A stretch of DNA of 64,000 nucleotides, from the NCBI GenBank assembly GCA_973895155.1, contig OZ316891.1, positions 24,799,899 to 24,863,898 of the forward strand. Reading direction: 5' to 3'. The position numbers and the translations under genes were made by a program. Source of the DNA: Marsupella aquatica. Its lineage: Eukaryota > Plantae > Marchantiophyta. The notes under the pieces are model-generated. The model was not told the DNA's origin. It searched no databases and saw only the letters and a list, made by a program, of their open reading frames with translations. This document shows positions 1 to 64,000 of this stretch, piece by piece. The stretch's first letter is position 1. The number at the start of each line of letters is the position of its first letter.

Positions 1-294
1 GTCTTCGACTATCTCCAAAGCAACTTGACGAGCAACAGCTCCTCTCTGTGAGGCCTTTTCTGGTGGGAGGGCGGTTTCTTCTCTTAAGTTTGGCACCACA
101 AATTTTTCCAATACTCTTAAGAGAGCTTCCGGGGCGCTTTGGATAGAGTACGGCATCACCTCGAAATGGAAGCTCTTCATCTTTTTAACTGGAGTGATGA
201 CGCATCTTCACAATTATAGTAGAACGTGAATTCCTCTCCCGTCTAGCTCCTTCTGGCATACACTGCCTGTACGTCAATTCAATCTTAAATTCGT

Positions 295-312
295 TCCCCG
301 GCAGCGGCGCCA
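295..312 (-). other. Primer-binding site (tRNA-Asp type) of a minus-strand Athila-like LTR retrotransposon
   Basis: The minus strand reads CA|TCTTTTTGGCGCCGCTGCCGGGGAACGA. TGGCGCCG(C/T)TGCCGGGGA is the tRNA-Asp PBS typical of Athila elements. Confidence 0.85.
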
Positions 313-318
313 AAAAGA

Positions 319-1665
319 TGTCGTATAGTGCTAAGTATCAAAAGTGACTCTCCTCACCTAAAACCAGGGTTTCGATCCCTTTAAGAACAGATTTCAGAAT
401 GAATTGTATAACTTTTATCACTCCGAGTGATTTAGAGTCTTGAGCTCTATGTTGACTTCACTTCTCAATAAAAAAATCGAATAAACAAACAACAAAGTAA
501 CTGAACTTCTGATTTATGAATTAGAGAAGAAATGAGTAAGGATTTAGAGACTACAAGCTACTGCCACTCCTTCAGAAAGGATTTGGGCTCAGTATAGACA
601 TGAAATCTATCTCATAATTCATCCATCTCACTCTTCAAAACACAAAGGTTAATGATAATGGAATTCTCAATCTGATGAAGCAGAAGCTTTCTGATTGCAA
701 ATGAATGATATGATTTAAAATGCCGTCAACATGGTTTGACATCAGCGATACGCAATTCAGTCAAACTCTAAACCATATTCCAGAATCAAAGCAACAGTAC
801 TAACTACTCTGAGAATCAGAATTTACTTCTCATTTATCATTAACTATTCTTGAATTGGCTAGCGAATCCCGACTCTGCAAGCAAGCCTAGCAGTGAATTC
901 AATACGAGTTTCAAAAATCTGCAACTGAATTCAATCACCACAGGAATCTCTTGAATTCAATCTTAACTTCAATCAATATAGCTTTACTTCCATACAAAAC
1001 ACTCACAGCATGCCTTGTTACAATGGAAGGAGGAGAAAACTATTCAGAAGACTCAATTCTGAATACAGTATTAACTCTATTTCTCTCTACTTCAAATGAG
1101 CATTCTACTCTGTCTTATAAGTGCTGGAATCCTAAAATGGAGGAGGTAAGAACAGTCGTGCCTTTCCAAGCTTAAAACTAAACAAGGGAGAAGCACAGCA
1201 TAAGTACTTCAACAAGGGTGGTAGAATACTACTTTACTAGTAATCTACTTCAAAAACTAAGTGTTGAGCGGACGCTGCTAGAAGCGTCTTAAGTAAAACC
1301 AACGGACGCTGCTCACACTGCTCACAGCGTCAATACTAGGGTGGACGCTGCTCACAGCGTCGTGTGTTGAAGCTGACGCTTTCCACAGCGTCGGTCGAAA
1401 TCCTCATAGAGTCTTGGTGGCGGTCGGGCACTGCCAAAAGCGTCATGAGGAGGTTGGACGCTTCCGCAGCGTCTTGAGTAAAAGAAACGGGCGCTGGTCA
1501 CAGCGTCGGGCAAAGTACACTAGGAATCGTCAGGAAAGCCGGAGATGTCAAATATTTCTATAAGTGTCCAGAACAAGTAAATGTTGGCCGGAAGGTGTCT
1601 AAAGTGTAAGTAAATCTTGTGATATGCTAAAAATAAACAAGTTTCCAGAAAAAATTGCAGGGACA
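319..1665 (-). mobile_element. 5' LTR (~1.35 kb) of an Athila-like Ty3/gypsy element; its internal region runs off the left edge
   Basis: TG at 319 abuts the PBS, the region is AT-rich and non-coding, and a probable terminus ...GCAGGGACA at 1665 marks an abrupt switch to GC-rich coding sequence. The right boundary is inferred and no TSD can be checked. Confidence 0.7.
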
Positions 1666-2802
1666 CCCATACCACAACGAACCCTTCCCCGCATCAACGT
1701 TACAAAGTTGGTCCCAGCTAGGTGGGTTTTTCCGGCATTGGAGAGACGGCCCCAACCCGAGGCCCGAAGTCCAGTGGACACGCCAGCTTCACCCACCCCA
1801 CCTCCTCAAATAGCTATAATCGTAACCGAGGAGGCACCGGAGGGGTCGGTCGTCGCAACCGTTGATGCGACCCAACTAGCCGGGCTAAGTACAGAAGTTG
1901 GTACGGCAGAGGTCTTACCCAAACCCGGGTCTCCTAAGGACCCGCCGGTGGCAATTCCGGAGAACCGGACATCGCTGCAGGAGGATACTCTGGCCCCTTC
2001 CAACGTTATGTCCCCAGGGCTGGACGTCACTGCCCCGGCCCCTGCGCGTGTTGATGTCTGCCCGTGCCCAAATCCGGACAGGCACAACTTGGACCACCCG
2101 GAACTCTTCGTACAGGGTACGTTTCTGAACGGGCTTCTGGGAGATTTCTCTCATCAAATTGCCCGGGATACCGGGGAGTTCATGGCCCGGAAGGTAGCCT
2201 GTTTCTTCAATCAGGAGTTGGTTGCCGCCGTAAAGGCAGGGCGGGCCCAGTCGGAGGCCCTTCAGAGGATAGAGCGGTACCGGGTGGAGTCCGTGTACCT
2301 AAAAAACAAAGTGGCGGCTCAAGAGGCTGAGCTTCTGCAACTACGACCCAAGGTTGCAGCCGCCGATGAGTTGTTAGCAAAGGCGTACGCTCTTACCGCC
2401 CTAGCCAAACAGGCCAAAGCTGGGAACGAGGCCGAGATTACACGACTCCGGAACCAGATTGACAGTTTGAAGAAACAAGCTGTCACCTGGCAGAAAGACC
2501 TGGAGGAGGCCGAGGAGCGAGCCCAGCGGGACGCGACGGAGATAGCCACGCTGCAGGCCGAGATGGCGCGGCTCCAAACCGAGGCCGACAAGCAGGACCA
2601 GTTGGCGAGTAAACTGACGAGCGACGCCCAGCAGCTGGAGGAGGCATGTCAGGAGGCAGCAGAGGAGACGGACGCGGCGAGGCGAGAGAACGAATCTCTG
2701 CTGGACCAGGTCCAGCTCCTCAAAGCGGACAATGACAGGCTTCGAAGGCAGCGGGATGGCCGTTCCCATTCGGGCGGCTCTGGCAAGCGTGCCAGGCATT
2801 AG
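1666..2802 (+). pseudogene. C-terminal fragment of an LTR-borne accessory protein (Pro-rich linker plus coiled coil)
   Basis: AEMARLQTEADK...AAEETDAARRENESL resembles EVARLQTEADE...EAEEAVRDNKAL in ORF 15425-17875. The first ~14 codons of the ORF-track call come from the Athila-like LTR. Confidence 0.65.
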
Positions 2803-3701
2803 CGGCGGAGTAGGAATAGATTAGGATTAGGATTGGCTTAGTCAGGCTCTTGGGACAGGCACCTGCCTTAGGTACAGCAGCGCTGCCCTGCTGTCCAGCC
2901 TGCGTAGATTAGGATCTTCTAATAAGACACAGCCGTTTTCCGGCCTGACTGTCAGCTTAGTTAGGACCTTGGTCAGCGGATCTTCGGCGGGAGGACGCCC
3001 CGTTCCTCGGCTCTTAGTATTTAGTGCACCCCTCGGTAGAGGCAAGGGGGGGTTTTTAGTTTCAGAGTCGGACATCCGCGGGACATGCGGGGAGTCCCGA
3101 CCTCTGGGAATGATAGAGTACCAAGGGAAGGGGGTAGGACTAAGCTCGCCGGGCGAGTGCGGAGCCGGGCTCCGTTGTAGTGTGCACCCTTGGCCTTGAA
3201 CCTGTGCATTCCAGGGCTGTCGTGTCAACTAAGTGTACGCATATGTTCCCTTTGTAGTAAAATCCTTTCCCATCATTTTTCCTTCGTGTAAATCGAGATT
3301 GTATGCATGTGTGCGCATATGTGTGTGGGTTTCTCGTATATGGGTGGCAGCGCCGGGCCGAACGCACTACCCGAGACGTGCACAGGGTGCAGCCTGCGGG
3401 TAAGTGGTTGCGAGCACGGGTTGAGGACCTGTATCATCGAATCCGGATTGAAGGCGGACAGCACGAAGGCTTAGAAGCCCTTAAGCCGGGGTCGATCCTG
3501 CTATCGACTAAGGTACGTTCCGGCAGCGGAACACAAACCATACCTAGGAGGTGTCCGTATTTAGCAATATGCGCACTTAGCGCTAGTTTACGAGAATAAG
3601 GTGCATTACGTGCTTCCCTTCCTGCCCAAACCCTCAGATTTACGAGGGATGTGCCCGTCTAAGCTGAAGTCTGAGTTAAGGCCGAAGCCTACGACGTGAC
3701 A
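1666..3701 (+). mobile_element. 3' part of an ORF-containing LTR (family B-like), interrupted on the left by the Athila-like LTR
   Basis: Ends ...CGACGTGACA at 3701, exactly where the minus-strand MULE accessory ORF is cut. It contains the C-terminal half of an ORF homologous to 15425-17875, followed by TTAGGA-rich 3' sequence. Confidence 0.6.
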
Positions 3702-5518
3702 GTCTCTTCGTAATTGAGACTGTCACAAAGTACTGCGGAGTGGGCAACCGAAGCACTGTGCACTATGCCAAACAATCCCTCATCATCAAGGAAAACTCGC
3801 GCAAAATCCTCAACCCGACTGAGGTCGTCTGGCCGGAACAAATTCCACAATGGGATGTTCCCATCCGCGTGCATGCGGGTGTCTGATCCCATTTGAATCA
3901 GAATCAGATTTGCACCAGACCTTGCAGGCTTCCCATTCTTTAGCCAACCTTCTGCAGCCAAACCACCCCGCCTAAGCTTTCTGCACCAGTCTCTAAAATG
4001 GAGTACCACAGCCGGTTCTTTACTGTCATTGGCAACGTCAAAGTAAGTTTTGAAAAGATACGGAGACCATTTAAAATAACAATGCCTAAGCGGGGAAGAA
4101 AAGTTATCGGCGCTTGAACGCCGAACTCCAACCACCTCTGTGCCATCCGACTCCGGTTTGCCTTCAACGTCCTCTTCGTAATTTGGGCCATCCGTTGGGG
4201 CCTCATGTTGGATTGTCGTGGGCGGAACCTCTATTGGGCTGGGCGGGGGTTGCTCTATGGGGCTGGGCGGAATGTCTTCAAGCTCAGTGTCACGTGCTTT
4301 TGCGCGGCGAGGTTTGGGCCTCGTTGTTTTGGTCTTTTTTGCAGCCTTTGTCTTTGGCCTTGAGGATAATGGCATCCATTTTGGCGCCGGAGTATCAGAC
4401 TCACGCCCCTCTTGTTCGTCTTCTCCTTCGTCCTCTACCCGTTTGTCTTCTCCTTCGTCCTCTACCCGTTCATCTTCTCCTTCGTTAGCTACCCATACGT
4501 CGTCTGAATGATCCCCTCCTTGGGTTGCGTTCTCTCCCTGGGATGCATCATGCTCTTGTTCCTGCTCGCTTTGTTGGTCCAGAGGCTGGTCTACCATTGG
4601 CTCTGTCAAAGGCTGCATGCTTTGTTGCTCCACTTGCTGGTTGCCTTGTTGTAGTGTAGCCGGCTCTATCGTTGGTTCTGCAATTGGTTCTGTAGCTGAC
4701 TCTATTGTTGGCTGTGGAGCCTTCTCTATAATTGGCTTTGAAGCCACTTCTACAGCCTTGCTTTTTACAAAACCTGGTTCCTCCGGTATCTCCTTCATAC
4801 CTGGATAGATTGCAAAGCAATGGGGTTATTGATCCTAAGCTTCTCCGCGAGCCTCGCCGACATGACATCCAGACACTTGACATTATACTTCATCTGCAAA
4901 GGTCCGGACGACATTTGGCTGTTCTTCTCAGCGAGCCTCGCCGAGATGAGATCCAAGGGTTCGGACGAGATGCGACTGAAACTTGTTTGTTCTCAGCGAG
5001 CCTCGCCGAGATGAGATGCAGTCTATCTCAACGACCCAAAAATTGGTTCAGTACTATGTTAGCAAACCCAGCCAAGATGTAGTTCCAAATGAAACCACTA
5101 TGCAGTGCAAAAGGAATCGAGTAATACCTGATATTTTTCTTGGACTGGTTAGCGAGTCAGACTGACTGATGTCGCTCGATGGTTCCTTCTCAACCTTCCG
5201 TTCACCTTCTTTTCTGGCCTTCTTCCCGTCATAGGCAGGGTCAGTTGGGATAAGGGTCTCCACCTCTGTTGCCTCCATTACTGAATCTGACAGTTGTCGC
5301 AACTTTGTTATATCGTAGTAATTACTAGGTTCCTGTGCTTCTTTGAGCAGGTCTGCACTATCCTTCTCGACAACCTCGAGAAAAGTGTTCCAATTGTCAT
5401 ACTCCATGTACCATGGGCAGTTCCTCCATTCCCAATCCGAGAATACTCTGCCATGAGGCATGCGACCATCACATGGATACATGCTAAGGCTACCTGTAGC
5501 CTCCATCCAAGGGGCCAT
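3702..5518 (-). pseudogene. Acidic/low-complexity accessory gene of the MULE, at least 2 exons, truncated at both ends
   Basis: ORFs 5054-5518 and 3689-4798. A minus-strand acceptor (...TATCCAG) lies at about 4801 and the intervening segment carries motif copies. The C-terminus is cut by the LTR ending at 3701. Confidence 0.5.
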
Positions 5519-7656
5519 TTCTATCGGGGCCTGTGCACAATCTTTGTTTGTGAGCTGGTTTCAGAAGATAGTGCAGCATTACAAACTGCATGGAAGGTCA
5601 TGAGGAGGGTGTGTGGAGAACATGGGCTTATCAATGTTGAATTTTGTGGCTTTATGGCTGATAATGCTGCTGCTGGGTGGAATGCAATCCGCAATGAATT
5701 TTGGGATGGAAAGGTAAATACCCATAGAGAGAGGTCTGATGCGTTTCACTGGGCCCAATCAGTGGAGAGGGTGCAGAAGCACATTGTCCCACAGAAGAGA
5801 TTTGAGCATAAGGAAATTCTAGATTCGCTTCGACACGCCAACAACATAGTTCTTGCATTTCAAGTTTTTGAGAAGCTTAAGACGTGGTGGAGCGAGGGCA
5901 ACGCACTACCCGGAAAAGCGAAGGAGCTCACAACGTGGATGTCTTGGTGGATTGTTCGGTTTTCTCAATGGGGAAATTTTTTGAGACTCGTAAGTGTCTA
6001 ACGCTTTTCCTCTATATGCATGAAATCCGTCAAATCTTGGCGAAGCTCGCTGACATGGGGTCAGTTGAAGGGATGTTCAATTGGACGACCTCTGTCTGTA
6101 ACGCTTTCTGTCAAATATCGGCGGCGGTCGCCGAGATATGTTTCCAATTGTATTGACATTCTTCTTGGAAATTGTAGGAGATGGACAGAGAAAAGGCTGC
6201 GCTGATGCCTAACCACAGCGGGGCAGAGTCGGTGCATGCGGTCATGCGGAAATGGTCCTCTAATAGAAAGGTTGGGTTAGTACAGTCCTGTAACTTAGAT
6301 GCAACTCGAGCATTGAGCCAGGTTGCATCTTTGGAGCACTACCAACACAGTGGGAGGAAAGGGCGGGGACCGAGCCTATTTGAACTCCGACTTCGAGACG
6401 CTACTGCTGTTGGGAATGTGGAATCTTTCTTTTCAAAATTGAACACAGTTATAACTCAACCAGAATTGCGTAAGTTCTCGTCGGTGGACCCACTTAGCGG
6501 AGATGTAGAAACGGTTTCTATGAAGCACGGGAAGGCCGTATCTGGCGCTCATGTGGTAGTAGAAGATTCACACAGGCCTGACATTGTTCTGGTAACGAGA
6601 CCAAAGAAGAGGAAGTTCAAGGGGGTTGCAAACAGGGACGCAACCTTAAAAAGCACAGATCCTGAAGTTGTGGATCTGTCTTCTGATGGCGGTAGTGGCT
6701 TGGGCGAGCCTGAAGTTGTCATTGTGGACCCTCTCCAACGGACAACAAGGTCAACCCCACATCCGGAGCCCGTCAGAAGACATGTTCAGGAAACTGATTT
6801 GGTGCCAGGGACGTTATTTCTGGCCCGCATCTCAACATGTGGTAAGAGTCCCGGTTGTAGAGGTGCGTTCAAAGGCAAGGAACGGGGAGTATGTGCTCGA
6901 TTTATTAGAGAGGCAGGATTGAAAGTGAGCGGATTGGGTGTTGTTGGTATTTGTTGGCTGGCGGGGAGTAAATTTAATGAACCAGGTGTTCCATATCCGT
7001 ATTGGTTTTGTCCGAACAACCAGTGTTGCACAAAATCCTCTTTGCCTTTCATTACCAGCGTGCTACCACCACTGCCTTCAAAGTTTCCGGTCTCTCGTGG
7101 TACTAATCTTACAGAAGCAGAGGTTATTTTCCTGCACAACAATGGAGTGGATGTCATTTCTGGTGGTGATGTTATGAATGAGGTAGTGAGTGCTGGCGAC
7201 ATCATCATGGATTTGAACACATACCCAGAGCGGCCAGATCCTACAAGGCCTGACGATCGTGGTACTCGCCGCAATGGCCAGGCAAGGCGAAGGAGGTCAG
7301 ACCCCCCCAAGGATGCATTAGCACGTATCCAAAATGCTAAGACCGAGGCCATTGTGTGCACGTCAATGAGGAGAATTGAAATAGGGAATGCTACCGGCAT
7401 AAAGCTCATGGTGAACAACACTAGCAGGGGGCGAACTTCAGTACATTGCGTCCAGATCTGTGTCTTCCCAAGTTGCTCCTGCAAGGATTTCATGTATAGG
7501 GAGTCGATGGGAAGAGCCTACTTCCCGTGCAAGCACTTGTACTGGTGCTTTGCAAACATCTGTAAAAGGGACATTGACACGGATCAATGTGTAAACCAAC
7601 CTATCTTGACTCTAATTGAGGTCCGCGGCCTTGTAGCAAATGCCAATATCGTCTGA
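5519..7656 (+). CDS. MuDR/MULE-type transposase, 5'-truncated; 2 exons (to 5989; 6178-7656)
   Basis: FMADN (catalytic D), DAFHW (CxxH-equivalent), NHSGAESVH (catalytic E) and a C-terminal SWIM finger CSCKDF...PCKH. The intron GTAAGT(5990)...TGTAG(6177) joins the two ORFs in frame. Confidence 0.8.
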
Positions 7657-7898
7657 CATTGTATGTCGGCGACCCTCGTTAACATTGTCTCCTTCTTCAG
7701 GAGATCATCTTGGCGACCCTCACCGTGTCATCTAATCTTGGCGACCCTCGCCGAGTCATCTAATTTTGGCGACCCTCGCCGACGTAACTCTTGAGTCATC
7801 TTGGCGACCCTCGCCAACATGGACTTCAGGGTTGCGGGCCTAGGGTTAGGGGGTTAGGGTTTATAATATGACCGTTATAAGTATAGGGTTACGGATTT

Positions 7899-8627
7899 AT
7901 GTTGGCGAGGCTCAGATTCGACCCTAAACCCGCTTGGGTCCTTGGGATGAGGGTTGTTGCTTTGTTCGAAACTATGGATCCTAGTGCAGGCGGACGTGAG
8001 ATGGTGATTGATAGGACACAAGAAAGGCTTACATCGGAATTGCAGACACTTCTTGCTAGTAAAGAACAAGACCGTGCTCGCATCTGGAATCTCCCCTCCT
8101 CTCGTTATCCCCTACGATGTCGCCCTCCAGCCGGTAACTTGATTCCGGGATTGCCTGATGATCATGTGGAGTTGCACATATGGCCCCGGATCCGATCAAT
8201 GTTGGAAGATGTTGTGCTTGTGGATGCTCCAGTGAGGAATATGTGCCTGATGGTGCGGTCTGTTGCGCATATCAACAGGAAATGGAGATATTTGATAACA
8301 AACTCCATAGCATGGGCTGCAATGACTACTGCTGTGATATTTTGTGCCACAAGATGGCCTGAATTGACACCTCACTTCTTTCGTGAGTCAATGAGAGCGT
8401 TCCCACCGATTGATGTTTGGGCTCGGTTGGCTGATGATATCTTAAATGAGAGGATCGATTCCTGGTTATTATGTGATTCGGAGGAAGCGGACTGTTATCT
8501 GTCGATATATGGTGTTCAGCAAGAACGAGTAGATGCTTGGAAAAGGACTCGTCTTGATAATTGGTACACTGAGCAGGTTCAGGAAAGACTTGATCAAGGT
8601 GTAAGTGTCAATCGTGACAACTTTTAG
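7899..8627 (+). CDS. F-box-like protein (MULE cargo, paralog 1)
   Basis: 242-aa ORF with LIPGLPDDHVELHIWPRI...VAHINRKWRYLI, an F-box-like signature. Confidence 0.6.
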   Translation: MLARLRFDPKPAWVLGMRVVALFETMDPSAGGREMVIDRTQERLTSELQTLLASKEQDRARIWNLPSSRYPLRCRPPAGNLIPGLPDDHVELHIWPRIRSMLEDVVLVDAPVRNMCLMVRSVAHINRKWRYLITNSIAWAAMTTAVIFCATRWPELTPHFFRESMRAFPPIDVWARLADDILNERIDSWLLCDSEEADCYLSIYGVQQERVDAWKRTRLDNWYTEQVQERLDQGVSVNRDNF

Positions 8628-8821
8628 GTGCACTTCATATCATTATCGGTTTAGTGTATAGAATACGCAGGAGTACGCCACACCTGGTTCAGATTTAGAG
8701 ATCATGGACTAATTTTGTACGACTTTTTTGAGTAATAAATACTTGGCGACATGAGATCCTTCCTATCTTTCACTATCAATTCTCGGCGAGGGTCTTTGAC
8801 ATTTGGACCGTTTAGGGTTTA

Positions 8822-8842
8822 CCCTAAACCCTAAACCCTAAA
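8822..8842 (+). promoter_or_regulatory. Telo-box-like (CCCTAAA)3 upstream of F-box paralog 2; a similar TAGGGTT cluster at 7841-7863 precedes paralog 1
   Basis: Three tandem plant telomere-type heptamers in the intergenic region. Confidence 0.35.
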
Positions 8843-9415
8843 CACGTACCCCCTATACTGGGCCGTAAATCCTAGACCCTTGCGTACTTCCCTTGCGTAC
8901 TTTCTTGTTTAGTCCGTTAACAAGATGTACGTTGTCAAGTATAGTTGGGATGTCCCGTATCCATGACGTAGTTTTGTGCGGTGCGGTACGTGCGGTACGT
9001 GCTCCCTTCTTCCTTACTCTTCCTCTTCCTCTTCACTCTTTGTTAGGGTTTTCAACGTCCTTCTCACTTATCCCTGCGCTTGGTTGAATTTCTACACTTT
9101 GACATTCATCGCACTGGGCAAAAATGACATCGCTGTTCATTTCTTAGGGAGAGCCTCCCCACGAAGGCAGACGTTCTACGCCCGTTGCGCGACCGGCGCG
9201 TAGCCCCTACAGGGTCAAGATCAACCCGCAGACTTCGCAAGTGGAGACCGTCGAAACCAATATGTCAATGTCGCTATCGTTATAAAGAGGAGGGCACTTT
9301 CTCTATTCTTCATCCGCTTGTTCGGTTGGTTGGTTGTTGTGTTCAATTTGTTGGGTGTCATCTTCATCTCACGGGTGCTTCAAGCGGCTAAACTTGCTTC
9401 AAGCGGCTCTCCAAC

Positions 9416-10126
9416 ATGGAAGGATCATACACAAAGAGGCGTTATCATGAAAAGTGCACTACAGGCCTTGATAAGTTTACGGCGACAATTACTGAGCTGA
9501 AATTGAAAGCTGATTTTGATCGGCTCTCAATATGGGGGACTGTTGGGGAGCCTATTCCGGAGGAAGCAGAAGAAGCAAAAAGGCAAAGTCTCATCCATGG
9601 CCTCCCGGATATGCTGACAGAGGGACATGTTTGGCCTCTACTTAGAAATGCATTTGAGTCTGCAAATGCACATGGCACTGATGATGATGCTACCTTCAAG
9701 ACGATCGACAACATGCGCATATTGTCCAGAGTTAGTAGGAAATGGAGATTCCTTGTGACTCACTCCAAGGGATGGGCAGCGTTAAAAGTGGTGAAGGACG
9801 TCATTAAAAACATGGACGACAACCGACATTGGAATCGTCACTCAACCGCGTGTACGTTCCGTGTTCTCTTATGACAAATTCCGCCTATTGATGCCCTCTC
9901 TATGATGTCAGTTATATCACTCAAGTCTTGGGTGGCAAACTACGTCTGGAGGACGAAGATAATTGAGAGGGATCTGTACGATAAGTTCTTCGATGGAGAT
10001 GTGCTAGGAAGAGTCCAGGACTGGGTGGAGAACAGGTTAACCCCAATCTTATGGTGTGACAATGTAGAAAAATTGCCGAGCAACAATCCGGACAGTGGCT
10101 ACGGGCTTTATTCTAGTGATATTTGA
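9416..10126 (+). pseudogene. F-box-like protein (MULE cargo, paralog 2) with one internal stop
   Basis: LIHGLPDMLTEGHVWPLL...LSRVSRKWRFLVT parallels paralog 1. ORFs 9416-9874 and 9902-10126 are in the same frame, separated by TGA. Confidence 0.6.
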
Positions 10127-10431
10127 TTGTGAAGGCACAGGAGGTCATCGCGGATAGCATTGTCGATAGGGTCCACTGGCCACTAGGTCATGTCATGACT
10201 TGAACTCATCACGTAGTAATGAGGTCAGGGGTAGCATCATGGACTAATTTTGTATGACATTTTTCAATAATAAAAAAGCTTACGTTATCGTACTATTGGT
10301 GTGGTCTTTTTTCCCTCCCGGCGGTCTCGCCGACATCCAAACGGCACCATTGGAATTCGGCGAGGGTCTCCAAGATGTAGTGTTCGTGAATGCTACTCAC
10401 CTTGGAGACATTCGCCATTTGTCGGATCTGA

Positions 10432-11150
10432 GTGACCCTTGCCGAAATGGCACTGAAACCGGATGTCAGCGACCCTCGCCAAAATGGCACTGAAATCGGA
10501 TGTCAGTGACCCTCGCCGGAATGGGACTGAAACCAGATGTCAGCGACCCTCGCCGAAATGGCACTGAAACCGGATGTCAGCGACCCTCGCCGGAATGGCA
10601 CTAAAACCAGATGTCAACGACCCTCGCCAAAATGGCACTGAAACCGGATGTCAGCGACCCTCGCCAAAATGGCACTAAAACCAGATGTCAACGACCCTCG
10701 CCGAAATGGCACTGAAACCGGATGTCAGCGACCCTCGCCGGAATGGCACTAAAATCGGATGTTAGCGACCCTCGCCGGAATGGCACTAAAACCGGATGTC
10801 AACGACCCTCGCCGAAATGGCACTAAAACTGGATGTCAACGACCCTCGCCGAAATGGCACTGAAACCGGATGTCAGCAACCCTCGCCAAAATGGCACTGA
10901 AACCGGATGTCAGCGACCCTCGCCGAAATGGCACTGAAACCGGATGTCAGCGACCCTTGCCAAAATGGCACTGGAACTGGATGTCAGCGACCCTCGCCGG
11001 AATGGCACTGAAACCGGATGTCAACGACCCTCGCCGGAATGGCATTAAAACCGGATGTCAACGACCCTCGCCGAAATGGCACTGAAACCGGATGTCAGCG
11101 ACCCTCGCCGAAATGGCACTGAAACCGGATGTAGTGACCCTCGCCGGAAT
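10432..11150 (+). repeat. Tandem array of a 37-bp unit, ~19 copies (GGCACTGAAACCGGATGTCAGCGACCCTCGCCGAAAT)
   Basis: Unit starts at 10449, 10486, 10523, 10560 ... 11115 give an exact 37-bp period with no unique spacers. Confidence 0.95.
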
Positions 11151-11692
11151 GGAACTTCGCAGGAATGGAACTTCGTCGGAATGGAACTTCCCAACCGGAT
11201 GTCTGCGATCCTCGCCGAAATTGCACTTACCAAGGAAAGTAAGAAACTGGATCTGAGAGACCCTCGCCGAAATGGAACTTAGGATCATAATTTTGACCGT
11301 TGCCGAGTGAGAGAACCACCAGATCTTGGAGACCCTCTCCGAGATCTACTTACACCCTAAACTCTTTGTCATCAAACTAACAAAGAAGTCGCTGGCGTCT
11401 AATCTCAGAGATCCTCGCCGAAATGGGATTACGTAGTAACTGTGGAATCATACGCTCATATAGTGCCAAAAACTAATCCTGACAGTCTTGACCGTTGCAG
11501 GTCAAATCAACATTAACTCATTTGTTGGCCAAACCTGGAGTGTGTGTGAAAAGACATGTACCCGTTATTACGAGCGGACGTTGTTGTCCCTTCAACCGTC
11601 TAGGGATAGGATACCAATAATTGCTGGATTTTTAGTGGCAATGATGATGATTGTCTTGTACGTTGCAGGTCACCACAACACGGACTAGATAG

Positions 11693-12483
11693 ATGGAGGT
11701 GAAGGCAATGTGGCAGCGCGGTGCGCCCTACAATTTTTCACCTTCTTTCTCATCAGGGCAGAGCACCATGGCCAGAGTGGAGTCTGTGATCGGTGTCCAA
11801 GACAGGCACACACCCACTGTCTTCGCCGTTTTGGACGTCGTCCCGCAGAAGAGGAAACGAGGTCGGCCGAGGAAGCATCCCATCGTAATGTCGATAGCGT
11901 TACCTGATCATTTCTCCTCGGCTCTTGACAGAGAAGAAGAAACGAGGTTGGCCGAGGAAGCATCCCATCGTAATGTCGATCGCGTTACCTGATAATGAAG
12001 CTCCTCGGCTCTTGGCAGAGAAGAGGAAACGAGGTCGCCCCAGGAAGCATCCTATTGCAATGGCTACCACACTGCCAGACGGTGATGGTGAAGCTCCTCG
12101 TCTGTTGAGATCTCCAGATAATTGCAAGGCTGTTGGTGATGCAAACAGAATGAACGAGACGTTGAAGATGCCCGTAAACGGTGCAGCTAAGTTCCGCGGT
12201 CGTGACAACACAACCAACCACAAGGACTCGCCTAGTGCCCGAGTGTTCGAAATATGCTGATGTTGACTTCGTGTTTGCTAAAGAGTTGCTGAAGAGTTTG
12301 GATGCAGAGATCGCGGACAGCAAGTCAGACTTCCAGAAGCTTATGAGCCTTCATGTAGATGTGCAGGCTAGGCTATCTGAGATGTGTGACAACGTCCAGA
12401 ATCTATGGGTAAAAATGAATGACCTCCTCTCGGCAAGAGCTGAATTGGGGGCGTTCATTGGAGTGAATGTACAAAAAACATGA
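11693..12483 (+). pseudogene. AT-hook (x3) plus C-terminal coiled-coil protein, frameshifted (MULE cargo)
   Basis: KRKRGRPRKHP repeats are encoded by ~85-87-bp tandem units at 11846-12060. Overlapping ORFs 11693-11992, 11925-12260 and 12181-12483. Confidence 0.6.
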
Positions 12484-13310
12484 ATTTCGTGTACACATTT
12501 ACTTGTAGGAAATAGAGGAACGTTGTAGCCTCAAAGTTTTGATACATTTTGGTAGTTACTGAATCGTTCGTCGGTAATGATTTTATGGAGTGTCAAATTA
12601 AACTGGACGATAATAGTAGAAATCCGTCTAATCGGCTGTGTAATCCAGTTCTTATAAAATATTTTGTGCAGATTAGGCAGCTTAGTTATACATTACTGAA
12701 TCTGTCGTGGTAAAGTCGGCGACCCTCGCCGAGAGCATTTTCCTCGGGGCTTGACAAGTAGGAGTAGCAGTCTCTTGACGATGTCTTCTCGGCGAGCATC
12801 GCCAAGGAATGACAATGAATTCATGCTACCTTTTCTTATAAGCTCTCTTATTGGGCAAACATCTTGATCTTCTGGTGGTCGCAACTGATCCCAAGGATTC
12901 TACACTACATCACAATTCTCGTTGATTACTTCTTTCAAGGCTGGCACCACCAGCAGCCTAGTAGTAGTATCTCGATGATGTCTTCTCGGCGAGCATCGCC
13001 GATGAATTACAATATATGGGTTGTAAAATGTTTTTCTAGTAAACATCATGTCGACCTTATGTCGGCGACCTCTTTGACATTCTGGCTATGGTCGCCTAAA
13101 ACTGTACGGACACCGCCTTTATGCTTATTGCTTTGCGTTTCAAGACCGTAAACCCTGAATCAGAGATGTTTGCAAGTTTGCCGAGATCCCCGGGCCAATC
13201 TGAGCACAGTCGCCGACATGGAGGTAAGTGTTAAGCGCGACGAGCAATGACTGATATCAGTGACTGATATCAGTTATCAGTCACTGATAACTGATGATGT
13301 ACCTTTACTC

Positions 13311-15017
13311 GTCCGCTGGGGGATACCTCTGGTCCAAAGACACTTTCTTCGGTTTGGTCAGCGAGGCATTCTAGCCAACGTACTTCATCGGCTGACTCCA
13401 GTCCACTGTCGTACCCGTCTACCTCCCTGATGCTTCTTCAGCGGTCATCCTTGGTATCCCAGGATACCGTGATAGAGGGGGTCCCAAAAGTGAACTCCTT
13501 CTTACCCCAATCCTCTATTACCTTGGCTAGGTATAGCCACGGCCTACCAATCAATAGCCGGAATGACGTAGGATTTACCGGCTTCATTACTACATAGTTA
13601 ATGCTAAAGAAGATACCTCCTATCTCTGTCTTGATGCCGGTTAACACTCCCGTGGGAATGACCTGATATCCATTGGCCATGTTCAACACTCTTCCAGTCA
13701 TCTCCGGTGTTAGACCCCACCCTTTTGCTGTTGAATCAATCATAATACATACCCCTGATCCTCCATCAATGGGTACCCGTAGTAATAATTCTCCTTGAAT
13801 CATTAATGGTAAAGCGGGGGCTCCTTGATCTTCTTCTATCATCAGCACGTCGGATCTGGTCGCTACCTTGGGTAATCTCGGCTTGCTGAGAATTGCCTTT
13901 CTTAACTGCTTCCGGAAGTACGGGCTATTTTTCAATAGCTGACCAACTGTTGCCGAGACTCTAGATTCTAGTACATCTTTAGCCAGGTCATAGGGAACTA
14001 TCGGCTTCTCTAGTGGTGTCTCCATCTTGGATTCGGCCTGTTTTTTCACGCTAGTCCCCACAGCTGTTGGATCCTCCGAAGCAAACAATGCTTTTGCTCG
14101 TTCCACATCCTTGGCTATGGCTTTAGTGTTCTCCAGGGTTTCTAATTCTTGCAGCTGTTCCTTAACACTAGCCGTAATAGAGGGGTAGAACAACTTAGGG
14201 TGATCTCAATTGAAATCGCTGTCCTATGAAGGATTGGGGTCACTGGTGAGCTCATGGCTTACCTGTGTTGCCGGCGCCTTTCCTTCTCCTTCCGTTGATG
14301 TCAACGAAGAGTCAATCTTCTCTTCTTTATCCTTCCCTTTATTTTTGGCTAGCCCATCCCACCTTTCCTTCCTTCTGGTTGATCTAGTAGAGACCTGGTA
14401 GCAATCATGATCCATATCCTCTTCTGAAAATGTTGATAGGGCCTCGGTCTCATCATCAGATGGTCCAAACTCTGCCTCGGCATCCACTTGCCATCCGAGC
14501 TCGATGTGGTTGATTTTAACTCCTCCTGGGGTAGTACCTGGCGGCAAGACCTTGACCGGCAAAAGTTTATGATTTGCGGCCAATCCTGCCAACCAAGTAG
14601 GACATTGTCCTAGCATATGACCTTCCTGTCGGCATCCCATACATAGCTGAGCTGGTTGTCCATCACCCTGTTTGCGTGCATTCGGGCATTCTCTAGAAAA
14701 ATGGCCAGGTTGACCACAATTATAGCATGCCGCAAATCTCTGCACATTTGGCCTAGGAGGTACTGACGGATTCTGAATAATCCGAGGATACATCTCTCCC
14801 GGATTGTTCCTTAATCCTGACCATAGGGATGCAGGTCTGTTGGATAGGTCTCGCGCTCCAGTCTCACTAATGCCAAAAACACTATCAGCGGCATCTCCTA
14901 AAAAGTACTCTACTTCTCCGTGACACGGTCTGATCTCGGCCACATGCCGAACATGATTAGTATTAAGTTTAGGACACGCATCTTTATGGTGCCCGGTTTT
15001 ATAACATAAGGTACACC
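13311..15017 (-). mobile_element. Family-A gypsy internal fragment (gag zinc knuckles to aspartic protease), minus strand
   Basis: Near-identical to 20790-22795 without the MITE. Shows CX2CX4HX4C knuckles and the protease motif PIDGGSG. Confidence 0.9.
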
Positions 15018-18000
15018 TGTGACACGGGTAACGTGTCACTTGACCGAACCCAGGTCGTAGATTAGGACTTATACGGTCATTAGGACTGTAGCCATAGCAT
15101 AGAATAGCACGTATAGCCATCAAGTTGCCATTATGATTAGATTAGGAGTAGGTTAAGATAACTGCATAATTACGAGTTCAGGAAAGGGATTATTACGCAT
15201 GACCGAGGTACGGTGGCGGCAGCGGAGTAAAAATCAGTTAGAAGAATCACGCTTGGACCGAGGTGCCGACTTCAGCTCGTTATCAATGACCAAACGGCCT
15301 GACCTTCTCACGCTCGGGCTCGTCCTGGCACCCCCATAAGAGAGGAGCCGATGGCACTGTGGGCCATTCGCTCATATTTACCTTTTTGGAATTTGCGGAC
15401 GCTGCCATCCACTCGCCTTCTTGATTGAATCCAGTCGACCTTTACGAGGAGATTATCAAGGGAGAAGAGCGGAATGTGGCGAGATTTAGTCAGGACGAGC
15501 GAGGCCTCCGCGAAAGAGGACCAGCCAGGTGGGAACGTGAACGCAACGAACCGGACTACGAGGTTAGTATGACCCTCACAGCCTTGGGATTTTGGACCTT
15601 GTTTGGTGAGGTAGGTGCTAAGTTCTCCGAGACTTACTGGTACTCTTGCCCCGAGAAAGCCGCTTACAAACGAAGGTACGCGAAGCTGGTAACCAAGGTA
15701 GCACTGGTTAATTGCGAAAGGACAGCCATCACCAGGGATTCTAGCTACAACGAGCTGCGAGACTACATCACCGAACTATATCTCAGCAAGGAAGGGCTTA
15801 GATCAGTAGCAGAGGCGATTCTTGAGGTTCCAGCTAAGTTCTTTAAGCTGAAGGGCAACCAGCGGCTTACTCAAGCGGAGTTCGACAAGATTCCGGGGTA
15901 CCTAGACCAGCAGATCGCAGCCGAACAGCGCCAAGAAGACATCAGCAGACAACGGGAAGCGGCGCATAATCTCACGTTTCTCGGGGAAAGCTCCAACGCC
16001 TTCAACTGGGATATGGCTACCCCAGTGCCTCAACCGATGACCACTGGACTACCGCCAAACCAGTCCCAAGTCCGTCCAGTAATCAACACGGAGTGTTCTT
16101 CGGGTTCCGAGCGAACTAGTCTGCAACTCGAACAGCATCCTCGTAAGCGGCCAAGGACTACGACGGCCCCCGAGCCAACAACACGGGCCGACGCCGCACC
16201 TGCACCTGCCCCGGCAAACCCCCCGACCAACCAGACCCGACGGCCCCCGGATAACCCGAAGTCCAACTTATTACAGATAATCCGCGTCCCCGAGGTAGTC
16301 TGGATTGCGATCAAGAAACTCGAACATGCGGACTATCTCAAGGAGCATCAGTTGGAGCGGTTTGCCCACTTGCTATGGAGGCCGTGCGCCGCCGGGCCGA
16401 AGGAGATTTGTGAGTTCATCTCCAATTTCAACACTGATGCGTCGACCACCAAGGTTTCAGGGCAGGTCTTATCACTCACAGAGCATCGGTTAACGCAAAT
16501 TTTCTGCCTACCAACCGGGCCGGTGCCGGTGGAAATCCGAATTTGGGATAAGGAGTATACGCCGCGGCACTTCAAACCCGAGGGTAAGACGGACAACGGA
16601 TACAAGCAGGGGGCGTGCACCAACTTAACCTGTATGGAGCGGCTTAACTTCATACGGACTACCCTACACATGATTGAGCCACGATCCGAGATTTCCCTCT
16701 GCATGATCGTGCAGGTGGAACAGTACAAACGACGAAATTGGGCCCAATTCTTCTACCGAAGATTCTCGGGGGAGCTGAAGCGGGCTCAAGGTGGTATGGC
16801 TATTGGAGGGAAGACTTACTTGGGAAGTCATATCGCCATTATCCTCGCCTGGTACAAGGCACGGCGGCAGGCCAGAGGAAAGAATATGGCCACCTCAGCC
16901 CCGGGTAATGTCACCCCCGGCCCAAAGGAGGCAACCCCGACTACGCGGACTACCGTCCCTCGGGCAAACCCCAAGCCGGAAGCCCCGACTAATACTCCGC
17001 AACCGCCCCCTGTGGAAATTCCACTGCCTCCTTCCATTGAGCCTCCGCTACCTGCAGTACAACCACCCCCAATCCCTCCACCACCTGAAGAAACCTTCCC
17101 CTCCCCAGCGCTGACTACGGAGGAGCTCATTGCCCCTGCCGAGGAACCACCGGTACCCGAGAGGATGGAGGACTACCAAGTAGCCCCGGGGACCATGGCC
17201 TATGACCTGGTCCACAAGTTTAGCCAGACTATGTCTGGGGAGCTGGCGACATACATCGGACAACAAGTCTCGACGTACTTTCAGCCAGCCTTCTTCATGT
17301 TAGAGCACCAACCACGGATCGTCAGCCGCTTGGAAGAAGAACTCATGGCGAAGGGGAATGAGATCGGGCGTCTCCAGATGCTGGTAGAGCACCTCGAGGA
17401 GGAGGCAACGACCCGCCGCGAGGATTTAGTCCGCACTGTCGAACAGAGGGACGGACTAACCCAGGAGTTAAGCGGAGCGCAGGCCGAACTCAAGAAGCTG
17501 GACGACACCGTGCTTCAATTACGCTTAGAATCTTCGGCTCGGGTTACCAGCCTGACCAACCTCAACAAACAATTCCTACAGGCAGCACAGCAGGTGGCTG
17601 GTCTCTCCGCCGAACAAGATAAATTGCTAGCACAGGACCAGGTCCATCGCGACGCCATCGACCAGCTCAACTTGGAGGTGGCGCGGCTCCAGACTGAAGC
17701 CGATGAAGCTGCAAACGAGGCGGAGGAAGCAGTACGGGACAACAAGGCTTTGCAGGACCGCGTCACCCTGCTCGTCCTCCAGCGGGGAAAACCTGGGGCC
17801 ACCTCTGATCAAGGCGGCTCGAGGTCTCGCCCCGACAAGGGGACCAGCCCTGGTCCAACCACTGCACACACGTAAGGGGTGGTTAGCGAAGGGTAGAAGC
17901 AGGCGCCGCGCGAGGCGGTTAAGTCAGCGGCATCTTTTGGTTAGGCGTAACGACAGAATGACTGTCATTAGGCACCGATTAGCGGCAGTAGGAAGAATTA

Positions 18001-18131
18001 GGGCCGGTCAGTTAGGATCAGCCAACGTAGGATGGAGTCCATCAACGGACTAGAGTTTGTCAGTAGGCTTGGCCGCTGCCATTCCGGTTGGCACACTCGT
18101 AGTCGACGGTCAACCGGTCAGTGCAGCGCGA
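15018..18131 (+). mobile_element. Family-B putative LTR (5' part), inserted in family-A gag; right end lost by deletion
   Basis: Starts TGTGACACGGG precisely at the gag breakpoint, contains an 816-aa ORF, and fuses without a CA terminus to a family-A LTR fragment. Confidence 0.6.
15425..17875 (+). CDS. LTR-borne accessory protein (plant-transposon/Athila-ORF-like domain, Pro-rich linker, coiled coil)
   Basis: 816-aa open frame. The core LERFAHLLW..EFISNF..TKVSG..LT..IFCLPTG..NGY..CT..LNFIR..NW aligns with the family-A ORF. Confidence 0.7.
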   Translation: MNPVDLYEEIIKGEERNVARFSQDERGLRERGPARWERERNEPDYEVSMTLTALGFWTLFGEVGAKFSETYWYSCPEKAAYKRRYAKLVTKVALVNCERTAITRDSSYNELRDYITELYLSKEGLRSVAEAILEVPAKFFKLKGNQRLTQAEFDKIPGYLDQQIAAEQRQEDISRQREAAHNLTFLGESSNAFNWDMATPVPQPMTTGLPPNQSQVRPVINTECSSGSERTSLQLEQHPRKRPRTTTAPEPTTRADAAPAPAPANPPTNQTRRPPDNPKSNLLQIIRVPEVVWIAIKKLEHADYLKEHQLERFAHLLWRPCAAGPKEICEFISNFNTDASTTKVSGQVLSLTEHRLTQIFCLPTGPVPVEIRIWDKEYTPRHFKPEGKTDNGYKQGACTNLTCMERLNFIRTTLHMIEPRSEISLCMIVQVEQYKRRNWAQFFYRRFSGELKRAQGGMAIGGKTYLGSHIAIILAWYKARRQARGKNMATSAPGNVTPGPKEATPTTRTTVPRANPKPEAPTNTPQPPPVEIPLPPSIEPPLPAVQPPPIPPPPEETFPSPALTTEELIAPAEEPPVPERMEDYQVAPGTMAYDLVHKFSQTMSGELATYIGQQVSTYFQPAFFMLEHQPRIVSRLEEELMAKGNEIGRLQMLVEHLEEEATTRREDLVRTVEQRDGLTQELSGAQAELKKLDDTVLQLRLESSARVTSLTNLNKQFLQAAQQVAGLSAEQDKLLAQDQVHRDAIDQLNLEVARLQTEADEAANEAEEAVRDNKALQDRVTLLVLQRGKPGATSDQGGSRSRPDKGTSPGPTTAHT

Positions 18132-18871
18132 CCTTCCTCTTCATTTCGGCTGCCGTGGAGGTTTCTCCTAGCACCGTTGCCTGGGTCCACCTTTCCGTGC
18201 TACCCTTCAATTCCCAGTGTATGTCGTTGCAGTTCTTGATGGCCTCTCGAATGCCGTTGATTCTGTCTTCGCAAAACAGAAGATCATCGAGCTGATTGGA
18301 AGTAGGAGTCCACAAGAACTCGGCCTTGATGAGTTCGCCTCCTAAGAAAGCCGTTTTGTGCAGCTCCCACAATCGAGTGAGCTCCTGTCGTTCTCGAGCT
18401 GCCCTTTCTGATTCTTTGTCCTCATAAGTGTTGATGTACTCAGTTGCCCGTTCGAACAAGCATCCCCAAAAATGTGTCGCTTGATTGACGTTGCTCATAC
18501 CCTCCTTAGGTCGATCGTCGGTATCTACTCTCTCCCCGAGTGCTTGCCTAAGCAACTGATAGTAGTTGGCCTCCCGTAGTCGTCTGCCTAGTTCGTGCTC
18601 GCAAATGAGCCACCATCTCCTGCAAGCGCTCCTTACCCCTCTCCTCTTCCAGTCCTTCCTCCTGTTGATCCTTCCTAGACACCGACGCTTAGCGCGCCCT
18701 AATCCTAATCGAGTTTTCACCCCCAGCGTCCTTACCTCCGGCCTCGGCCTGGGTTCCATAGTCGCCCCTAATTGTTTATATTTTCCTTGTTTTGTCCCTA
18801 TACTAAGGTGTTTCCAGGGTGCATTCCTGCTTTACCTTAACTGGCCGAGTGATTCCTGGCTAGGCATCACA
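18132..18871 (-). mobile_element. 5' end of a minus-strand family-A LTR, inserted into the 5' LTR of the plus-strand copy
   Basis: The minus strand begins TGTGATGCCTAGCCAGGAATC at 18871 and encodes the N-terminus of the LTR ORF. Confidence 0.9.
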
Positions 18872-19669
18872 AGGAGGCGGCCCTGACACTTAGCTTAGTG
18901 GGATTGCGGTTCCACTGGTAAGAGCAACACTTGTACTCCTGCCTCGCTGTACATAGGTAGATTCAGTTAGGTAGATTAGGCTTACGCTGCAAGGAATTAG
19001 GCGGATCCACTACCAGGATAAATACCTGGGCTGCGGGGAGCTTAGGGCCTCTTCTTTAGCAAGTTTTTAGTTTGCACCAGCCGGGCTGGGATCAAGTAGT
19101 AAGAGAAGCTCTCGGTTAGTCATATAGTGACCTTGTGTATATTCATGTTTCCTCATGCCTAAGAGCTGAATAGAGTTGGCCTCACGGCTTAGTTCACAGA
19201 GCTTGTGTATGAGATGTACTGTTTGTATGGCAAGTGCATGGTATGACTCAATCAGAAGGAGTCATTTTACTATTTGTGTGTCGCATTAACTTGTGTGAAG
19301 AGTGCCCACATCAACTAATAGATGAAGGAAAGTAAGCAAGGGAGTGAGAGTTGGATGTGTCGAGCTGAGAGAGGTCTTAGCGGCTTAACCAAGCCTATTG
19401 GGGATCATTCCAGCGGCGGAATCCAAATATACCTAACCAGAAGGAGAGGAAGACAAGGGAAGGCCTAGATTAGGCCGGCTACATATCTCATGACCCGATG
19501 AAGGGTCTGTCCAGTATATGTGTGTAAAATGTTAATAGTAGTAGTACAAGGAAGTTAGCAGCGTCCCATGCCGCTAAGCCGCAAAAATGGCCTCCCCAAG
19601 CGCAAAACCTGTGGGAATCGGCTTGTGCTAGGGGTTTCTTGGGTTTAGGGAGCCATGGGACGCACCACA
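18872..19669 (+). mobile_element. 3' portion of the 5' LTR of the plus-strand family-A element
   Basis: Nearly identical to 30108-30920; ends GGACGCACCACA immediately before the PBS. Confidence 0.92.
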
Positions 19670-19673
19670 TTTT

Positions 19674-19690
19674 TGGCGCTAGATGGAGGG
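19674..19690 (+). other. Primer-binding site, tRNA-Asn type
   Basis: CA|TTTTTGGCGCTAGATGGAGGG matches the complement of the plant tRNA-Asn 3' end (CCCTCCTTCTAGCGCCA) with one mismatch. Confidence 0.8.
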
Positions 19691-22224
19691 AGCATTTCTT
19701 AAGCCGTGAGATATGAAGTTAGGAAAGAAGCGTAGGTAATGACTGAACCTACGCCAAGGGAGGAAAGAGTGATTCAACGAGAGAGAGCTCGTCTGCAGCA
19801 GCTCGCCGGGTGGCATGATACACAGTGACTGAGAGGGGCAGAAAGAGCTGGTAGCTCCAAAGCTGGAAGTGGCGTCAAAGAAGAGATACCAGAAGAAGAG
19901 TCGGTAGGAAGACACGAGTACCCAACCAACATGGGGGAACCAGAGGCACGGCCAGACGAGAGGCCAGGGACCAGACTGAGCCAACGGTCGCGCATACATT
20001 ACAAGGCATTTCATGGGAGAGGAGATGAGGATCCGGACGAATGGTTGGATGATTTCGAAGGAACCGCTGCAGCAAATGGAGAATCGGTCATCAAGATGCA
20101 GATTCTTCTCAGCCTGTTCAAGGGTGAGGCTAGGCCTTGGTACAGAGCATTGGATGTGGAAGATCAAGCCATCTAGGATATCTTCAAAAAACTATTTGTT
20201 AAGGAGTTTCGACCCATTGGAACCTCAGAACTAGCAGTGCTGAAGTTGGGGTGACTTAGGTTCAAGGAGAACAAATCCTTCAGGAAGTTCTTGCAACGCT
20301 TCCAGAAACTGGTAAGACGTACAAAGACCAATGCATCTAAAGGTATGCAACTTCAATGATTGGTGAATGCTTTGCCACAGAAGATGAGTTTTGCAATAAG
20401 GAAGGAGAACCCAGAGACTTTAGCCGAGGCAATTAAAGACATTCAGTTATACATTAATGCAGATATCACAAGCCGGAAGAAACAGCTTAAGTCTGAGAGT
20501 TCCTCATCGGAGGAAGGATCACCCCATAAGAAAAAGGATAAGAAAAAGAAACACTCTAAGAAGTCAAGAAGTGATAACTCAAGCTCGGATAGTGGAGGTA
20601 GCAAGAGTGAGTCATCTTCTAGTTCTGAAGAAGAAAAAACTAGGAAAAGGAAGGGCAGAAGAAGAGGGAAGACGAAAGTCAATCTGGAGGCTAAACCACC
20701 AGATAACATCGTAGCCCTTACCGAGCAGCTTAAAGCTATAATAGCAGAGGTGAAGCTGAAGAAGAAGGTAGTGCAGGAGGATAGCTCTGTATGGTGTGCC
20801 TTATGTTATAAAACCGGACACCATAAAGATGCATGTCCTAAGCTCAACACTAGTCATGTTCGGCATGTGGCTGAAGTCAGATCGAGTCAGGGAGAAGTAG
20901 AGTACTTTCTAGGAGATGCCGCTGATAGTGTTTTCGGCATCAGTGAGACTGGAGCACAAGATCTATCCAACCGACCTACATCTCTCTGGTCAGGATTAAA
21001 GAACAATCCAGGAGAGATGTATCCTCGGATTATTCAGAATCCGTCAGTACCTCCTAGGCCGAATGTGCAAAGATTTGCGGCATGCTATAATTGTGGTCAA
21101 CCTGGCCATTTTGCTAGAGAATGCCCGAATGCACGTAAACAAGGTGACGGACAGCCAGCTCAGCTATGTATGGGATGCCGACAGGAGGGTCACATGCTAG
21201 GACAATGTCCTACTTGGTTGGCAGGATTGGCCGCAAATCATAAACTTTTGCCGGTCAAGGTCTTGCCGCCAGGTACTACCCCAGGAGGAGTTCAAATCAA
21301 CCACATCGAGCTCGGATGGCAAGTGGATGCCGAGGCAGAGTTTGGACCATCTGATGATGAGACCGAGGCCCTATCAACATTTTCAGAAGAGGATGTGGAT
21401 CATGATTGCTACCGGATCTCTACTCGATCAACTAGAAGGAAGGAAAGGTGGGATGGGTTGGCCAAAAATAAGGGGAAGGTTCAGGAAGAAAAGATCGACT
21501 CTTTGTCAACATCAACGGAAGGAGAAGGAAGGGAACCGTCAACACAGGTAAGCCATGAACCCACCAGTGAGCCCAATCCTTCATAGGACAGTGACTTCAA
21601 TCGAGATCACCCAAAGTTGTTCTACCCATCTATCACGGCTAGTGTTAAGGAACAACTGCGAGAGTTAGAAAACCTGGAGAATACCAAAGCCATAGCCAAG
21701 GATATAAAACGAGCAAAAGCATTGTTTGCTTTGGAAGATCCAACGGCTGTGGGGACTAGCGTGAAAAAACAGGCCGAATCCAAGATGGAGACACCACTAG
21801 AGAAGCCGATAGTTCCCTATGACCTGGCTAAAGATGTACTAGAATCTAGAGTCTCGGCAACAGTATGTCAACTATTGAAAAATAGCCCGTACTTCCAGAA
21901 GCAGTTAAGAAAGGCAATCCTCGGCAAGCCAAGATTACCCAAGGTAGCGACCAGATCCGACGTACTAATGATAGAAGAAGATCAAGGAGCCCCAGCATTA
22001 CCATTAATAATTCAAGGAGAATTATTACTACGGGTACCCATCGATGGAGGATCAGGGGTATGTATTATGATTGATTCAACAGCAAAAGGGTGGGGTCGAA
22101 CACCAGAGATGACTGGAAGAGTGTTGAACATGGCCAATGGATATCAAGTCATTCCCATAGGAGTGTTAACCGGCATCAAGACAGAGATAGGAGGTATCTT
22201 CTTTAGCATTAACTATGTAGTAAT

Positions 22225-22509
22225 CAATAGTTTCACTAATTTTGGAGTATTATTAACGATTTGGAAATTTCATAACAACTTTTTGGAAATTTAAATCAAC
22301 TAAATTGTAGATAAATATGAGACTTATCAATATCATATTTGAAATTTTTTGATCAAGATATATGAAGCTTAACAAGCTACTCCTAATAAATCTATGCATA
22401 ACATACAATGTACTCTAGAACTCAAGTTATAGGGAAAAGAATAATTGTTGTTGGAAATTTCATGATCAAAAATTGGACAAAAGAATGTCCAGAGTTCGTG
22501 AAATCACTA
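22225..22509. mobile_element. hAT-type MITE (285 bp) inserted in the protease region
   Basis: Absent from the paralogous copy near 13590. Imperfect 22-bp TIRs (CAATAGTTTCACTAATTTTGGA / TAGTGATTTCACGAACTCTGGA) and an 8-bp TSD GTAGTAAT/ATAGTAAT. Confidence 0.8.
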
Positions 22510-22925
22510 ATAGTAATGAAGCCGGTAAATCCTACGTCATTCCGGCTATTGATTGGTAGGCCATGGCTATACCTAGCCAAGGTAATAGAGGATTGGGGTA
22601 AGAAGGAGTTCACTTTTGGGACCCCCTCTATCACGGTATCCTGGGATACCAAGGATGACCGCAGAAGAAGCATCAGGGAGGTAGACGGGTACGACAGTGG
22701 ACTGGAATCAGCCGATGAGGTACGATGGTTAGAATGCCTCGCTGACCAAACCGAAGAAAGTGTCTTTGGACCAGAGGTATCCCCCAGCGGACTATGGCAA
22801 GAACCTATGGAGAGTGACTTGGATGATTGTGAAGATGAAACCGAGGACTGCTTTGCCATAGAGTCCACCTTTTTAGCTTCAATCCCGGAGGAAGCACAAG
22901 AAGTAAGCCAGTTGGATGAAATGGC

Positions 22926-22940
22926 TAAGTGGGGAGCTAT
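22926..22940 (+). other. Internal (central) copy of the polypurine tract
   Basis: TAAGTGGGGAGCTAT is 15/15 identical to 26173-26187. Confidence 0.6.
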
Positions 22941-25900
22941 ACCCGAGATGGTGGATTTTTCTATGGCGTTGTGGCAGAGCCGGCAGGATCCACAACGCCA
23001 TCTATCATCGGCAAGGAGTTAAAAACCAAGGGATCGGCATACAAGCCGATTACGAGGGCAGAACAAATCGAGGCCCTATTAGAGGCCGGGAGAGCACAGC
23101 GGCCTGACCCTCAGTAGGAAGAGGCGGATGAGATGCATAGACACAATCCAGAGCCAAGGCAGGAAGGGAAGCCGACCACCAATTCAAAACCGGATAGACC
23201 GGCAAGGGGACAATCTGTGGACACCAAGGAAGAGACCGACTCGGCTAGTACAGCCGATATTCCAGTTTATGGAGGTATGAGACTGGAAAGGCCGGAAGCC
23301 GAGCTGGACCCGAATTTGAAGAAGCAGATTAATATGATCCAAGCACGACAATACCGGAAGCTCGACTTAGGAGAAGGAAGAGAATTGAACTTAGGGAGAG
23401 ACCTAGCACTTGAGCTTGAAAAAGAGATCAGTGACTTACTGATTGAATTCCAAGATGTGTTTGCATGGAGTCATCAAGATCTGAAAGGAGTAGACCCAAA
23501 ACTGGGAGAACACCGAATTGATCTCATGTTAGGAGCCAAATCATTTCGACAACCGATTTGAAGGATGAACCCTAAGTATTCCCTGATGGTCAAAACAGAA
23601 ATCGACAAACTAGTGGAAGTCGGATTCATCACTCCAGTCCTGCATTCAGACTGGGTGTCTCCAATTGTGATAGTTCCCAAGAAAGCTGGACCCGATGGTA
23701 AACCCAAGATCCGGGTTTGTCAAGATTACAGGAAGCTGAATGAAGCAACGTTAAAAGACCATTTTCCTTTACCCTTTACTGATATGGTACTAGACATGGT
23801 AGCCAGTCATGAACTATATTCATTCATGGATGGATACTCTGGTTATAACCAAATCAGGATTAGGCAGGAGGACCAAATCAAGATGGCCTTCATCACGGAA
23901 TGGGGGATCTATGTCTTCAATCGTATGCCGTTTGGACTCTGTAACGCACCAGCTATGTTTCAACAATTGATGGTGAACATTTTCCATGATTACTTAAGAA
24001 AGTTCATGGAAATCTTCATTGATGACTTTGCAGTATTCGGGAAGGCATCGAAACATGCTAAATATCTAAGGAAAACCTTCATGAGATGCAGAGAGGTAGG
24101 TCTCAAGTTACACCCCGATAAATGTTTCTTTGGAGTAATAGAAGGTGTGCTACTAGGTCACAAGGTATCAAAGAAGGGCATTGAGATTGACAAAGGTAAG
24201 CTAGCAGTATGGCTTGACATCATGCAACCTAAGAACATAAAGGATGTAAGATCCTTCTTAGGCTGCATTGGGTATTATTGCCGGTTTATTAAAGATTTTG
24301 CCAAGCTAGCTTTACCATTAACCAACATGCTCAAGGCAGGCGCAGACTTTGAACCCACACCAGAAAGAGTAACAGCTGTGGTGAAATTAAAGCAAAAGTT
24401 AGTGGAAGCCCCAGTCATGATAGCACCGGACTGGAACAAGGAATTTCATGTCTTTGTAGATGTCTCAGGTTTCTGTATCGGCTCAGTACTAAGTAAATTG
24501 GATGAGAAAGGGAGGGACCATCCCATATACTTTGCAAGCTGTCAACTTGCCGATGCCGAACGGAACTACTCCACCACAGAAAGAGAAGCATTAGGAGTCA
24601 TTTATTCATGTAAAAAGTTTAGGCATTATTTGCTAGGGTACAAGGTAATCTTTCATACCGATCATGAAAGTTTGAAATACCTAGTAAATAAGCCGGACCT
24701 TACAGGCAGGGTAGCAAGATGGATTTTGCTATTATAGGAGTTTGACTACAAGCTAAGGATCAAGCCGGGGAAGCTATACGCCAATGCCAACTTCTTTTCA
24801 AGGATCACAGGTGAACCAGCCACGGATTGCATCGATGATCAAATTCCCGACGAGGAGCTATTTGTTGTGGAAATAGCTGATACATGGTACCCAGAGATTT
24901 TGCACTTTCTCAGTACGTCCAGATTACAGCCAGGGCTAACCCGAGAACAAGCCGAAGTCTTTCTGCGGAAGGTCAGACAGTATCAGTACATTAAGGGTGT
25001 GCTACACAGGTATGGAATCAGCGGCACTATGCAAAGGTGTTTGGAAAAGAAAGAGATAAAACGAGTCTTACGGGCTATGCATGGAGAAGAGGCCGGAGGA
25101 CATATTGCTCCAGTAACCACGTCTAAAAAGATGTTAAATGCCGGTTACTGGTGGCCCACCTTGCACAAGGATGTCTATCAGTTCATCAAACAATGTGATC
25201 CTTGTCAGCGAGCAGGAGGACCAAGGTCGTCTACAAGACATCCACTGCACCCTATTCTACCTCTAGCACCATTTGAGAAATGGGGTATTGATTATATCGG
25301 ACCGCTAAAACCATTAACCCATCCTCGGAGAAACAAGTACATAATCCTGGCCACGGATTATGCAACTAAGTGGGTGGAGGCCAGGCCGACAACGAAGGAT
25401 GATGCAATTACTGCAGCTCGATTTCTGTATGAGCATATCTTCACCAGGTATGGAGCACCCCTAGAATTAGTTAGTGATAGAGGAACCCATTTTCTGAATG
25501 ATATAATTAGTCATTTAAATGAGCAGTATTTAGTTAGACATAGGCCTACTACTCCTTACCACCCAAAGGCAAATGGATTGATAGAACGAGCCAATGGGAT
25601 TATAGGAAAGATATTGAACAAGACAGTAGCTTAGAACAAACTTGATTGGGATGATAAATTGTTTGCTGCTGTTTTTGCTTACAATTTAGCCTATAAATCC
25701 ACTACCGGTCATACACCTTTTTTCTTAACCTTTGGACAAGAAGCTCTGGTACCCATGCAACTTGAGATACCAACATTTCAAGTTTCCATTGAGGAAAGAG
25801 TCTCAGAGGAGGAAAGCCTGAAAGACCGAGAATATAGATTAGAAGCTTTAGAGGAGGCAAGAATGATTTCAGCCGAGAGAATAGAATATAGACTGAATAT

Positions 25901-26172
25901 CATGAAGCAGCAGTATGATAAAAAGTTGAAAGTAGTTAGTATTCACACAGGGGATCTTGTATTACTTTATGACAGTAGGTATAGTAAGTTTCCAGGGAAG
26001 CTTTACACGAGTCGCTGGCTAGGACCTTTCAGGGTATCAAAAAAGTTCCCCAATGGCTCTGTGCAATTGGCCAACATTACCGGAGAGGTGTACCCAGTTT
26101 GTATTCACTACGACCGCCTCAAGAAATACTATATGGACGAAGATGAAGTTGTTCATGAGGACGCTTCACAAT

Positions 26173-26186
26173 TAAGTGGGGAGCTA
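26173..26186 (+). other. 3' polypurine tract of the family-A element
   Basis: TAAGTGGGGAGCTA lies directly before the LTR start TGTGATG (26187), within the last integrase codons. Confidence 0.85.
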
Positions 26187-29100
26187 TGTGATGCCTAGCC
26201 AGGAATCACTTGGCTAGTTTAAGTGGAAAAGGGAAGGGTACCCTAGAAACACCTTAGTATAGTTACAGAAATAAGGAAAATATAAACAATTAAGGGTGAC
26301 TATGGAACCCGAGCCGAGGCCGGAAGTAAGGACGCCAGGGGAGAGAACACGATTAGGGTTAGGGCATGATAAGTGCCGGCGGCTAGGGGTCACCAACGGG
26401 ATAGAAACGCCAAGGAGGAGAGGGGTAAGGGCAGCTCGCGAGGAGTTGTGGCTCATTTGCAGGCACAAACTGGGCAGACGACTACGGGCGGCCAACTACT
26501 GTCAGCTGCTTAAGCAAGCACTCAAGGGGGGAGCAGATACCGACTATCAACTTGATAAGGGTATGAGCAACATCAATCAAGCAGCACATTTTTGGGGATG
26601 CCTGTTCGAACGGGCAACTGAGTACATTGGGACTTACGAGGACGAAGAATCGGAGAGAGCAGCTCGAGAACGGCAGGAGCTAGCTTAGTTGTGGGAGCCG
26701 CAGAAAGCTACCTTCTTAGGAGGAGAACTCATCAAGGCCGAATTCTTGTGGACTCCTACTACCAATCAACTCGACGACCTTCTGTTTTGCGAAGACAGAG
26801 TTGTCGGCATCCGCGAGGCCATCAAACGCTGCAACGACATACACTGGGAGTTGAAGGGTAGCACGGAGGGGTGGACAAAGGCAACCGTGCTCGGAGAGAC
26901 ATCCACGGCAGCCGAGATGAAGAGGAAGGGAATTAACAACGACGAGGCCACCCCGACAAAAAGAACAAGGTCGGTGGCACCAAAGAGGCCAACCGAACAG
27001 CAGAGCAGGAGGCAGAGAGAAGCCGAGGAGGAGGAGGTCGACCCCATCAACACCATTCCAACGAGAGATGACACCTGGAAAGGCTAGGCGGCGATCCTCC
27101 CCAAGGAGGTCCAATTACACTTTGCAAGAGAGGAGGATGCATGCTTTACGGCTATGCAGACTCGGAAATATCAGGGCTTCATGGCTGGATCCGGCTTGGA
27201 AGCCTTTGTAAGGTTACCGTGGCTGAAGCTGGAGGTGCCGAATTCAGACTTACTTGAATTCGTGGGATCATGGGAGTCCGAGACCAATTCCACAAGGGTG
27301 TATGGGAAGGAATTCTATCTCACTCCCTAGGTGATTGCCGAAGTGTTTGGCTTGCCGATGGGCAATAAGACCAAGGTAGATACCAAGAAGACCTTGCCAG
27401 ACACGGAGTTCAGGTCGTTCCCAGGGCCTTCAACAAAGAATGGCTTCTTCCGTAACACTTGCACCAACCCGCATATAGGAGAGATGATCGATTTCTTGCG
27501 GGTGACCATGCATTGCAACTGGCCAAGAGCAGAGATTGGCAAGGCACAGGTCTATCTGGCAGAGAGGCCAGACCCAAACCGGGACTACAACGGCTACCTC
27601 CTCACTCAACTAAAGAAGATCTTGAAGGAGGAACAGCTGGTGATCGGCAAGGGAAGCGTGTCCCGGCTTGGCTATCACATGCCGCTATTGTGCCGGTATG
27701 CCCAAAGTAAGACCTTTGCCCCGGTACTTCCCCTACAGGCAAGGGCATCAGAGGAGGTTCCAGAACAGAGGCCGGCAACGGAGAAACCCAACCCGCCCAA
27801 CAGTCCTACAATCGAGCAGGTGTTTAGGCCAAGGACGGAGGACTTGCCGATGCAGCAACCAGGCATGCAGAATCTGCTGAAACTGCTGGAGAAAGAAAAG
27901 AGATCGGCATCGGCAACGACAACGGCATCGGCAACAACAACGGCAACGGCAACAATGCAGGACACTACTCCAGAGGTAGGCCTAAACCGGCTTACAAGGG
28001 AAAACCCCTTTACTGGAGTCAAGGAGAGAAGGAGGCCGGAACACGAGCCGGGAGTCCAGATGTATGTAGGAGCCTCTAGTCCCAAAGCCAAGGAGAAGCA
28101 GGCCGTAACTCCCGGCCACGACAAGGAGAACAGGAGATCAACACGGAAGCCGGAGGAGGAACCAAGACCGGCAGGAGGTGAAGCCGTGTTCACGCCAAAA
28201 CCAGGAGAGGAGCGGGAGAAGCCGGTAGTCCAAGCCGAGGAGGAGGCGGTGGAGGACTACAACAATGATAACTCCGGCTATGGGTCGGATCATCATGTTC
28301 CAGGTTTAAGGACATGTGGCCCCGGTTCATCCCCACGCTCCCAAGAGTAGTCCGAGGGGACCCGAGCCAGCAGAGCAGCCCCGAGTCTCCCCCGCCAGAT
28401 GTCACTCCCCCGAGCTTTGACAGCATAAAACAGACAGCGCAGGAATTTCAGGAGCGAATCAGGGAGGAAGAGGAGGCAGCCCTGGCTAGAGAGAAGGATT
28501 TACCAGGAGGAGAATGGCCAGAGAACATTAGGCGGCTTGCAGAAAAACGAGGCAGCCCGCCAGCCACAATAGAAGAGATCCGCAAGGCGGCTTGGGAACA
28601 AAGGCCGCGATGGATGATGCCGATGACTTCTACTTCCTCCACCTATGCTAAAGATAGAGCCATGGAGTACGGGGAGATGTGTGGGGAATTGGCGCTCAGC
28701 ATCTTTGGGGAGGAGTTGGAGCAGGGACCCTTTTTCCAGAGGGAGATGTTGGAGAAGCGCCAATTAGAAGAAGCAGTGGCCTTGGAAAGAAGCAAGAAGG
28801 ACGAGGTCATCCGTCGGCTTAGGGAAAGGGAAGCCAAAATCAAGGACCTGAGGGCGGCCAAGAAAGCCCAAGATGAGCTGCGGATTAAGCGGCATGAGCT
28901 AAATATCATGCAGGGCCAGTTGGATACCACACAATCTGATAATCGGATGATCGAGAATCTACTGATGCAGACCCAAGGAGAGTTGGCCGATGCAATCAAA
29001 GAGAGGGAGAAGTGGAAGCGAGAGCTGAGGAATGCAGAGGAGGCCCACATAACAGCCAACAACCGGGCCATGGCGGAGACCCAAAGAAAGGAATGGGCGT

Positions 29101-30920
29101 TGAAGGGGGAGCTCAAGAAAATTTGCGGAGCCCTTGAGCAGAAGGAGGCCGAGTTAGGGAAATCCTATCAAGGGATTATTGCGCTGCAGCAGGAGCTTGC
29201 GTCCCTGACGGCCAGCTTCAAGGCCGACCTAAGGGAGAAGGACGATATGCTCGATCAGACTTACGCCAAGATGAACTAGATGGAGTCTGTCATCATTGCA
29301 GAGCTCGACAAGGAGCTAAGAGCAACCCGGGAGGAGAGGGCTACCTTGAAGAAAGAACTGGAGGAAGCCCACAAGGAACGGGAGGAAGCCCAGAAAGAAC
29401 TGGAGGAGGTGCGCAAGGACCTGGACGAGGTGCAGGAGGAGTTGGAGGAAAGCACGCGGAGGCTGGAGAACTTACAACGACGAGCCGACAACCAAACGGA
29501 GCGACTGAAAAAACAAACCGTAGTATTTAAGTGCTTGTCTTCATCAGGCCCAACTCCAATTGGGGCAACCAAGTTACCAGGAGTGGTACTGGCCGAAGAA
29601 CAAGACGCGCCACCTGCACCAGTGCCGGAAGTAAGTGGGAAGGGGAAGGGACCAGCTGCCGAACCAGAAAAGAAGAAGAAGCGGAAACCTTCAGGGTCAA
29701 GGAGTAATACGACTCCACAGGCCGTGGTGACCAAGGAGGTAGACCCAGCACCAACCCCAGACAGGGTCACGGCAAAGGATCCAACTACCCTAGAAGGAGG
29801 GGAGGCCGAAGCCATGGCTGAGGCCGAAGCCGTTGCTGATGCCGAGGCCGGTGCCGAGGCCAAAGCCGAAGGTGGACCCAGTCAGGCCGATGGAGAGTTG
29901 ACTAAGTCCGGGGTAGGTAATCTGTCAGAGAACGAACCTACGACAGTGGCTGAGGAGGAAGCGTTGGGGGCGTCCACTGAGGAACAGACACCGCTGCCAT
30001 GACGGTGGTGGAGGGCCGCTCCTTTCAAGGAGGGCGGACGTGGAGGGAGGAGGCATGAGTGGGCAAGGCGGGCTCGGATCTCTAAGTTTAGGATTAGGAT
30101 CAGGACGAGGAGGCGGCCCTGACACTTAGCTTAGTGGGATTGCGGTTCCACTGGTAAGAGCAACACTTGTACTCCTGCCTTGCTGTACATAGGTAGATTC
30201 AGTTAGGTAGATTCAGTTAGGTAGATTAGGCTTACGCTGCAAGGAATTAGGCGGATCCACTACCAGGATAAATACCTGGGCTACGGGGAGCTCAGGGCCT
30301 CTTCTTTAGCAAGTTTTTAGTTTGCACCAGCCGGGCTGGGATCAAGTAGTAAGAGAAGCTCTCGGTTAGTCATACAGTGACCTTGTGTATATTCATGTTT
30401 CCTCATGCCTAAGAGCTGAATAGAGTTGGCCTCACGGCTTAGTTCGTAGAGCTTGTGTATGAGATGTACTATTTGTATGGCAAGTGCATGGTATGACTCA
30501 GTCAGAAGGAGTCATTTTACTATTTGTGTGTTGCATTAACTTGTGTGAAGAGTGCCCACATCAACTAATAGATGAAGGAAAGTAAGCAAGGGAGTGAGAG
30601 TTGGATGTGTCGAGCTGAGAGAGGTCTTAGCGGCTTAACCAAGCCTATTGGGGATCATTCTGGCGGCGGAATCCAAATATACCTAACCAGAAGGAGAGGA
30701 AGACAAGGGAAGGCCTAGATTAGGCCGGCTACATATCTCATGACCCGATGAAGGATCTGTCCAGTATATGTGTGTAAAATGTTAATAGTAGTAGTACAAG
30801 GAAGTTAGCAGCGTCCCATGCCGCTAAGCCGCAAAAACGGCCTCCCCAAGCGCGAAACCTGCGGGAATCGGCTTGTGCTGGGGGGTTTCTTGGGTTTAGG
30901 GAGCCATGGGACGCACCACA
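26187..30920 (+). mobile_element. 3' LTR of the family-A element (4734 bp) containing a long ORF
   Basis: Runs TGTGATGC...GCACCACA, is preceded by the PPT, and its 3' end matches the LTR end adjoining the PBS at 19669. Confidence 0.92.
26296..30002 (+). pseudogene. LTR-encoded ~1200-aa accessory protein, disrupted copy
   Basis: Collinear ORFs 26296-26688, 26689-27087, 27331-28350, 28314-29279 and 29280-30002 match the 1116-aa ORF; disrupted by TAG stops and one frameshift. Confidence 0.85.
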
Positions 30921-31241
30921 AGAATCAAGGAAGGGGAATTCAATCTAAAGCAGTACGACCCAAGAGAAATTTGCAGATCCGACCCTCAAACACGATAGCA
31001 ATCTGATAAAGCACGTGCAACAAGGCAAGGGATTCAATCACCCCTACATGCATTCTTAATCGCAATCAAATTACAAATTACTTCATATTTGTAACACTTC
31101 CCGACGGAAATTGCAAGGATACGTCCTACCATCCACAAACAAAATTTTATCCAATGAATTCCATGGAGAAATTGCATTTCCAGGCACTGTCAATAGATGG
31201 ACTTAATTATCTATCTTGGTCATTGCACGTTGAAGCACACC

Positions 31242-34200
31242 TGTGGTGCGTCCCATGGCTCCCTAAACCCAAGAAACCCCCCAGCTCAAGCCGATTCCCG
31301 CAGGTTTCGTGCTTGGCGAGGCCGTTTCCGCGGCTTAGCGGCATGGGACGCTGCTAACCTTCTACTACTACTATTAACATTTTACACACATATACTGGAC
31401 AGATCCTTCATCGGGTCATGAGATACGTAGCCGGCCTAATATAGGCCTTCCCTTGTCTTCCCCTGTCTTCCCCTCCGTCTTGTTAGGTATGTTTGGATTC
31501 CGCCGCCGGAATGATCCCCAATAGGCTTGGTTAAGCCGCTAAGACCTCTCTCAGCTCGACACATCCAACTATCACTCCCCTGCTTACTTTCCTTCCTTCT
31601 GTTGATGTGGGCACTCTTCACACAAGTTAATGCGACACACAAATAGCAAAATGACTCATTCTAACTGAGTCATACCATGCACTTGCCATACAAACAGTAC
31701 ATCTCATACACAAGTTCTGCGAACTAAGCCGTGAGGCCAACTCTATTCAGCTCTTAGGCATGAGGAAACATGAATATACACAAGGGTCACTGTATGACTA
31801 ACCGAGAGCTTCTCGTACTACTTGATCCCAGCCCGGCTGGTGCAAACTAAAAACTTGCTAAAGAAGAGGCCCTGAGCTCCCCGCTGCCCAGGTACTTATC
31901 CTGGTAGTGGATCCGCCATTCTTTGCATCGTAAGCCTAATCTACCTGACAGTAATCTACTTGCCCGAATCTACCTATGTACAGCAAGGCAGGAGCACAAG
32001 TGTTGCTCCTACCAGTGGAACCCCAATCCCACTAAGCTAAGTGTCAGGGCCGCTCCTGGTTCTGATCCTAATCCTAAACGTGGAGATCCGCGCCCGCCCT
32101 GCCCACTCACGCCTCCTCCCTCCACGTCCGCCCTCCCTAAAAGGAACGGCGCCCTTGCACCGTCACGACACCGGTGGTGGATCCTCAATGGACGCCCCCA
32201 ACACTTCCTCCTCAGCCACTGCCGTTGGCCTGCCTACTGACAGATTACCTGCCCTTGACCGAGTCAACTCTCCATCGGCCTGACTGGGTCCACCTTCGGC
32301 TTCAGCCTCGACAACTCCCACGGCTTCGGCTTCAGCCACCCCCACGGCTTCGGCCTCAGCCAACCCCACGGCTTCGGCTTCCCCTTCCCCTAGGGTAGTT
32401 GGATCCTTAGCCGTGACCCTGTCTGGGGTCGGTGCTGGGTCTACCTCCTTGATCACCACGGCCTATGAAGTCGTATTACTCCTTGACCCTGAAGGTTTCC
32501 GCTTCTTCTTCGTTGGTGGCTCGGCAGCTGGTCCCTTCCCCTTCCCACTTACTTCCGGCACTGGTGCAGTTGACGCGGCTTGTCCTTCGGCAATTACCAC
32601 CCCTGGTAACTGGTTTGTCCCAACGGGAGATGGACCTGCTGCAACTAAGCATTTAAATACTGCGGCTTGTTTCTTCAGCCGCTCTGTTTGGTTGTCGGCC
32701 CGCCGCTGTAGGTTCTCCATCTTCCTCATGATTTCCTCCAACTCCTCTTGGGTTTCATCCAGGTCCTTACGTGCCCCCTCCAGCTCGTTTTTGGCCTCTT
32801 CCTGCTCCCTGTGGGCTTCCTCCAATTCCTTCTTCAAGGTAGCCCTCTCCTCCTGGGTTGCTCTTAGCTCCTTGTCGAGCTCTGCAATGATGACAGACTC
32901 CATCTGGTTCATCTTGGCGTAAGTCTGTTCGAGCATCTCGTCCTTCTCCCTTAGGTCGGCCTTGAAGCTGGCCGTCAGGGACGCAAGCTCCTGCTGCAGC
33001 GCCATAATCCCTTGATAGGATTTCCCTAACTCGACCTCCTTCTGCTCAAGGGCTCCGCGGATTTTCTCGAGCTCCCCTTTCAACGCCCATTCCTTTCTTT
33101 GGGTCTCCGCCATGGCCCGGCTGTTGGCTGTTATGTGGGCCTCCTCTGTATTCTTCAGCTCTTGCTTCCACTTCTCCCTCTCTTTGATCGTGTCGGCCAA
33201 CTCTTCCTGCGTCTGAGTCAGTTTATCCTTGATATTCTGATTATCAGCCTGCGCGGCGTCCAACTGCCCCTGCATGATGTTCAGCTCATGTCGTTTAATC
33301 CGCAGTTCATCTTGGGCTTTCTTGGCCGCCCTTAGATTTTCAATCTCGGCTTCCATCCTCCTAAGCCGCCGAATGACCTCGTCCTTCTTGCTTCTCTCTA
33401 AAGCCACCGCTTCTTCTAATTGGTGCTTCTCCAACTGCTCCCTGTGAAAAAAGGGTCCTACCTCCAACTCCTCTCCAAAGATGCCGAGCGCAAGTTCCCC
33501 ACACATCTCACCATACTCCATGGCTCTATTCTTAGCGTAGGTGGAGTAAGTAGAAGTGATCGGCATCGCCCATCGTGGCCTCTGCTCCCACGCCGTCCTG
33601 CGGATCTCTTCAATCGTGGCTAGAGGTTTGCTTCCTTTTTCGGCTAGCCGCCTGATGTCCTCCGGCCAATCTCCTCCTGGTAAATCCTTTTCCTTAGCCA
33701 GGGCGGCCTCTTCCTCCTGCTTGATTCGCTCCTGAAATTCCTGCACCGTCTGTTTTATGCCGTCGAAGCTCGGGGGAGCGACATCTGGTGGGGGAGACTC
33801 AGGGCTACTCTGCTGGTTGGGGTCCCCTCGCACTACCCTTGGAAGTGTGGGGACAAACCGGCCACAGGTCCTTACTCCTGGAACGTGATGGTCCGACCCA
33901 TAGCCGGAATTATCATGGCTGCAGTCCTCCACTGCCTCCTCTACCTCTTGGACGTCCGGCTTCTCCCTCTCCTCTTCCTCGGTAGGAGCTTCAGGCAATT
34001 CTGCCTCAGATTCGGAGCTTGAGGTTCCCACGTACATTCGAACACCTGGCTTGGATTCCGGCCTGATTCTCTTCTTGTCTCCAGCAAAGGGGTTTTCTCT
34101 TGTGAGCCGGTGTAGGCCTACCTCTGTAGTAGTGTCCTGCATTGTTGCCGTTGCCGTTGTTGTTGCCGATGCCGATTTCTTTTCTTTCTCCAGTAGTTTC

Positions 34201-35889
34201 AGCAGACTCTGCATGCCTGGTTGCTGCATCGGCAAGTCTTCCTTCCTGGGCCTAAACACCTGCTCGATCGTAGGACTAACAGGTGGTTGAGGCTTCTCAG
34301 CCAACGGCCTCGGCGTTGGAGCTTCCTCGGGTGCCCTTACCTGTAGGGGAAGTACCGGGGCAAAAGTCTGACCTCTGGCATACCGGCACAACAGCGGCAT
34401 GTGATAGCCAAGCCGCGACACGCTCCCCATGCCGATTACCTGCTGCTCCTCCTTTAAGATCTTCTTCAATTGGTTGAGGAGGTACCCGTTGTAGTCCCGG
34501 CTTGGGTCTGGCCTTTCTGCCAGATAGACCTGTGCCTTGCCGATCTCTGCCCTCGGTAAGTTACAATGCATGGTCACCCGCAAGAAGTCGATCATCTCTC
34601 CTATGTGCGGGTTGGTGCAGGTGTTCCGGAAGAAGCCATTCTTCGTTGATGGCCCGGGGAACGACCGGAACTCCTTGTCAGGCAAGGTCTTCCTGGTATC
34701 AACTTTGGTCTTATTGCCCATCGGCAAGCCAAACACTTCGGCAATCACCTTGGGAGTAAGATAGAAATCCTTCCCATATATCCTCGTGCAATTGGTCTCG
34801 GGTTCCCATGACCCCACGAATTCTAATAGGTCTGACTCCGGTACCTCCGGCTTCAGCCATGGTAATCTTACAAAGGCCTCCAAGCCGGATCCGGCCATGA
34901 AGCCTTGGTACTTCTTGGTCTGCATGGCCGTAAAGCATGCATCCTCCTCCCGTGCAAAATGTAGTTGCACCTCCACCGGTAGGGTTGCCGCCCAGCCCTT
35001 CCAGGTGTCATCCCTGGTTGGAATGGCCTTGATGGGATCGACCTCCTCCTCTTTGGCTTCTCCCTGCCTCCTGCTCTGCTGCTCGGCTGGCTTCTTTGGT
35101 GCCGCCGACCTCGTTCTTTTTGCCGGGGTGGCTTCATCGTTGACGGCCCCCTTCCTCTTCATCTCTGCTGCCGTGGAGGTTTCTCCTAGCACCGTTGCCC
35201 GGGTCCACCTTTCTGTGCTACCCTTTAATTCCCAGTGTATGTCGTTGCAGTTCTTGATGGCCTCTCGGATGCCGACGACGCTGTCTTTGCAAAACAGAAG
35301 ATCATCGAGTTGATTGGAAGTAGGCGTCCACAGGAACTCGTCCTTGATGAGTTCGCCTCCTAAGAAAGCCGTCTTCTGCAGCTCCCACAATCGAGCGAGC
35401 TCCTGCCGTTCTCGAGCTGCCCTTTCTGACTCCTCGTCCTCGTAAGTCTTGATGTACTCAGTTGCCTGTTCGAACAGGCATCCCCAGAAATGTGCCGCTT
35501 GATTGACGTTGCTCATACCCTCCTTAGGTCGATCGTCGGTATCTACTCTCTCCCCGAGTGCTTGCCTAAGCAGCTGACAATAGTTGGCCTCCCGTAGTCG
35601 TCTGCCTAGTTCGTGCTCGCAAATGAGCCACCATCTCCTGCAAGCGCTCCTTACCCCTCTCCTCTGCCGGTCCTTCTTCCCGTTGATCCTTCCTAGCCGC
35701 CGACGCTTAACGCGCCCTAACCCTAATCGGGTTTTCACCCTCAGCCTTACCTCCGGCCTCTGCCCGGGTTCCATGGTTGCCCCTAATTGTTTATATTTTC
35801 CTTGTTTTGTCACTATACTAAGGTGTTCCTAGGGTGCCTTCCTGCTTTACCCACTTAACCGGCCGAGTGATTCCTGTCTAGGCATCACA
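31242..35889 (-). mobile_element. Family-A solo LTR (4648 bp) with 5-bp TSD ACACC, inserted in copia gag
   Basis: ACACC at 31237-31241 and 35890-35894, TG...CA termini, and the copia gag reading frame resumes across the insertion. Confidence 0.95.
32163..35813 (-). CDS. LTR-encoded accessory protein; 1116-aa open frame plus ~100 aa after a single TAG
   Basis: ORF 32463-35813 continues in frame as 32163-32459; the paralog has CAG at that stop. It has a basic N-terminus, a GLEAFVRLPW...EFVGSW...VIAEVFGLPMG core, a ~300-aa coiled coil, and KGKGPA/KKKRK motifs. Confidence 0.85.
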
Positions 35890-38324
35890 ACACCTCGCGT
35901 CCAAAGATTTACAAGATACGATATTGACAGATGCAGGCCCCACCCTCCAACAAAAAGCTAGAGCCCTGATTCTTATAAGACATCATCTTGCCGAGCCACT
36001 TAAGACTCAGTACTTAAATCACTATAATCCCCCGTATCCTATGGGAAGAACTACAACTAAGATTCGATCATATGCACACCATCTCCCTCCCAACAGCCCG
36101 CCATGACTACATTAATTTGCGAGTACAGGATCACACCACAATTGCAATTATAATAGTGAATTGTTTAGAATCACTTCACAACTGGCAGTTTGCGGCAGCC
36201 CAGTAGATGATGTTGAACAAATTGAAAAGACTTTATCTACGTTTCATGTTACCAACCTGGTACTGGCAGCCCAGTATTGTAACATGAACTTTACCAGATA
36301 TTCACAACTAATCTCACATATGTTACTCGCGGAGAAGCACCAAATGTTATTGATGCAGAATGCAAAGATGAGGCCACTAGGAACCGCACCACTACCAACC
36401 AAACCGGAGACCCACCTATTTGAGCCAGCAAATAGACAAAGGGGACGCGGTCGTGGGAGCTTCAAGGGGAGCAGAGGCCGACCATTTGGACGAGGTCGCT
36501 ACGAAGGCCGTGGTAGAGGCCAACCTGAATTTAATGAAGCAGCACAAGACCCTAGAAATAGAAATGGTTTTCGAGGACGAAGCTCTGGCCAAGGATCACA
36601 ACACCAAAGACGAGATAAGTTTACTCCACTCTTCTGTTTTTGCTGTGGCACAAAAGGACACATCCAAAAGACATGCAGAGCAGCAGCACATCTAGTCAAG
36701 CTCTATAAAGAAAGCTTAAACAAGCAAACACCAGAGGCACAAGGGAATTATATGGAAATACCAGTCAAAGAGTATAAATGCATATATCACAGACACAGAT
36801 ATGCCCGAAGCTCACACAACCCACTACGAATCTGAGATTACATGCAACTCAGATCCCTCTGAACTGCATTGTCGATAGTGGAACTTCCCATTCGATCCTT
36901 AGGTCAAGGCAATTCTTCAAAGATATTTCCCAGTCAAATAGAGAAATTACAACGATAACAGGTCAGAATGAAATCGAGGAAGGAAATGGCCCAGCCACTG
37001 TCAGATTCCCAGGAGGGACAGTCATTCATATCCGCTCCGCCATTTATGCACCCAAGGCCACACAAAACTTGGTCAGTTTCAAAGACATCACAGCCAACCA
37101 ACTTCAGATACATACAAACAGAACCGAACAAGGGGAAGTCCTTCAGATACTAGAAAATACAAACATGGGAATGCAAATTAGGGAGATCTTACCGATTTCC
37201 CCCCTAGGCTTATATATTACAAAAATACAAGCATTCCACACTGAAAAATCAGTTCCCACATTAATAGAAACATGGCATAAATGACTCGGGCACCCCGGTA
37301 CTATGATGTATCATCATATAATCTGGGATACCATAGGAATACCTAGGGGAGTACACCCTTCCACTTTGAAACAACCATGCCTGGCTTGCGCTCAAGGCAA
37401 ACTAATAATCAGACCTGCAGTATCAAAAACTACACATGTAATACCAAGGTTCCTTGAAAGAATCCACGCCGATGTATGCGGACCCATAGACCCACCTTTA
37501 GGCCATTCAGGTTTTTCCTTGCCATTATTGATGCCTCATCAAAATGGTCTCAGGTTTCTTTGCTATCAACAAGAAACTTAGTTTTTCCTCGAATACTATC
37601 ACATATTTTGAAGCTGAAATCACAGTTTCCTGATAACCCAATTAAAACATTAAGGGTAGACAATGCAGGGGAATTCACCTCGAAGACTTTTGATGATTTC
37701 TGTGAGACAGCCGGCATAGACACCGAGTACCCCGTTCCCCATGTTCATTTCCAGAATGGGATAGCAGAGTCATTAATCAAAAGACTACAGCTAATTGCTA
37801 GGCCCCTGCTAATGCAAACTCAACTGCCAACTATAGCCTGGGGCCATGCGATCCTACATGCTGCGTCATTGCTAAAATACCGACCATCTGCATTCAATTC
37901 ACATACCCCACATTACTTGGCATTTGGACTTCCGCCAAACATCTCACATCTTCGTACATTTGGATGTTTGGTCCTTGTTCCGATCATGGGTCCTAGACAA
38001 ACCAAAATAAGACCCCAAAGACAACGAGGGATATATATATAGGATATGACTCACCATCAATTATACATTTTCTTGAACCGACAACAACAGATGTATTTAA
38101 GGCCAGATTTATAGACTGCAATTTTTTTGAGGATGTGTTCCCTCGACTAACAAATCCAGAAAACATCAAGACTACATCAAAGACACAGATCCTACAATGG
38201 CAATCTCCAAATCCATTTCAAAATGATCCACGGACTAAACAAGCAGATGAGGAAGTAAGACAAATTATCCATCTTCACCAGATGCTCGAGAAGCTACCTG
38301 ATGCATTTAATGATGCAGCAGCTG
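35890..38324 (+). pseudogene. Copia gag (C-terminal part), protease and integrase, frameshifted
   Basis: ORFs 36161-36835 (CFCCGTKGHIQKTC knuckle), 36778-37284, 37303-37581 and 37476-38042. Confidence 0.85.
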
Positions 38325-41300
38325 TGTGATGCCTAGCCAGGAATCACTAGCCCGTTTTACATGGTAAAGCAGGAGTGTACCCTGGAAAAACCTTAGTATG
38401 GGAACAAAACAAGGAAAATATAAACAATTAAGGGTGACTACGGAACCCGGGCTGAGGCCGGAAGTAAGGACGTCGGGGGAGAGAACACGATTAGGGTTAG
38501 GGCGCGCTAAGTGTCGGCGGCTAGGGGTGACCAACAGGGGAAGACCAGAGGAGGAGAGGGGTAAGGACTGCTCGCGAGGAATAGTGGCTCATTTGCAAGA
38601 ACGAACTGGGCAGACGACTACGGGAGGACAAATGCTGTCAACTGCTTAGGCAAGCACTCGGGGTGGGAACAGATACCAACGATCGACTCAAGGAGGGTAT
38701 GAGCAACGTCAATCAAGCGACACATTTTTGGGGATGCCTATTCGAACGGGCAGGTGAGTACGTCGGGACTTACGAGGACGAAGAATCAGAGAGAGCAGCT
38801 CAAGAACGGCAGGAACTTGCTCGGCTCTGGGAACTGCAGAAGAAGGCTTTCTTAGGAGGAGAACTTATCAAGGCCGAGTTCTTGTGGACTCCTACTGCCA
38901 ATCAGCTTGATGACCTTCTGTTGTGCAAAAACAGAATTGTCGGCATCCGGAAAGCCATCAATCGTTGCAACGACCTACACTGGGAGTTGAAGGGTAACAC
39001 GGAGGGGTGGACAAAGGCAACCTTGCTAGGAGAAACATCCACGGCAGCTGAGATGAAGAGGAAAGGAAAAAACAACAAAGAGGCCACCCCGGCAAAAAGA
39101 ACAAGGTCGGCGGTACCTAGGAAGCCAGAAGAGCAGCAGAGCAGGACAAGGGGAGACGCTGAAGAGGAAGAGGTCAATCCCATCAAGGCCATTCCAACAA
39201 ATGATGACACCTGGAAAGGCTGGGCGGCGACCCTACCGGAGGAGGTGCAATTACACTTTGCACGGGAGGAGGATGCATGCTTTACGGCCATGCAGACCAA
39301 GAAGTACCAAGGCTTCATGGCCGGGTCCGGCTTGGAAGCCTTCGTAAGATTACCATGGCTGAAGCCGGAGGTGCCGGACTCAGACTTATTAGAATTTGTG
39401 GGATCATGGGAACCCGAGACCAATTCCACGAGGGTGTATGGGAAGGATTTCTATCTCACTCCCTGGGTGATTGCTGAGGTGTTTGGCTTGCCGATGGGTA
39501 ATAAGACCAAGGTTGATACCAGGAAGACCTTACCTGACAAGGAGTTCCGGTCGTTCCCAGGACCATCAACAAAGAATGGCTTCTTCTGGAACACCTGCAC
39601 CAACCAGCACATTGGAGAGATGATCAATTTCTTGCGGGTGACCATGCACTATAACTTGCCGAGGGCAGAGATCAGCAAGGCTCAAGTCTACCTGGCAGAA
39701 AGGCCAGACCCAAGCCGGGATTACAACGGGTACCTCCTCAACCAACTGAAGAAGATCTTGAAGGAGGAACAACAGGTGATCGGCGTGGGAAGCGTGTCCC
39801 GGCTTGGCTATCACATGCCACTGTTGTGCCGGTATGCCAGAAGTCAAATCTTTGCCCCAGTACTTCCCCTATCGGCAAGGGCACCGGAGGAAGAGGAAGA
39901 GCAAGGGCCGGCACTAGAGAAGCCCAACCAACCCGACAGTCCAACAATCGAGCAGGTGTTTCGGACAAAGAAAAAAGACTTGCCGATGCAGCAACCAGGC
40001 ATGCAAAATCTGCTGAAATTGCTGGAGAAGGAAAAGAGAACGGTTCCGGCAACGACAATGGTTCTGGCAATGGCACCGATATAGGACACTGCCCCAGAGG
40101 TCGGCCTAAGCCGACTCAAAAGGGAAGACCCCTTTACCGGAACCAAGGAGACCAGGAGGCCAGAACACAAGCCGGGAGTGCAAATGTATGTGGGAGCCTC
40201 AAGCCCCAAATCAGAGGCAGAGCAACCTAAGGCTCCTTCCCACGGAGAGCAGAGGGAGACGACAGCCTGGAAACCAAAGGAACCAGAGGCCATTTTTATG
40301 ACTGGACCAGGGGACCAAAGGGAGAAGCCAGGAGTCCAAGTAGTGGAGGAGGCGGTGGAGGACTACAGCAATGATAACTCCGGCTATGGGTCGGATCATC
40401 ATGTTCCAGGAGTAAGGACCTGTGGCCGATTTATCCCCACGCTTCCAAGAGTAGTTCGAGGGGACCCCACCCAAAAGAGTAGCCCCGAGTCTCCCCCACC
40501 AGAGATTGCTCCCCCGAGCTTTGACGGCATAAAGCAGACGGCACAAGAATTTCAGAAGCAACTTATGGAGGAAGAGAAAGCAGCCCTGGCTAGGGAAAAG
40601 GAGTTACCAGGGGTAGTATTGGCCGTAGGACAAGCCAAAACACTCACCCCGGTGCCAAAGGTAAGTGGCAAGGGGAAGGAACCGGCTGTCGAAATAGGGA
40701 AGAAGAAGAAGCAAAAACCTTCTAGGTCTGGGAGTTATACGGCTTCTCAAGCCATTGTAACCGAGAAGATAAAGCCGGCACCAATCTCCGGCATCGGCAC
40801 GGCGGTGGATCCACCAGTCCTAGGAAGTGGAGATGGCAAGGCCAAGGCCGGGAGAACCAATAATGATGCCGAGGTACCGGATCCTCCACTAGAACATGTT
40901 GGGGAGGCCGTAGCCGTATTGGAGGCCATGACCGAGGCTGAGGCCGAAGCCGAGGGTGGACCCAGTCAGGTCAATGAAGAGTTGACCCGGTCAAGGGCAG
41001 GTAATCTGTCAGAGGATGGACCAACAACAGTGGCTGTGGAGGATGCGTTGGGGGCGTCCAGTGAGGACCAGTCACCGGTGTCGTGACGGTGTAAGGGCGC
41101 CGTCCCTTTTAGGGAAGGCGGACGTGGAGGTAGGAGGCGTGAGTGGGCAGGGCGGGCGCTGATCTCCAAGTTTAGGCTTAGGATCAAGACCAGGAGATGG
41201 CCCTGACACTTAGATTAGTGGGATTTTGGATCCACGGGTGAGGGCGACACTTGTGCTCCTGCCTTGCTGTACATAGGTAGATTACAGTCAAGTAGATTAT

Positions 41301-41636
41301 AGTCAAGTAGATTACAGTAGGTAGATTAGGTTTACGCTGCAAGGAATCAGGTGGATCCGCGACCAGGATAAGTACCTGGGCGGTGGGGAGTTCAGGGTCT
41401 CTTCTTTAGCAAGTTTTTAGTTGCACCAGCAAGGCTGGGATCAAGTAGTAAGAGAAGCTCTTGGTTAGTTATACAGTGACCCTTGTGTATATTCATGTTT
41501 CCTCATACCTAAGAACTGAATAGAGTTGGCCTCACGGCTTAGTTCGCAGAGCTTGTGTATGAGATGTACTGTTTGTATGGCAAGTGCATGCTATAACTCA
41601 GTCAGAATGAGTCATTTTGCTATTTGTGTGTCGCAT
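38325..41636 (+). mobile_element. Family-A LTR copy with an internal deletion and 3' truncation
   Basis: Starts TGTGATGCCTAGCC and carries ORF fragments 38398-41086. LTR homology stops at ...GTCGCAT (41636), where copia RT resumes. Confidence 0.9.
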
Positions 41637-42821
41637 ACAAAAGAATATGTAGTGCAAGTCTTATGCTCAATGTATGGCCTTAAGCAGAGTGGTCAAACCT
41701 GGTACAAAAAGTTCCGGGCAGAGATGTTAGCACTCGACTTTGTGAATGACAATATTGCTCCTTGTCTATTTTTAAAACAACAAGGAACTGAATATATCAT
41801 TGTCGCTATTTACGTAGACGACATTAACATTTTCAGTACTCATATTATAACTAAAGAGACAATCAAAAATTTGAAAAACATGTTTCAAATGAGGGATCTT
41901 GGTGAACCCAAATACTGTCTTGGCCTTCAGTTTGATTATGTGCAGGGTGGCATACTGATTCACCAGGCGACCTACACCAAGAAGATATTAAAACAGTTCA
42001 ACATGGACAACTCTCACCCTATGAGCATTCCGATGGAACTGAGATCACTCAATCCCAATAAAGATACTTTCAAGAAGCAAACAGAAGCAAAACAGACACT
42101 TGGATCGGAGACACCTTACCTCTCTGCAATTGGAGCGCTCATGTACTTGGCTAACCAAACGCGCCCCAACATTTTGTTTTCAGTAAACCTCCTAGCGCGC
42201 CACAGCTCCCAACCAACAATAAAACACTGGAACGGAATCAAAAGAGTTTTTCGATACTTACAGGGAACAGCAGACTTGGGATTGTTTTTCCCACACAACG
42301 CAAAACTCGAACTCACAGGATTTGCTGATGTCGGATATCTTTCCGATCCCGACGATGCCAAATCTCAGACAGGCTACGTGTTCCTTCAAGGGAGCACAGC
42401 CATATATTGGAGGAGTTTGAAACAGACCCTTACAACTACATCTTCTAACCATGCAAAGATAATAGCACTTTATGAAGCAAGTCGCGAATGCCTGTGGCTA
42501 AGACAACTTATCGACCACATAAGCAAGAATACAGGTTGTCCACTCCTGAATTTGCCAATGATTATTTATGAGGATAATCCACCTTGTGTCAACCAGATCA
42601 CTCAGGGCTTCATAAAAGGTGACAGGATTAAACACATTGCGCCCAAGTTTTTCTTCACGCACGAACAGCATGGTGACAAGATTCAGGTTCAGTGGATACC
42701 GAGTAAAGAAAACCAAGCAGATCTTTTTACGAAACCACTTCCACCATCTCTCCACAAAGATCACACAGCGGGCATCGGAATGCGGCAACTCTCCACTTTA
42801 CTACAGACCACGGATTACTAA
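41637..42821 (+). pseudogene. Copia reverse transcriptase (C-terminal part) and RNase H
   Basis: Motifs MYGLKQSG, IYVDDI, GFADVGY, YEDN and ADLFTK. Confidence 0.92.
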
Positions 42822-43317
42822 ATTTTGACAGCCAGACCCTAGAAAACTACGAAGCCCACCCGAATGCTGACCCCCGGAGCAAAAGCTAAAACGATTGAAT
42901 CCAGTTCTGTACACCATCATGATCGAGGAACGATAAATCAGAACACACCGAGGAACAATGTTGAGAATCAATGAGAGGAGCCGGAAATGATGCAAAACAA
43001 GACAAGACGAAGATACTACTCAGCGAAGTGACAGACAATTCACATTCGAGTAATACATTACAATAAACTACACCATTTTACATACGCCCTTACACCTAAC
43101 ACTTCATTACATTTAGAGTAGTCATTTACATTAAACTCTACTGAAGAGCATTTACTCCATGATTACCCTATGACATGGAAGTAGTGGCACTCTTCCTTTG
43201 GAAGAAAGCATAAAGGTTTTAAGGAGACCATACTAAACTAGGGTTTAATCTTACACTTACATTTAGACTCTACATAGATTGGTTCTTTTATACCCCAATA
43301 AAATAACCAAGGGGGAG

Positions 43318-43421
43318 TGTTATGACATGTAGATTACACTATAAGTGACCATTACATTAGTAAGACCCTAATATAATACTTAGAGGTTAAGGTAGTTACT
43401 TAACCGCCTCATCATGTAACA
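43318..43421 (+). mobile_element. Short 3' LTR (~104 bp) of the Bianca-type copia
   Basis: TGTTATG...ATGTAACA with inverted TGTTA/TAACA ends, directly after the PPT. The right end is inferred. Confidence 0.6.
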
Positions 43422-46400
43422 CATAAAGGCTTTCATTCCTAATAGAAGAGACATTGATGTTGGTGTAATCTATGGAGTAGAACACAGGCATGTTTAAATG
43501 TACGTTCCATTGAGGCAAAGATTTGGGGTGATGTGGACATTTTGACTCGAGGCAAAGAAATGCAAAAAGATGCAAGTGAGCCAAAGAAATGTAGATAATG
43601 TAAATTAATGTAAGCGAGGCAAGAAAGATGTTGTTGCGACCATCTCGTCATTATGACAATGCAGTCACTCTGGCCATGGGGGTGTTGTGGCTATGCTGGT
43701 CTTGCGGCCATGTTGTTGCCAAGCGCGATGTCAACACATTGCATACTCATTGAGGTAAGGTAAAGAAAGGTTGATTAAAAGCTGGGGTTTTAGGTGGATC
43801 AAACTAAAAATATTGGATTTTTTATAATTCTTTCTTGCCCATTTCATGTGAAAAGTGTTGTCGATGCGGAGATCTTGTTCAAAATAGCATATGACATTAT
43901 GTAATCATATAATGTAATTCAAGTCAACACAAAAATATGGGATAAGGCACAAATGGGTAATGAGAGTACATCGGCAAGAGTTGGGCAAGAAATCTTTATC
44001 CTCGATGATACAAAAGATGGAACAAAAGATGCGAATGGGGCAAAAGAGTTGGGCTCCCAACTTGGGAAAGAATTAGGGCAAAAGCGAGACTAATATAGAT
44101 GAGGGGCATGTCAAGCAATACATATCTTGTGGAGAAATGATGTTGGGAGCTTGATCTTCTTGGCCTTCATTAAAGATGCATTTTTTGAAAGATTTTCAAA
44201 GAGAATGTTGGAGGTATAGATGGAATAACAAATTTGGGACCTATTTTATACAAAACAAAAAATGAAAAACAAAAAATTTAATCAAAACATGTAAAAACAG
44301 TTGACTTTGCTTTTGCATTTTTATTTTATTTTGGAAGATGTTGTTTTGTCATGAAAACTATATTGTTTGGGAGAGCAAGGATGTGGGAGGGTAAGAGCAA
44401 GTGCAAGAGAGATGATGGCCCCCGGGTGTTTTGATACTATTGGGAGGGGAATGTTTTAATTTTTTCTCTCCCACTTTTTCATATTTCTACACTCCTATGC
44501 AACACCATTACTCCCTTTTTTTTCTTACATTGGCGCACCATTAAATAAACAGAAAAATGTACACAACTAAATACAGAGAAGAAGAAAAAAAGGACAAAAA
44601 CAACCCCATTTTCCTTCCTTCCAGAGTCTCATAGGCTTTGCACAAATCCAAAAAGTTCTCATGCCCCAAAAGATTCTCCTTCCATTTGTGTGTACTTTCA
44701 TACTTGAAAAAAACACATGTAGGATAGTCGCGGAACTCGAGTACCTTAACACTTAGCTCCGGCGTTGCTGGCTCCGATGCCGAGCTCCCTTATGGTCCAG
44801 GCCCGGATAGCCCATCAGGGGAGGACTTAGCATGGGGAGACTTGTGGGCATTGGGAAGTGGCACTGGCAAAGGCAAGGCGCCAAGCTGGTGACACACACT
44901 AAGAACTCGAGGGTTTCACTTCCACAAAAATGGCATATCACGTGCGACGAAGGATAGGGTCATTTTATTGGTTCTAAGGGAAGACTTAAGAATTTTTCTA
45001 GAAGAACAATAGGGTCTTTTAAATTCAATTTTGAGACTTATAAGAACATTAGGGTCTTTTTAATCCAATTTTTAAAATATTCCAAGAATATTCCAACTTT
45101 ATAGGGGTTAAAAAATAAAAATAAAATCTTACATTTTAGGGGGTCCGAGGCCTAAAAACGTCGCAGGCGATGGGGAGGTCCCCATATAGTGAGACCCCTG
45201 AGACTAAGAACCGTGGCTAGCTGGGAGCTGGTCGGGTCAAAGGGTATATGGGCTGGGCTCAAGGTCGACTGTCCGGACCCCCAGACGGACTTTGAGTTCT
45301 GAGGGCTTGAGTGTGAGCTCCTCTTGGGCCTAAGGCCAATGGAGTTGACTCCATGGGCAACGGACACTAGGGGCGCTAGTTATGGCCCGATCTGGGTTGG
45401 GCCAGTCGGGGGCCTCAAGCGGCGATGAGACCTGAGGGCCTAGGCATGAGCACTGGGTCGGCCCGATCACGACAGGCTAAGGCATTCCGTTTGCAGATGC
45501 CTAACAAGAGAGTTATGGGCGTTGCCAGTTGGTGGCGCGCCCATTATGCAAAATAGGTTTCGGGTTGGAGGCCAAATGTAGGGGATAAAGCTGGTCCAGG
45601 GGTGGGAGGTCTCTAGAAGCATATATGAGGGGAGTGGTGTCTCCCTGGGGGCCAAGGGCGAGCCGAAGTCGTGAGCCGCGGCGGTTGCGACACCAAGGGA
45701 AAGCGCCAAATGGAAACGGCGATATCTTCCCAACGGGAAGTCCGTTGGAGGACTTCTTGGGTGCGTTGAAAATCTCTCGAGGAGGGCTACGTCCTCCTGA
45801 GCTCAGCTGGGTCTGGGGGTGCCATGGGTTCTCAGGGTCAGCGGGTGTTAGCTCGCCCGCTTGCCATATCCCACCGAACAGGAGCCAAGCCGCGTTCAGT
45901 CTCCCAAGGGAGCTTGCAATGGGGAGGCAAGGCCAAGTAGGTGGGGAGGTTGATTCCCAACGATGCATGGCCTCTAGACCATCAGTGGGGCAAGCCGGGA
46001 GTTGGTTGCTAGAGTCGGGGCCATTCTGGTCCCGACGTGTTGGGACAAGCTTGAGACAAGCTTTGGGACAAGCTACGCCCTAGGCCCTAACTCCGTGTAA
46101 AAGAATTGGACCCCCCTGCGATCGGGCCCTTTTCCTGTTTACCCCATGTAATTTCCATTTTAATTACCATTAAAACTTGCCTTATTACCGGTAATACTTA
46201 TAATTATTAGTTCAAAATTAATAAAAACTACCCTTTGAGCATTTGCAGGTCCTCCATGTACTAGTTAAGACTGAGGGCCCAGGGAAGTTATGCTTATTTG
46301 GGCCATGAGCATGTCTTGAGGTCAGGGTGGTCAGTTGGTGATGGATAGGTACGAGGGGGAACTTGGGCCGCGCCCATGGAAGGAGCTGTTCTTGACGAAC

Positions 46401-48105
46401 AGTGGGCGTGGGTTCTGGTTCCGGCTTATGGCGTCGGGAGGACCTATCGCTGACCTATTTACCAACGTCTGTTGAGCTTGAGTTAGGATGCTAGACTTGG
46501 CGAGTTCTAGATCCCAAAGGGTTATTTACCGAGGTGCTTGGTTGCTTGTGCAGACTGTGAGAACCGTTGAGTAGCGATCGTGGTTGAGAGCAAGTGCGGC
46601 TTCGTATGGGAGGGGCCGCTGGTGGTGCAGGAGGCACTACTTAGGTGCTTGCTCCAGGTATTTCGTGGAGGCGTTTGGGCACTATGGGCACTTAGGCGTG
46701 GGTGCTGGGATTGGTGAGGGCGCTGGGTGGTGAGGTCCACCACTAGGATGATGTCACATAAGTATTTTCTCATATACGATGTCAGATCAGTATCATCTCC
46801 TATACTTTGTATTTTACTATTAAAATGAGCATATCATTTGACATACCTGGTCAATCAATCCAAGAGTACCAAAAAATCTTTGAAAACAGCTGACTGGCCA
46901 GGTTTGTTCCCTCCATTTCTGAATTTGTAAGCAGACGAAAGAGCTTTTTGGCGCATTGCATATTATAGAAGTAGATTGTTTTTACAGTTACAAGGTCTAA
47001 CACTTTTTCTTGGACTTTTCAAATACACATAGTCTTGTTTGGTGCTTTTTGCATAACAACCTTTTCTTGTTTATGACCAATAGTGTTGATGTGACTACAG
47101 GTGCTTCCAGGAATTTTGGGAGGTACTTCCCATGAGGGTCTGTAACTATGTTTCACCTCTACCTATTTTTTACCTCTACTTGTTTTGATTCTCTTTCTTT
47201 TTTCTTCACATTTCAACACAAACCCAGATTTCATGCAAGTTCAGATTTTACTTTCTTTTACCAAGAGGCAAGTAGAGGACAAATCTAAAAATCCCCTTGC
47301 ACTAAGTAGACCTATCCACAAAGGTGCTGACTGTTTTTGTGCAAGCTGTACGAAATGGTTTGATTCAATATACAACCTATCCACAAACTTGCTTAATCAA
47401 ATTACAGCTACCCATATAACTGCGAACTGTTCCAATACTCTCCCCCTTAAACTTCTCCAGGGTTCCATGGTCCACTCATTTTTTTCCTCTAAAGTGAGAG
47501 TCTACTCCACAATTTCAGGAAAAACTTCTTGGTTTCTAATGAAATTTGGTTCCTATGGGTTACTTGTAGCTCTTGAAGGAGCAGCTCTGATTGAAGTGCA
47601 CATTAAATGCTTCTTCCAACGAATGTGCACTTAGAGAGCTACTACTTCGTCTAGGGAGTGTGCACTTAGAGAGAGAGAAGACTGTAACAGAATCGCCCAC
47701 ATGAAATCAATTAAGCACAAACTGGTGACCATAGATCATTACCAACAAACGAGGTTTGACGGGATCAAACAACATCATGCCCATTTCAATTGTTGCGCTG
47801 GATAATAGGTAGGCAATGGGCAATTATGCGACAGCAAGCAGATAAATCAAATGCGTTTGTGGAAGGGTCGGTGACCAACGAAAAACGCGGTTCGGTTATG
47901 TGTTAGCTCCTTCAATTCGTCTTCTTCTTCTGTGACACCAGAGAGCTCTGGCTCCTGCACTGAAGACTTCGGTGGGGAGAAACATCTGAAATCTATATAT
48001 TTGTCTCACATCTGAAGTAGGACACACGAAAGTTTCTTTCCCAAGGATTTAAAGATTAATACCACCTAGTACGTCTAAGTTCTCCAGCTTGAGACAGTCA
48101 CAGAG

Positions 48106-51100
48106 ATGGGGGATTCGGTGCTGTCCATATTTTCGAGATACGCAGAGTTGGGGGACCCAGCGCTGTCAACATTATCAATAATTCTGGCCGTGGTGTTGGG
48201 TGGGGCTATTCTGTTGTGGGCGAAGCGATCGTACACTCTGTACTCATGTCGAAGGCCCGATGTCGTGCTGCCGAAAGGCACTCTGGGCTGGCCTATCGTT
48301 GGAGAATCATTGGACTTTCGTCGTGACCCATTGCAATTTGCTCATTCTCACGTCAGGAGGTAATCTTGGTCATGAACTGAACAGGCATGATCTTCAGAAT
48401 TTTGGCGGGCAACGTCCCTGTGTAGGTAGTTGCATGCCTCGCGTTCAAAGACTAGTCTGAAATATCTACGCGCCAAGGCTTCGAATGGTTAAGAGCTCGA
48501 GTTAATGTCAGACCATTTGGGGCAGCGACTCAATTGCAAATTGCAAAAGGAACCACAAAGTGCGGATGTTTGGGACATCTTCAGCTCAATGTCTGAAAGT
48601 TGTGAGTTGATCAATGCAGATATGGAAGTATGTTTAAAGCGAACATATTTCTACACCCAACAATATGTGGAACAACTCCGGAGTTCGTCAAATTCGTTAA
48701 TGGCAATCCCCAACTCTTCCGACGGGCATTCCCGGAAAGCTTCAAACGAGTTCTCGGACCCACCACGTTTGCATTCCAGGAGGGTCCACCGCATCTGTCT
48801 GTCAGGAAGTTGGTCCTGAAATCTATTGGTCCAGAAGGTCTCCGGCATCAGGTCCATAGTTTTGAGAACATTGTTCTCGAACACATGGCCTCGTGGGCGC
48901 GCGCTGCGACTGTTGTTGGATGTGAAGCAGTGCAGAAAGTGGGCCGTTTATTTTCAATCCTAAACTTCTTTCTTTAATCACTCAGTTCAATTCATTTTCG
49001 TTGTCCTTCAGCGTTTAGTCTTTTTCTTGGAGTACTTAGTAATTGTGTGCGATTTTATTCGAGTACTTAGTACTTCTGTGCGATTTCTTTTCTCGTTCAA
49101 TTCGTTTCCAGTCCCCGGTAAGCAACTGTAGTATAATAGGCAGGGTCTATATTTTTAATCCATTTTTATATGGACTAAAAAGTTGACTGTTCCAAATAAT
49201 TAAGATTTGAAAAAACCTGTATTTTCCATTTTTAAAAATTAACAAGTCATATAAAAAGTTTGGTTTCGTTTTTTTTCCATATGAAGTTAACAAATTGGTT
49301 ATAGATCCTTATATTAAAAAAAATCAATATGATTTAGTTTTGATCAATTTCATATATCAAAACATATTTGGTTTTTGTAAGGTACATGTTTAAATTACTT
49401 GATTGAGTTGAGAGATATAATATATAATATTTTAGTAAACTTGACTAAAATGAAATATAAGATGATCAATTGGATATAGGGTAATTATAAGGAATTAAAA
49501 ATTTGTCTTATAATAAGAGGAGAATTGTATAACCGGGTTTGCAGTATTCTCAATTAATTCTTCCCGTCATTATGTATTGTATGCTCTTGAGATTCCTAAA
49601 AATAACCTTTGTCTGAATTGTTTATGTCAACTGGCAGCTTACGTGGGACGCTAGCAACTGTGTTCTATTTGGAGATAAGAACATTTCTAGCTCACCACAA
49701 GGAAGGAAGAATATGAAAAACTTTAAGATGGCCAATGGGGGAGTAGCAGCGATGCCAGTGAATCTTCCAGGAACGCAGTTTAACAAATGCATGAAGGTAC
49801 GCGATCTGTCGGATGTTTGGCCAGCAGTTTGGACTTGAAATTGAATCTTGCCCGAGGCTATTGAACACTACTCAGAGAACTGACAGAAGGCCAAGTTTGG
49901 ACTTGAAGATGAGATCGTGCCCTAGCTAGGCTCTTGATCGAACACTGCTCCTCGAACTGAAGGCTAGTCAGATACAGGTAGATAGAGATGAACAATGAGT
50001 ACTTGTCGAATCTTAAATCATAGCGAAAGCGAGGTCGAGAATGATAAATCATTTTGGATGACAACATTCCCTTCGTATCAGAAAGCGAGGTCGGTGGATA
50101 GATTTCAACAAGGCAGGCTTGTCGAAGCTGAAATAATTCCAATAGTATCAAAAAGAAAGGTCGAGAATGATAATTAACTTCGATGAGAACACATATGAAC
50201 ATTTGTGTTTTCCTGAATACCTTCATTTGATTGATTGGATGTTGTCTTTGTCAGGCACGGGCAGAATTGATCGCATACTTCAAAAGTCTGATTGAGCCGA
50301 TGACGAAGGGCCAAATGGCTTCCGAGGGCGTTTTCTTCGCAGCTCTATTGGCAGCTCGGAATGATCCTGACGGGCTGGAAGAGCTGAAAAATCTCGATGA
50401 TGTCAAACTTGCCGAGAACATGCTCTTACTAAACGCCGGTGCTTCTAACACTACCTCCTCGACTCTTGTATGGGTCCTTAAGTATCTGATTGACTATCCA
50501 GAGGTCTTTCGCCGTTGCCAGGTATGGACATACTTCGCTTCTCGGGTTCAATCCGGCATGGTCTTTCGGATATATTGAGGTCTGGAGTTTGAATTGGCAG
50601 TAGAATTTTGAACGTGATAGGTGGTAGTTTGTCGAAATTATGCCAGCACACAGCATTCCATATCGCCAGATTGGTCGTTACCGAATTAAATCTATGTCAC
50701 CTTTAACAGACAGCCCAGCCTCCCGTCGAGGAATGTCGTTCTCAGTTTTTATCTGGTCCATCCTTCTCAGATCTTCTACTGTACTAACCCTAGCTCATAC
50801 CATGTGAGCAGGCTGAACAGCAAGAAATTCTCAAAACCAAAGACCTTTCCGTCGAAGGACCCAGGCTTACTTGGGACGATACGAAGAAAATGGTTTATAC
50901 TCTTAAGGTATTATGCTTGATTACCCCTGGACATCCACAGAAAGTGCATTCCCAAGTGGATTTCAACTATAATGCACGCTAGTTTAATATGAAGTTATAA
51001 ACGAAGTGGATTGAATTATAATGGACACGAGTCGACTATGAAGTTGTTTAGAGACCGGCTCCATCCTTGCGGATGCTCCAACCTGTTAAAATATAATTAG

Positions 51101-52619
51101 TTGACGAGAATTCTAGAAAGTACAAGCGACTGGCATACTTAATTCGTCTGAGTTACTGGATGCAGTTCTTTCAAGAAGTCCAGAGAAGCCTTACAATCCT
51201 CCCTGTTCTTTTCAAAGAGGCAACCGAAGACGTTAACTTTGAAGGTGAGTAATCTGAGTTACCAGAGTGTTCAATTATCGTGCAATCCTACCATTGCAAC
51301 AGCTACGAGTGTTGCACGTTCTTGAATGGGATTGCTAATGAATATAGTTCGAATTCCCACGCATTCAGCCAGCAAAATTTGTCAGCTTCACAGTGTGCAT
51401 AATTAGGTTCGGATTCGATGTAGGTACAGTACGTTCATTCAGAGTGATCTAGCTCTAAGGGTCTCTGCCAGCACAAGCTTCTCAAGACATATAAGCTGAT
51501 TCTTCGAAGAAAACATGTCGTAGCTCTATGAACGAGTCCTGAAATTATGCGTTCGAGAAGAAACTCGTGCCACGTCACATATGAAGGTCATAAATGTCTA
51601 CCGATCATGCAGGTCATCTAATACCAAAGGGCTGGAGAGTGATTCCGTTGACCAATTACATTCACACGGATCCTGCCAATTATCCCGACCTTAATTTCAA
51701 CCCCGATCGATTCGATGTGAGTAGTGTACTATCTTTCTCCTCAGTCAGGTTTTGAATCAAAGATTTGATTTTCTGAGAACTAATAGAACACAATTTTGTT
51801 TTCCTCAATGAGTTAGTGCACCTGACCTGACTTTCACTCGGTATAATTTACCTCTTTCGATTGGGGAAACTTCTGCAGGTGTCCCCGAAACCATACACTT
51901 ACCTTCCATTCAGTGTTGGGCCTCACATGTGTCCGGGGATTGAAATGGCCAAGCTGATTGTCTGCATCTTCGTTCATTATCTCACTACGACTTACACGTA
52001 AGTACCCATTGATATACCTGACCTTAATTTGACAGAGCAAGGTACAGTTAGTCCGTGTCTTTCCCTTTGAAATGCAGCCTCCTATCCAGCCCAGTCTGAA
52101 GGGAGTCGACAGACTTGCAGAGTGACATCTAGAACTTGAGGCTGATTCATTTGTATCCACCCACCTAAAACGTTTCTTGTGACTTTAGTTTACATTTTCA
52201 TTAAAAGTTTATGGGACAGAAGCCCCTGACCAACCTTGCTCCCGATTGAAATCCTCGTGTTCCTGCCAGGATGTAATCCCCAACATATGTTTTTCAATGT
52301 TTACTTGTCGGCCTACTCTAGGGGCCATGGCCTGTAACCCCTAGTGTATTTAGCCCATGTTAAGCCCCTAGAGGAACCACCTAGCTCAGGATGAGACTGC
52401 ACATTCAACATGTCTGTCATTTCAATGATGTGAAAGACCCCTACATCTCACTACCCCAATTATAAATTGACTCCACCATTCCGATTTTGACTTGCATGAT
52501 TCTTTTGTTGTTTATGCAGGTATGAGAGAGTTGGACCTGATCAGGGTATGATGTACGATGAGTTTTGCCCCAAGCCAATAGGGGGATATCCCATCAAAGT
52601 GAGTCCTAGGACAGGGTAA
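48106..52619 (+). CDS. Cytochrome P450, CYP85 clan (CYP707/CYP88-like), 9 exons, 498 aa
   Basis: Exons 48106-48359, 48620-48938, 49638-49796, 50255-50521, 50812-50907, 51166-51244, 51613-51716, 51879-51997 and 52520-52619. All introns are GT-AG and the exons total 1497 nt in frame. Shows a TM anchor, LPKGTLGWPIVGES, EVQR (ExxR), NPDRF and heme motif FSVGPHMCPG. Confidence 0.92.
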
Positions 52620-55600
52620 CTTGAACGTTTCGCATGGTATGATAGCGCAGAAGCCTCTTATAATTACATGCCCCACTAAAGTTCGGTGAGCATGTGGTTG
52701 GTTGAGCATATATGGGTTGACGTACGTATGATTCCAAAACAAAAAGATTCTGAGCCAGTTAAGCCATGCTTGACTTCTCGTCGAACCAGCAGTTCGATGA
52801 AACGGATGCCAACTATTGCGCCCATACCAAAGGCAAAGAGTTACAAAGCTACAGTGACATATTATTACATATATGTTTAAATGATGATATGATCAACTTT
52901 TGAAGCTACGTGAGCTTCCAATTTATTAATATGAATTTACTTTTTATATGGTGATGTCTGGGAAGGTTTGACAAATACATCAAAACTTTGGAATGATTGA
53001 ATTGATCTACTTTGGAAGCTATTGAACTTCCTATGAAAAACTTTGAGCTCCAGTTTTTCTAGGAGTAGACAATGTCAAATCTTTTTATTTATTTTAAAGG
53101 GAAAATCTGTGAATTAAACTTCACAAAAAAGAAATAGTCAGCCACAATAGTTGAAACCAAGACCACAATAGTTGAACCCAAGACCTATCACTCAGTCTCT
53201 ACTCAAGTGAGCTACCACAAAATCATGCCTATTTGGGCTGACAATGTCAACCTTTATCCACATCACTATAGAAAAGCCTTGGCGGATTCCCGGAAAGTAC
53301 CGACAGAATCTATGGCTAACAATTTATAATATCCAAACGTGTAACTTCTATCCAAGGGCAGTTTCAAGTTATCAAAGGAACACATTCAAGTGTGGATTAC
53401 ATATTTTTGCCCATTCTTTGAGAGACGAGCTTGGAGAACCTATAGGCTTGACCCCTAGGCAGCTGGGCCCTCACTTAGTGTAAATAATATGTATACACCT
53501 GTGATCAACCCCTCTCTTGACCCTTATTACTTGGCTGCCCCCCCCCCCCCCTCCTAACGTTTCCTGATTTAGATATAAAATAAAATTTGAGGTCTTGTCT
53601 CCACCCCTTCCCATCTTATAGAAGCCTAGATAAGAGGTTCACAAACCCCTGGATTTGATGCGTCTTGAATAGTGTTCAAAATAGTTAGTTTACTATTTTT
53701 CAACAAATTACTTAATGAAATACATTATGTTTTTTGAATCTCTTCCCAAACTGTTTCCTGTTGTGCAACCGCTGTTGCTGACGCATCTTTAGTCTAAGGA
53801 TAGAGGCCAGAGAGCCTACCAGAAAAGAAACTGTGAAGCTCCAGCATCACCACGTCTGCAAGTTGGTATTTGTAATCTTGGCCTATAGCACACAATCTTT
53901 TGAAGAGCGGACGTGCTACTAGCAGAACTACACAACAAGACACGACGGCGATGCGTCAAGACAGGTGAACACTCTGAAATGCCAACTACATCTAATTTCT
54001 AACACCTCACCAGCAACTGATCTCGTTGTTCTTTGTTATTGCCAACTCCTGCTCCTGTGGTGTGTTTGACCTATAATCCAAAACGAAAAACAGATTATTC
54101 TGGTCAACAATTCTGGTATCGTTGGTTAGACATTGTTCTCTGGCTGAACACAAATTTACGATCAGACAAATAATACGTAAAGACACCTTTCCCAAAATAG
54201 AGCTACTCCAAGAAATGCTGAAATGTAATGAAGAAGTAAGGAGCTTGTAAAGTTAGAGCTACAAGGCCTCCTAGTAATCTCCACCGCGTTGTTGATGTCT
54301 CGAATGTCTCGGAGATGTTCCCTTCTTCAGACCGACCCCAGATAGAGGAAGCGTTCCCTTCCTCTTGGAGACGTTCCCTTCCTCAACCGACCAAACTTTG
54401 CAAAGAATTTTAATTAGACAGGTTATGCTTATCAAAATGAGGCAATAGTCTGTAATTTTTGGAAGTGATAGTTTGCAAATCCAGTACTCACCTGTACTCC
54501 ATTTTGCATCGCCAACTGCATGTTGAATTTCTCGCTCACCCCGTTAATCAAGGGTGTCAAAGCTGTAGAGGAACCAACTAACTCCTCCTCCACAAATGAT
54601 TTTCACACGTGAGCTAGTGCTTGTCCATAATCCATATTTGGACTTGAGGAGACTAAGGCTGCAGCTTCCATTTTCAATTTTTGAGTTCTGTTGTCACACC
54701 ATTCTAGGTAGTGTTATCTGAGTGTATTGTACTATCTAGATCCGTATGTTTGGTATGTGTGCTATATGAGCCGATAAGGTTCCGTTAGGTTTGTGTGAGA
54801 GGGTAGTTCTCTCTTGTGAGGCATTGAAAGGTTATCTTTCAATGTTGAGCCTTGGAGAGGGGAGCTTGTGTGGTGGCTATGGTGGCTGAGAGCTCTCTCT
54901 ATGTAGCGTGGATTGCTTGAGTGTAAGGTGCATTGGCTCGACATACATGTGTGATTGGATTGCACGGGATTGAGTGCGTATTGTTGGCGTCGATAGTTGT
55001 TCCGATTGTATTGAGATTACATTGAAAGATCAGGCATCAGACTCTGACTGTTGTTGTTGGACGGAGCTTTGATTTTCAGTTTGATTGTGTTTGGTGACGG
55101 TTTGTGGTATCTTGGATTGTGCATTGTATTGCTTGATTGGATCGCCGGTATGTGGATCCAAGTTGAGATCGTGTGAGTTTGATTCTTGAGCGGATCTGGA
55201 GTTGGAGGTTCGCCAGATCTGTAGCCTATCCGTGGCTCTAATCGTTTGTGTTCGGTTGAGTTGTACCGATTCGCTACAACTAGATCACGTGCGGTGCTCT
55301 ATGGGGGGTGAATGTTCGATCTGCTGATTTGCGATTGGACAGTATGCTGCTGTCAACCGCATTTGTGTGAAGGGATCAATCCGACGAATGTTGCTGAATT
55401 TGTAGTCTTGCCAATGACCGATGCACTCTGCACACTGAACCTGCGTTTCTCGAAAGGAAACAACTATTGCATGTTGCCAAATTGGGCTCCGTGACGGGAC
55501 GTGGCGCTGAGTGTAACCGAGGCGGCTGTCGATTAGAAGCGAAAACCACATTTTTGTGAAGGAAACGACTGTCACATGTTGCTATTTTGGCGGTGCAGAC

Positions 55601-55737
55601 TGTACGTTGTTGGCGCAACACTGAAAGTTGCTACTTTTACCGCTGATCCGAAGCAGCCGTCGTGCGCCAATTCGGAAGCAGCCATTGGCTAGGAATGTTG
55701 ATGCATTTTGTGAAGGCAAAGTTTGAATGTTGCCAAA

Positions 55738-55858
55738 CCCAAAAGTCGATTCGGCGTAGCTAAGCGTTACGGGCTCACCCAAAAGTCGATTCGGCGTAGC
55801 GAAGCGTTGCGGGCTCACCCAAAAGTCAATTCGGCGTAGCGGGCGTGAAGGGCTCACT
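55738..55858 (+). repeat. Short tandem repeat, 40-bp unit x ~3
   Basis: CCCAAAAGTCGATTCGGCGTAGC...GGGCTCA recurs at 55738, 55778 and 55818. Confidence 0.8.
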
Positions 55859-56269
55859 CTTAGCTCATCTCGGCGCTTCAAGGCAACTCGGGACGAGGGG
55901 CGTGAGGTCAGAGCAGGAGCGGGCGGGCCAGCAAGCCAGCTTGCTGGTATGTGAGGAGTAGTTGCAAGCTGTTGAAATTGGAGCGACCAATTTGGTGCAT
56001 AACTACAAGTGAGAGGTCACCCATCCCAAAGCTATTCCTTCCCCACACGCTTAACTATGTGGTTCTTAAGTGCTTGTGTGTACACACATTCCTTTCTACT
56101 TTGATGTTAAGAAATGAACACTTAGGAATTTTATACACAGTCATTCTAGTTTGTTTAGAGTGTCATTTTGGGCCAAATTATAAGCTCTTGTGAGGTTTTT
56201 GATGCTTCTGAGTTCATCCGGATGCATGGATTGAACCAATTTTGCATGGATTCTTAGCTACGACATTGA

Positions 56270-57518
56270 TGTGGTGCATCCCATGGCTCCCTAAACCAAA
56301 GAAACCCCCCTTGCACAAGCCGATTCCCGCACGTTTCGCTCTCGGCAAGGCTGATTCCGCGGCTTAGCGGCATGGGACGCTGCTAACCTTCTATTAACAT
56401 TTTACACACATATACTGGACAGATCCTTCATGAATTGGGTCATGAGATACGTAGCCGGCCTTTTCTATGCCTTCCCTTGTCCTCCTCTCCTGGTCTTCCT
56501 TTAGGTATGTTTGGATTCTGCCGCCGGAATGATCCCCAAGTGGCTTGGGTGAGCCGCTAAGACCTCTTTCAGCTTGACACATCCAACTCTTACTACCTTG
56601 CTTACTCCCTTCTCTTGGTTGACGTGGGCAATCCTCAAACAAGTTAATGCGACACACAAATAGCAAAATGACTCCTTCTGACTAAGTTATACCATGCACT
56701 AGCCATACAAACAATACTTCTCATACACAAGATCTGCGATGGGTTTCTCTGCTGTCGGCCTTTGTTCTTGAACCTCCTCTGGTGCCCTTGCCTGCAGGGG
56801 AAGTACCGGGGCAAAGATCTGACTTTGGGCATACCGGCACAACAGCGGCATGTGATAGCCAAGCCGGGACACGCTTCCCATGCCGATCACCTGTTGTTCC
56901 TCCTTCAAGATCTTCTTTAGTTGGGTGAGGAGGTACCCGTTGTAGTCCCGGCTTGGGTCTGGCCTCTCCGCCAAGTAGACCTGTGCCTTGCCGATCTCTG
57001 GCCTCGGCAAGTTGCAATGCATAGTTACCCGCAAGAAATTTGTCATCTCTCCGATGTGCGGGTTGGTGCAGGTGTTCTGGAAGAAGCCATTCTTTGTTGA
57101 TGGCCCTGGGAACGACCAAAACTTCTTGTCTGGCAAGGTCTTCCTGGTATCTACTTTGGTCTTATTGCCCATTGGCAAGCCAAACGCTTCGGCAATCACC
57201 CGGGGAGTGAGATAGAAATCCTTCCCATACACCCTTGTGGAATTGGTCTCGGGCTCTCATGATCCCACAAATTCTAATAAGTCTGAATCCGGCACCTACG
57301 GCTTCAGCCATGGTAATTTCATGAAGGCTTCCAAGCCGGATCCGGCCATGAAGCCTTGGTATTTCCGAGTCTGCATAGTCGTAAAGCATGCATCCTCTTC
57401 TCGTGCAAAGTGTAGTTGCACCTCCTCGGGGAGGGTCGCCGCCCAGCCTTTCCAGATGTCATCTCTTGTTGGAACGGCATTGATGGGATCAACCTCCTCT
57501 TCTTTGACTTCTCCCTTC
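56270..57518 (-). mobile_element. Family-A LTR remnant (3' end plus part of the ORF), with internal deletion
   Basis: TGTGGTGCATCCCATGG terminus at 56270, a deletion junction near 56740, and ORF 56699-57232 matching the conserved core. Confidence 0.9.
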
Positions 57519-60500
57519 TGTGAGTATTGGGTAATACCAAAAACCTGAAATTACTAAAAAATTTAAACTTTTTACAGTGTTTAAGCATGTTGTTGCTATT
57601 AAAGTGCCAAGTGTAAACTACGGGTATACTTTATAATGGGATTATGCATTTATGCGTATAAGCGTTACGGGTTTATGGGTTTACGGGTTTATGGGTTTAC
57701 GGGTTTATGATGTTATGAGTTTATGCCAATACGGGATTACGGTTTACGCCTTACGCATTTAAGGAAAGTTCACGTTATGGCGCTACGGCTAACTTCGCAA
57801 CGGGACTTAGCAACGGAACGGGGACTTCATGCCTTGATAGGAACCAAGCACAGAGTTTAGGGGCTCACTCTTGTCTCTTCACCACCCCTATTCACTTGCC
57901 CTTTCCCTTCGAAAGTAACCTTTGCAGCACGCAAATTATTGTTGCAGCTATGGCAACCCTGGGTGCTAAGGAACAGTATCAAATTGAAGCTCTAGCAGTC
58001 TCAAAAGTAGTGGCAGCTCGTATACCACGAGCGCCTGATAGTCTTTCTAATTTACAAGACTCTTTACAGCACTTAGGATTGGAACGCTTACTCAAGATTC
58101 CCTGGAATGTCAAGCTTGACTCCTACTTGCAAGATTTTGTAAAGGGGACTATCATCCCGATTGAATTCAGGCAAACGATTCAAGCTCGCCCCAGCCTGTG
58201 GATTGTTGAGCAAATTGCTTACACCTTTGGATGCCTGTCAGAAGGAGAGGCGTTATATTCCAAGAAGCAGGACTTATCTACTCCATACTTCTCAGGAACT
58301 CAAAATCTCAAAAATGGCTGGAACTTGTCCCAGTGTACTTATCCTGAATTGAGAGTGCTCATGGAATTTCTGGTACCCATTCTTCATCCGAAAAAGCCAA
58401 CCCTCTGCCTTGTGGCCTTGGCTAACACTATTGTAGCTGCTCACAGTGGAGCTATAAAAGTAAATTGGGCCCTACTTCTGTTTAATGTAATGAAGGATCA
58501 AGTAAGGAGCTTGGAATCGGGGAGGACCACTTGCTTGCAGAATTATCTCTCTCAGCTCTATTATGCCCATGACTGTTTACATCTTGAGGAAGAGACAGAG
58601 AGGGGGTTACTCCTAATTGACCTGGGTATTGAAGAAGAAATTCCCATGGAAGACATGTACATGTCACCCCATTGAATTTGAATGATCAAAACGTTGAGGA
58701 GAATGTTGATGTTCCTATGGAGGATGCTTCATTAGAAGTTCCTACACATTCTCCTATGCATAGCAGGGAAGTTGTTTGCCAATCAATAAGTAATGAGAAT
58801 ACCCCTAGCCGGACTATGGATGCTGATCCACTAGAAGCTGAAGAAGTAAGGAGCATTCATCAACAAGATGATGTTGCTACACCAACTGATGCTACTCCTC
58901 ATGAGACCACCAGGCCCACTCCTTCAAAAGCAGAGTTGAATCAGCAGCTTATTGATAAGTTGACATCTCTCCTCAGTTGCAGTGATGATGGACTATATGA
59001 TGTTGTTAGTAATTTGAGAATGGAGGCTGTTAGTTTGAGATCACCATTTCATGATCAGCTAAGTCTTGTCAGAATGACCTCTCCCCCAACAGAACCAGCA
59101 CCAATGGAGTTTATGATCTGTACTCCTGTCATTGTACAGCCCCCTCCCCTAGAAACAAGTGAACCCATTCCACTGACAGAAAGTATCAGTTGTGTAGCTA
59201 TTATGGATGATTTGCTAGAAATACTTCAGTGTGAACCTCGACAGATAGCATCCGTGGTCAGCAACTTGATCCAACAATGTCCAATTGCTAGTCCCACTCC
59301 TAGCCCCGGTTCGCAACATTACTGACAGCCCTGATTCCAACTATGAACCCACTGAAGGACCCACCTACAATCGGTCACAATATGAGCACCCTTACGTAAA
59401 AGAGGATATGCCTGAAGACTCTGATCCACCCTCAGATGGTGAAACTTATAGATCTTATGATAATTCTCTTGAGTCATCCCCAAGGCAGGGATTTGAAGAT
59501 GTTGATACTGCCTTAAGATCCAATCCAAACTTAGCAGCAGTTGTCACCTCATCTACTCAGACACCTCGGAATGCCACCATCGAGAGTAGATACCCGAGAC
59601 ATCCAGAGTCCCAACTGCACAGGTATGTGGAGACCAGTAAGATAATGCAGGCCAACAGACCACCGGTTGGAGAGTTTTGGAGATACTACTATCTCAAAAA
59701 GACAGAGGCCAGTTATATCTTCGACCTCAGGTGTTTTGGAACTTCCAGAGTAGAGATGGCACAATTCGATGAGTTCTGGACTGACTCTCTCTACTTCCGA
59801 CCTATTCTTGCTGTGATGCTGCTTCAAGGAGATGTGGAGGTGGAGGATCCAGATTTAGTTCTGGCATATTTTGGAAATTTGGCAGCTTATGCCCTAGATT
59901 TTGTGATTTCTTTTCTCATGCAGTGTAAGAAATCTACTTCTCCCCAGAACGCTTACCTTCCTCAAGAACCCAAGGTTACCCTTGTTTCAACCAGTTCATT
60001 AGCCGAGAAACAGAGAATCTGGAACAATGTCACCTCTCAAACTCTAGCCAACTTCAACCGGTATTTCAAAGATGTCAAATGGAGGCTTCACCCTTTCTAT
60101 TCCAGGATGCTGAACTCTGATGAATTCCTATACCATTATCCCCAAGTATATGCTGCTACTTGCAATAATTATGACGTGATTGGGATATATAGAGAAGCTC
60201 TTCGAATAGACATATGTTATCTAAGGAAGAGAATGCCCCTGATGTATCCTGAAAGACAATTGAGATGTCTACCCTACTCTCGAGGATCCCCACGCCAGGC
60301 TGAGCTAATGGAAGTTACCCAGAATCAAACTGTCACGGCAGTGGAGCTACTCGAACCAAAAGACATCCGACAACAAGCTTGAGTAGTAGTCTAAGTGTTT
60401 TTAGTTAGTTTTAAGAGTAGTGCATCTTTCCCTATTTTTCAAAATGTGTTATAGATCTTTAAAAGCTATGAAACTTCTTTAGTATATAGTCTATACATAG

Positions 60501-61387
60501 AGAAACTCACTGGCAAATTTTCAGAATTTTCTGAACCAGGAGTATAAAGTTAAAAATAGTTGAATTTGGTAAGTCTTTAAGTCTACCGCATTTACCGGAT
60601 TACGCCTTTACGTTTTTATGTTTTTACGAGTTTACGTCTTTACGCTTTTACGCTTTTACGGGTTCTTACTTAGCCATTTTCCGGCTTTTCACTTACTGAA
60701 TCGCTGTTTTGACTTTTTGAGGAATATGAAGAAGCATGTCTCTTCGACTTTATGACCTCTTACTCTATAGATTTTTACTATAAGACCCCTCCACCACTAG
60801 TGTAGTTTATGGTTAAGTTATGCATTTTTGCTTTTTCCTTGTGTTAAACTAGTTGATCATGAATCTATGAGTTCGAGATCAGGTTTAACATTTGGAGAGA
60901 CTTACCTCCTTCTTGTGTTTTTACCTATGATTATAAACACAGGAAGTAAAATTCCTTTTGTGCAAATCTTTTGAGTTGTAATGACAGATTCCTTGTTGGT
61001 GACTCATTGCAATCTCTTGAGTTCTTAAAGTTAACTCATTGAGTTTAAGCCTTATTGAAATTGATGGATTTTCTTTCATGTTGCTTAGTACCATCTAAAT
61101 GTTAAAGTAATCACTCTTTTAGATCTTGTCTGAGTACCACTTAGAAAGAAAAGACAAGACGTGTTGACGGCACTTTAAAGGAGTACTCTAGTAAGCATTT
61201 TAGACCTGAAAAGCAATATGGATTTGAATCCTTAAGTCATTTCATTTTGACTTATGTCTAAGGAGCAACCTTGGTCAATTCCAGACTCCCTTAGCATACT
61301 TTAAGATATTTTTCCTTGTGTTTTGTTAGTCATTTATCACAGTATTCATTAAAACTGGAAATTTAAAAGTCCAGATTGTGATCCTCA
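57519..61387 (+). mobile_element. Family-C putative ORF-containing LTR inserted into the family-A remnant
   Basis: Begins TGTGAGTATT exactly where family-A homology ends, and TTACG/TTATG microrepeats flank the ORFs. The right boundary (...GATCCTCA) is uncertain and no TSD is seen. Confidence 0.45.
57950..60382 (+). pseudogene. Accessory protein with the same conserved core domain plus an unrelated C-terminal domain; split over three overlapping ORFs
   Basis: LGLERLLKIPW..DFVKG..IAYTFG..EG..YFSG..KNGW..CT..LMEFL..LHP..VNWA. ORFs 57896-58675, 58672-59325 and 59285-60382. Confidence 0.6.
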
Positions 61388-61790
61388 AATTTACATTCTT
61401 GTCTCTAAAAAGTCCATTAATTTTGCTCCAAATAAACAATTTTTCAAGACTAAATATACACTCTTTTTGGTTTAAAATTACACTTTTGCACTCCAAATTT
61501 GATTTTAATCAATTAATCATAATACAGAAATTATTAATATTAATTGTATTTGAAATTAAATAGATAAGTGACAAACATGTATCATTTGGTCAAAAACTCA
61601 TGATTAAATTCAAAGTGAGATTAATCATCTCATTTATCATAACATATATTCAAGGTTGGCTAGCCATAATGTCGATCCTACTCCAATGGTCAAGCTAGTG
61701 TAAAGTCCAAAGTAGTTCTATGACCTGTGAAATAGAAAAATGATTGCATGACTCCAATCTTGTGTCCTACAATGTACAGAAACATAATGA

Positions 61791-62849
61791 TTAATCATCT
61801 AAAATTTCAAATTCTATACCTCCATGAATATGTCTACATGACTGATTTGAACAAGTGAGTCGCTCTCCATTTGGGTCATATAGTCTGTCACGAGTGCAAG
61901 TGTCTTTGGGATAACGGTTTTTAAACTTAGAGGTGAGATCCCTAGTCTTTAGAACTTCCCAGACAAATCGGCGAGGATTTTCTCTGAAGGGACCTGCATA
62001 AGACTCGCCCAAACAGTTGTTGACCACATCTTTCATATCATCTTCGGTCAGGTTCTCAAATGTAGGGTAGGATTGTACCATATCCCTCACTTCCCAACAT
62101 ATCTCATCTCCAGTGACATCCAAGATGGTATACTCAATCTTGGAACGCCAAATCTTACTTCCCCACTTATGGGAAAGTAAATCATAGATTGCAGTATTAC
62201 TTTCACGGTCATCATTTATATTAACAAATGACCAAAGTGGATTGTTGACAGATATATATTGTCGGATGTCATAAGCCTTCCACAATTTTCTAAGGAATGG
62301 CCAAAGTATCTCTGGTAGAAAAGTGTCACTCTCGGCAATGTGTGAGAAGGGAGTTGGGAACAAACCACTATACTGTGGATTTGCAAAAGCCTTCACTGGA
62401 GAGTCATCAATAAGTAGAGTGTTTGTATCATCATACTTGTCTCCAAAACGACTCCACACCACACGCAAATCCTTCAACATAATATTTGCTTTCCCATCTG
62501 CTACGTCCGGTCTTTTTAGGCCAGTATCAAAAGCATCTTCTTGTGTGAAAACAAATTTAAATTGCCTCCGCTCCTCTTCTTTGAAAATCAAATTCATCAT
62601 TTCATTAGTTCTTGGCCTCCCCGCACAAGTCCACAATGCGACATCAAAACCTTTGAAAGCCACCTCCAAAAATTGGTGCAACCCTGGCCTTTCCACATAC
62701 ATGAAATTGAATCCACCCCGTCTCCCCCAATGCACACCCCGCACAGTTGTTGTAGATCTTAACGGTCCCGAGCTTTTTGTTTTGACGCAATCCCAACAAA
62801 TTTTGTTCAGGTCCAAAATCAAGAGTTTTCTTCTTATATCAGAGTGCAA
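61791..62849 (-). CDS. FCP1/NIF-family (HAD-like) phosphatase-domain protein, probably the last exon of a gene whose upstream exon is 63176-63976
   Basis: LLILDLNK, ERPGLHQFL...FDVALWT, MLKDLRVVW and TLLIDDSPVKA are FCP1-homology motifs. A minus-strand acceptor TTGCAG lies near 62864. Confidence 0.75.
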   Translation of the reverse strand: MHSDIRRKLLILDLNKICWDCVKTKSSGPLRSTTTVRGVHWGRRGGFNFMYVERPGLHQFLEVAFKGFDVALWTCAGRPRTNEMMNLIFKEEERRQFKFVFTQEDAFDTGLKRPDVADGKANIMLKDLRVVWSRFGDKYDDTNTLLIDDSPVKAFANPQYSGLFPTPFSHIAESDTFLPEILWPFLRKLWKAYDIRQYISVNNPLWSFVNINDDRESNTAIYDLLSHKWGSKIWRSKIEYTILDVTGDEICWEVRDMVQSYPTFENLTEDDMKDVVNNCLGESYAGPFRENPRRFVWEVLKTRDLTSKFKNRYPKDTCTRDRLYDPNGERLTCSNQSCRHIHGGIEFEILDD

Positions 62850-64000
62850 TTTAGGAGTGAAATCTGCAAAGATCCAAATGAATCAAAATTATATCTAAAA
62901 GATATAAAAGAAAAACTTAGGGTCGAACCTGGATCGACCCGACCTAATGGGAAAACAAACATAACATTTTTGAATGTCAAAGCATTTTGATATATCAATG
63001 TAGAAGTACCTTGCTCAAATGCTTTGTCTTGGACCAGGGTACTGCTTGCTGAAGGTAGACCAATAATATCCTTCGATGGAAGAGATGCTATGACAAAACT
63101 TTGGTCTGTCCATATATGATTTCCAAACATAATATTTTAGATTATTGTGAAAAATAGAAGAACAAAACCATAATATTAACCTCCACTACTAAATGACCCA
63201 TATTCATCTATCATTTTATCACCTAGATCACTTTGGATATCAGAATTGATGCCAACAGGAAGCTGCTCCACCAACGTTGGCGGCGCAAACACTGGACTCA
63301 ATCTCAATTTGTCTATTATGTAATCAGGTTTGACCATTAACTTAGGCGCATCCTCCAACGTTTCTTTCAATCCAACTTTAGGTCCATTTCTCCAAATGAA
63401 ATGAGTTGCATGACGGACTGTCTTCATATATCCTGTTCTACCTATCTCAGATCCAGACTTTTTAGACAAGCGTAATATTATGGGGCTTCCGCTTGACATC
63501 CTTGTGAAGACCAATTTATTCCCTAGCGAACAAAATTGAGGAGACTCGGAACAAGTTGAAGCACCTGCCTCTTCAGCTTCAACATTTGTTGTCTCTCCAA
63601 GTGGAAGGTTGTCTTCAATCGCTTCTGCAATACCAACTTGTAGGTCCGTGGTGGGTGTAGTGGCCCCAATATTTTGCCAACCTGCATCCAATGTGCACGA
63701 TACCTGCGGTCTCTCGGGATGCAATTTTGATACTTCAGGGTTGAGAGGATTTGATGGAGGGTCGCTCTCAGGGCGACCCGACATCACTATGTCGAGTTGA
63801 GGTAGCCCTTCAACACCGTAGGTAGTAATGCCAACCATTTCTGTTGCTCGAGCATCCCAATTTCCGCCAAAATCCTCCTCTACCATTGGACTTGAACCTC
63901 CATCATCATGCTGCAACTCACCATCCTCAAGGTCAACTCGCTGAGGGCCCGGTTGGGGTTGTCCATAGGCCCGCAAAGAACACTTAGATGAGCTCTACTA

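Follow-up and report, generated by a model that had tools for sequence, protein, structure and literature searches.

Structure and boundaries of the element

Between positions 3702 and 13310, the window (the whole 64-kb stretch of DNA that was analysed) contains what is, judged by its sequence, a copy of a multi-copy Mutator-like DNA transposon, likely of a liverwort. The Mutator/MULE superfamily is described as having target site duplications of 8-11 bp and terminal inverted repeats (PMC6446971). The copy in the window is broken by an LTR insertion on the left and by an internal deletion at 5511/5515. The end part of the inserted LTR retroelement (3000..3701) is foreign to the element and cuts gene A, and the LTR end with the sequence TGTCACG begins at 3701 on the minus strand. 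Position 3702, previously taken as the left end of the element, was found to be the junction with this LTR: contigs run past it (beyond a match that begins at 3702, X2 record 9 and X3 record 17 carry 440 and 35 other letters, respectively), and the depth falls approximately 100-fold at this position. Since the LTR inserted at 3702, the true left terminus of the element lies outside the window. A hairpin at 3698-3728, considered as a mark of a genuine terminus, arises from the LTR end and the coding sequence of gene A.

At the internal deletion junction (5511..5515), a truncated gene A on the minus strand is joined to a truncated transposase gene on the plus strand, and the promoter region shared by both genes is gone. 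Loose contig ends at 5511 and 5515 were found in three runs (X1, X2 and X3). The right terminus is located at 13296..13310, with host Gypsy-like sequence restarting at 13311. It is preceded by a terminal palindrome of CTGATA units with arms of 13-15 bp (13248..13295), which is different from the internal motif described below. This palindrome is common to many other elements and more widely spread than the element interior; it also occurs next to unrelated flanking sequence, as well as in run X6, which barely covers the interior. It is likely a transposase site.

The four non-transposase genes that had been claimed for the element (A, B, C and D) are present, although three of them are broken in the window copy. 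Absence of these cargo genes from other copies would have spoken against the reading of the earlier note; numerous variant contigs from three runs cover them, and a single contig spans the transposase end, a motif cluster and gene B.

Transposase

The remaining part of the transposase gene (plus strand) consists of an exon (5515..5989) with the second catalytic Asp (5662-5664, in GFMAD) and a DxxH motif, an intron (5990..6177) with two motif copies (centres 6045 and 6126) and the last exon (6178..7656) with the catalytic Glu (6226-6228) and a C-terminal SWIM-like CxC..CxH finger. The N-terminus, including the first Asp and the DNA-binding region, is deleted. Transposase relatives have several hundred more N-terminal residues, and the full-length ones carry a Cys/His-rich N-terminal region. 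D644 and H647 were invariant in all 10 aligned transposase sequences.

A C/DxxH motif past the second Asp and a SWIM-type finger are features of Mutator/MULE transposases. The finger, also listed as a MULE feature in PMC6446971, was matched by Pfam SWIM under the cut-off (E 0.33), and no Pfam MULE match could be found for the transposase. A profile search of solved structures with the transposase alignment returned nothing at useful E-values, and when the same alignment was used to scan prokaryote genomes and viral contigs, none of the 108 and 97 candidate stretches, respectively, proved to be a relative. For a low-confidence model of the transposase relative P0002 (pLDDT 37), the top four Foldseek rows were the ISCth4 transposase (best E 3.3e-4), which is of the IS256/Mutator type. 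On the modelled fold, the transposase can be classed as an RNase H-like DDE enzyme related to IS256/Mutator.

Gene A and its predicted degenerate methyltransferase-like product

Gene A is located on the minus strand. The remnant of exon 1 (5128..5511), the 5′ part of which is deleted, encodes a conserved domain of unknown fold. It is followed by an intron (4801..5127; GT..AG, phase 1, frame kept) with three motif copies (centres 4852, 4936 and 5001) and by exon 2 (3702..4800, cut at 3702), which encodes an acidic/proline linker with short peptide repeats and then a putative, degenerate beta-class amino-methyltransferase-like domain. Both exons match a single Calypogeia protein (P0013, 559 aa). 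Exon 1 matches it with 37% (BLASTP E 8e-23) and does not match the transposase relatives, which rules out an inverted piece of the transposase. X2 record 11 continues 800 nt beyond 5511.

The domain in exon 2 retrieved the Riccia protein P0020 (E 2.8e-4 among 1.8 billion proteins). P0020 matches PF01555 (beta-class N4C/N6A DNA methyltransferases, in which the catalytic strand comes first; E 3e-5) as well as phrog_67 (E 8e-9), and aligns with phage methylases across the whole domain with a probability of 98%. A profile of gene A from which P0020 was left out still scored this protein at 48 bits, compared to a maximum of 5.9 in 2000 shuffles (hhalign 98.8%). When the gene A clade was compared directly with 10 phage methylases at the profile level, the match was weak (probability 5%, E 0.008), though it lay in the same register. 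Among the gene A clade members, P0020 was the only one with a PF01555 match, and a homologue search from P0020 returned only P0020 itself.

The catalytic motif (D/N/S)PP(Y/F) is replaced by QMGS (3895-3884) in gene A, which aligns with the DPP of P0020 and with DPPY, DLPY and DPPF of the phage enzymes; P0020 carries DPPT at this position. The gene A product is predicted to be a degenerate, catalytically dead protein with an amino-DNA-methyltransferase fold. The LTR has removed the segment that would contain the target-recognition region and SAM-binding motif I, which this enzyme class has in its C-terminal half, and the gene A relatives except P0020 stop near the next likely intron. A low-confidence model of P0013 (pLDDT 51) gave no fold match at E 0.001 (best Z 5.5, for N-terminal helices), so that the lack of a methyltransferase match there carries no weight, the gene A alignment, used as a profile against solved structures, matched only low-complexity stretches, and P0023 had no usable match in the Atlas. 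The acidic protein, which the earlier note had named as a candidate effector, is retained here as the likely binder, but it is better described by its predicted methyltransferase fold than by its acidity.

Genes B, C and D

Gene B (7974..8627, plus strand) is an intact ORF of 218 aa with a putative F-box-like N-terminal pattern, for which one homologue (P0010, 67%) and no Pfam match were found. Gene C (9416..10126, plus strand) is a paralogue of gene B (30%) with a premature stop at 9872, which is missing in other copies (T>C in X1-X3 and X6). Its match to the Pfam F-box (PF00646) reached an E-value of 0.048 and 14.1 bits, the cut-off being 20.5. The alignment of genes B and C gave no useful match to solved structures. 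Both genes are flanked by telo-box-like words. Gene D (11768..12483, plus strand) encodes three AT-hook-like repeats (Pfam AT_hook E 0.092, under the cut-off) and a C-terminal coiled coil. Its frame is broken twice in the window copy, and the number of repeats differs among copies.

A palindromic motif in the non-coding DNA

The motif unit was determined to be a 23-bp palindrome, ATCTCGGCGA-N3-TCGCCGAGAT, with arms of 10 bp, which is longer than previously described. The exact core GGCGA-NNN-TCGCC was found at six sites in 64 kb (four GGCGACCCTCGCC and two GGCGAGCATCGCC), all within 7740-13000, whereas 0.02 sites were expected and none of 100 shuffles attained six. This perfect 5-bp form, thought to be the usual one, is in the minority: 27 sites were identified when one mismatch was allowed, 25 of them inside 3702-13310.

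Using a weight matrix, 38 sites were found inside the element and none in the other 54 kb at a score of 14, and two outside at a score of 10; since 12 of the non-coding sites had served as the seed of the matrix, this enrichment test is partly circular. The unweighted half-site TCGCC[GA]A occurs 29 times in 3354 nt of non-coding DNA and 11 times in the array, compared to 0 in 5517 nt of coding DNA and five in 54,395 nt outside the element. The half-site density of the exons equals the background, and the non-coding DNA of the element is approximately 90-fold enriched.

The 37-bp tandem array (10423..11156, 19.9 units) contains 19 of the 38 scored sites; the other 19 are located in introns, spacers or the subterminal region. 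The coding DNA, 5.5 kb in total, contains no site (binomial P 9e-9). The recurrence of the motif in all these non-coding parts and its scarcity in exons could thus be confirmed. In addition to the intron copies, a spacer cluster of five copies with a partial 28-bp period was found by matrix and repeat analysis (7663..7820), and the matrix detected a lone copy between genes B and C (8780..8802). The motif-rich spacer at 10354..11424 consists of one copy, the array and four further copies. Subterminally (12713..13219), three copies (centres 12724, 12797 and 12994) and three half-sites (13068, 13178 and 13210) were identified. A motif scan of viral contigs gave seven single matches, which were taken as chance.

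Of the 37 changes within the array, 29 are C>T or G>A, a pattern that methylated DNA would be expected to show. The motif is scarcely better conserved than the linker there, with 21 changes in 23 motif positions and 16 in 14 linker positions. Covariation between the two arms was absent: 145 of 200 cells are paired, compared to 145.8 for randomly re-paired arms (P 0.63), and five cells are compensated versus 55 unpaired. This speaks for a site of a dimeric protein rather than for a hairpin.

Palindromes of related families

The same transposase intron was analyzed in two relatives. In L002, whose transposase is 62-69% identical, it holds six copies of a near-variant palindrome. In L001 (35-55% identical), it holds three copies of an unrelated palindrome of 24-26 bp, for which no cross-matches to the palindromes of L002 or the window element were found. 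The copies in L001 and L002 have perfect arms of 8-13 bp, and one L001 copy sits in the middle of a hairpin whose arms measure 29 bp. Across these three families, the divergence of the motif parallels that of the transposase; the sequences of L001 and L002 are too short to reveal gene A, so that the change of the motif can be linked to that of the transposase only.

Proposed function of the palindromes

As a tentative reading, it is proposed that a protein of the element itself recognises the family-specific palindromes, the product of gene A being the most likely one, which would result in a VANC-like self-recognition built from different parts. A dimer would read the two half-sites independently, and the dense arrays in introns and spacers would supply avidity. 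The transposase would work at the separate terminal palindrome. Gene A, which is divergently transcribed from the transposase, would bind the CG/CCG-rich motif and either shield it or recruit demethylation. Its product would mark members of the family as self and counter host silencing, with the F-box-like proteins B and C and protein D (AT-hook, coiled coil) as possible helpers. More doubtful is the broader idea that an amino-DNA methyltransferase of bacterial type, from the class responsible for 4mC in the sperm of Marchantia, became in a liverwort Mutator lineage a sequence-specific reader that has no catalytic activity and co-evolves with the family-specific palindromes of introns and spacers; this would be an anti-silencing system invented independently in early land plants from a part of a restriction-modification system. 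A site with 20 specific base pairs is long for a reader with a methyltransferase fold, which counts against gene A in this role.

The main rival, judged rather unlikely, is that the N-terminal zinc-finger region of the transposase binds the palindromes and activates or organises cognate copies, the cargo being uninvolved in recognition. The motif does track the transposase in three families, full-length relatives have a Cys/His-rich N-terminal region, and the transposase of AtMu1 is able on its own to bind cognate copies and to hypomethylate them (10.64898/2026.08.24.746577). In the same study, however, transposase and TnpA work at the termini, whereas the terminus of the present element bears a different palindrome, more widely shared than the interior, and the last full motif copy sits 300 nt inside. 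A neutral or selfish micro-repeat, which exons would not tolerate and which spread either from a palindromic seed through slippage and conversion or as a tiny insertion element, would account for the tandem array with half of the copies and little better conservation than its linker, and for the long L001 hairpin. It is considered improbable, given the unrelated flanks in six separate non-coding regions, the lack of copies in the flanking 54 kb, which consist of retroelement and host DNA, and the filling of the same intron with a 23-26 bp palindrome in each of three families.

Palindromic sites are typical of dimeric host factors and telo-box-like words are a host promoter feature, so that a host transcription factor or chromatin protein might bind a palindrome amplified by the element for its expression. 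The chance of this is small: a fixed factor would not allow the complete sequence change between L001 and the window family unless the hosts differ, and the flanking host gene region has no motif copy. Smaller still is the chance that gene D binds the arrays or that genes B and C degrade host silencing proteins. AT-hooks favour A+T-rich minor grooves and the motif core is G+C-rich, so that gene D, the other effector candidate of the earlier note, fits poorly as a binder, and the AT-hook and F-box matches are under the Pfam cut-offs. On the other hand, gene D adjoins the main array, its coiled coil could dimerise, and its repeat number varies among copies like that of the VANC repeats (PMC5735166). 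A function of the palindromes as RNA or DNA hairpins would suit the perfect arms in L001 and L002 but is highly improbable, since most copies of the window element have several unpaired positions and the arms lack covariation.

Sequence-based self-recognition has been proven for a few flowering-plant transposons and is still a proposal for red-algal ones. If recognition by the gene A product is true, a parallel liverwort system with another protein fold would indicate that the strategy arose repeatedly, and a protein which reads a 23-bp palindrome and relieves silencing could be a tool to keep transgenes active. The proposal is directly testable: three motif variants occur naturally, the candidate proteins are few, and the plant group includes a tractable model. 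Even with the transposase as the binder, family-specific palindromes inside introns would be an unusual cis-architecture.

Comparison with known systems

The amplification of a motif in non-coding DNA is the pattern described for VANC targets in Arabidopsis VANDAL elements (PMC5735166; PMC10398659). The VANDAL/VANC-like character previously assigned to the element holds for its architecture: it is a Mutator-type element with extra genes, which also occur in other copies, and a short motif is amplified as tandem repeats in introns, intergenic and subterminal or terminal DNA. Likewise, the motif differs between related families (three compared here), and in the candidate effector, conserved domains border a variable linker rich in repeats. 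VANC homology could not be found, since neither the cargo ORFs (gene A truncated) nor 12 gene A relatives including P0013 matched DUF1985 or DUF287, even at E up to 1. Furthermore, the motif is a 23-bp palindrome instead of a directional word of 8-9 bp, the transposase is distant and without a Pfam MULE match, the candidate effector is predicted to be methyltransferase-like, and the host is likely a liverwort.

The accessory gene cassette of red-algal Plavaka elements, which occurs also on Chondrus Mutator elements (10.1101/2025.02.11.637652), likewise combines a DNA transposon with a PF01555-type methylase gene, an assignment that is putative here and made via P0020, and with tandem arrays of inverted repeats, here of 37-bp palindromic units. 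Binding of these arrays by an element-encoded protein was proposed there (10.1101/2025.02.11.637652). In contrast, the red-algal methylase is fused to SET and the proposed binder is a ParB-like/2OG-oxygenase protein; SET, ParB and 2OG domains gave no match in the ORFs present here (gene A incomplete). The palindromes of the present element fill introns as well, and gene A and PAG2 are likened by description. The element belongs neither to VANDAL/VANC nor to the Plavaka accessory genes, both of which are its closest analogues.

Spm TnpA and the AtMu1 transposase are element-encoded proteins that recognise dense family-specific motif clusters (10.64898/2026.08.24.746577), as predicted here. Their clusters and the hypomethylation are terminal, whereas most copies in the present element are internal. 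The nearest recognisable relative of gene A belongs to the same enzyme class as Marchantia DN4MT1 (10.1101/2021.02.12.428880), a beta-class amino-methyltransferase in a liverwort, and rotifer N4CMT (PMC8885841). These host genes are active and keep their catalytic motif intact (TSPPY in Marchantia), whereas gene A, likened to them by enzyme class, is carried by a transposon and has QMGS at the motif as well as an extra N-terminal domain. In DIRS1 retrotransposons, the methyltransferase is of a different group and part of a retroelement polyprotein, and the available part of the source describes no motif arrays (PMC4738411). According to the same part, DIRS1 elements also carry a likely dead amino-methyltransferase domain.

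The palindromic motif in the non-coding DNA of the element

The exact palindrome GGCGA-NNN-TCGCC was identified at six sites in the 64 kb window (0.02 expected; exact search), all of them located at 7740-13000. With one mismatch allowed, 27 sites were found in the window, of which 25 lie within the element. Alignment of the sites revealed a longer unit, ATCTCGGCGA-N3-TCGCCGAGAT. A symmetric weight matrix was seeded with 12 of the sites in non-coding DNA; at a cut-off score of 14 it gave 38 motif copies within the element and none in the rest of the window, so that the excess inside over outside holds for the 64-kb window. The 37-bp array comprises 19 of the 38 copies, and the remaining 19 are distributed over the two introns, each of the three spacers and the subterminal DNA.

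In the 5.5 kb of coding DNA of the element no motif copy was found (P 9e-9, a value that is partly circular since the matrix was seeded on non-coding sites). The half-site TCGCC[GA]A has 29 occurrences in the 3354 nt of non-coding DNA outside the array and a further 11 within the array. In the 5517 nt of coding DNA it is absent, and the rest of the window (54,395 nt) contains 5. The exons are thus at background level, and the non-coding DNA is enriched about 90-fold. The scarcity of the motif in exons, which the earlier note had described, is thereby confirmed and extended. The introns of a multi-exon host gene at ~48100-52620, in which a cytochrome P450 heme-binding pattern was read by eye, contain no motif copy.

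Arm pairing was analyzed for the 19 copies outside the array together with a single unit of the array. Paired arm positions amounted to 145 of 200, compared to 145.8 for randomly re-paired arms (P 0.63), and 5 compensated arm changes were counted versus 55 unpaired positions. Each arm drifts independently around TCGCCGAGAT, as the half-sites of a dimer would. C>T and G>A account for 29 of the 37 changes within the array; 21 changes fall in the 23 motif positions and 16 in the 14 linker positions, which corresponds to about equal rates.

Transposase relatives and their palindromes

Nine relatives of the transposase (5515-7656, + strand) were found among 146 candidates. No Pfam MULE match was obtained for the transposase. 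For the 737-aa model of the relative P0002, which is of low confidence (pLDDT 37), the top four Foldseek rows were the ISCth4 transposase (best E 3.3e-4), which we take to be of the IS256/Mutator type. C/DxxH is the signature of Mutator transposases, and DxxH was invariant in all 10 sequences compared. A SWIM-like finger is located at the C-terminal end (E 0.33, below the Pfam cut-off).

A single metagenome scan with 402 pattern matches yielded two loci, L001 and L002, in which the intron is placed as in the window transposase (5990-6177). In two exons, the L002 transposase shares 69% and 62% identity with that of the window, and its intron carries six palindrome copies with the outer 8 bp as in the window motif and a changed core. 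The L001 transposase shows 55, 39 and 35% identity over three stretches; its intron contains a palindrome unrelated to the window motif, TATTGCTAGCGCCGGCGCTAGCAATA, in three copies, one of which is the centre of a near-perfect 60-nt hairpin with 29-bp arms (L001 1172-1231). The window motif recovers all six L002 sites at 4 mismatches. No match to the L002 motif was found in the window at 3 mismatches, and none to the L001 motif in the window or L002. The palindrome differs between all three families of this small sample; L001 and L002 are too short to show cargo, and on the protein side the comparison covers the transposase.

Element ends, breaks and other copies

Six public sequencing runs with matching reads were identified, none of them recorded as RNA, and contigs from four of these (X1, X2, X3 and X6) were compared with two window stretches, the array being left out of both. 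At the right end, a Gypsy-like copy in another part of the window is similar to the sequence from 13311 onwards, and the empty-site contigs diverge at the same position. On the left, contigs match from 3702 and then run into other sequence (440 nt in record 9 of X2). Position 3702, previously taken as the left limit of the element, marks where an inserted LTR meets it.

At 5511/5515, contigs of three runs depart from the window sequence in both directions, and the contig letters before 5515 encode transposase residues found at the same place in relatives. These departures indicate that the copy lost the transposase N-terminus including the first catalytic Asp, the 5′ region of gene A, and the divergent promoter that lay between them. 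The stop at 9872 in gene C is absent from other contigs, and the two frame breaks of gene D coincide with indels in other contigs. In X1-X3, many variant contigs extend over each of the four cargo genes, and a contig of 1252 nt links the transposase end with the motif cluster and gene B. The family is clearly multi-copy with common cargo, depth not being equal to copy number; the four non-transposase genes reported earlier are therefore shared by other copies. Since the relatives with a known source are from Calypogeia and Riccia, a liverwort is the likely host.

A second, CTGATA-based palindrome, which differs from the internal motif, is located at 13248-13295, the element ending 12-15 nt past it (13248-13310). 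In contigs carrying it, the sequence inside 13250 is unrelated and the end follows 12 nt after 13298, in a similar terminal word. The palindrome occurs with unrelated flanks on both sides in many contigs of each of the four runs, which suggests an end signature common to the superfamily or an abundance of non-autonomous relatives. X6 is deep over it and over conserved transposase stretches with barely any interior coverage. Since the terminal palindrome is distinct and more widely shared, it is the putative transposase site, and the internal motif would serve something else.

The cargo genes

The two exons of gene A (- strand) are separated by a GT-AG intron that keeps the reading frame, and a single Calypogeia protein, P0013, is matched by both (E 8e-23 and 4.7e-9). 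A search of 1.8 billion proteins at E 0.001 identified 12 relatives of the C-terminal domain. One of these, P0020 from Riccia, is annotated as an N-4/N-6 DNA methylase domain protein, matches PF01555 and can be aligned over its full length with phage methylases. A profile of 12 clade sequences without P0020 scored P0020 at 48 bits, whereas 2000 shuffles reached 5.9 bits at most, and hhalign gave 98.8% for the clade against P0020. Direct comparison of the clade with 10 phage methylases was weak (5% probability), no PF01555 match was found in clade members besides P0020, and the P0013 model (pLDDT 51) gave no fold match. From these sequence comparisons, gene A is probably of methyltransferase ancestry. 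The catalytic motif position reads QMGS and is degenerate throughout the clade. The plant-like proteins P0017, P0020 and P0022, from Riccia and others, belong together in a wider clade whose beta-class methyltransferase domains are degenerate; DPPY is replaced by DPPT even in P0020.

Genes B and C are paralogous to each other (30%), and their F-box-like pattern stays below the cut-off. They have a common 39-nt downstream segment (8701-8739, 10236-10274), and telomere-repeat-like words (TAGGGTT / AAACCCTA) are clustered upstream of them (7840-7930, 8810-8850, 9043-9052). Gene D encodes three AT-hook-like repeats, the number of which varies between copies, and a coiled coil.

Possible function of the internal palindromes

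Summed over the candidates, the palindromes are likely to be cis-sites for an element-encoded dimer. The gene A product is the predicted binder, a tentative choice which is preferred because gene A is the sole cargo gene related to DNA-modifying enzymes, because its conserved domains flank a repeat-rich linker in a VANC-like layout, and because the transposase seems to own a separate terminal site. The main rival, that the transposase itself binds the internal palindromes, is rather improbable. Behind it follow neutral repeats, binding by host factors, binding by the products of genes B-D, and hairpins. The gene A product, bound to the dense CG/CCG-rich arrays, might shield them or bring in demethylation. 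That a liverwort Mutator turned an amino-DNA methyltransferase into a predicted non-catalytic reader co-evolving with the family palindromes is a somewhat doubtful proposal.

According to PMC5735166, VANC proteins of Arabidopsis VANDAL elements (see also PMC10398659) bind motifs of 8-9 bp that have been amplified in non-coding DNA, and they carry DUF1985 and DUF287. Neither domain was matched in any ORF here. The VANDAL/VANC-like reading thus stands for the layout; the element is not a member. TnpA and the AtMu1 transposase are described in 10.64898/2026.08.24.746577 to act at terminal motif clusters. The accessory cassette of red-algal transposons has two traits in common with the element; according to 10.1101/2025.02.11.637652, a PF01555-SET gene and arrays of inverted repeats are found on Plavaka elements of red algae and on Mutator elements of Chondrus. 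Active 4mC writers (10.1101/2021.02.12.428880; PMC8885841), inactive methyltransferase domains in DIRS1 elements (PMC4738411) and Mutator/MULE features (PMC6446971) have likewise been described. A literature search, with most subscription journals outside its scope, found no report of a Mutator element from liverworts, or from land plants generally, that carries a methylase-like gene or a motif linked to anti-silencing.

Other features of the window

Long retroelement-associated ORFs with coiled-coil ends occur in several copies (1603-2802, 15425-17875, 27331-30002, 32463-35828 and 38585-41086); no Pfam family was found in the two scanned. A second gene-rich stretch at 57600-64000, with several unannotated ORFs and short tandem repeats, may be another transposon with cargo. 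It includes an ORF for a NIF/FCP1-type phosphatase at 61791-62882 (PF03031, E 1.7e-16).

Follow-up and report, generated by a model that had tools for sequence, protein, structure and literature searches.

Long terminal repeats (LTRs) of a Ty3/gypsy retrotransposon family of the liverwort Marsupella aquatica contain a long gene that is under purifying selection. In the window, i.e., the whole 64,000-nt stretch analysed, this family (A) is accompanied by two divergent families, B and C, whose homologous ORFs lie in likely LTRs. The proteins share a core domain predicted to have the fold of the DNA-binding domain of VANC21. At a probability of roughly 55%, we favour the reading that this core binds motifs in the LTRs of its own family and keeps these LTRs transcriptionally open.

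The LTR Gene of Family A

The LTRs of family A measure 4.65–4.73 kb. The following parts of the family were located:

18132..18871, minus strand: second A element, represented here by the first 740 nt of its LTR and inserted into the 5′ LTR of element A1
18872..19669, plus strand: 5′ LTR of A1, remnant 3′ end, differing from the 3′ LTR at 16 of 798 nt
19670..26177, plus strand: internal region of A1, in Ty3/gypsy order, interrupted by stops
26178..26186, plus strand: end of the polypurine tract, GGGGAGCTA, followed by TGTGATG; L001 (see below) shows the same junction
26187..30920, plus strand: 3′ LTR of A1, 4,734 nt, immediately after the polypurine tract
31242..35889, minus strand: solo LTR of 4,648 nt, from TGTGATG to CACCACA, with the 5-bp duplication ACACC on either side
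32463..35516, minus strand: intact LTR gene within the solo LTR, 1,017 codons from Met105 of a 1,121-codon open frame
34350..35003, minus strand: core domain of the solo LTR copy, with a core dN/dS of 0.09–0.11 against three other copies
38325..41636, plus strand: truncated LTR with a broken LTR gene, within a copia pol region
56270..57518, minus strand: internally deleted LTR piece with part of the core

Family A shows TG...CA termini, a target duplication, a primer-binding site behind the 5′ copy (at 19674 in A1), and a polypurine tract before the 3′ copy. The internal region of A1 contains gag with zinc knuckles, a protease-like region, RT, RNase H, and integrase, and the Ty3/gypsy order gag–protease–RT–RNase H–integrase is found both in A1 and in L001, the only relative with readable surroundings. 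The solo LTR at 31242..35889 is inserted in a copia gag region. The primer sites would correspond to tRNA types Asn (family A) and Asp (L001); no tRNA gene was found in the 64-kb window. A different LTR of 1.4 kb, at 318–1720, contains no ORF.

Regarding the REXdb lineages, Phygy is defined by a 4-bp NCGN target duplication (excerpt of the PMC6317226 supplement), and family A was not assigned to it given the 5-bp ACACC of its solo LTR. Tat is distinguished by an additional RNase H, and the scans of the L001 pol and of pieces of A1 showed one RNase H region each; the protease–RT spacer of A1 was read without a scan. Athila, which is defined by placement in an RT/RH/INT tree, would be compatible with the 5-bp duplication of A and with the sense ORF at the 3′ side of L001.

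The protein of the LTR gene consists of an N-terminal domain, the core, a low-complexity linker, and a long helical, coiled-coil-like region. Its stop-free run of 1,121 codons compares with a longest run of 377 in 200 shuffles. Breaks or cuts affect four of the five A LTR pieces; the gene in the 3′ LTR of A1 has stops and one frameshift. The core dN/dS is nonetheless 0.10, 0.09, and 0.11 at a dS of 0.32–0.50, with values of 0.24 and 0.29 for the whole ORF and a tighter constraint on the core than on the coil (0.10 vs 0.21). In each of two long copies three of four indels are in frame. The linker dN/dS of the 56270–57518 piece was discarded, since the internal deletion misaligns it. Codons 19–102 of the frame evolve neutrally (pN/pS 0.78–1.16), whereas codons 103–225 are constrained (0.15–0.24); codon 19, the first Met of the frame, was ruled out as the start by these neutral codons upstream of Met105. 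Selection, which an earlier note on this DNA had proposed for the gene-in-LTR architecture as such, is demonstrated for family A only.

From its position behind the polypurine tract, presumably in U3, the gene is copied into both LTRs by reverse transcription and retained in every solo LTR. No transmembrane segment with a clear score was detected (best 19-residue hydropathy 0.95 in A, 1.18 in B, and 1.63 in C1), which argues against an envelope-like role. Scanning the ORFs and N-terminal domains of A, B, and C against Pfam returned no meaningful match, but coiled-coil noise only, and no protein of the window attains a Pfam cut-off.

Families B, C, and D

The other families with ORFs of this type are represented by the following features:

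1603..3701, plus strand: family D piece, retaining the C-terminal half of an ORF of the B type (322 aa aligned at 20% identity, E 1e-13)
15018..18131, plus strand: family B unit with a TGTGACA terminus and its 3′ end lost, at a break in gag of the second A element; multi-copy repeat
15569..17875, plus strand: family B ORF, 768 codons, counted from a Met in alignment with the A start; core domain at roughly 16262–16870
57519..61341, plus strand: family C unit, 3,823 nt, TGTGA...TCACA; multi-copy repeat
57950..60382, plus strand: family C ORF, spread over three frames here; core domain at 57950–58615

Both units begin at insertion breakpoints, as the earlier note had it: their TGTGA starts (15018 and 57519) lie exactly where A sequence breaks off, and the per-position frequency of this word is 0.0009. 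The match of one run X5 contig begins at 15018, after 39 unrelated letters. The claim that each ORF starts within about 450 bp of a TG terminus is true for A (373 nt to the likely start codon) and C (431 nt), but B requires 551 nt.

Family C has short inverted repeat TG...CA termini at 57519 and 61341, and two contigs cease matching at its TCACA end (61334). No target duplication flanks the unit (CCTTC vs GTATT), a discrepancy for which recombination between two copies would account. Neither a primer site nor a polypurine tract was seen inside it: there is no primer site between the terminus and the ORF, and no purine run of at least 10 followed by a plausible LTR start between the stop and the end. 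The unit is regarded as a likely solo LTR. A primer-site look-alike at about 57778 was rejected, being an 8-nt match only and having another base in all covering X1 and X5 contigs and in most of X2. The reading of 60455–60470 as a deleted tract was likewise set aside, as no such insertion occurs among the indels listed. The C ORF is split into three frames in this copy, but its natural relative P0001 is a single 808-aa protein that the three pieces match in order at 74, 50, and 75%.

Family B retains 5′ TGTGACA alone, its 3′ end being deleted, and has an N-terminal domain in common with A (0/1,000 shuffles reach the score). In the family D piece the core domain is gone; 899 nt of non-coding DNA with two copies of TAGATTAGG lead to an end, CGTGACA, which abuts a Mutator-like ORF and has no polypurine tract before it. 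The gene-in-LTR architecture is established for A by the solo LTR with its ACACC duplication, while location of the B and C ORFs inside LTRs is likely, not proven.

Homology of the Core Domains

All three ORFs with the common core motifs reported earlier were found where they had been placed, A in four copies (27193 and 39329, plus strand; 34886 and 57337, minus strand), B at 16352 (plus strand; frame 15425–17872), and C at 58076 (plus strand). The local alignment scores of A–B (179; 49/202 identical) and A–C (63) are reached by none of 2,000 shuffles, and that of B–C (48) by 10 of 2,000, which is marginal by itself. A profile of 47 A/B-like matches gives C 30.7 bits (best of 900 shuffles 4.2), and one of 47 C-like matches gives A 30.5 and B 12.9 bits (best of 900 shuffles 5.0). 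The profile–profile similarity on which the earlier note had staked the homology is significant (98.9%, E 1.3e-17, 179 columns). At the DNA level the families are dissimilar, as had been noted: the best blastn match of B or C to the A LTR spans 13 nt (E ≥ 0.5).

The core, of about 200 residues, has 118 relatives, the named ones from liverworts and Selaginella, and an intact 745-codon frame was found elsewhere in the same kind of element. These relatives were gathered with a profile containing A, B, and C, which favours bridging sequences. Alignment A2 omits 24 of the 118, mostly short ones, and the tree was built on 78 of 98 rows. One relative, P0086, looks spurious and belongs to other Pfam families. 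The tree sets the A/B-type apart from the C-type; since the node joining C and P0036, the protein of L001, has a support of 0.34, no order of events is claimed from it. A word-index protein search returned no match for the B core and self matches only for P0091 and P0001. The PDB sequence search with the 98-sequence profile gave five rows, all outside the core (best E 0.14). Among viral contigs searched with the C core, six pattern matches appeared and none was confirmed, and the viral structure library held no match at E ≤ 0.001. The core domain is old and widespread, and its position is not fixed.

Domain Relatives and Predicted Fold

The guess that these ORFs are of the Transposase_32/Athila ORF/PMD type holds as a remote relation. 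None of the six window cores matches Transposase_32 (PF20167; cut-off 45 bits) at E ≤ 10, but four of the 118 relatives do so below the cut-off (best 34 bits, E 3.5e-8). In the ESM Atlas, 24 of 30 matches of the C core are Transposase_32 and three are ATHILA; with these two left out, the B core matches DUF1985 (10/30) and PMD (2/30). The language-model scores for this group are 0.92, with 158–184 shared features. As an alignment-free lead, they point to the core as a putative remote relative of the Transposase_32/ATHILA/DUF1985/PMD group.

AlphaFold models were obtained for the B core (98 sequences, pLDDT 93.6) and the C core (47 C-type sequences only, pLDDT 94.6). With the B model, Foldseek ranks the VANC21–DNA complex 9lnj first (probability 0.90, TM 0.51, E 0.14), the next match having a probability of 0.03; with the C model, VANC21 is absent among the 13 matches listed, at most 2,000 candidates having been aligned. 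In VIA, VANC21 is the best of 48,161 chains for both B (Z 8.3, rmsd 4.4, 190 aligned; next Z 2.3) and C (Z 7.1, rmsd 4.6, 207 aligned; second best Z 4.3 over 59 residues). A Z of 7–8 is in the range that VIA calls common for unrelated models, though here the whole domain is covered, and the identity to VANC21 is 9–11%. For the core, the predicted fold is thus that of the DNA-binding domain in VANC21. With 21 K+R and 21 D+E, the C core carries no net positive charge, and a shared fold by itself demonstrates no function. Neither this match nor the motif arrays were part of the earlier note.

Motif Arrays in Non-Coding LTR Parts

Short tandem motifs lie in the non-coding parts of the LTRs:

30190..30230, plus strand: GTAGATT array, 14–15-bp period, with TAGATTAGG at its end, within the 3′ non-coding part of an A LTR
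57636..57725, plus strand: 8-bp-period array upstream of the C ORF, consisting of 11.4 units with a TTTA[CT]G core
60600..60660, plus strand: 8-bp-period array, 7.6 units, downstream of the C ORF, on the same strand and with the same core word as the upstream array

Further GTAGATT arrays of A LTRs occur at 31935–31975 and 41277–41330, and contigs of other C copies skip portions of the 8-bp arrays. TAGATTAGG is present 10 times in the window vs 0.42 expected, always outside coding sequence and within A, B, or D, six of the 10 being copies of two A sites. It is common to these families though their proteins are 20–25% identical, and a host factor site fits too. L001 has a word of its own, AGCGCTA, in 11 copies on one strand. 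No over-represented word exceeds the null in the whole A solo LTR (reached by 16 of 100 simulations) or in D (11 of 100). Overall, same-strand arrays are clear for C and L001 and modest for A, B, and D; over-represented words are also present in two control elements, the Mutator-like stretch and the ORF-less LTR at 318–1720.

L001 and the Likely Route into the LTR

The proposal that the gene-in-LTR architecture is lineage-wide is not supported by L001, which most likely carries a C-type ORF internally. In the best reading, this ORF follows pol and precedes the polypurine tract, and the LTR, 991 nt long, does not include it. The start of that LTR is inferred from the tract and the primer site, because L001 is a single circularly collapsed contig without flanks. 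P0036 is 36–37% identical to the C core vs 13–19% to A or B. The ORF sits between two polypurine-tract-like motifs, and the stretch from the upstream one to the LTR end resembles the C unit in size and layout (3,794 vs 3,823 nt in total, 451 vs 431 nt from start to Met, 1,114 vs 959 nt from stop to end). This suggests that a tract shift captured the ORF: plus-strand priming would have moved to an upstream polypurine tract, the likely route by which the gene entered the LTR.

Proposed Function and Alternatives

Judging from the models, the LTR-gene protein is likely a DNA-binding, family-specific anti-silencing or activator protein. If expressed, its core would bind short motifs in the LTRs of its own family, the C-terminal helical region may oligomerise it, and the motif-bound protein would hold these LTRs transcriptionally open. 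It is possible, though we consider it unlikely, that the protein of a real LTR gene acts instead in the particle or in integration (nuclear import, chromatin tethering, or a coiled-coil scaffold), with the motifs serving as host transcription factor sites. The linker and helical region do make up most of the protein, the Athila domain and VANC are both described as predicted coiled-coil pentamers (excerpt of PMC13547354), and three divergent families have TAGATTAGG in common, with arrays found also in elements with no such ORF in view. However, the core rather than the coil is most constrained, the sole solved structure that matches it shows a transposon protein in complex with its target DNA, and the hydropathy scores oppose an envelope-like role.

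We find it rather improbable that the gene is LTR-internal in A only, with B and C bearing an ordinary 3′ internal ORF as in Athila and their termini being chance breakpoints. The most likely internal ORF of L001, whose P0036 is far closer to C than to A or B, speaks for this, as do the missing target duplication of C, the missing 3′ end of B, and the 959 nt behind the C ORF, which equal the L001 LTR in size. Conversely, B and C start exactly at an A break with TGTGA, which also opens the LTRs of A and L001; C has no tract between stop and end, no primer site before its ORF, and a TCACA end where two contigs cease matching; B has the N-terminal domain of A; and the B-like piece D ends in CGTGACA with no preceding tract. 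That the frame results from base composition, or is a decaying passenger (a fragment captured from the host or a DNA transposon) without any role for the element, is very improbable, and for family A the selection test already refutes it. The broken A pieces, the three frames of C, and a largely low-complexity ORF would suit such a passenger, but a core dN/dS of 0.09–0.11, a frame of 1,121 codons where shuffles reach at most 377, and 118 relatives with confident predicted folds and an intact 745-codon frame elsewhere do not.

A broader combination extends the favoured DNA-binding reading, and as a whole it must be called speculative. LTRs would be self-contained anti-silencing cassettes, every copy, solo LTRs included, encoding a VANC-fold protein that strips repressive marks via arrays of its own family; the gene would have entered by the tract shift; and the accessory proteins with Transposase_32, Athila ORF1, PMD, and DUF1985 domains would represent one old DNA-binding fold, present in early land plant retrotransposons long before VANDAL.

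Comparison with Known Systems

VANC21 of Arabidopsis VANDAL21, a Mutator-like DNA transposon, contains a DUF1985 domain (PDB 9LNJ/9LNK) whose fold the predicted core resembles. According to the excerpted text of PMC5735166, it recognises a 9-nt motif that recurs in a single orientation within non-coding regions. Both VANC21 and the LTR gene product are transposon-encoded accessory proteins with a conserved core, variable regions, and a coiled coil, and the same-strand arrays of short motifs in non-coding parts, clear here for C and L001 and modest for A, B, and D, are reminiscent of VANDAL. Unlike VANC, the LTR gene belongs to a Ty3/gypsy retrotransposon of a liverwort, and lies inside the LTR (A); since it is not encoded in Mutator-like VANDAL elements, it is likened to the VANC class and not placed in it. 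VANC is described as dicot-specific, and as derived from capture of a host MAIN-like gene, in the excerpt of PMC13547354. A conserved relative in non-seed plant retrotransposons bears on that view, and whether the fold originated in transposons would merit a test.

The host proteins MAIN, MAIL1, and MAIL2 belong to the same structural group: in the excerpt of bioRxiv 10.1101/2024.09.27.615353, structural homology is reported between PMD-C and the DUF1985 domain of VANC, and host PMD proteins act via short DNA motifs against Polycomb silencing, their direct DNA binding being stated there as not yet shown. They differ in being host genes of flowering plants, and the Atlas link to them is weak (2/30, with PMD on 20% of members).

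Among plant non-chromovirus Ty3/gypsy elements, extra ORFs include Athila ORF1 (PF03078)/Transposase_32 (PF20167), the PMD–coiled-coil ORF of Ogre, and Transposase_28 of Retand (excerpts of PMC6317226, PMC4408406, PMC7264820, PMC11728184). Like the LTR gene, they combine a conserved domain with a coiled coil in an accessory ORF, and the L001 ORF shares the 3′ sense position of Athila. These sources, as excerpted, describe them internally, 5′ or 3′ of gag-pol, whereas the family A ORF is inside the LTR; moss Tat-like elements are reported among them without extra ORFs, hence a late arrival, a view on which the present families bear. The reviews in question, as excerpted, treat the function of extra ORFs as an open question; the predicted VANC21 fold and candidate motifs make it directly testable by binding and chromatin experiments. 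Rice Retrosat2, RIRE3, and RIRE8 (excerpt of PMC3485330), compared by description only, resemble A in LTRs of more than 3 kb and an extra ORF, but their ORF0 is described upstream of gag-pol and not as part of the LTR.

No plant case of such an LTR-internal gene was found in our literature search, and ORF surveys restricted to the region between LTRs overlook genes of this kind. Solo LTRs, usually seen as dead ends, would be coding units capable of acting in trans. A parallel in position is MMTV sag, the U3 ORF of a retroviral LTR, described in the excerpt of PMC9412291: as in family A, a whole gene lies in the LTR and is present twice per element. The two differ in that sag is unrelated in protein and function, while the family A ORF extends over 1,017 codons in a plant retrotransposon.

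A Gene within the LTR of Family A

The window consists of plant DNA in which nested transposons are abundant. By self-comparison, family A is a repeat of 4.65–4.73 kb, present in six pieces. The units of families A to D are listed below.

Units of families A to D in the window
18872–19669, + strand: remnant 5' LTR, start of A1, a family A element with an internal region
19674, + strand: primer site of A1, between the remnant 5' LTR and gag
Between primer site and polypurine tract: internal region of A1, with gag, protease-like region, RT, RNase H and integrase, in that order
26187–30920, + strand: 3' LTR of A1, directly after the polypurine tract
31242–35889, − strand: family A solo LTR, 4,648 nt, flanked on both sides by ACACC
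15018–18131: family B unit, its TGTGACA start exactly at the point where another, second A element is interrupted in its gag; 3' end lost
57519–61341: family C unit, its TGTGA start lying where an A LTR piece is interrupted, its last letters TCACA
1603–3701: family D unit, B-like but reduced to its rear half, ending in CA

The family A gene lies within the LTR and is under selection. Given ACACC on either side of the solo copy, its whole 4,648 nt constitute one LTR, which holds an open frame of 1,121 codons (maximum in 200 shuffles, 377). Codons 19–102 of this frame are neutral and codons 103–225 are not, and the starts of the family B ORF and of three relatives align with a methionine at codon 105; the gene is therefore assigned 1,017 codons, starting at LTR nt 374. 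Against other copies, dN/dS is 0.09–0.11 in the core, the domain of about 200 residues shared with B and C, and 0.24–0.29 overall. A TATA-like word at LTR nt 93–100 might serve this gene. The compared ends of the two A1 LTRs differ at 16 of 798 sites. DNA of several organisms contains the A LTR, at least half of whose words are present in 6 of the 16 runs listed.

The last 800 nt of the A LTR, its non-coding 3' end, differ between copies by 0.05–0.09, with synonymous sites at about 0.4; this low divergence reflects either strong constraint or exchange of ends between subfamilies. The protease region of A1 contains an AT-rich insertion of about 290 nt (22223–22510) with a repeated GTAGTAAT/TAGTAAT-like flank, which is missing in the second A copy.

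Position of the Gene in the Other Families

In three of four sequencing runs, families B and C behave as multi-copy repeats; their cover in the fourth is patchy. The B ORF comprises 768 codons, and the B unit is likely an LTR. For the C unit the same assignment is probable, at somewhat lower confidence. No target duplication was found at its flanks. Neither a primer site before the C ORF nor a polypurine tract behind it was found. In the window copy the C ORF is spread over three frames; contigs of other copies carry indels at both breaks, and a relative of this ORF (P0001) is a single protein of 808 aa.

A single metagenome scan with a C-type protein (P0036) yielded, out of 29 pattern matches, one locus, L001, from which the query itself derives. 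This separate contig holds a circularly collapsed Ty3/gypsy element whose pol shares 53% identity with the A1 pol. Its order is pol, a tract-like motif without a following TG, the C-type ORF, and a tract followed, as it is in A, by TGTGATG; next come an LTR of 991 nt, the primer site and gag. From this order, the C-type ORF is most likely a 3' internal ORF, outside the LTR. The earlier note had proposed a gene-in-LTR architecture that is ancient, selected and lineage-wide; a selected gene inside the LTR stands for A, with its ACACC-flanked LTR, but most likely does not carry over to L001.

In length and arrangement, the part of L001 that begins at the upstream motif and closes with the LTR matches the C unit. 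If plus-strand priming moved between the two tract-like motifs, the gene would be carried into or out of the LTR. We regard this route, suggested by one contig and conceivable in either direction, as tentative, at slightly less than even odds.

In L001, words of the AGCGCTAC type are clustered at a spacing of 8 bp in the pol spacer, ORF linker, LTR and leader (637–700, 5069–5130, 6748–6800 and 7992–8030), and almost all of them share one strand. In the window, 318–1720 (−) is a 5' LTR of about 1.4 kb from another Ty3/gypsy family, with a GACGCTG/AGCGTC word array and no long ORF; its primer site is identical to that of L001 over 25 nt.

Homology and Predicted Fold of the Core

In pairwise tests of the cores, A–B similarity was strong, A–C clear and B–C marginal. 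A full-library search gave 118 related proteins at E ≤ 0.001, 32 of them at ≤ 1e-10, and profiles of A/B-like and C-like relatives (47 cores each) align at 98.9%, which bears out the homology first proposed from ordered motifs. An N-terminal domain is common to A and B and absent from C. Named sources among 30 relatives checked were Calypogeia fissa (4), Riccia sorocarpa (1) and Selaginella moellendorffii (1), which makes a host of liverwort type likely.

The suggestion of a Transposase_32/ATHILA/PMD-type domain is supported as a remote relation. The window proteins of these families had no match in a Pfam search, and Transposase_32 was matched in 4 of the 118 relatives, below the Pfam cut-off. 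In the ESM Atlas, the language-model neighbours of the C core are Transposase_32 and ATHILA; with these two removed, those of the B core are unnamed plant clusters (18 of 30), DUF1985 (10) and PMD (2). This agrees with published links between PMD and the DUF1985 domain of VANC (bioRxiv 10.1101/2024.09.27.615353) and between VANC and MAIN (PMC13547354).

Models of the B and C cores have pLDDT above 93. For B, the DNA-bound structure of the Arabidopsis VANDAL21 protein VANC21 (9lnj) ranked first in Foldseek (probability 0.90, TM 0.51, E 0.14), and in VIA it scored Z 8.3–8.4, the next chain scoring 2.3–2.4. The C model, built from C-type sequences only, also ranked VANC21 first in VIA (Z 7.1 with 207 residues aligned; the runner-up had 4.3 with 59), and VANC21 was absent among the Foldseek matches listed. 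Since the B alignment included C-type rows too, the models are partly dependent on each other. With a probability of roughly 85%, the core is predicted to have the VANC21 fold and to belong, as a remote member, to the Transposase_32/ATHILA/DUF1985/PMD group. That the protein is a putative DNA-binding regulator of its own family is favored by a small degree.

Motif Arrays

TAGATTAGG occurs 10 times (0.42 expected), confined to the non-coding sequence of A, B and D, and the related 8-mer GATTAGGA occurs six times across these families; a shared word as frequent as GATTAGGA arose in 0 of 1,000 simulations. Arrays with an 8-bp period lie on either side of the C ORF, and A has arrays with a 14–15-bp period that vary among copies. 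Against a motif reading, word enrichment was seen in two control elements too, and A and D taken whole showed none. CGGACTA has six copies on one strand across family B (15552–18052), mostly in coding sequence, with a score reached in 0 of 100 simulations.

Other Features of the Window

The Mutator-like stretch at 3702–13300 may be a VANDAL-like element carrying its own motif system. Its ORF at 6178–7653, without a Pfam match, has a cysteine motif which we take to be SWIM-type. Two F-box-like ORFs are found at 7887–8624 (by eye) and 9392–9871 (weak Pfam match), and the word GGCGACCCTCGCCGA forms arrays at 7707–7782 and 10423–11156 (a 37-bp unit repeated 20 times) and is also dispersed. Telomere-like ACCCTAA repeats lie at 8821–8843 and a palindromic TGACTGATATCAG repeat at 13247–13295.

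A copia element (gag, integrase, RT) at 30921–42818, for which no LTRs of its own were found, holds at least two and probably three family A insertions. A cytochrome P450 gene is represented by exons at 47500–51500. An ORF of 363 stop-free codons at 61794–62882 (−) encodes an NLI-interacting-factor phosphatase domain (E 1.7e-16) and sits in a stretch with raised contig depth.

Comparison with Known Systems

Reviews place extra ORFs of plant retrotransposons in the internal region. Among the papers listed in literature searches that covered few subscription journals and Repbase reports, none showed a plant retrotransposon whose LTR contains a gene, or one with a VANC fold. The LTR gene is a plant retrotransposon accessory gene whose position is new and whose predicted fold is informative, its function being putative. 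The motifs and arrays described above are tentatively comparable to the motif layout of VANDAL21 (PMC5735166). In its position within the LTR, the family A gene is like sag of MMTV, the classic LTR-borne gene (PMC9412291).

Follow-up and report, generated by a model that had tools for sequence, protein, structure and literature searches.

Within the window, the whole 64,000-nucleotide stretch of Marsupella aquatica DNA analysed here, positions 31242..35889 of the minus strand are occupied by a 4,648-bp TG...CA unit of a repeat that we call family 1. The unit starts with TGTGATGC and ends with GCACCACA, and boundary comparison places a perfect ACACC target-site duplication at both flanks (31237..31241 on the left and 35890..35894 on the right). 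It lies in the gag-like frame of a decayed Copia-type element, which we take to be Bianca-like and whose RVT_2 domain is found further right. Self-comparison of the window shows that four copies share the start of the unit (18871-, 26187+, 35889- and 38325+) and four share its end (19669+, 30920+, 31242- and 56270-). The copy at 26187 directly follows a G-rich polypurine tract at the end of pol, and the LTR end at 19669 is followed by TTTT and then by the primer site TGGCGCTAGA. Because self-comparison listed no direct repeat longer than 150 bp within the 4,648 bp, the unit is one LTR and not an element with short LTRs. Together, these observations confirm that 31242..35889 is a solo LTR, as an earlier note on this DNA had claimed.

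A gag-pol element of the same family lies on the plus strand. Its 3′ LTR (26187..30920, +; 4,734 bp) is 85-88% identical to the solo LTR and is preceded by the polypurine tract, which carries a conserved upstream motif and overlaps the pol end (26151..26186, +). The decayed internal region (19670..26186, +) contains the primer site from 19674, a gag with a CCHC knuckle, RT, RNase H and integrase. The 5′ LTR is a remnant that retains its last 798 bp (18872..19669, +) and differs from the 3′ LTR by 16 transitions and no transversions; 14 of these 16 differences are in a CG or CHG context, indicating that the element was methylated. The first 740 bp of another LTR copy (18132..18871, -) are inserted into the remnant, with codons up to 226 free of stops. 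This insertion is likely the 5′ LTR of a minus-strand element with a gag-pol piece at 15017-13311, in which the LTR head stands upstream of gag with a deletion in between. The window also holds an internally deleted LTR copy in a Copia-type element (38325..41636, +) and a deleted copy with the core domain and the LTR end (56270..57522, -). All copies in the window are nested in other transposons, and no element with two complete LTRs was found within it. A second family begins with the LTR-like start TGTGACAC and continues into an 816-codon frame at 15425-17875 (15019..18131, +; 3′ end lost), which encodes a coiled coil and a core domain 26% identical to that of family 1; this unit is presumably also an LTR. 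A paralogue of the core domain also lies at 57.5-60.7 kb, where the surrounding element shows no LTR marks.

In a Pfam scan, the domain order of the gag-pol element (zf-CCHC, RVT_1, RT_RNaseH, Integrase_H2C2, rve) is that of Ty3/gypsy elements, and no chromodomain was matched in its internal region, including the integrase tail. No second RNase H was matched in any scanned pol frame, and RNase H is separated from the zinc finger of integrase by only about 100 residues. By this measure the element does not qualify for the Tat clade (TatI-III, Ogre, Retand), which is defined by an additional archaeal-type RNase H (PMC6317226). We regard the host of the LTR family as a probable Athila-like Ty3/gypsy element; the integrase tree covers related loci alone, and the best named integrase matches are from Calypogeia fissa (63-66%). 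Two related loci, L002 and L003, have a primer site that we take to be of Athila type.

The solo LTR carries a frame of 1,121 codons from stop to stop (35828-32463), which is open again until a TGA at codon 1222. This TGA is common to all three copies that cover the site, while the TAG at codon 1122 (32465-32463) is private to the solo copy. The TAG falls after the core domain, coiled coil and NLS-like motif described below, leaving 1,017 residues open. In the 3′ LTR at 26187..30920, the gene is broken by a frameshift and by four stops downstream of M105. Third positions carry no excess of changes across codons 19-103 in any of six pairs, this stretch contains frame-breaking indels in two of the three other copies, and the first ATG (35774) is lost in one of four copies; this ATG was accordingly rejected as the start. 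Codons 104-226, in contrast, show a clear third-position excess in all six pairs. Since protein-level conservation is lacking in the first ~100 codons, the likely start read from these comparisons is M105 (35516), 373 bp from the LTR edge, and the previously suggested onset at 75-115 bp is too early. On this reading, the accessory gene spans M105 to the common TGA (32163..35516, -; 1,117 codons), interrupted in the solo copy by its private TAG.

The earlier note had called for dN/dS among the window copies, and this comparison demonstrates that the gene inside the LTR is under purifying selection. Between the solo LTR and the 3′ LTR, dN/dS is 0.23 (95% bootstrap 0.19-0.29; 1,094 codons), and all nine pairs with enough overlap fall at 0.14-0.42, against 0.87-1.45 in four control frames. 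The mirror antisense frame also gives low values (0.29-0.35), but it has 20-35 stop codons versus 3-7. Constraint is strongest in the core domain (0.09-0.21; six pairs) and weak in the last 100 codons (0.61-0.90).

From the boundaries, the target-site duplication and this selection, we consider it highly probable that a conserved gene resides within the LTR, which upholds the claim that such a gene survives in a solo LTR. Were the boundaries wrong, the true LTR would be only the last 800-900 bp and the gene would be internal, as in L002. The 5′ LTR at 19669 does retain only 798 bp, and L002, which is closest by integrase path, combines an internal gene with an LTR of roughly 1 kb. However, the 798-bp piece is cut off where another copy has inserted and does not start with TG, the perfect target-site duplication surrounds the entire 4,648-bp unit, two further copies start at the identical base in unrelated flanks, and the window has a single occurrence of the tract motif, which stands before the gene and not inside the unit. 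We therefore judge a boundary error to be very improbable.

Upstream of the gene, the LTR head (35517..35889, -; 373 bp) is not conserved as protein. It contains three elements that recur in all four copies: a TATA-like TATAAA at 35795-35790 and two donor-like GTAAG sites. The head is likely a promoter and 5′ UTR for the gene. Downstream, the non-coding LTR tail (31242..32162, -; 921 bp) comprises a short tandem array, a TGTA/TTGTGT-rich stretch resembling a poly(A) signal, and the LTR end. The array (31937..31975, -) is built from about two to four copies, varying among LTR copies, of a 14-15-nt unit around GTAGATT, and is a weak candidate for a binding site. In a k-mer enrichment covering ten non-coding stretches and three word lengths (30 tests), no dense family-specific motif was evident, as the top k-mers of the solo tail were at chance level and the ten stretches were mostly so. 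Only the 38325 copy, one of three family-1 tails, reached p of about 0.005, uncorrected over the 30 tests.

We favor, with some reserve, a position of the gene in U3 rather than in R or U5. A more doubtful reading takes the TATA-like site of the head as the sole promoter, placing the gene in a very long R (or U5), where it would be the leading cistron of the genomic RNA and gag-pol would be expressed via GTAAG splicing or read-through. The TATA-like site and both donor-like sites conserved in four of four heads, a poly(A)-like stretch positioned after the gene and TATA-like sites upstream of the gene in L003 and L007 are in line with this reading, as is the tail, where a conserved strong TATA was not seen. 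Yet it requires a 4-kb R or U5 and a suppressed 5′ poly(A) site, and the tail, at 921 bp, corresponds to the LTR of L002 (roughly 1 kb). In addition, a comparable leader of 300-800 bp separates the first purine tract from the gene in relatives with an internal gene, in keeping with a promoter specific to the gene.

The position of the gene differs among relatives. Homologue searches by word index, with the gene as query, returned no match; the 108 relatives came from a profile search, the named ones being from Calypogeia, Riccia and Selaginella. Among 80 related loci collected via integrase, 17 have the domain downstream of integrase on the same strand; the gene is within the LTR in about four of these 17 and internal in others. 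The tract motif, which was defined after inspection of these same sequences, precedes the gene in L003, L004, L007 and L019 and follows it in L002, L005 and L006. In L003, the nine bases after the tract are an exact inverted repeat of the LTR end beside the primer site. An initial, loose version of the purine-tract pattern returned many false candidates; by it, L002, L005 and L006 had appeared LTR-borne until a second tract behind the gene overturned this assignment. L001 was also first placed with the LTR-borne genes by this pattern, but its sequence is not long enough for a call. The integrase tree is compatible with one move into the LTR as well as with two.

The encoded protein contains a core domain of ~210 aa (34368..35021, -), for which modelling predicts a VANC21/PMD-type fold (pLDDT 91, pTM 0.88). 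Among 48,161 chains, the best match of the window model is the VANC21-DNA structure 9LNK (195 of 218 residues, rmsd 4.0, 8% identity), with a Z of 8.2 that is close to the 7-8 typical of the best matches of unrelated models, and a next-best Z of 2.4. The model of a relative, P0091, matches VANC21 with a Z of 9.9 (201 residues aligned, rmsd 3.6; next 2.1) and in Foldseek ranks 9LNJ first (probability 0.98, TM 0.54, E 0.085), but it is not independent of the window model because most of the alignment is shared. Foldseek with the window's own model returned no match at E 0.001 in the PDB and viral models, and searching solved structures by sequence returned no relevant match. Beyond the core, the protein has a long predicted coiled coil (32636..33401, -; about residues 810-1065 of the window protein P0001, limits set by eye) with a weak ATG16 coiled-coil match, and several basic NLS-like motifs, including the putative NLS PPTKKKRK (32496..32519, -).

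In a Pfam scan of the window protein and its relatives, no family reaches its cut-off. The plant mobile domain (PF10536) has no match at E 0.01 in P0001, four window domains or 55 relatives, and DUF1985 and DUF287, the domains that mark VANC proteins, have none in the window protein or relatives. Transposase_32 (PF20167) is matched by six of 83 aligned relatives, at best with 34 bits (E 3.5e-8) under a 45-bit cut-off, and has no match in the window protein. We thus view the protein as a remote relative of PMD and Transposase_32-type accessory proteins, not as a member of either group. Of the undescribed accessory system that the earlier note had envisaged, the gene in the LTR stands, but the kind of protein is known, and related proteins are internal in other plant elements.

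In Tat/Ogre Ty3/gypsy elements, extra ORFs that combine PMD and a coiled coil are internal, either 5′ sense or 3′ antisense (PMC4408406, PMC6317226). The gene studied here is likewise an accessory ORF in a Ty3/gypsy element that is not a chromovirus, and its product has a globular PMD-type domain with a coiled coil behind it; unlike these ORFs, it is in the LTR, in sense, in an element without a second RNase H, and has no PF10536 match. Moss Tat-like elements yielded no PMD-type ORFs in PMC4408406. The gene also resembles the 3′ sense extra ORFs of Athila (PMC7264820) in lying in sense behind pol, a layout reproduced exactly in L002, L005 and L006, and shares with Transposase_32 the weak matches above. 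It differs from both in the lack of a transmembrane segment, in scores below the Pfam cut-off and in lying downstream of the functional purine tract, and it would therefore be duplicated with the LTR. With the anti-silencing protein VANC21 of VANDAL21 it shares a predicted core fold, a coiled coil (predicted in VANC; PMC13547354) and a role as a transposon-encoded accessory protein. However, VANC21 belongs to a eudicot Mutator-like DNA transposon and this gene to a retrotransposon of a non-seed plant, and no dense set of short, same-orientation motifs, such as VANC needs, was evident in the family's non-coding stretches examined. Our literature search found no PMD-coiled-coil ORF inside a plant LTR, while internal ones are known. 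Among animal retroviruses, MMTV sag (and in part HIV nef) is a protein gene in an LTR and is kept in solo LTRs, but these ORFs are much shorter and their proteins unrelated.

Our analysis suggests that the gene is likely an accessory gene of PMD/VANC type that moved into the LTR, encoding a putative DNA-binding anti-silencing factor. The ancestral gene would have stood behind pol and ahead of the 3′ LTR, with one of two similar purine tracts on either side (compare L002, L005 and L006). Use of the upstream tract would have shifted gene and promoter into U3, and reverse transcription would then place the U3-borne gene in both LTRs. The LTR head may drive a transcript ending in the LTR's own poly(A) region, in which case a solo LTR would form a transcription unit complete in itself. 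The protein would enter the nucleus, oligomerise via its coiled coil, bind short motifs within non-coding parts of the family and counter DNA methylation or Polycomb silencing in trans.

VANC binds short motifs and removes methylation (PMC5735166), and VANC and MAIN (PMD) are structural homologues (PMC13547354). MAIN/MAIL act against Polycomb at DNA motifs (bioRxiv 2024.09.27.615353). Function does not follow from the fold, however, since MAIN/MAIL1 have a part in silencing as well (PMC5418596). We lean slightly towards a sequence-specific DNA-binding factor of VANC/PMD fold that keeps the element's copies unsilenced, and give the DNA-binding, expression-promoting role in itself an even chance. 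Of the functions offered previously, anti-silencing gains direct support from the predicted VANC21 match, and a particle scaffold finds no support. An env-like membrane protein or particle scaffold would suit the long coiled coil and the 3′ sense position resembling Athila env-like ORFs (PMC7264820), but is highly unlikely given the absence of any hydrophobic or transmembrane helix (highest 19-residue hydropathy 0.95), the several NLS-like motifs and a predicted fold that matches a DNA-binding protein.

Alternatively, the protein could bind DNA or chromatin to steer the pre-integration complex, as chromodomains do in chromoviruses. All window copies sit in other transposons, the integrase tail of this element has no chromodomain match, and in L025 the domain and coiled coil follow integrase in a single 1,570-codon frame. 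However, nested insertions are frequent where repeats are dense, and the linker in L025 resembles non-coding sequence that happens to be open, followed by a later ATG of its own. In the window, L001-L007 and L019, the gene is not joined to pol, and the paralogue at 57.5-60.7 kb belongs to an element without LTR marks. Such tethering is accordingly improbable.

The gene may matter only in full-length active elements, solo copies being methylated passengers without protein, and we consider this an evenly balanced proposition. Every window copy is broken, CpG observed/expected is 0.65-0.69, and selection between copies mostly reflects replicating ancestors; this solo copy may well be silent. Against this, its one stop spares the core domain, coiled coil and NLS-like motif, and the objection restricts the solo-LTR claim, not the gene itself. 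More tentatively, each solo LTR could be a self-contained cassette of promoter, gene, poly(A) region and target motifs that encodes a VANC-type anti-silencing protein and reactivates the family in trans after the host has deleted the element. The VANC/PMD fold would then have served transposons in early land plants, earlier than the MAIN and VANC of flowering plants.

LTR-LTR recombination is usually counted as the host's means of disarming retrotransposons, and here it leaves an accessory gene behind. If the protein works like VANC, it would constitute a sequence-specific anti-silencing system in a retrotransposon and provide a testable function for the long-unexplained extra ORFs of Athila/Tat elements. 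On the origin of the fold, capture of a MAIN-like host gene has been proposed for VANC (PMC13547354), domestication from a Gypsy ORF has been favored (PMC5418596), and the first such ORF was seen in gymnosperm elements (PMC4408406). The Calypogeia, Riccia and Selaginella relatives, together with the loci in which the domain adjoins integrase, suggest that the transposon reservoir is older. Coding LTRs of 4.7 kb are, in addition, open to mis-annotation as host genes.

The unit at 35889-31242 (− strand; 4,648 bp, starting TGTGATGC and ending GCACCACA) is an LTR, here present as a solo LTR flanked on each side by ACACC. Five further pieces of the same family (family 1), 80-92% identical, occur elsewhere in the window, with a common start base in four copies and a common end base in four. 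The unit is identified as an LTR because, where pol ends, a purine tract directly precedes the copy at 26187, a primer site (presumably of tRNA-Asn type) follows the LTR end at 19669, and gag, RT, RNase H and integrase lie between them in Ty3/gypsy order. Ends, purine tract and primer site thus agree with the earlier note, which had claimed a lone LTR with a perfect ACACC target site duplication. A domain scan between the two LTRs of this + strand element found no second RNase H and no chromodomain match. Its 5′ LTR is reduced to 798 bp because another family-1 copy inserted there; that − strand copy retains the LTR head (the stretch before the gene) and the frame as far as codon 226. A gag-pol piece lies downstream of it across a deletion, an arrangement that would fit a gene-bearing 5′ LTR. 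Over the 798 bp compared, the two LTRs differ by 16 transitions and no transversions, with 14 of the 16 in CG or CHG context, a pattern that indicates a young insertion in methylated DNA. The solo LTR itself sits within a decayed Copia-type element, which has its RVT_2 at 41.5-42.8 kb and a gag that we take to be Bianca-like.

The LTR-borne gene is a real gene. As the earlier note had claimed, it survives in a solo LTR: the frame is present in the 35889-31242 copy, where 1,121 open codons are followed by a TAG at codon 1122 private to this copy, and the frame then continues to a TGA at codon 1222 that is common to all three copies covering it. Comparison of the ORF-bearing copies, as the note had suggested, gave a dN/dS of 0.23 between the solo and 3′ LTRs (0.19-0.29; 1,094 codons, 5 stop codons dropped) and 0.14-0.42 in all nine pairs with enough overlap, compared with 0.87-1.45 in four control frames; the mirror frame reaches 0.29-0.35 but contains 20-35 stops. 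Within the protein, dN/dS is 0.09-0.21 for the ~210-residue core domain (6 pairs), 0.24-0.30 for the linker, 0.23 for the C-terminal part (1 pair) and 0.61-0.90 for the last 100 codons. The frame inside the LTR was therefore borne out, but its proposed start 75-115 bp from the edge was not, as codons 19-103 are unconserved. Third-position excess is absent there in 6/6 pairs and present over codons 104-226 in 6/6 pairs, and the gene likely starts at M105, the methionine at codon 105 (35516). The 373-bp head may be read as promoter and 5′ UTR, because a TATA-like site and two GTAAG sites are kept in all four copies.

In the encoded protein, an N-terminal part and the core are followed by a linker rich in proline and acidic residues, a long coiled coil and a basic motif resembling an NLS; no hydrophobic helix was found. 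The best structural match of the predicted core model (pLDDT 91) is DNA-bound VANC21, the anti-silencing protein of VANDAL21 Mutator-like DNA transposons (Z 8.2 over 195/218 residues, rmsd 4.0, 8% identity), which is the sole match above Z 2.4 among 48,161 solved chains. Foldseek with the window core model missed VANC21; the model of a distant relative, folded on an alignment largely shared with the window protein, scored Z 9.9 to VANC21 and had the same protein as its rank-1 Foldseek match. The score itself is middling, and the relationship is likely real because the second-ranked match falls far behind, the alignment spans the whole domain, and homology has been described for VANC and MAIN, a plant mobile domain (PMD) protein (PMC13547354). 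Pfam and word-index homologue searches with the protein gave no match, and a profile built from four window domains yielded 108 relatives of the core at E 0.001 or better. Among 20 looked up, the organisms named were Calypogeia fissa (7), Selaginella (1) and Riccia sorocarpa (1); the best-scoring integrase matches with a named organism are likewise from Calypogeia (63-66%), which makes a liverwort the probable host. Transposase_32 was matched by 6/83 aligned sequences, all below the family cut-off.

An LTR-borne gene is known from MMTV, namely sag. For plant LTR elements, the available portions of the literature place extra ORFs internally (PMC7264820, PMC6317226, PMC11963269, PMC4408406, PMC5418596), and ORFs that combine a PMD with a coiled coil are described for Tat lineages but not for moss Tat-like elements (PMC4408406). 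Plant LTRs are described as reaching about 5 kb (PMC6317226), and the available parts of PMC6431247 and PMC12885004 add nothing on LTR-borne genes. No paper on a gene within a plant LTR came up in full-text searches of the open literature, though subscription papers, Repbase entries or supplements may hold precedent. The LTR-borne feature is real and its protein belongs to the same class as the internal ORFs of other plant LTR elements, whereas here the gene lies inside the LTR. What appears undescribed in the searched literature is this location, the presence in solo LTRs and the VANC fold predicted for a retrotransposon of a non-seed plant; the suggestion of an undescribed LTR-encoded system would hold for the placement and not for the protein class.

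An integrase scan of metagenome contigs, from which the best 80 of 423 matches were kept, placed the core domain downstream of integrase on the same strand at 17/80 loci; many of the remaining loci hold little DNA downstream of integrase, as shown for the first 22 of 80. A purine-tract motif, drawn up after inspecting the same sequences it scores, is found a single time in the window and in each of 7/80 loci, preceding the gene in L003, L004, L007 and L019, like the window, and lying past it in L002, L005 and L006. In L003 the 9 bases behind the tract repeat, in inverted orientation, the LTR end that adjoins the primer site of this locus, which independently supports tract-before-gene placement there; the contigs of all four tract-before-gene loci break off before the 3′ LTR is complete. 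Loci with an internal gene carry a further purine tract after pol and ahead of the gene, and L037 and L067 have LTR pairs of roughly 540 bp with the domain internal. At L025:1-4713 RNase H, integrase and the accessory gene occupy a single frame, as either a true fusion or a chance open linker. In the simplest history, plus-strand priming would have moved from the downstream purine tract to the upstream one, by which gene and leader became U3; the rival reading places the gene in R/U5. The gene may have entered the LTR once or twice, because an integrase tree of 39 rows (the window and 38 loci hand-picked from the 80) groups the window with L001, L002 and the four tract-before-gene loci in an unresolved fork (96/99).

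The 921-bp LTR tail, the non-coding stretch after the gene, has roughly the length of the LTR in L002 and contains a TGTA-rich, poly(A)-signal-like stretch. With gene and leader in U3 and such a tail, a solo LTR would form a whole transcription unit; the rival is that solo copies are silent. The predicted fold makes binding to DNA motifs the protein's most likely activity. VANC21 is described as binding short motifs in non-coding DNA of the element that encodes it and removing methylation (PMC5735166), and MAIN/MAIL as opposing Polycomb at motifs (bioRxiv 2024.09.27.615353). We put the chances that the protein protects its own element, by anti-silencing or transactivation, at roughly even, the rival being that the protein serves integration targeting. 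The dense motif expected for such a role is weakly seen, as a 14-15-nt tandem unit that is significant in 1/3 tails and differs in copy number among LTR copies. Separately, the LTR heads at L003:6150-6660, L004:2390-3157 and L007:2627-3125 carry many short CCGGA/ACGGAAC repeats (p 0.005-0.025, uncorrected), which are candidate family-specific motifs.

Two further putative gene-bearing LTR families lie in the window. At 15019-18131, an LTR-like start with a TATA-like site near 15335 is followed by a stop-free 816-codon frame with the same core domain; ACACC at 15014-15018, the same 5-mer as the solo-LTR duplication, is probably chance. The stretch 1603-3701 is possibly a third family, with a similar gene tail carrying a coiled coil to 2802 and then ~900 bp of non-coding DNA to an LTR-like end, GTGACA. 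A core-domain paralogue at 57983-58591, with frames to 60382 and close to P0003, lies in a segment (57523-60700) that is flanked by TTACG-type short repeats, adjoins a family-1 LTR piece and has no LTR marks around it. This segment has the appearance of a DNA-transposon-like element, a setting that would parallel that of VANC in VANDAL. In addition, a primer-site-like sequence of L002/L003 type lies at 290-320 (− strand) with an AT-rich LTR-like stretch on its right, and a 37-bp tandem array (~20 copies, 90%) occupies 10423-11156, with related 28-bp units near 4850-5010 and 7707-7782. A 492-codon frame at 6178-7656 has no Pfam match and ends in a CxC...CKH motif, which we take to resemble a SWIM zinc finger, and a − strand frame at 61791-62882 carries a NIF phosphatase-like domain (E 1.7e-16).
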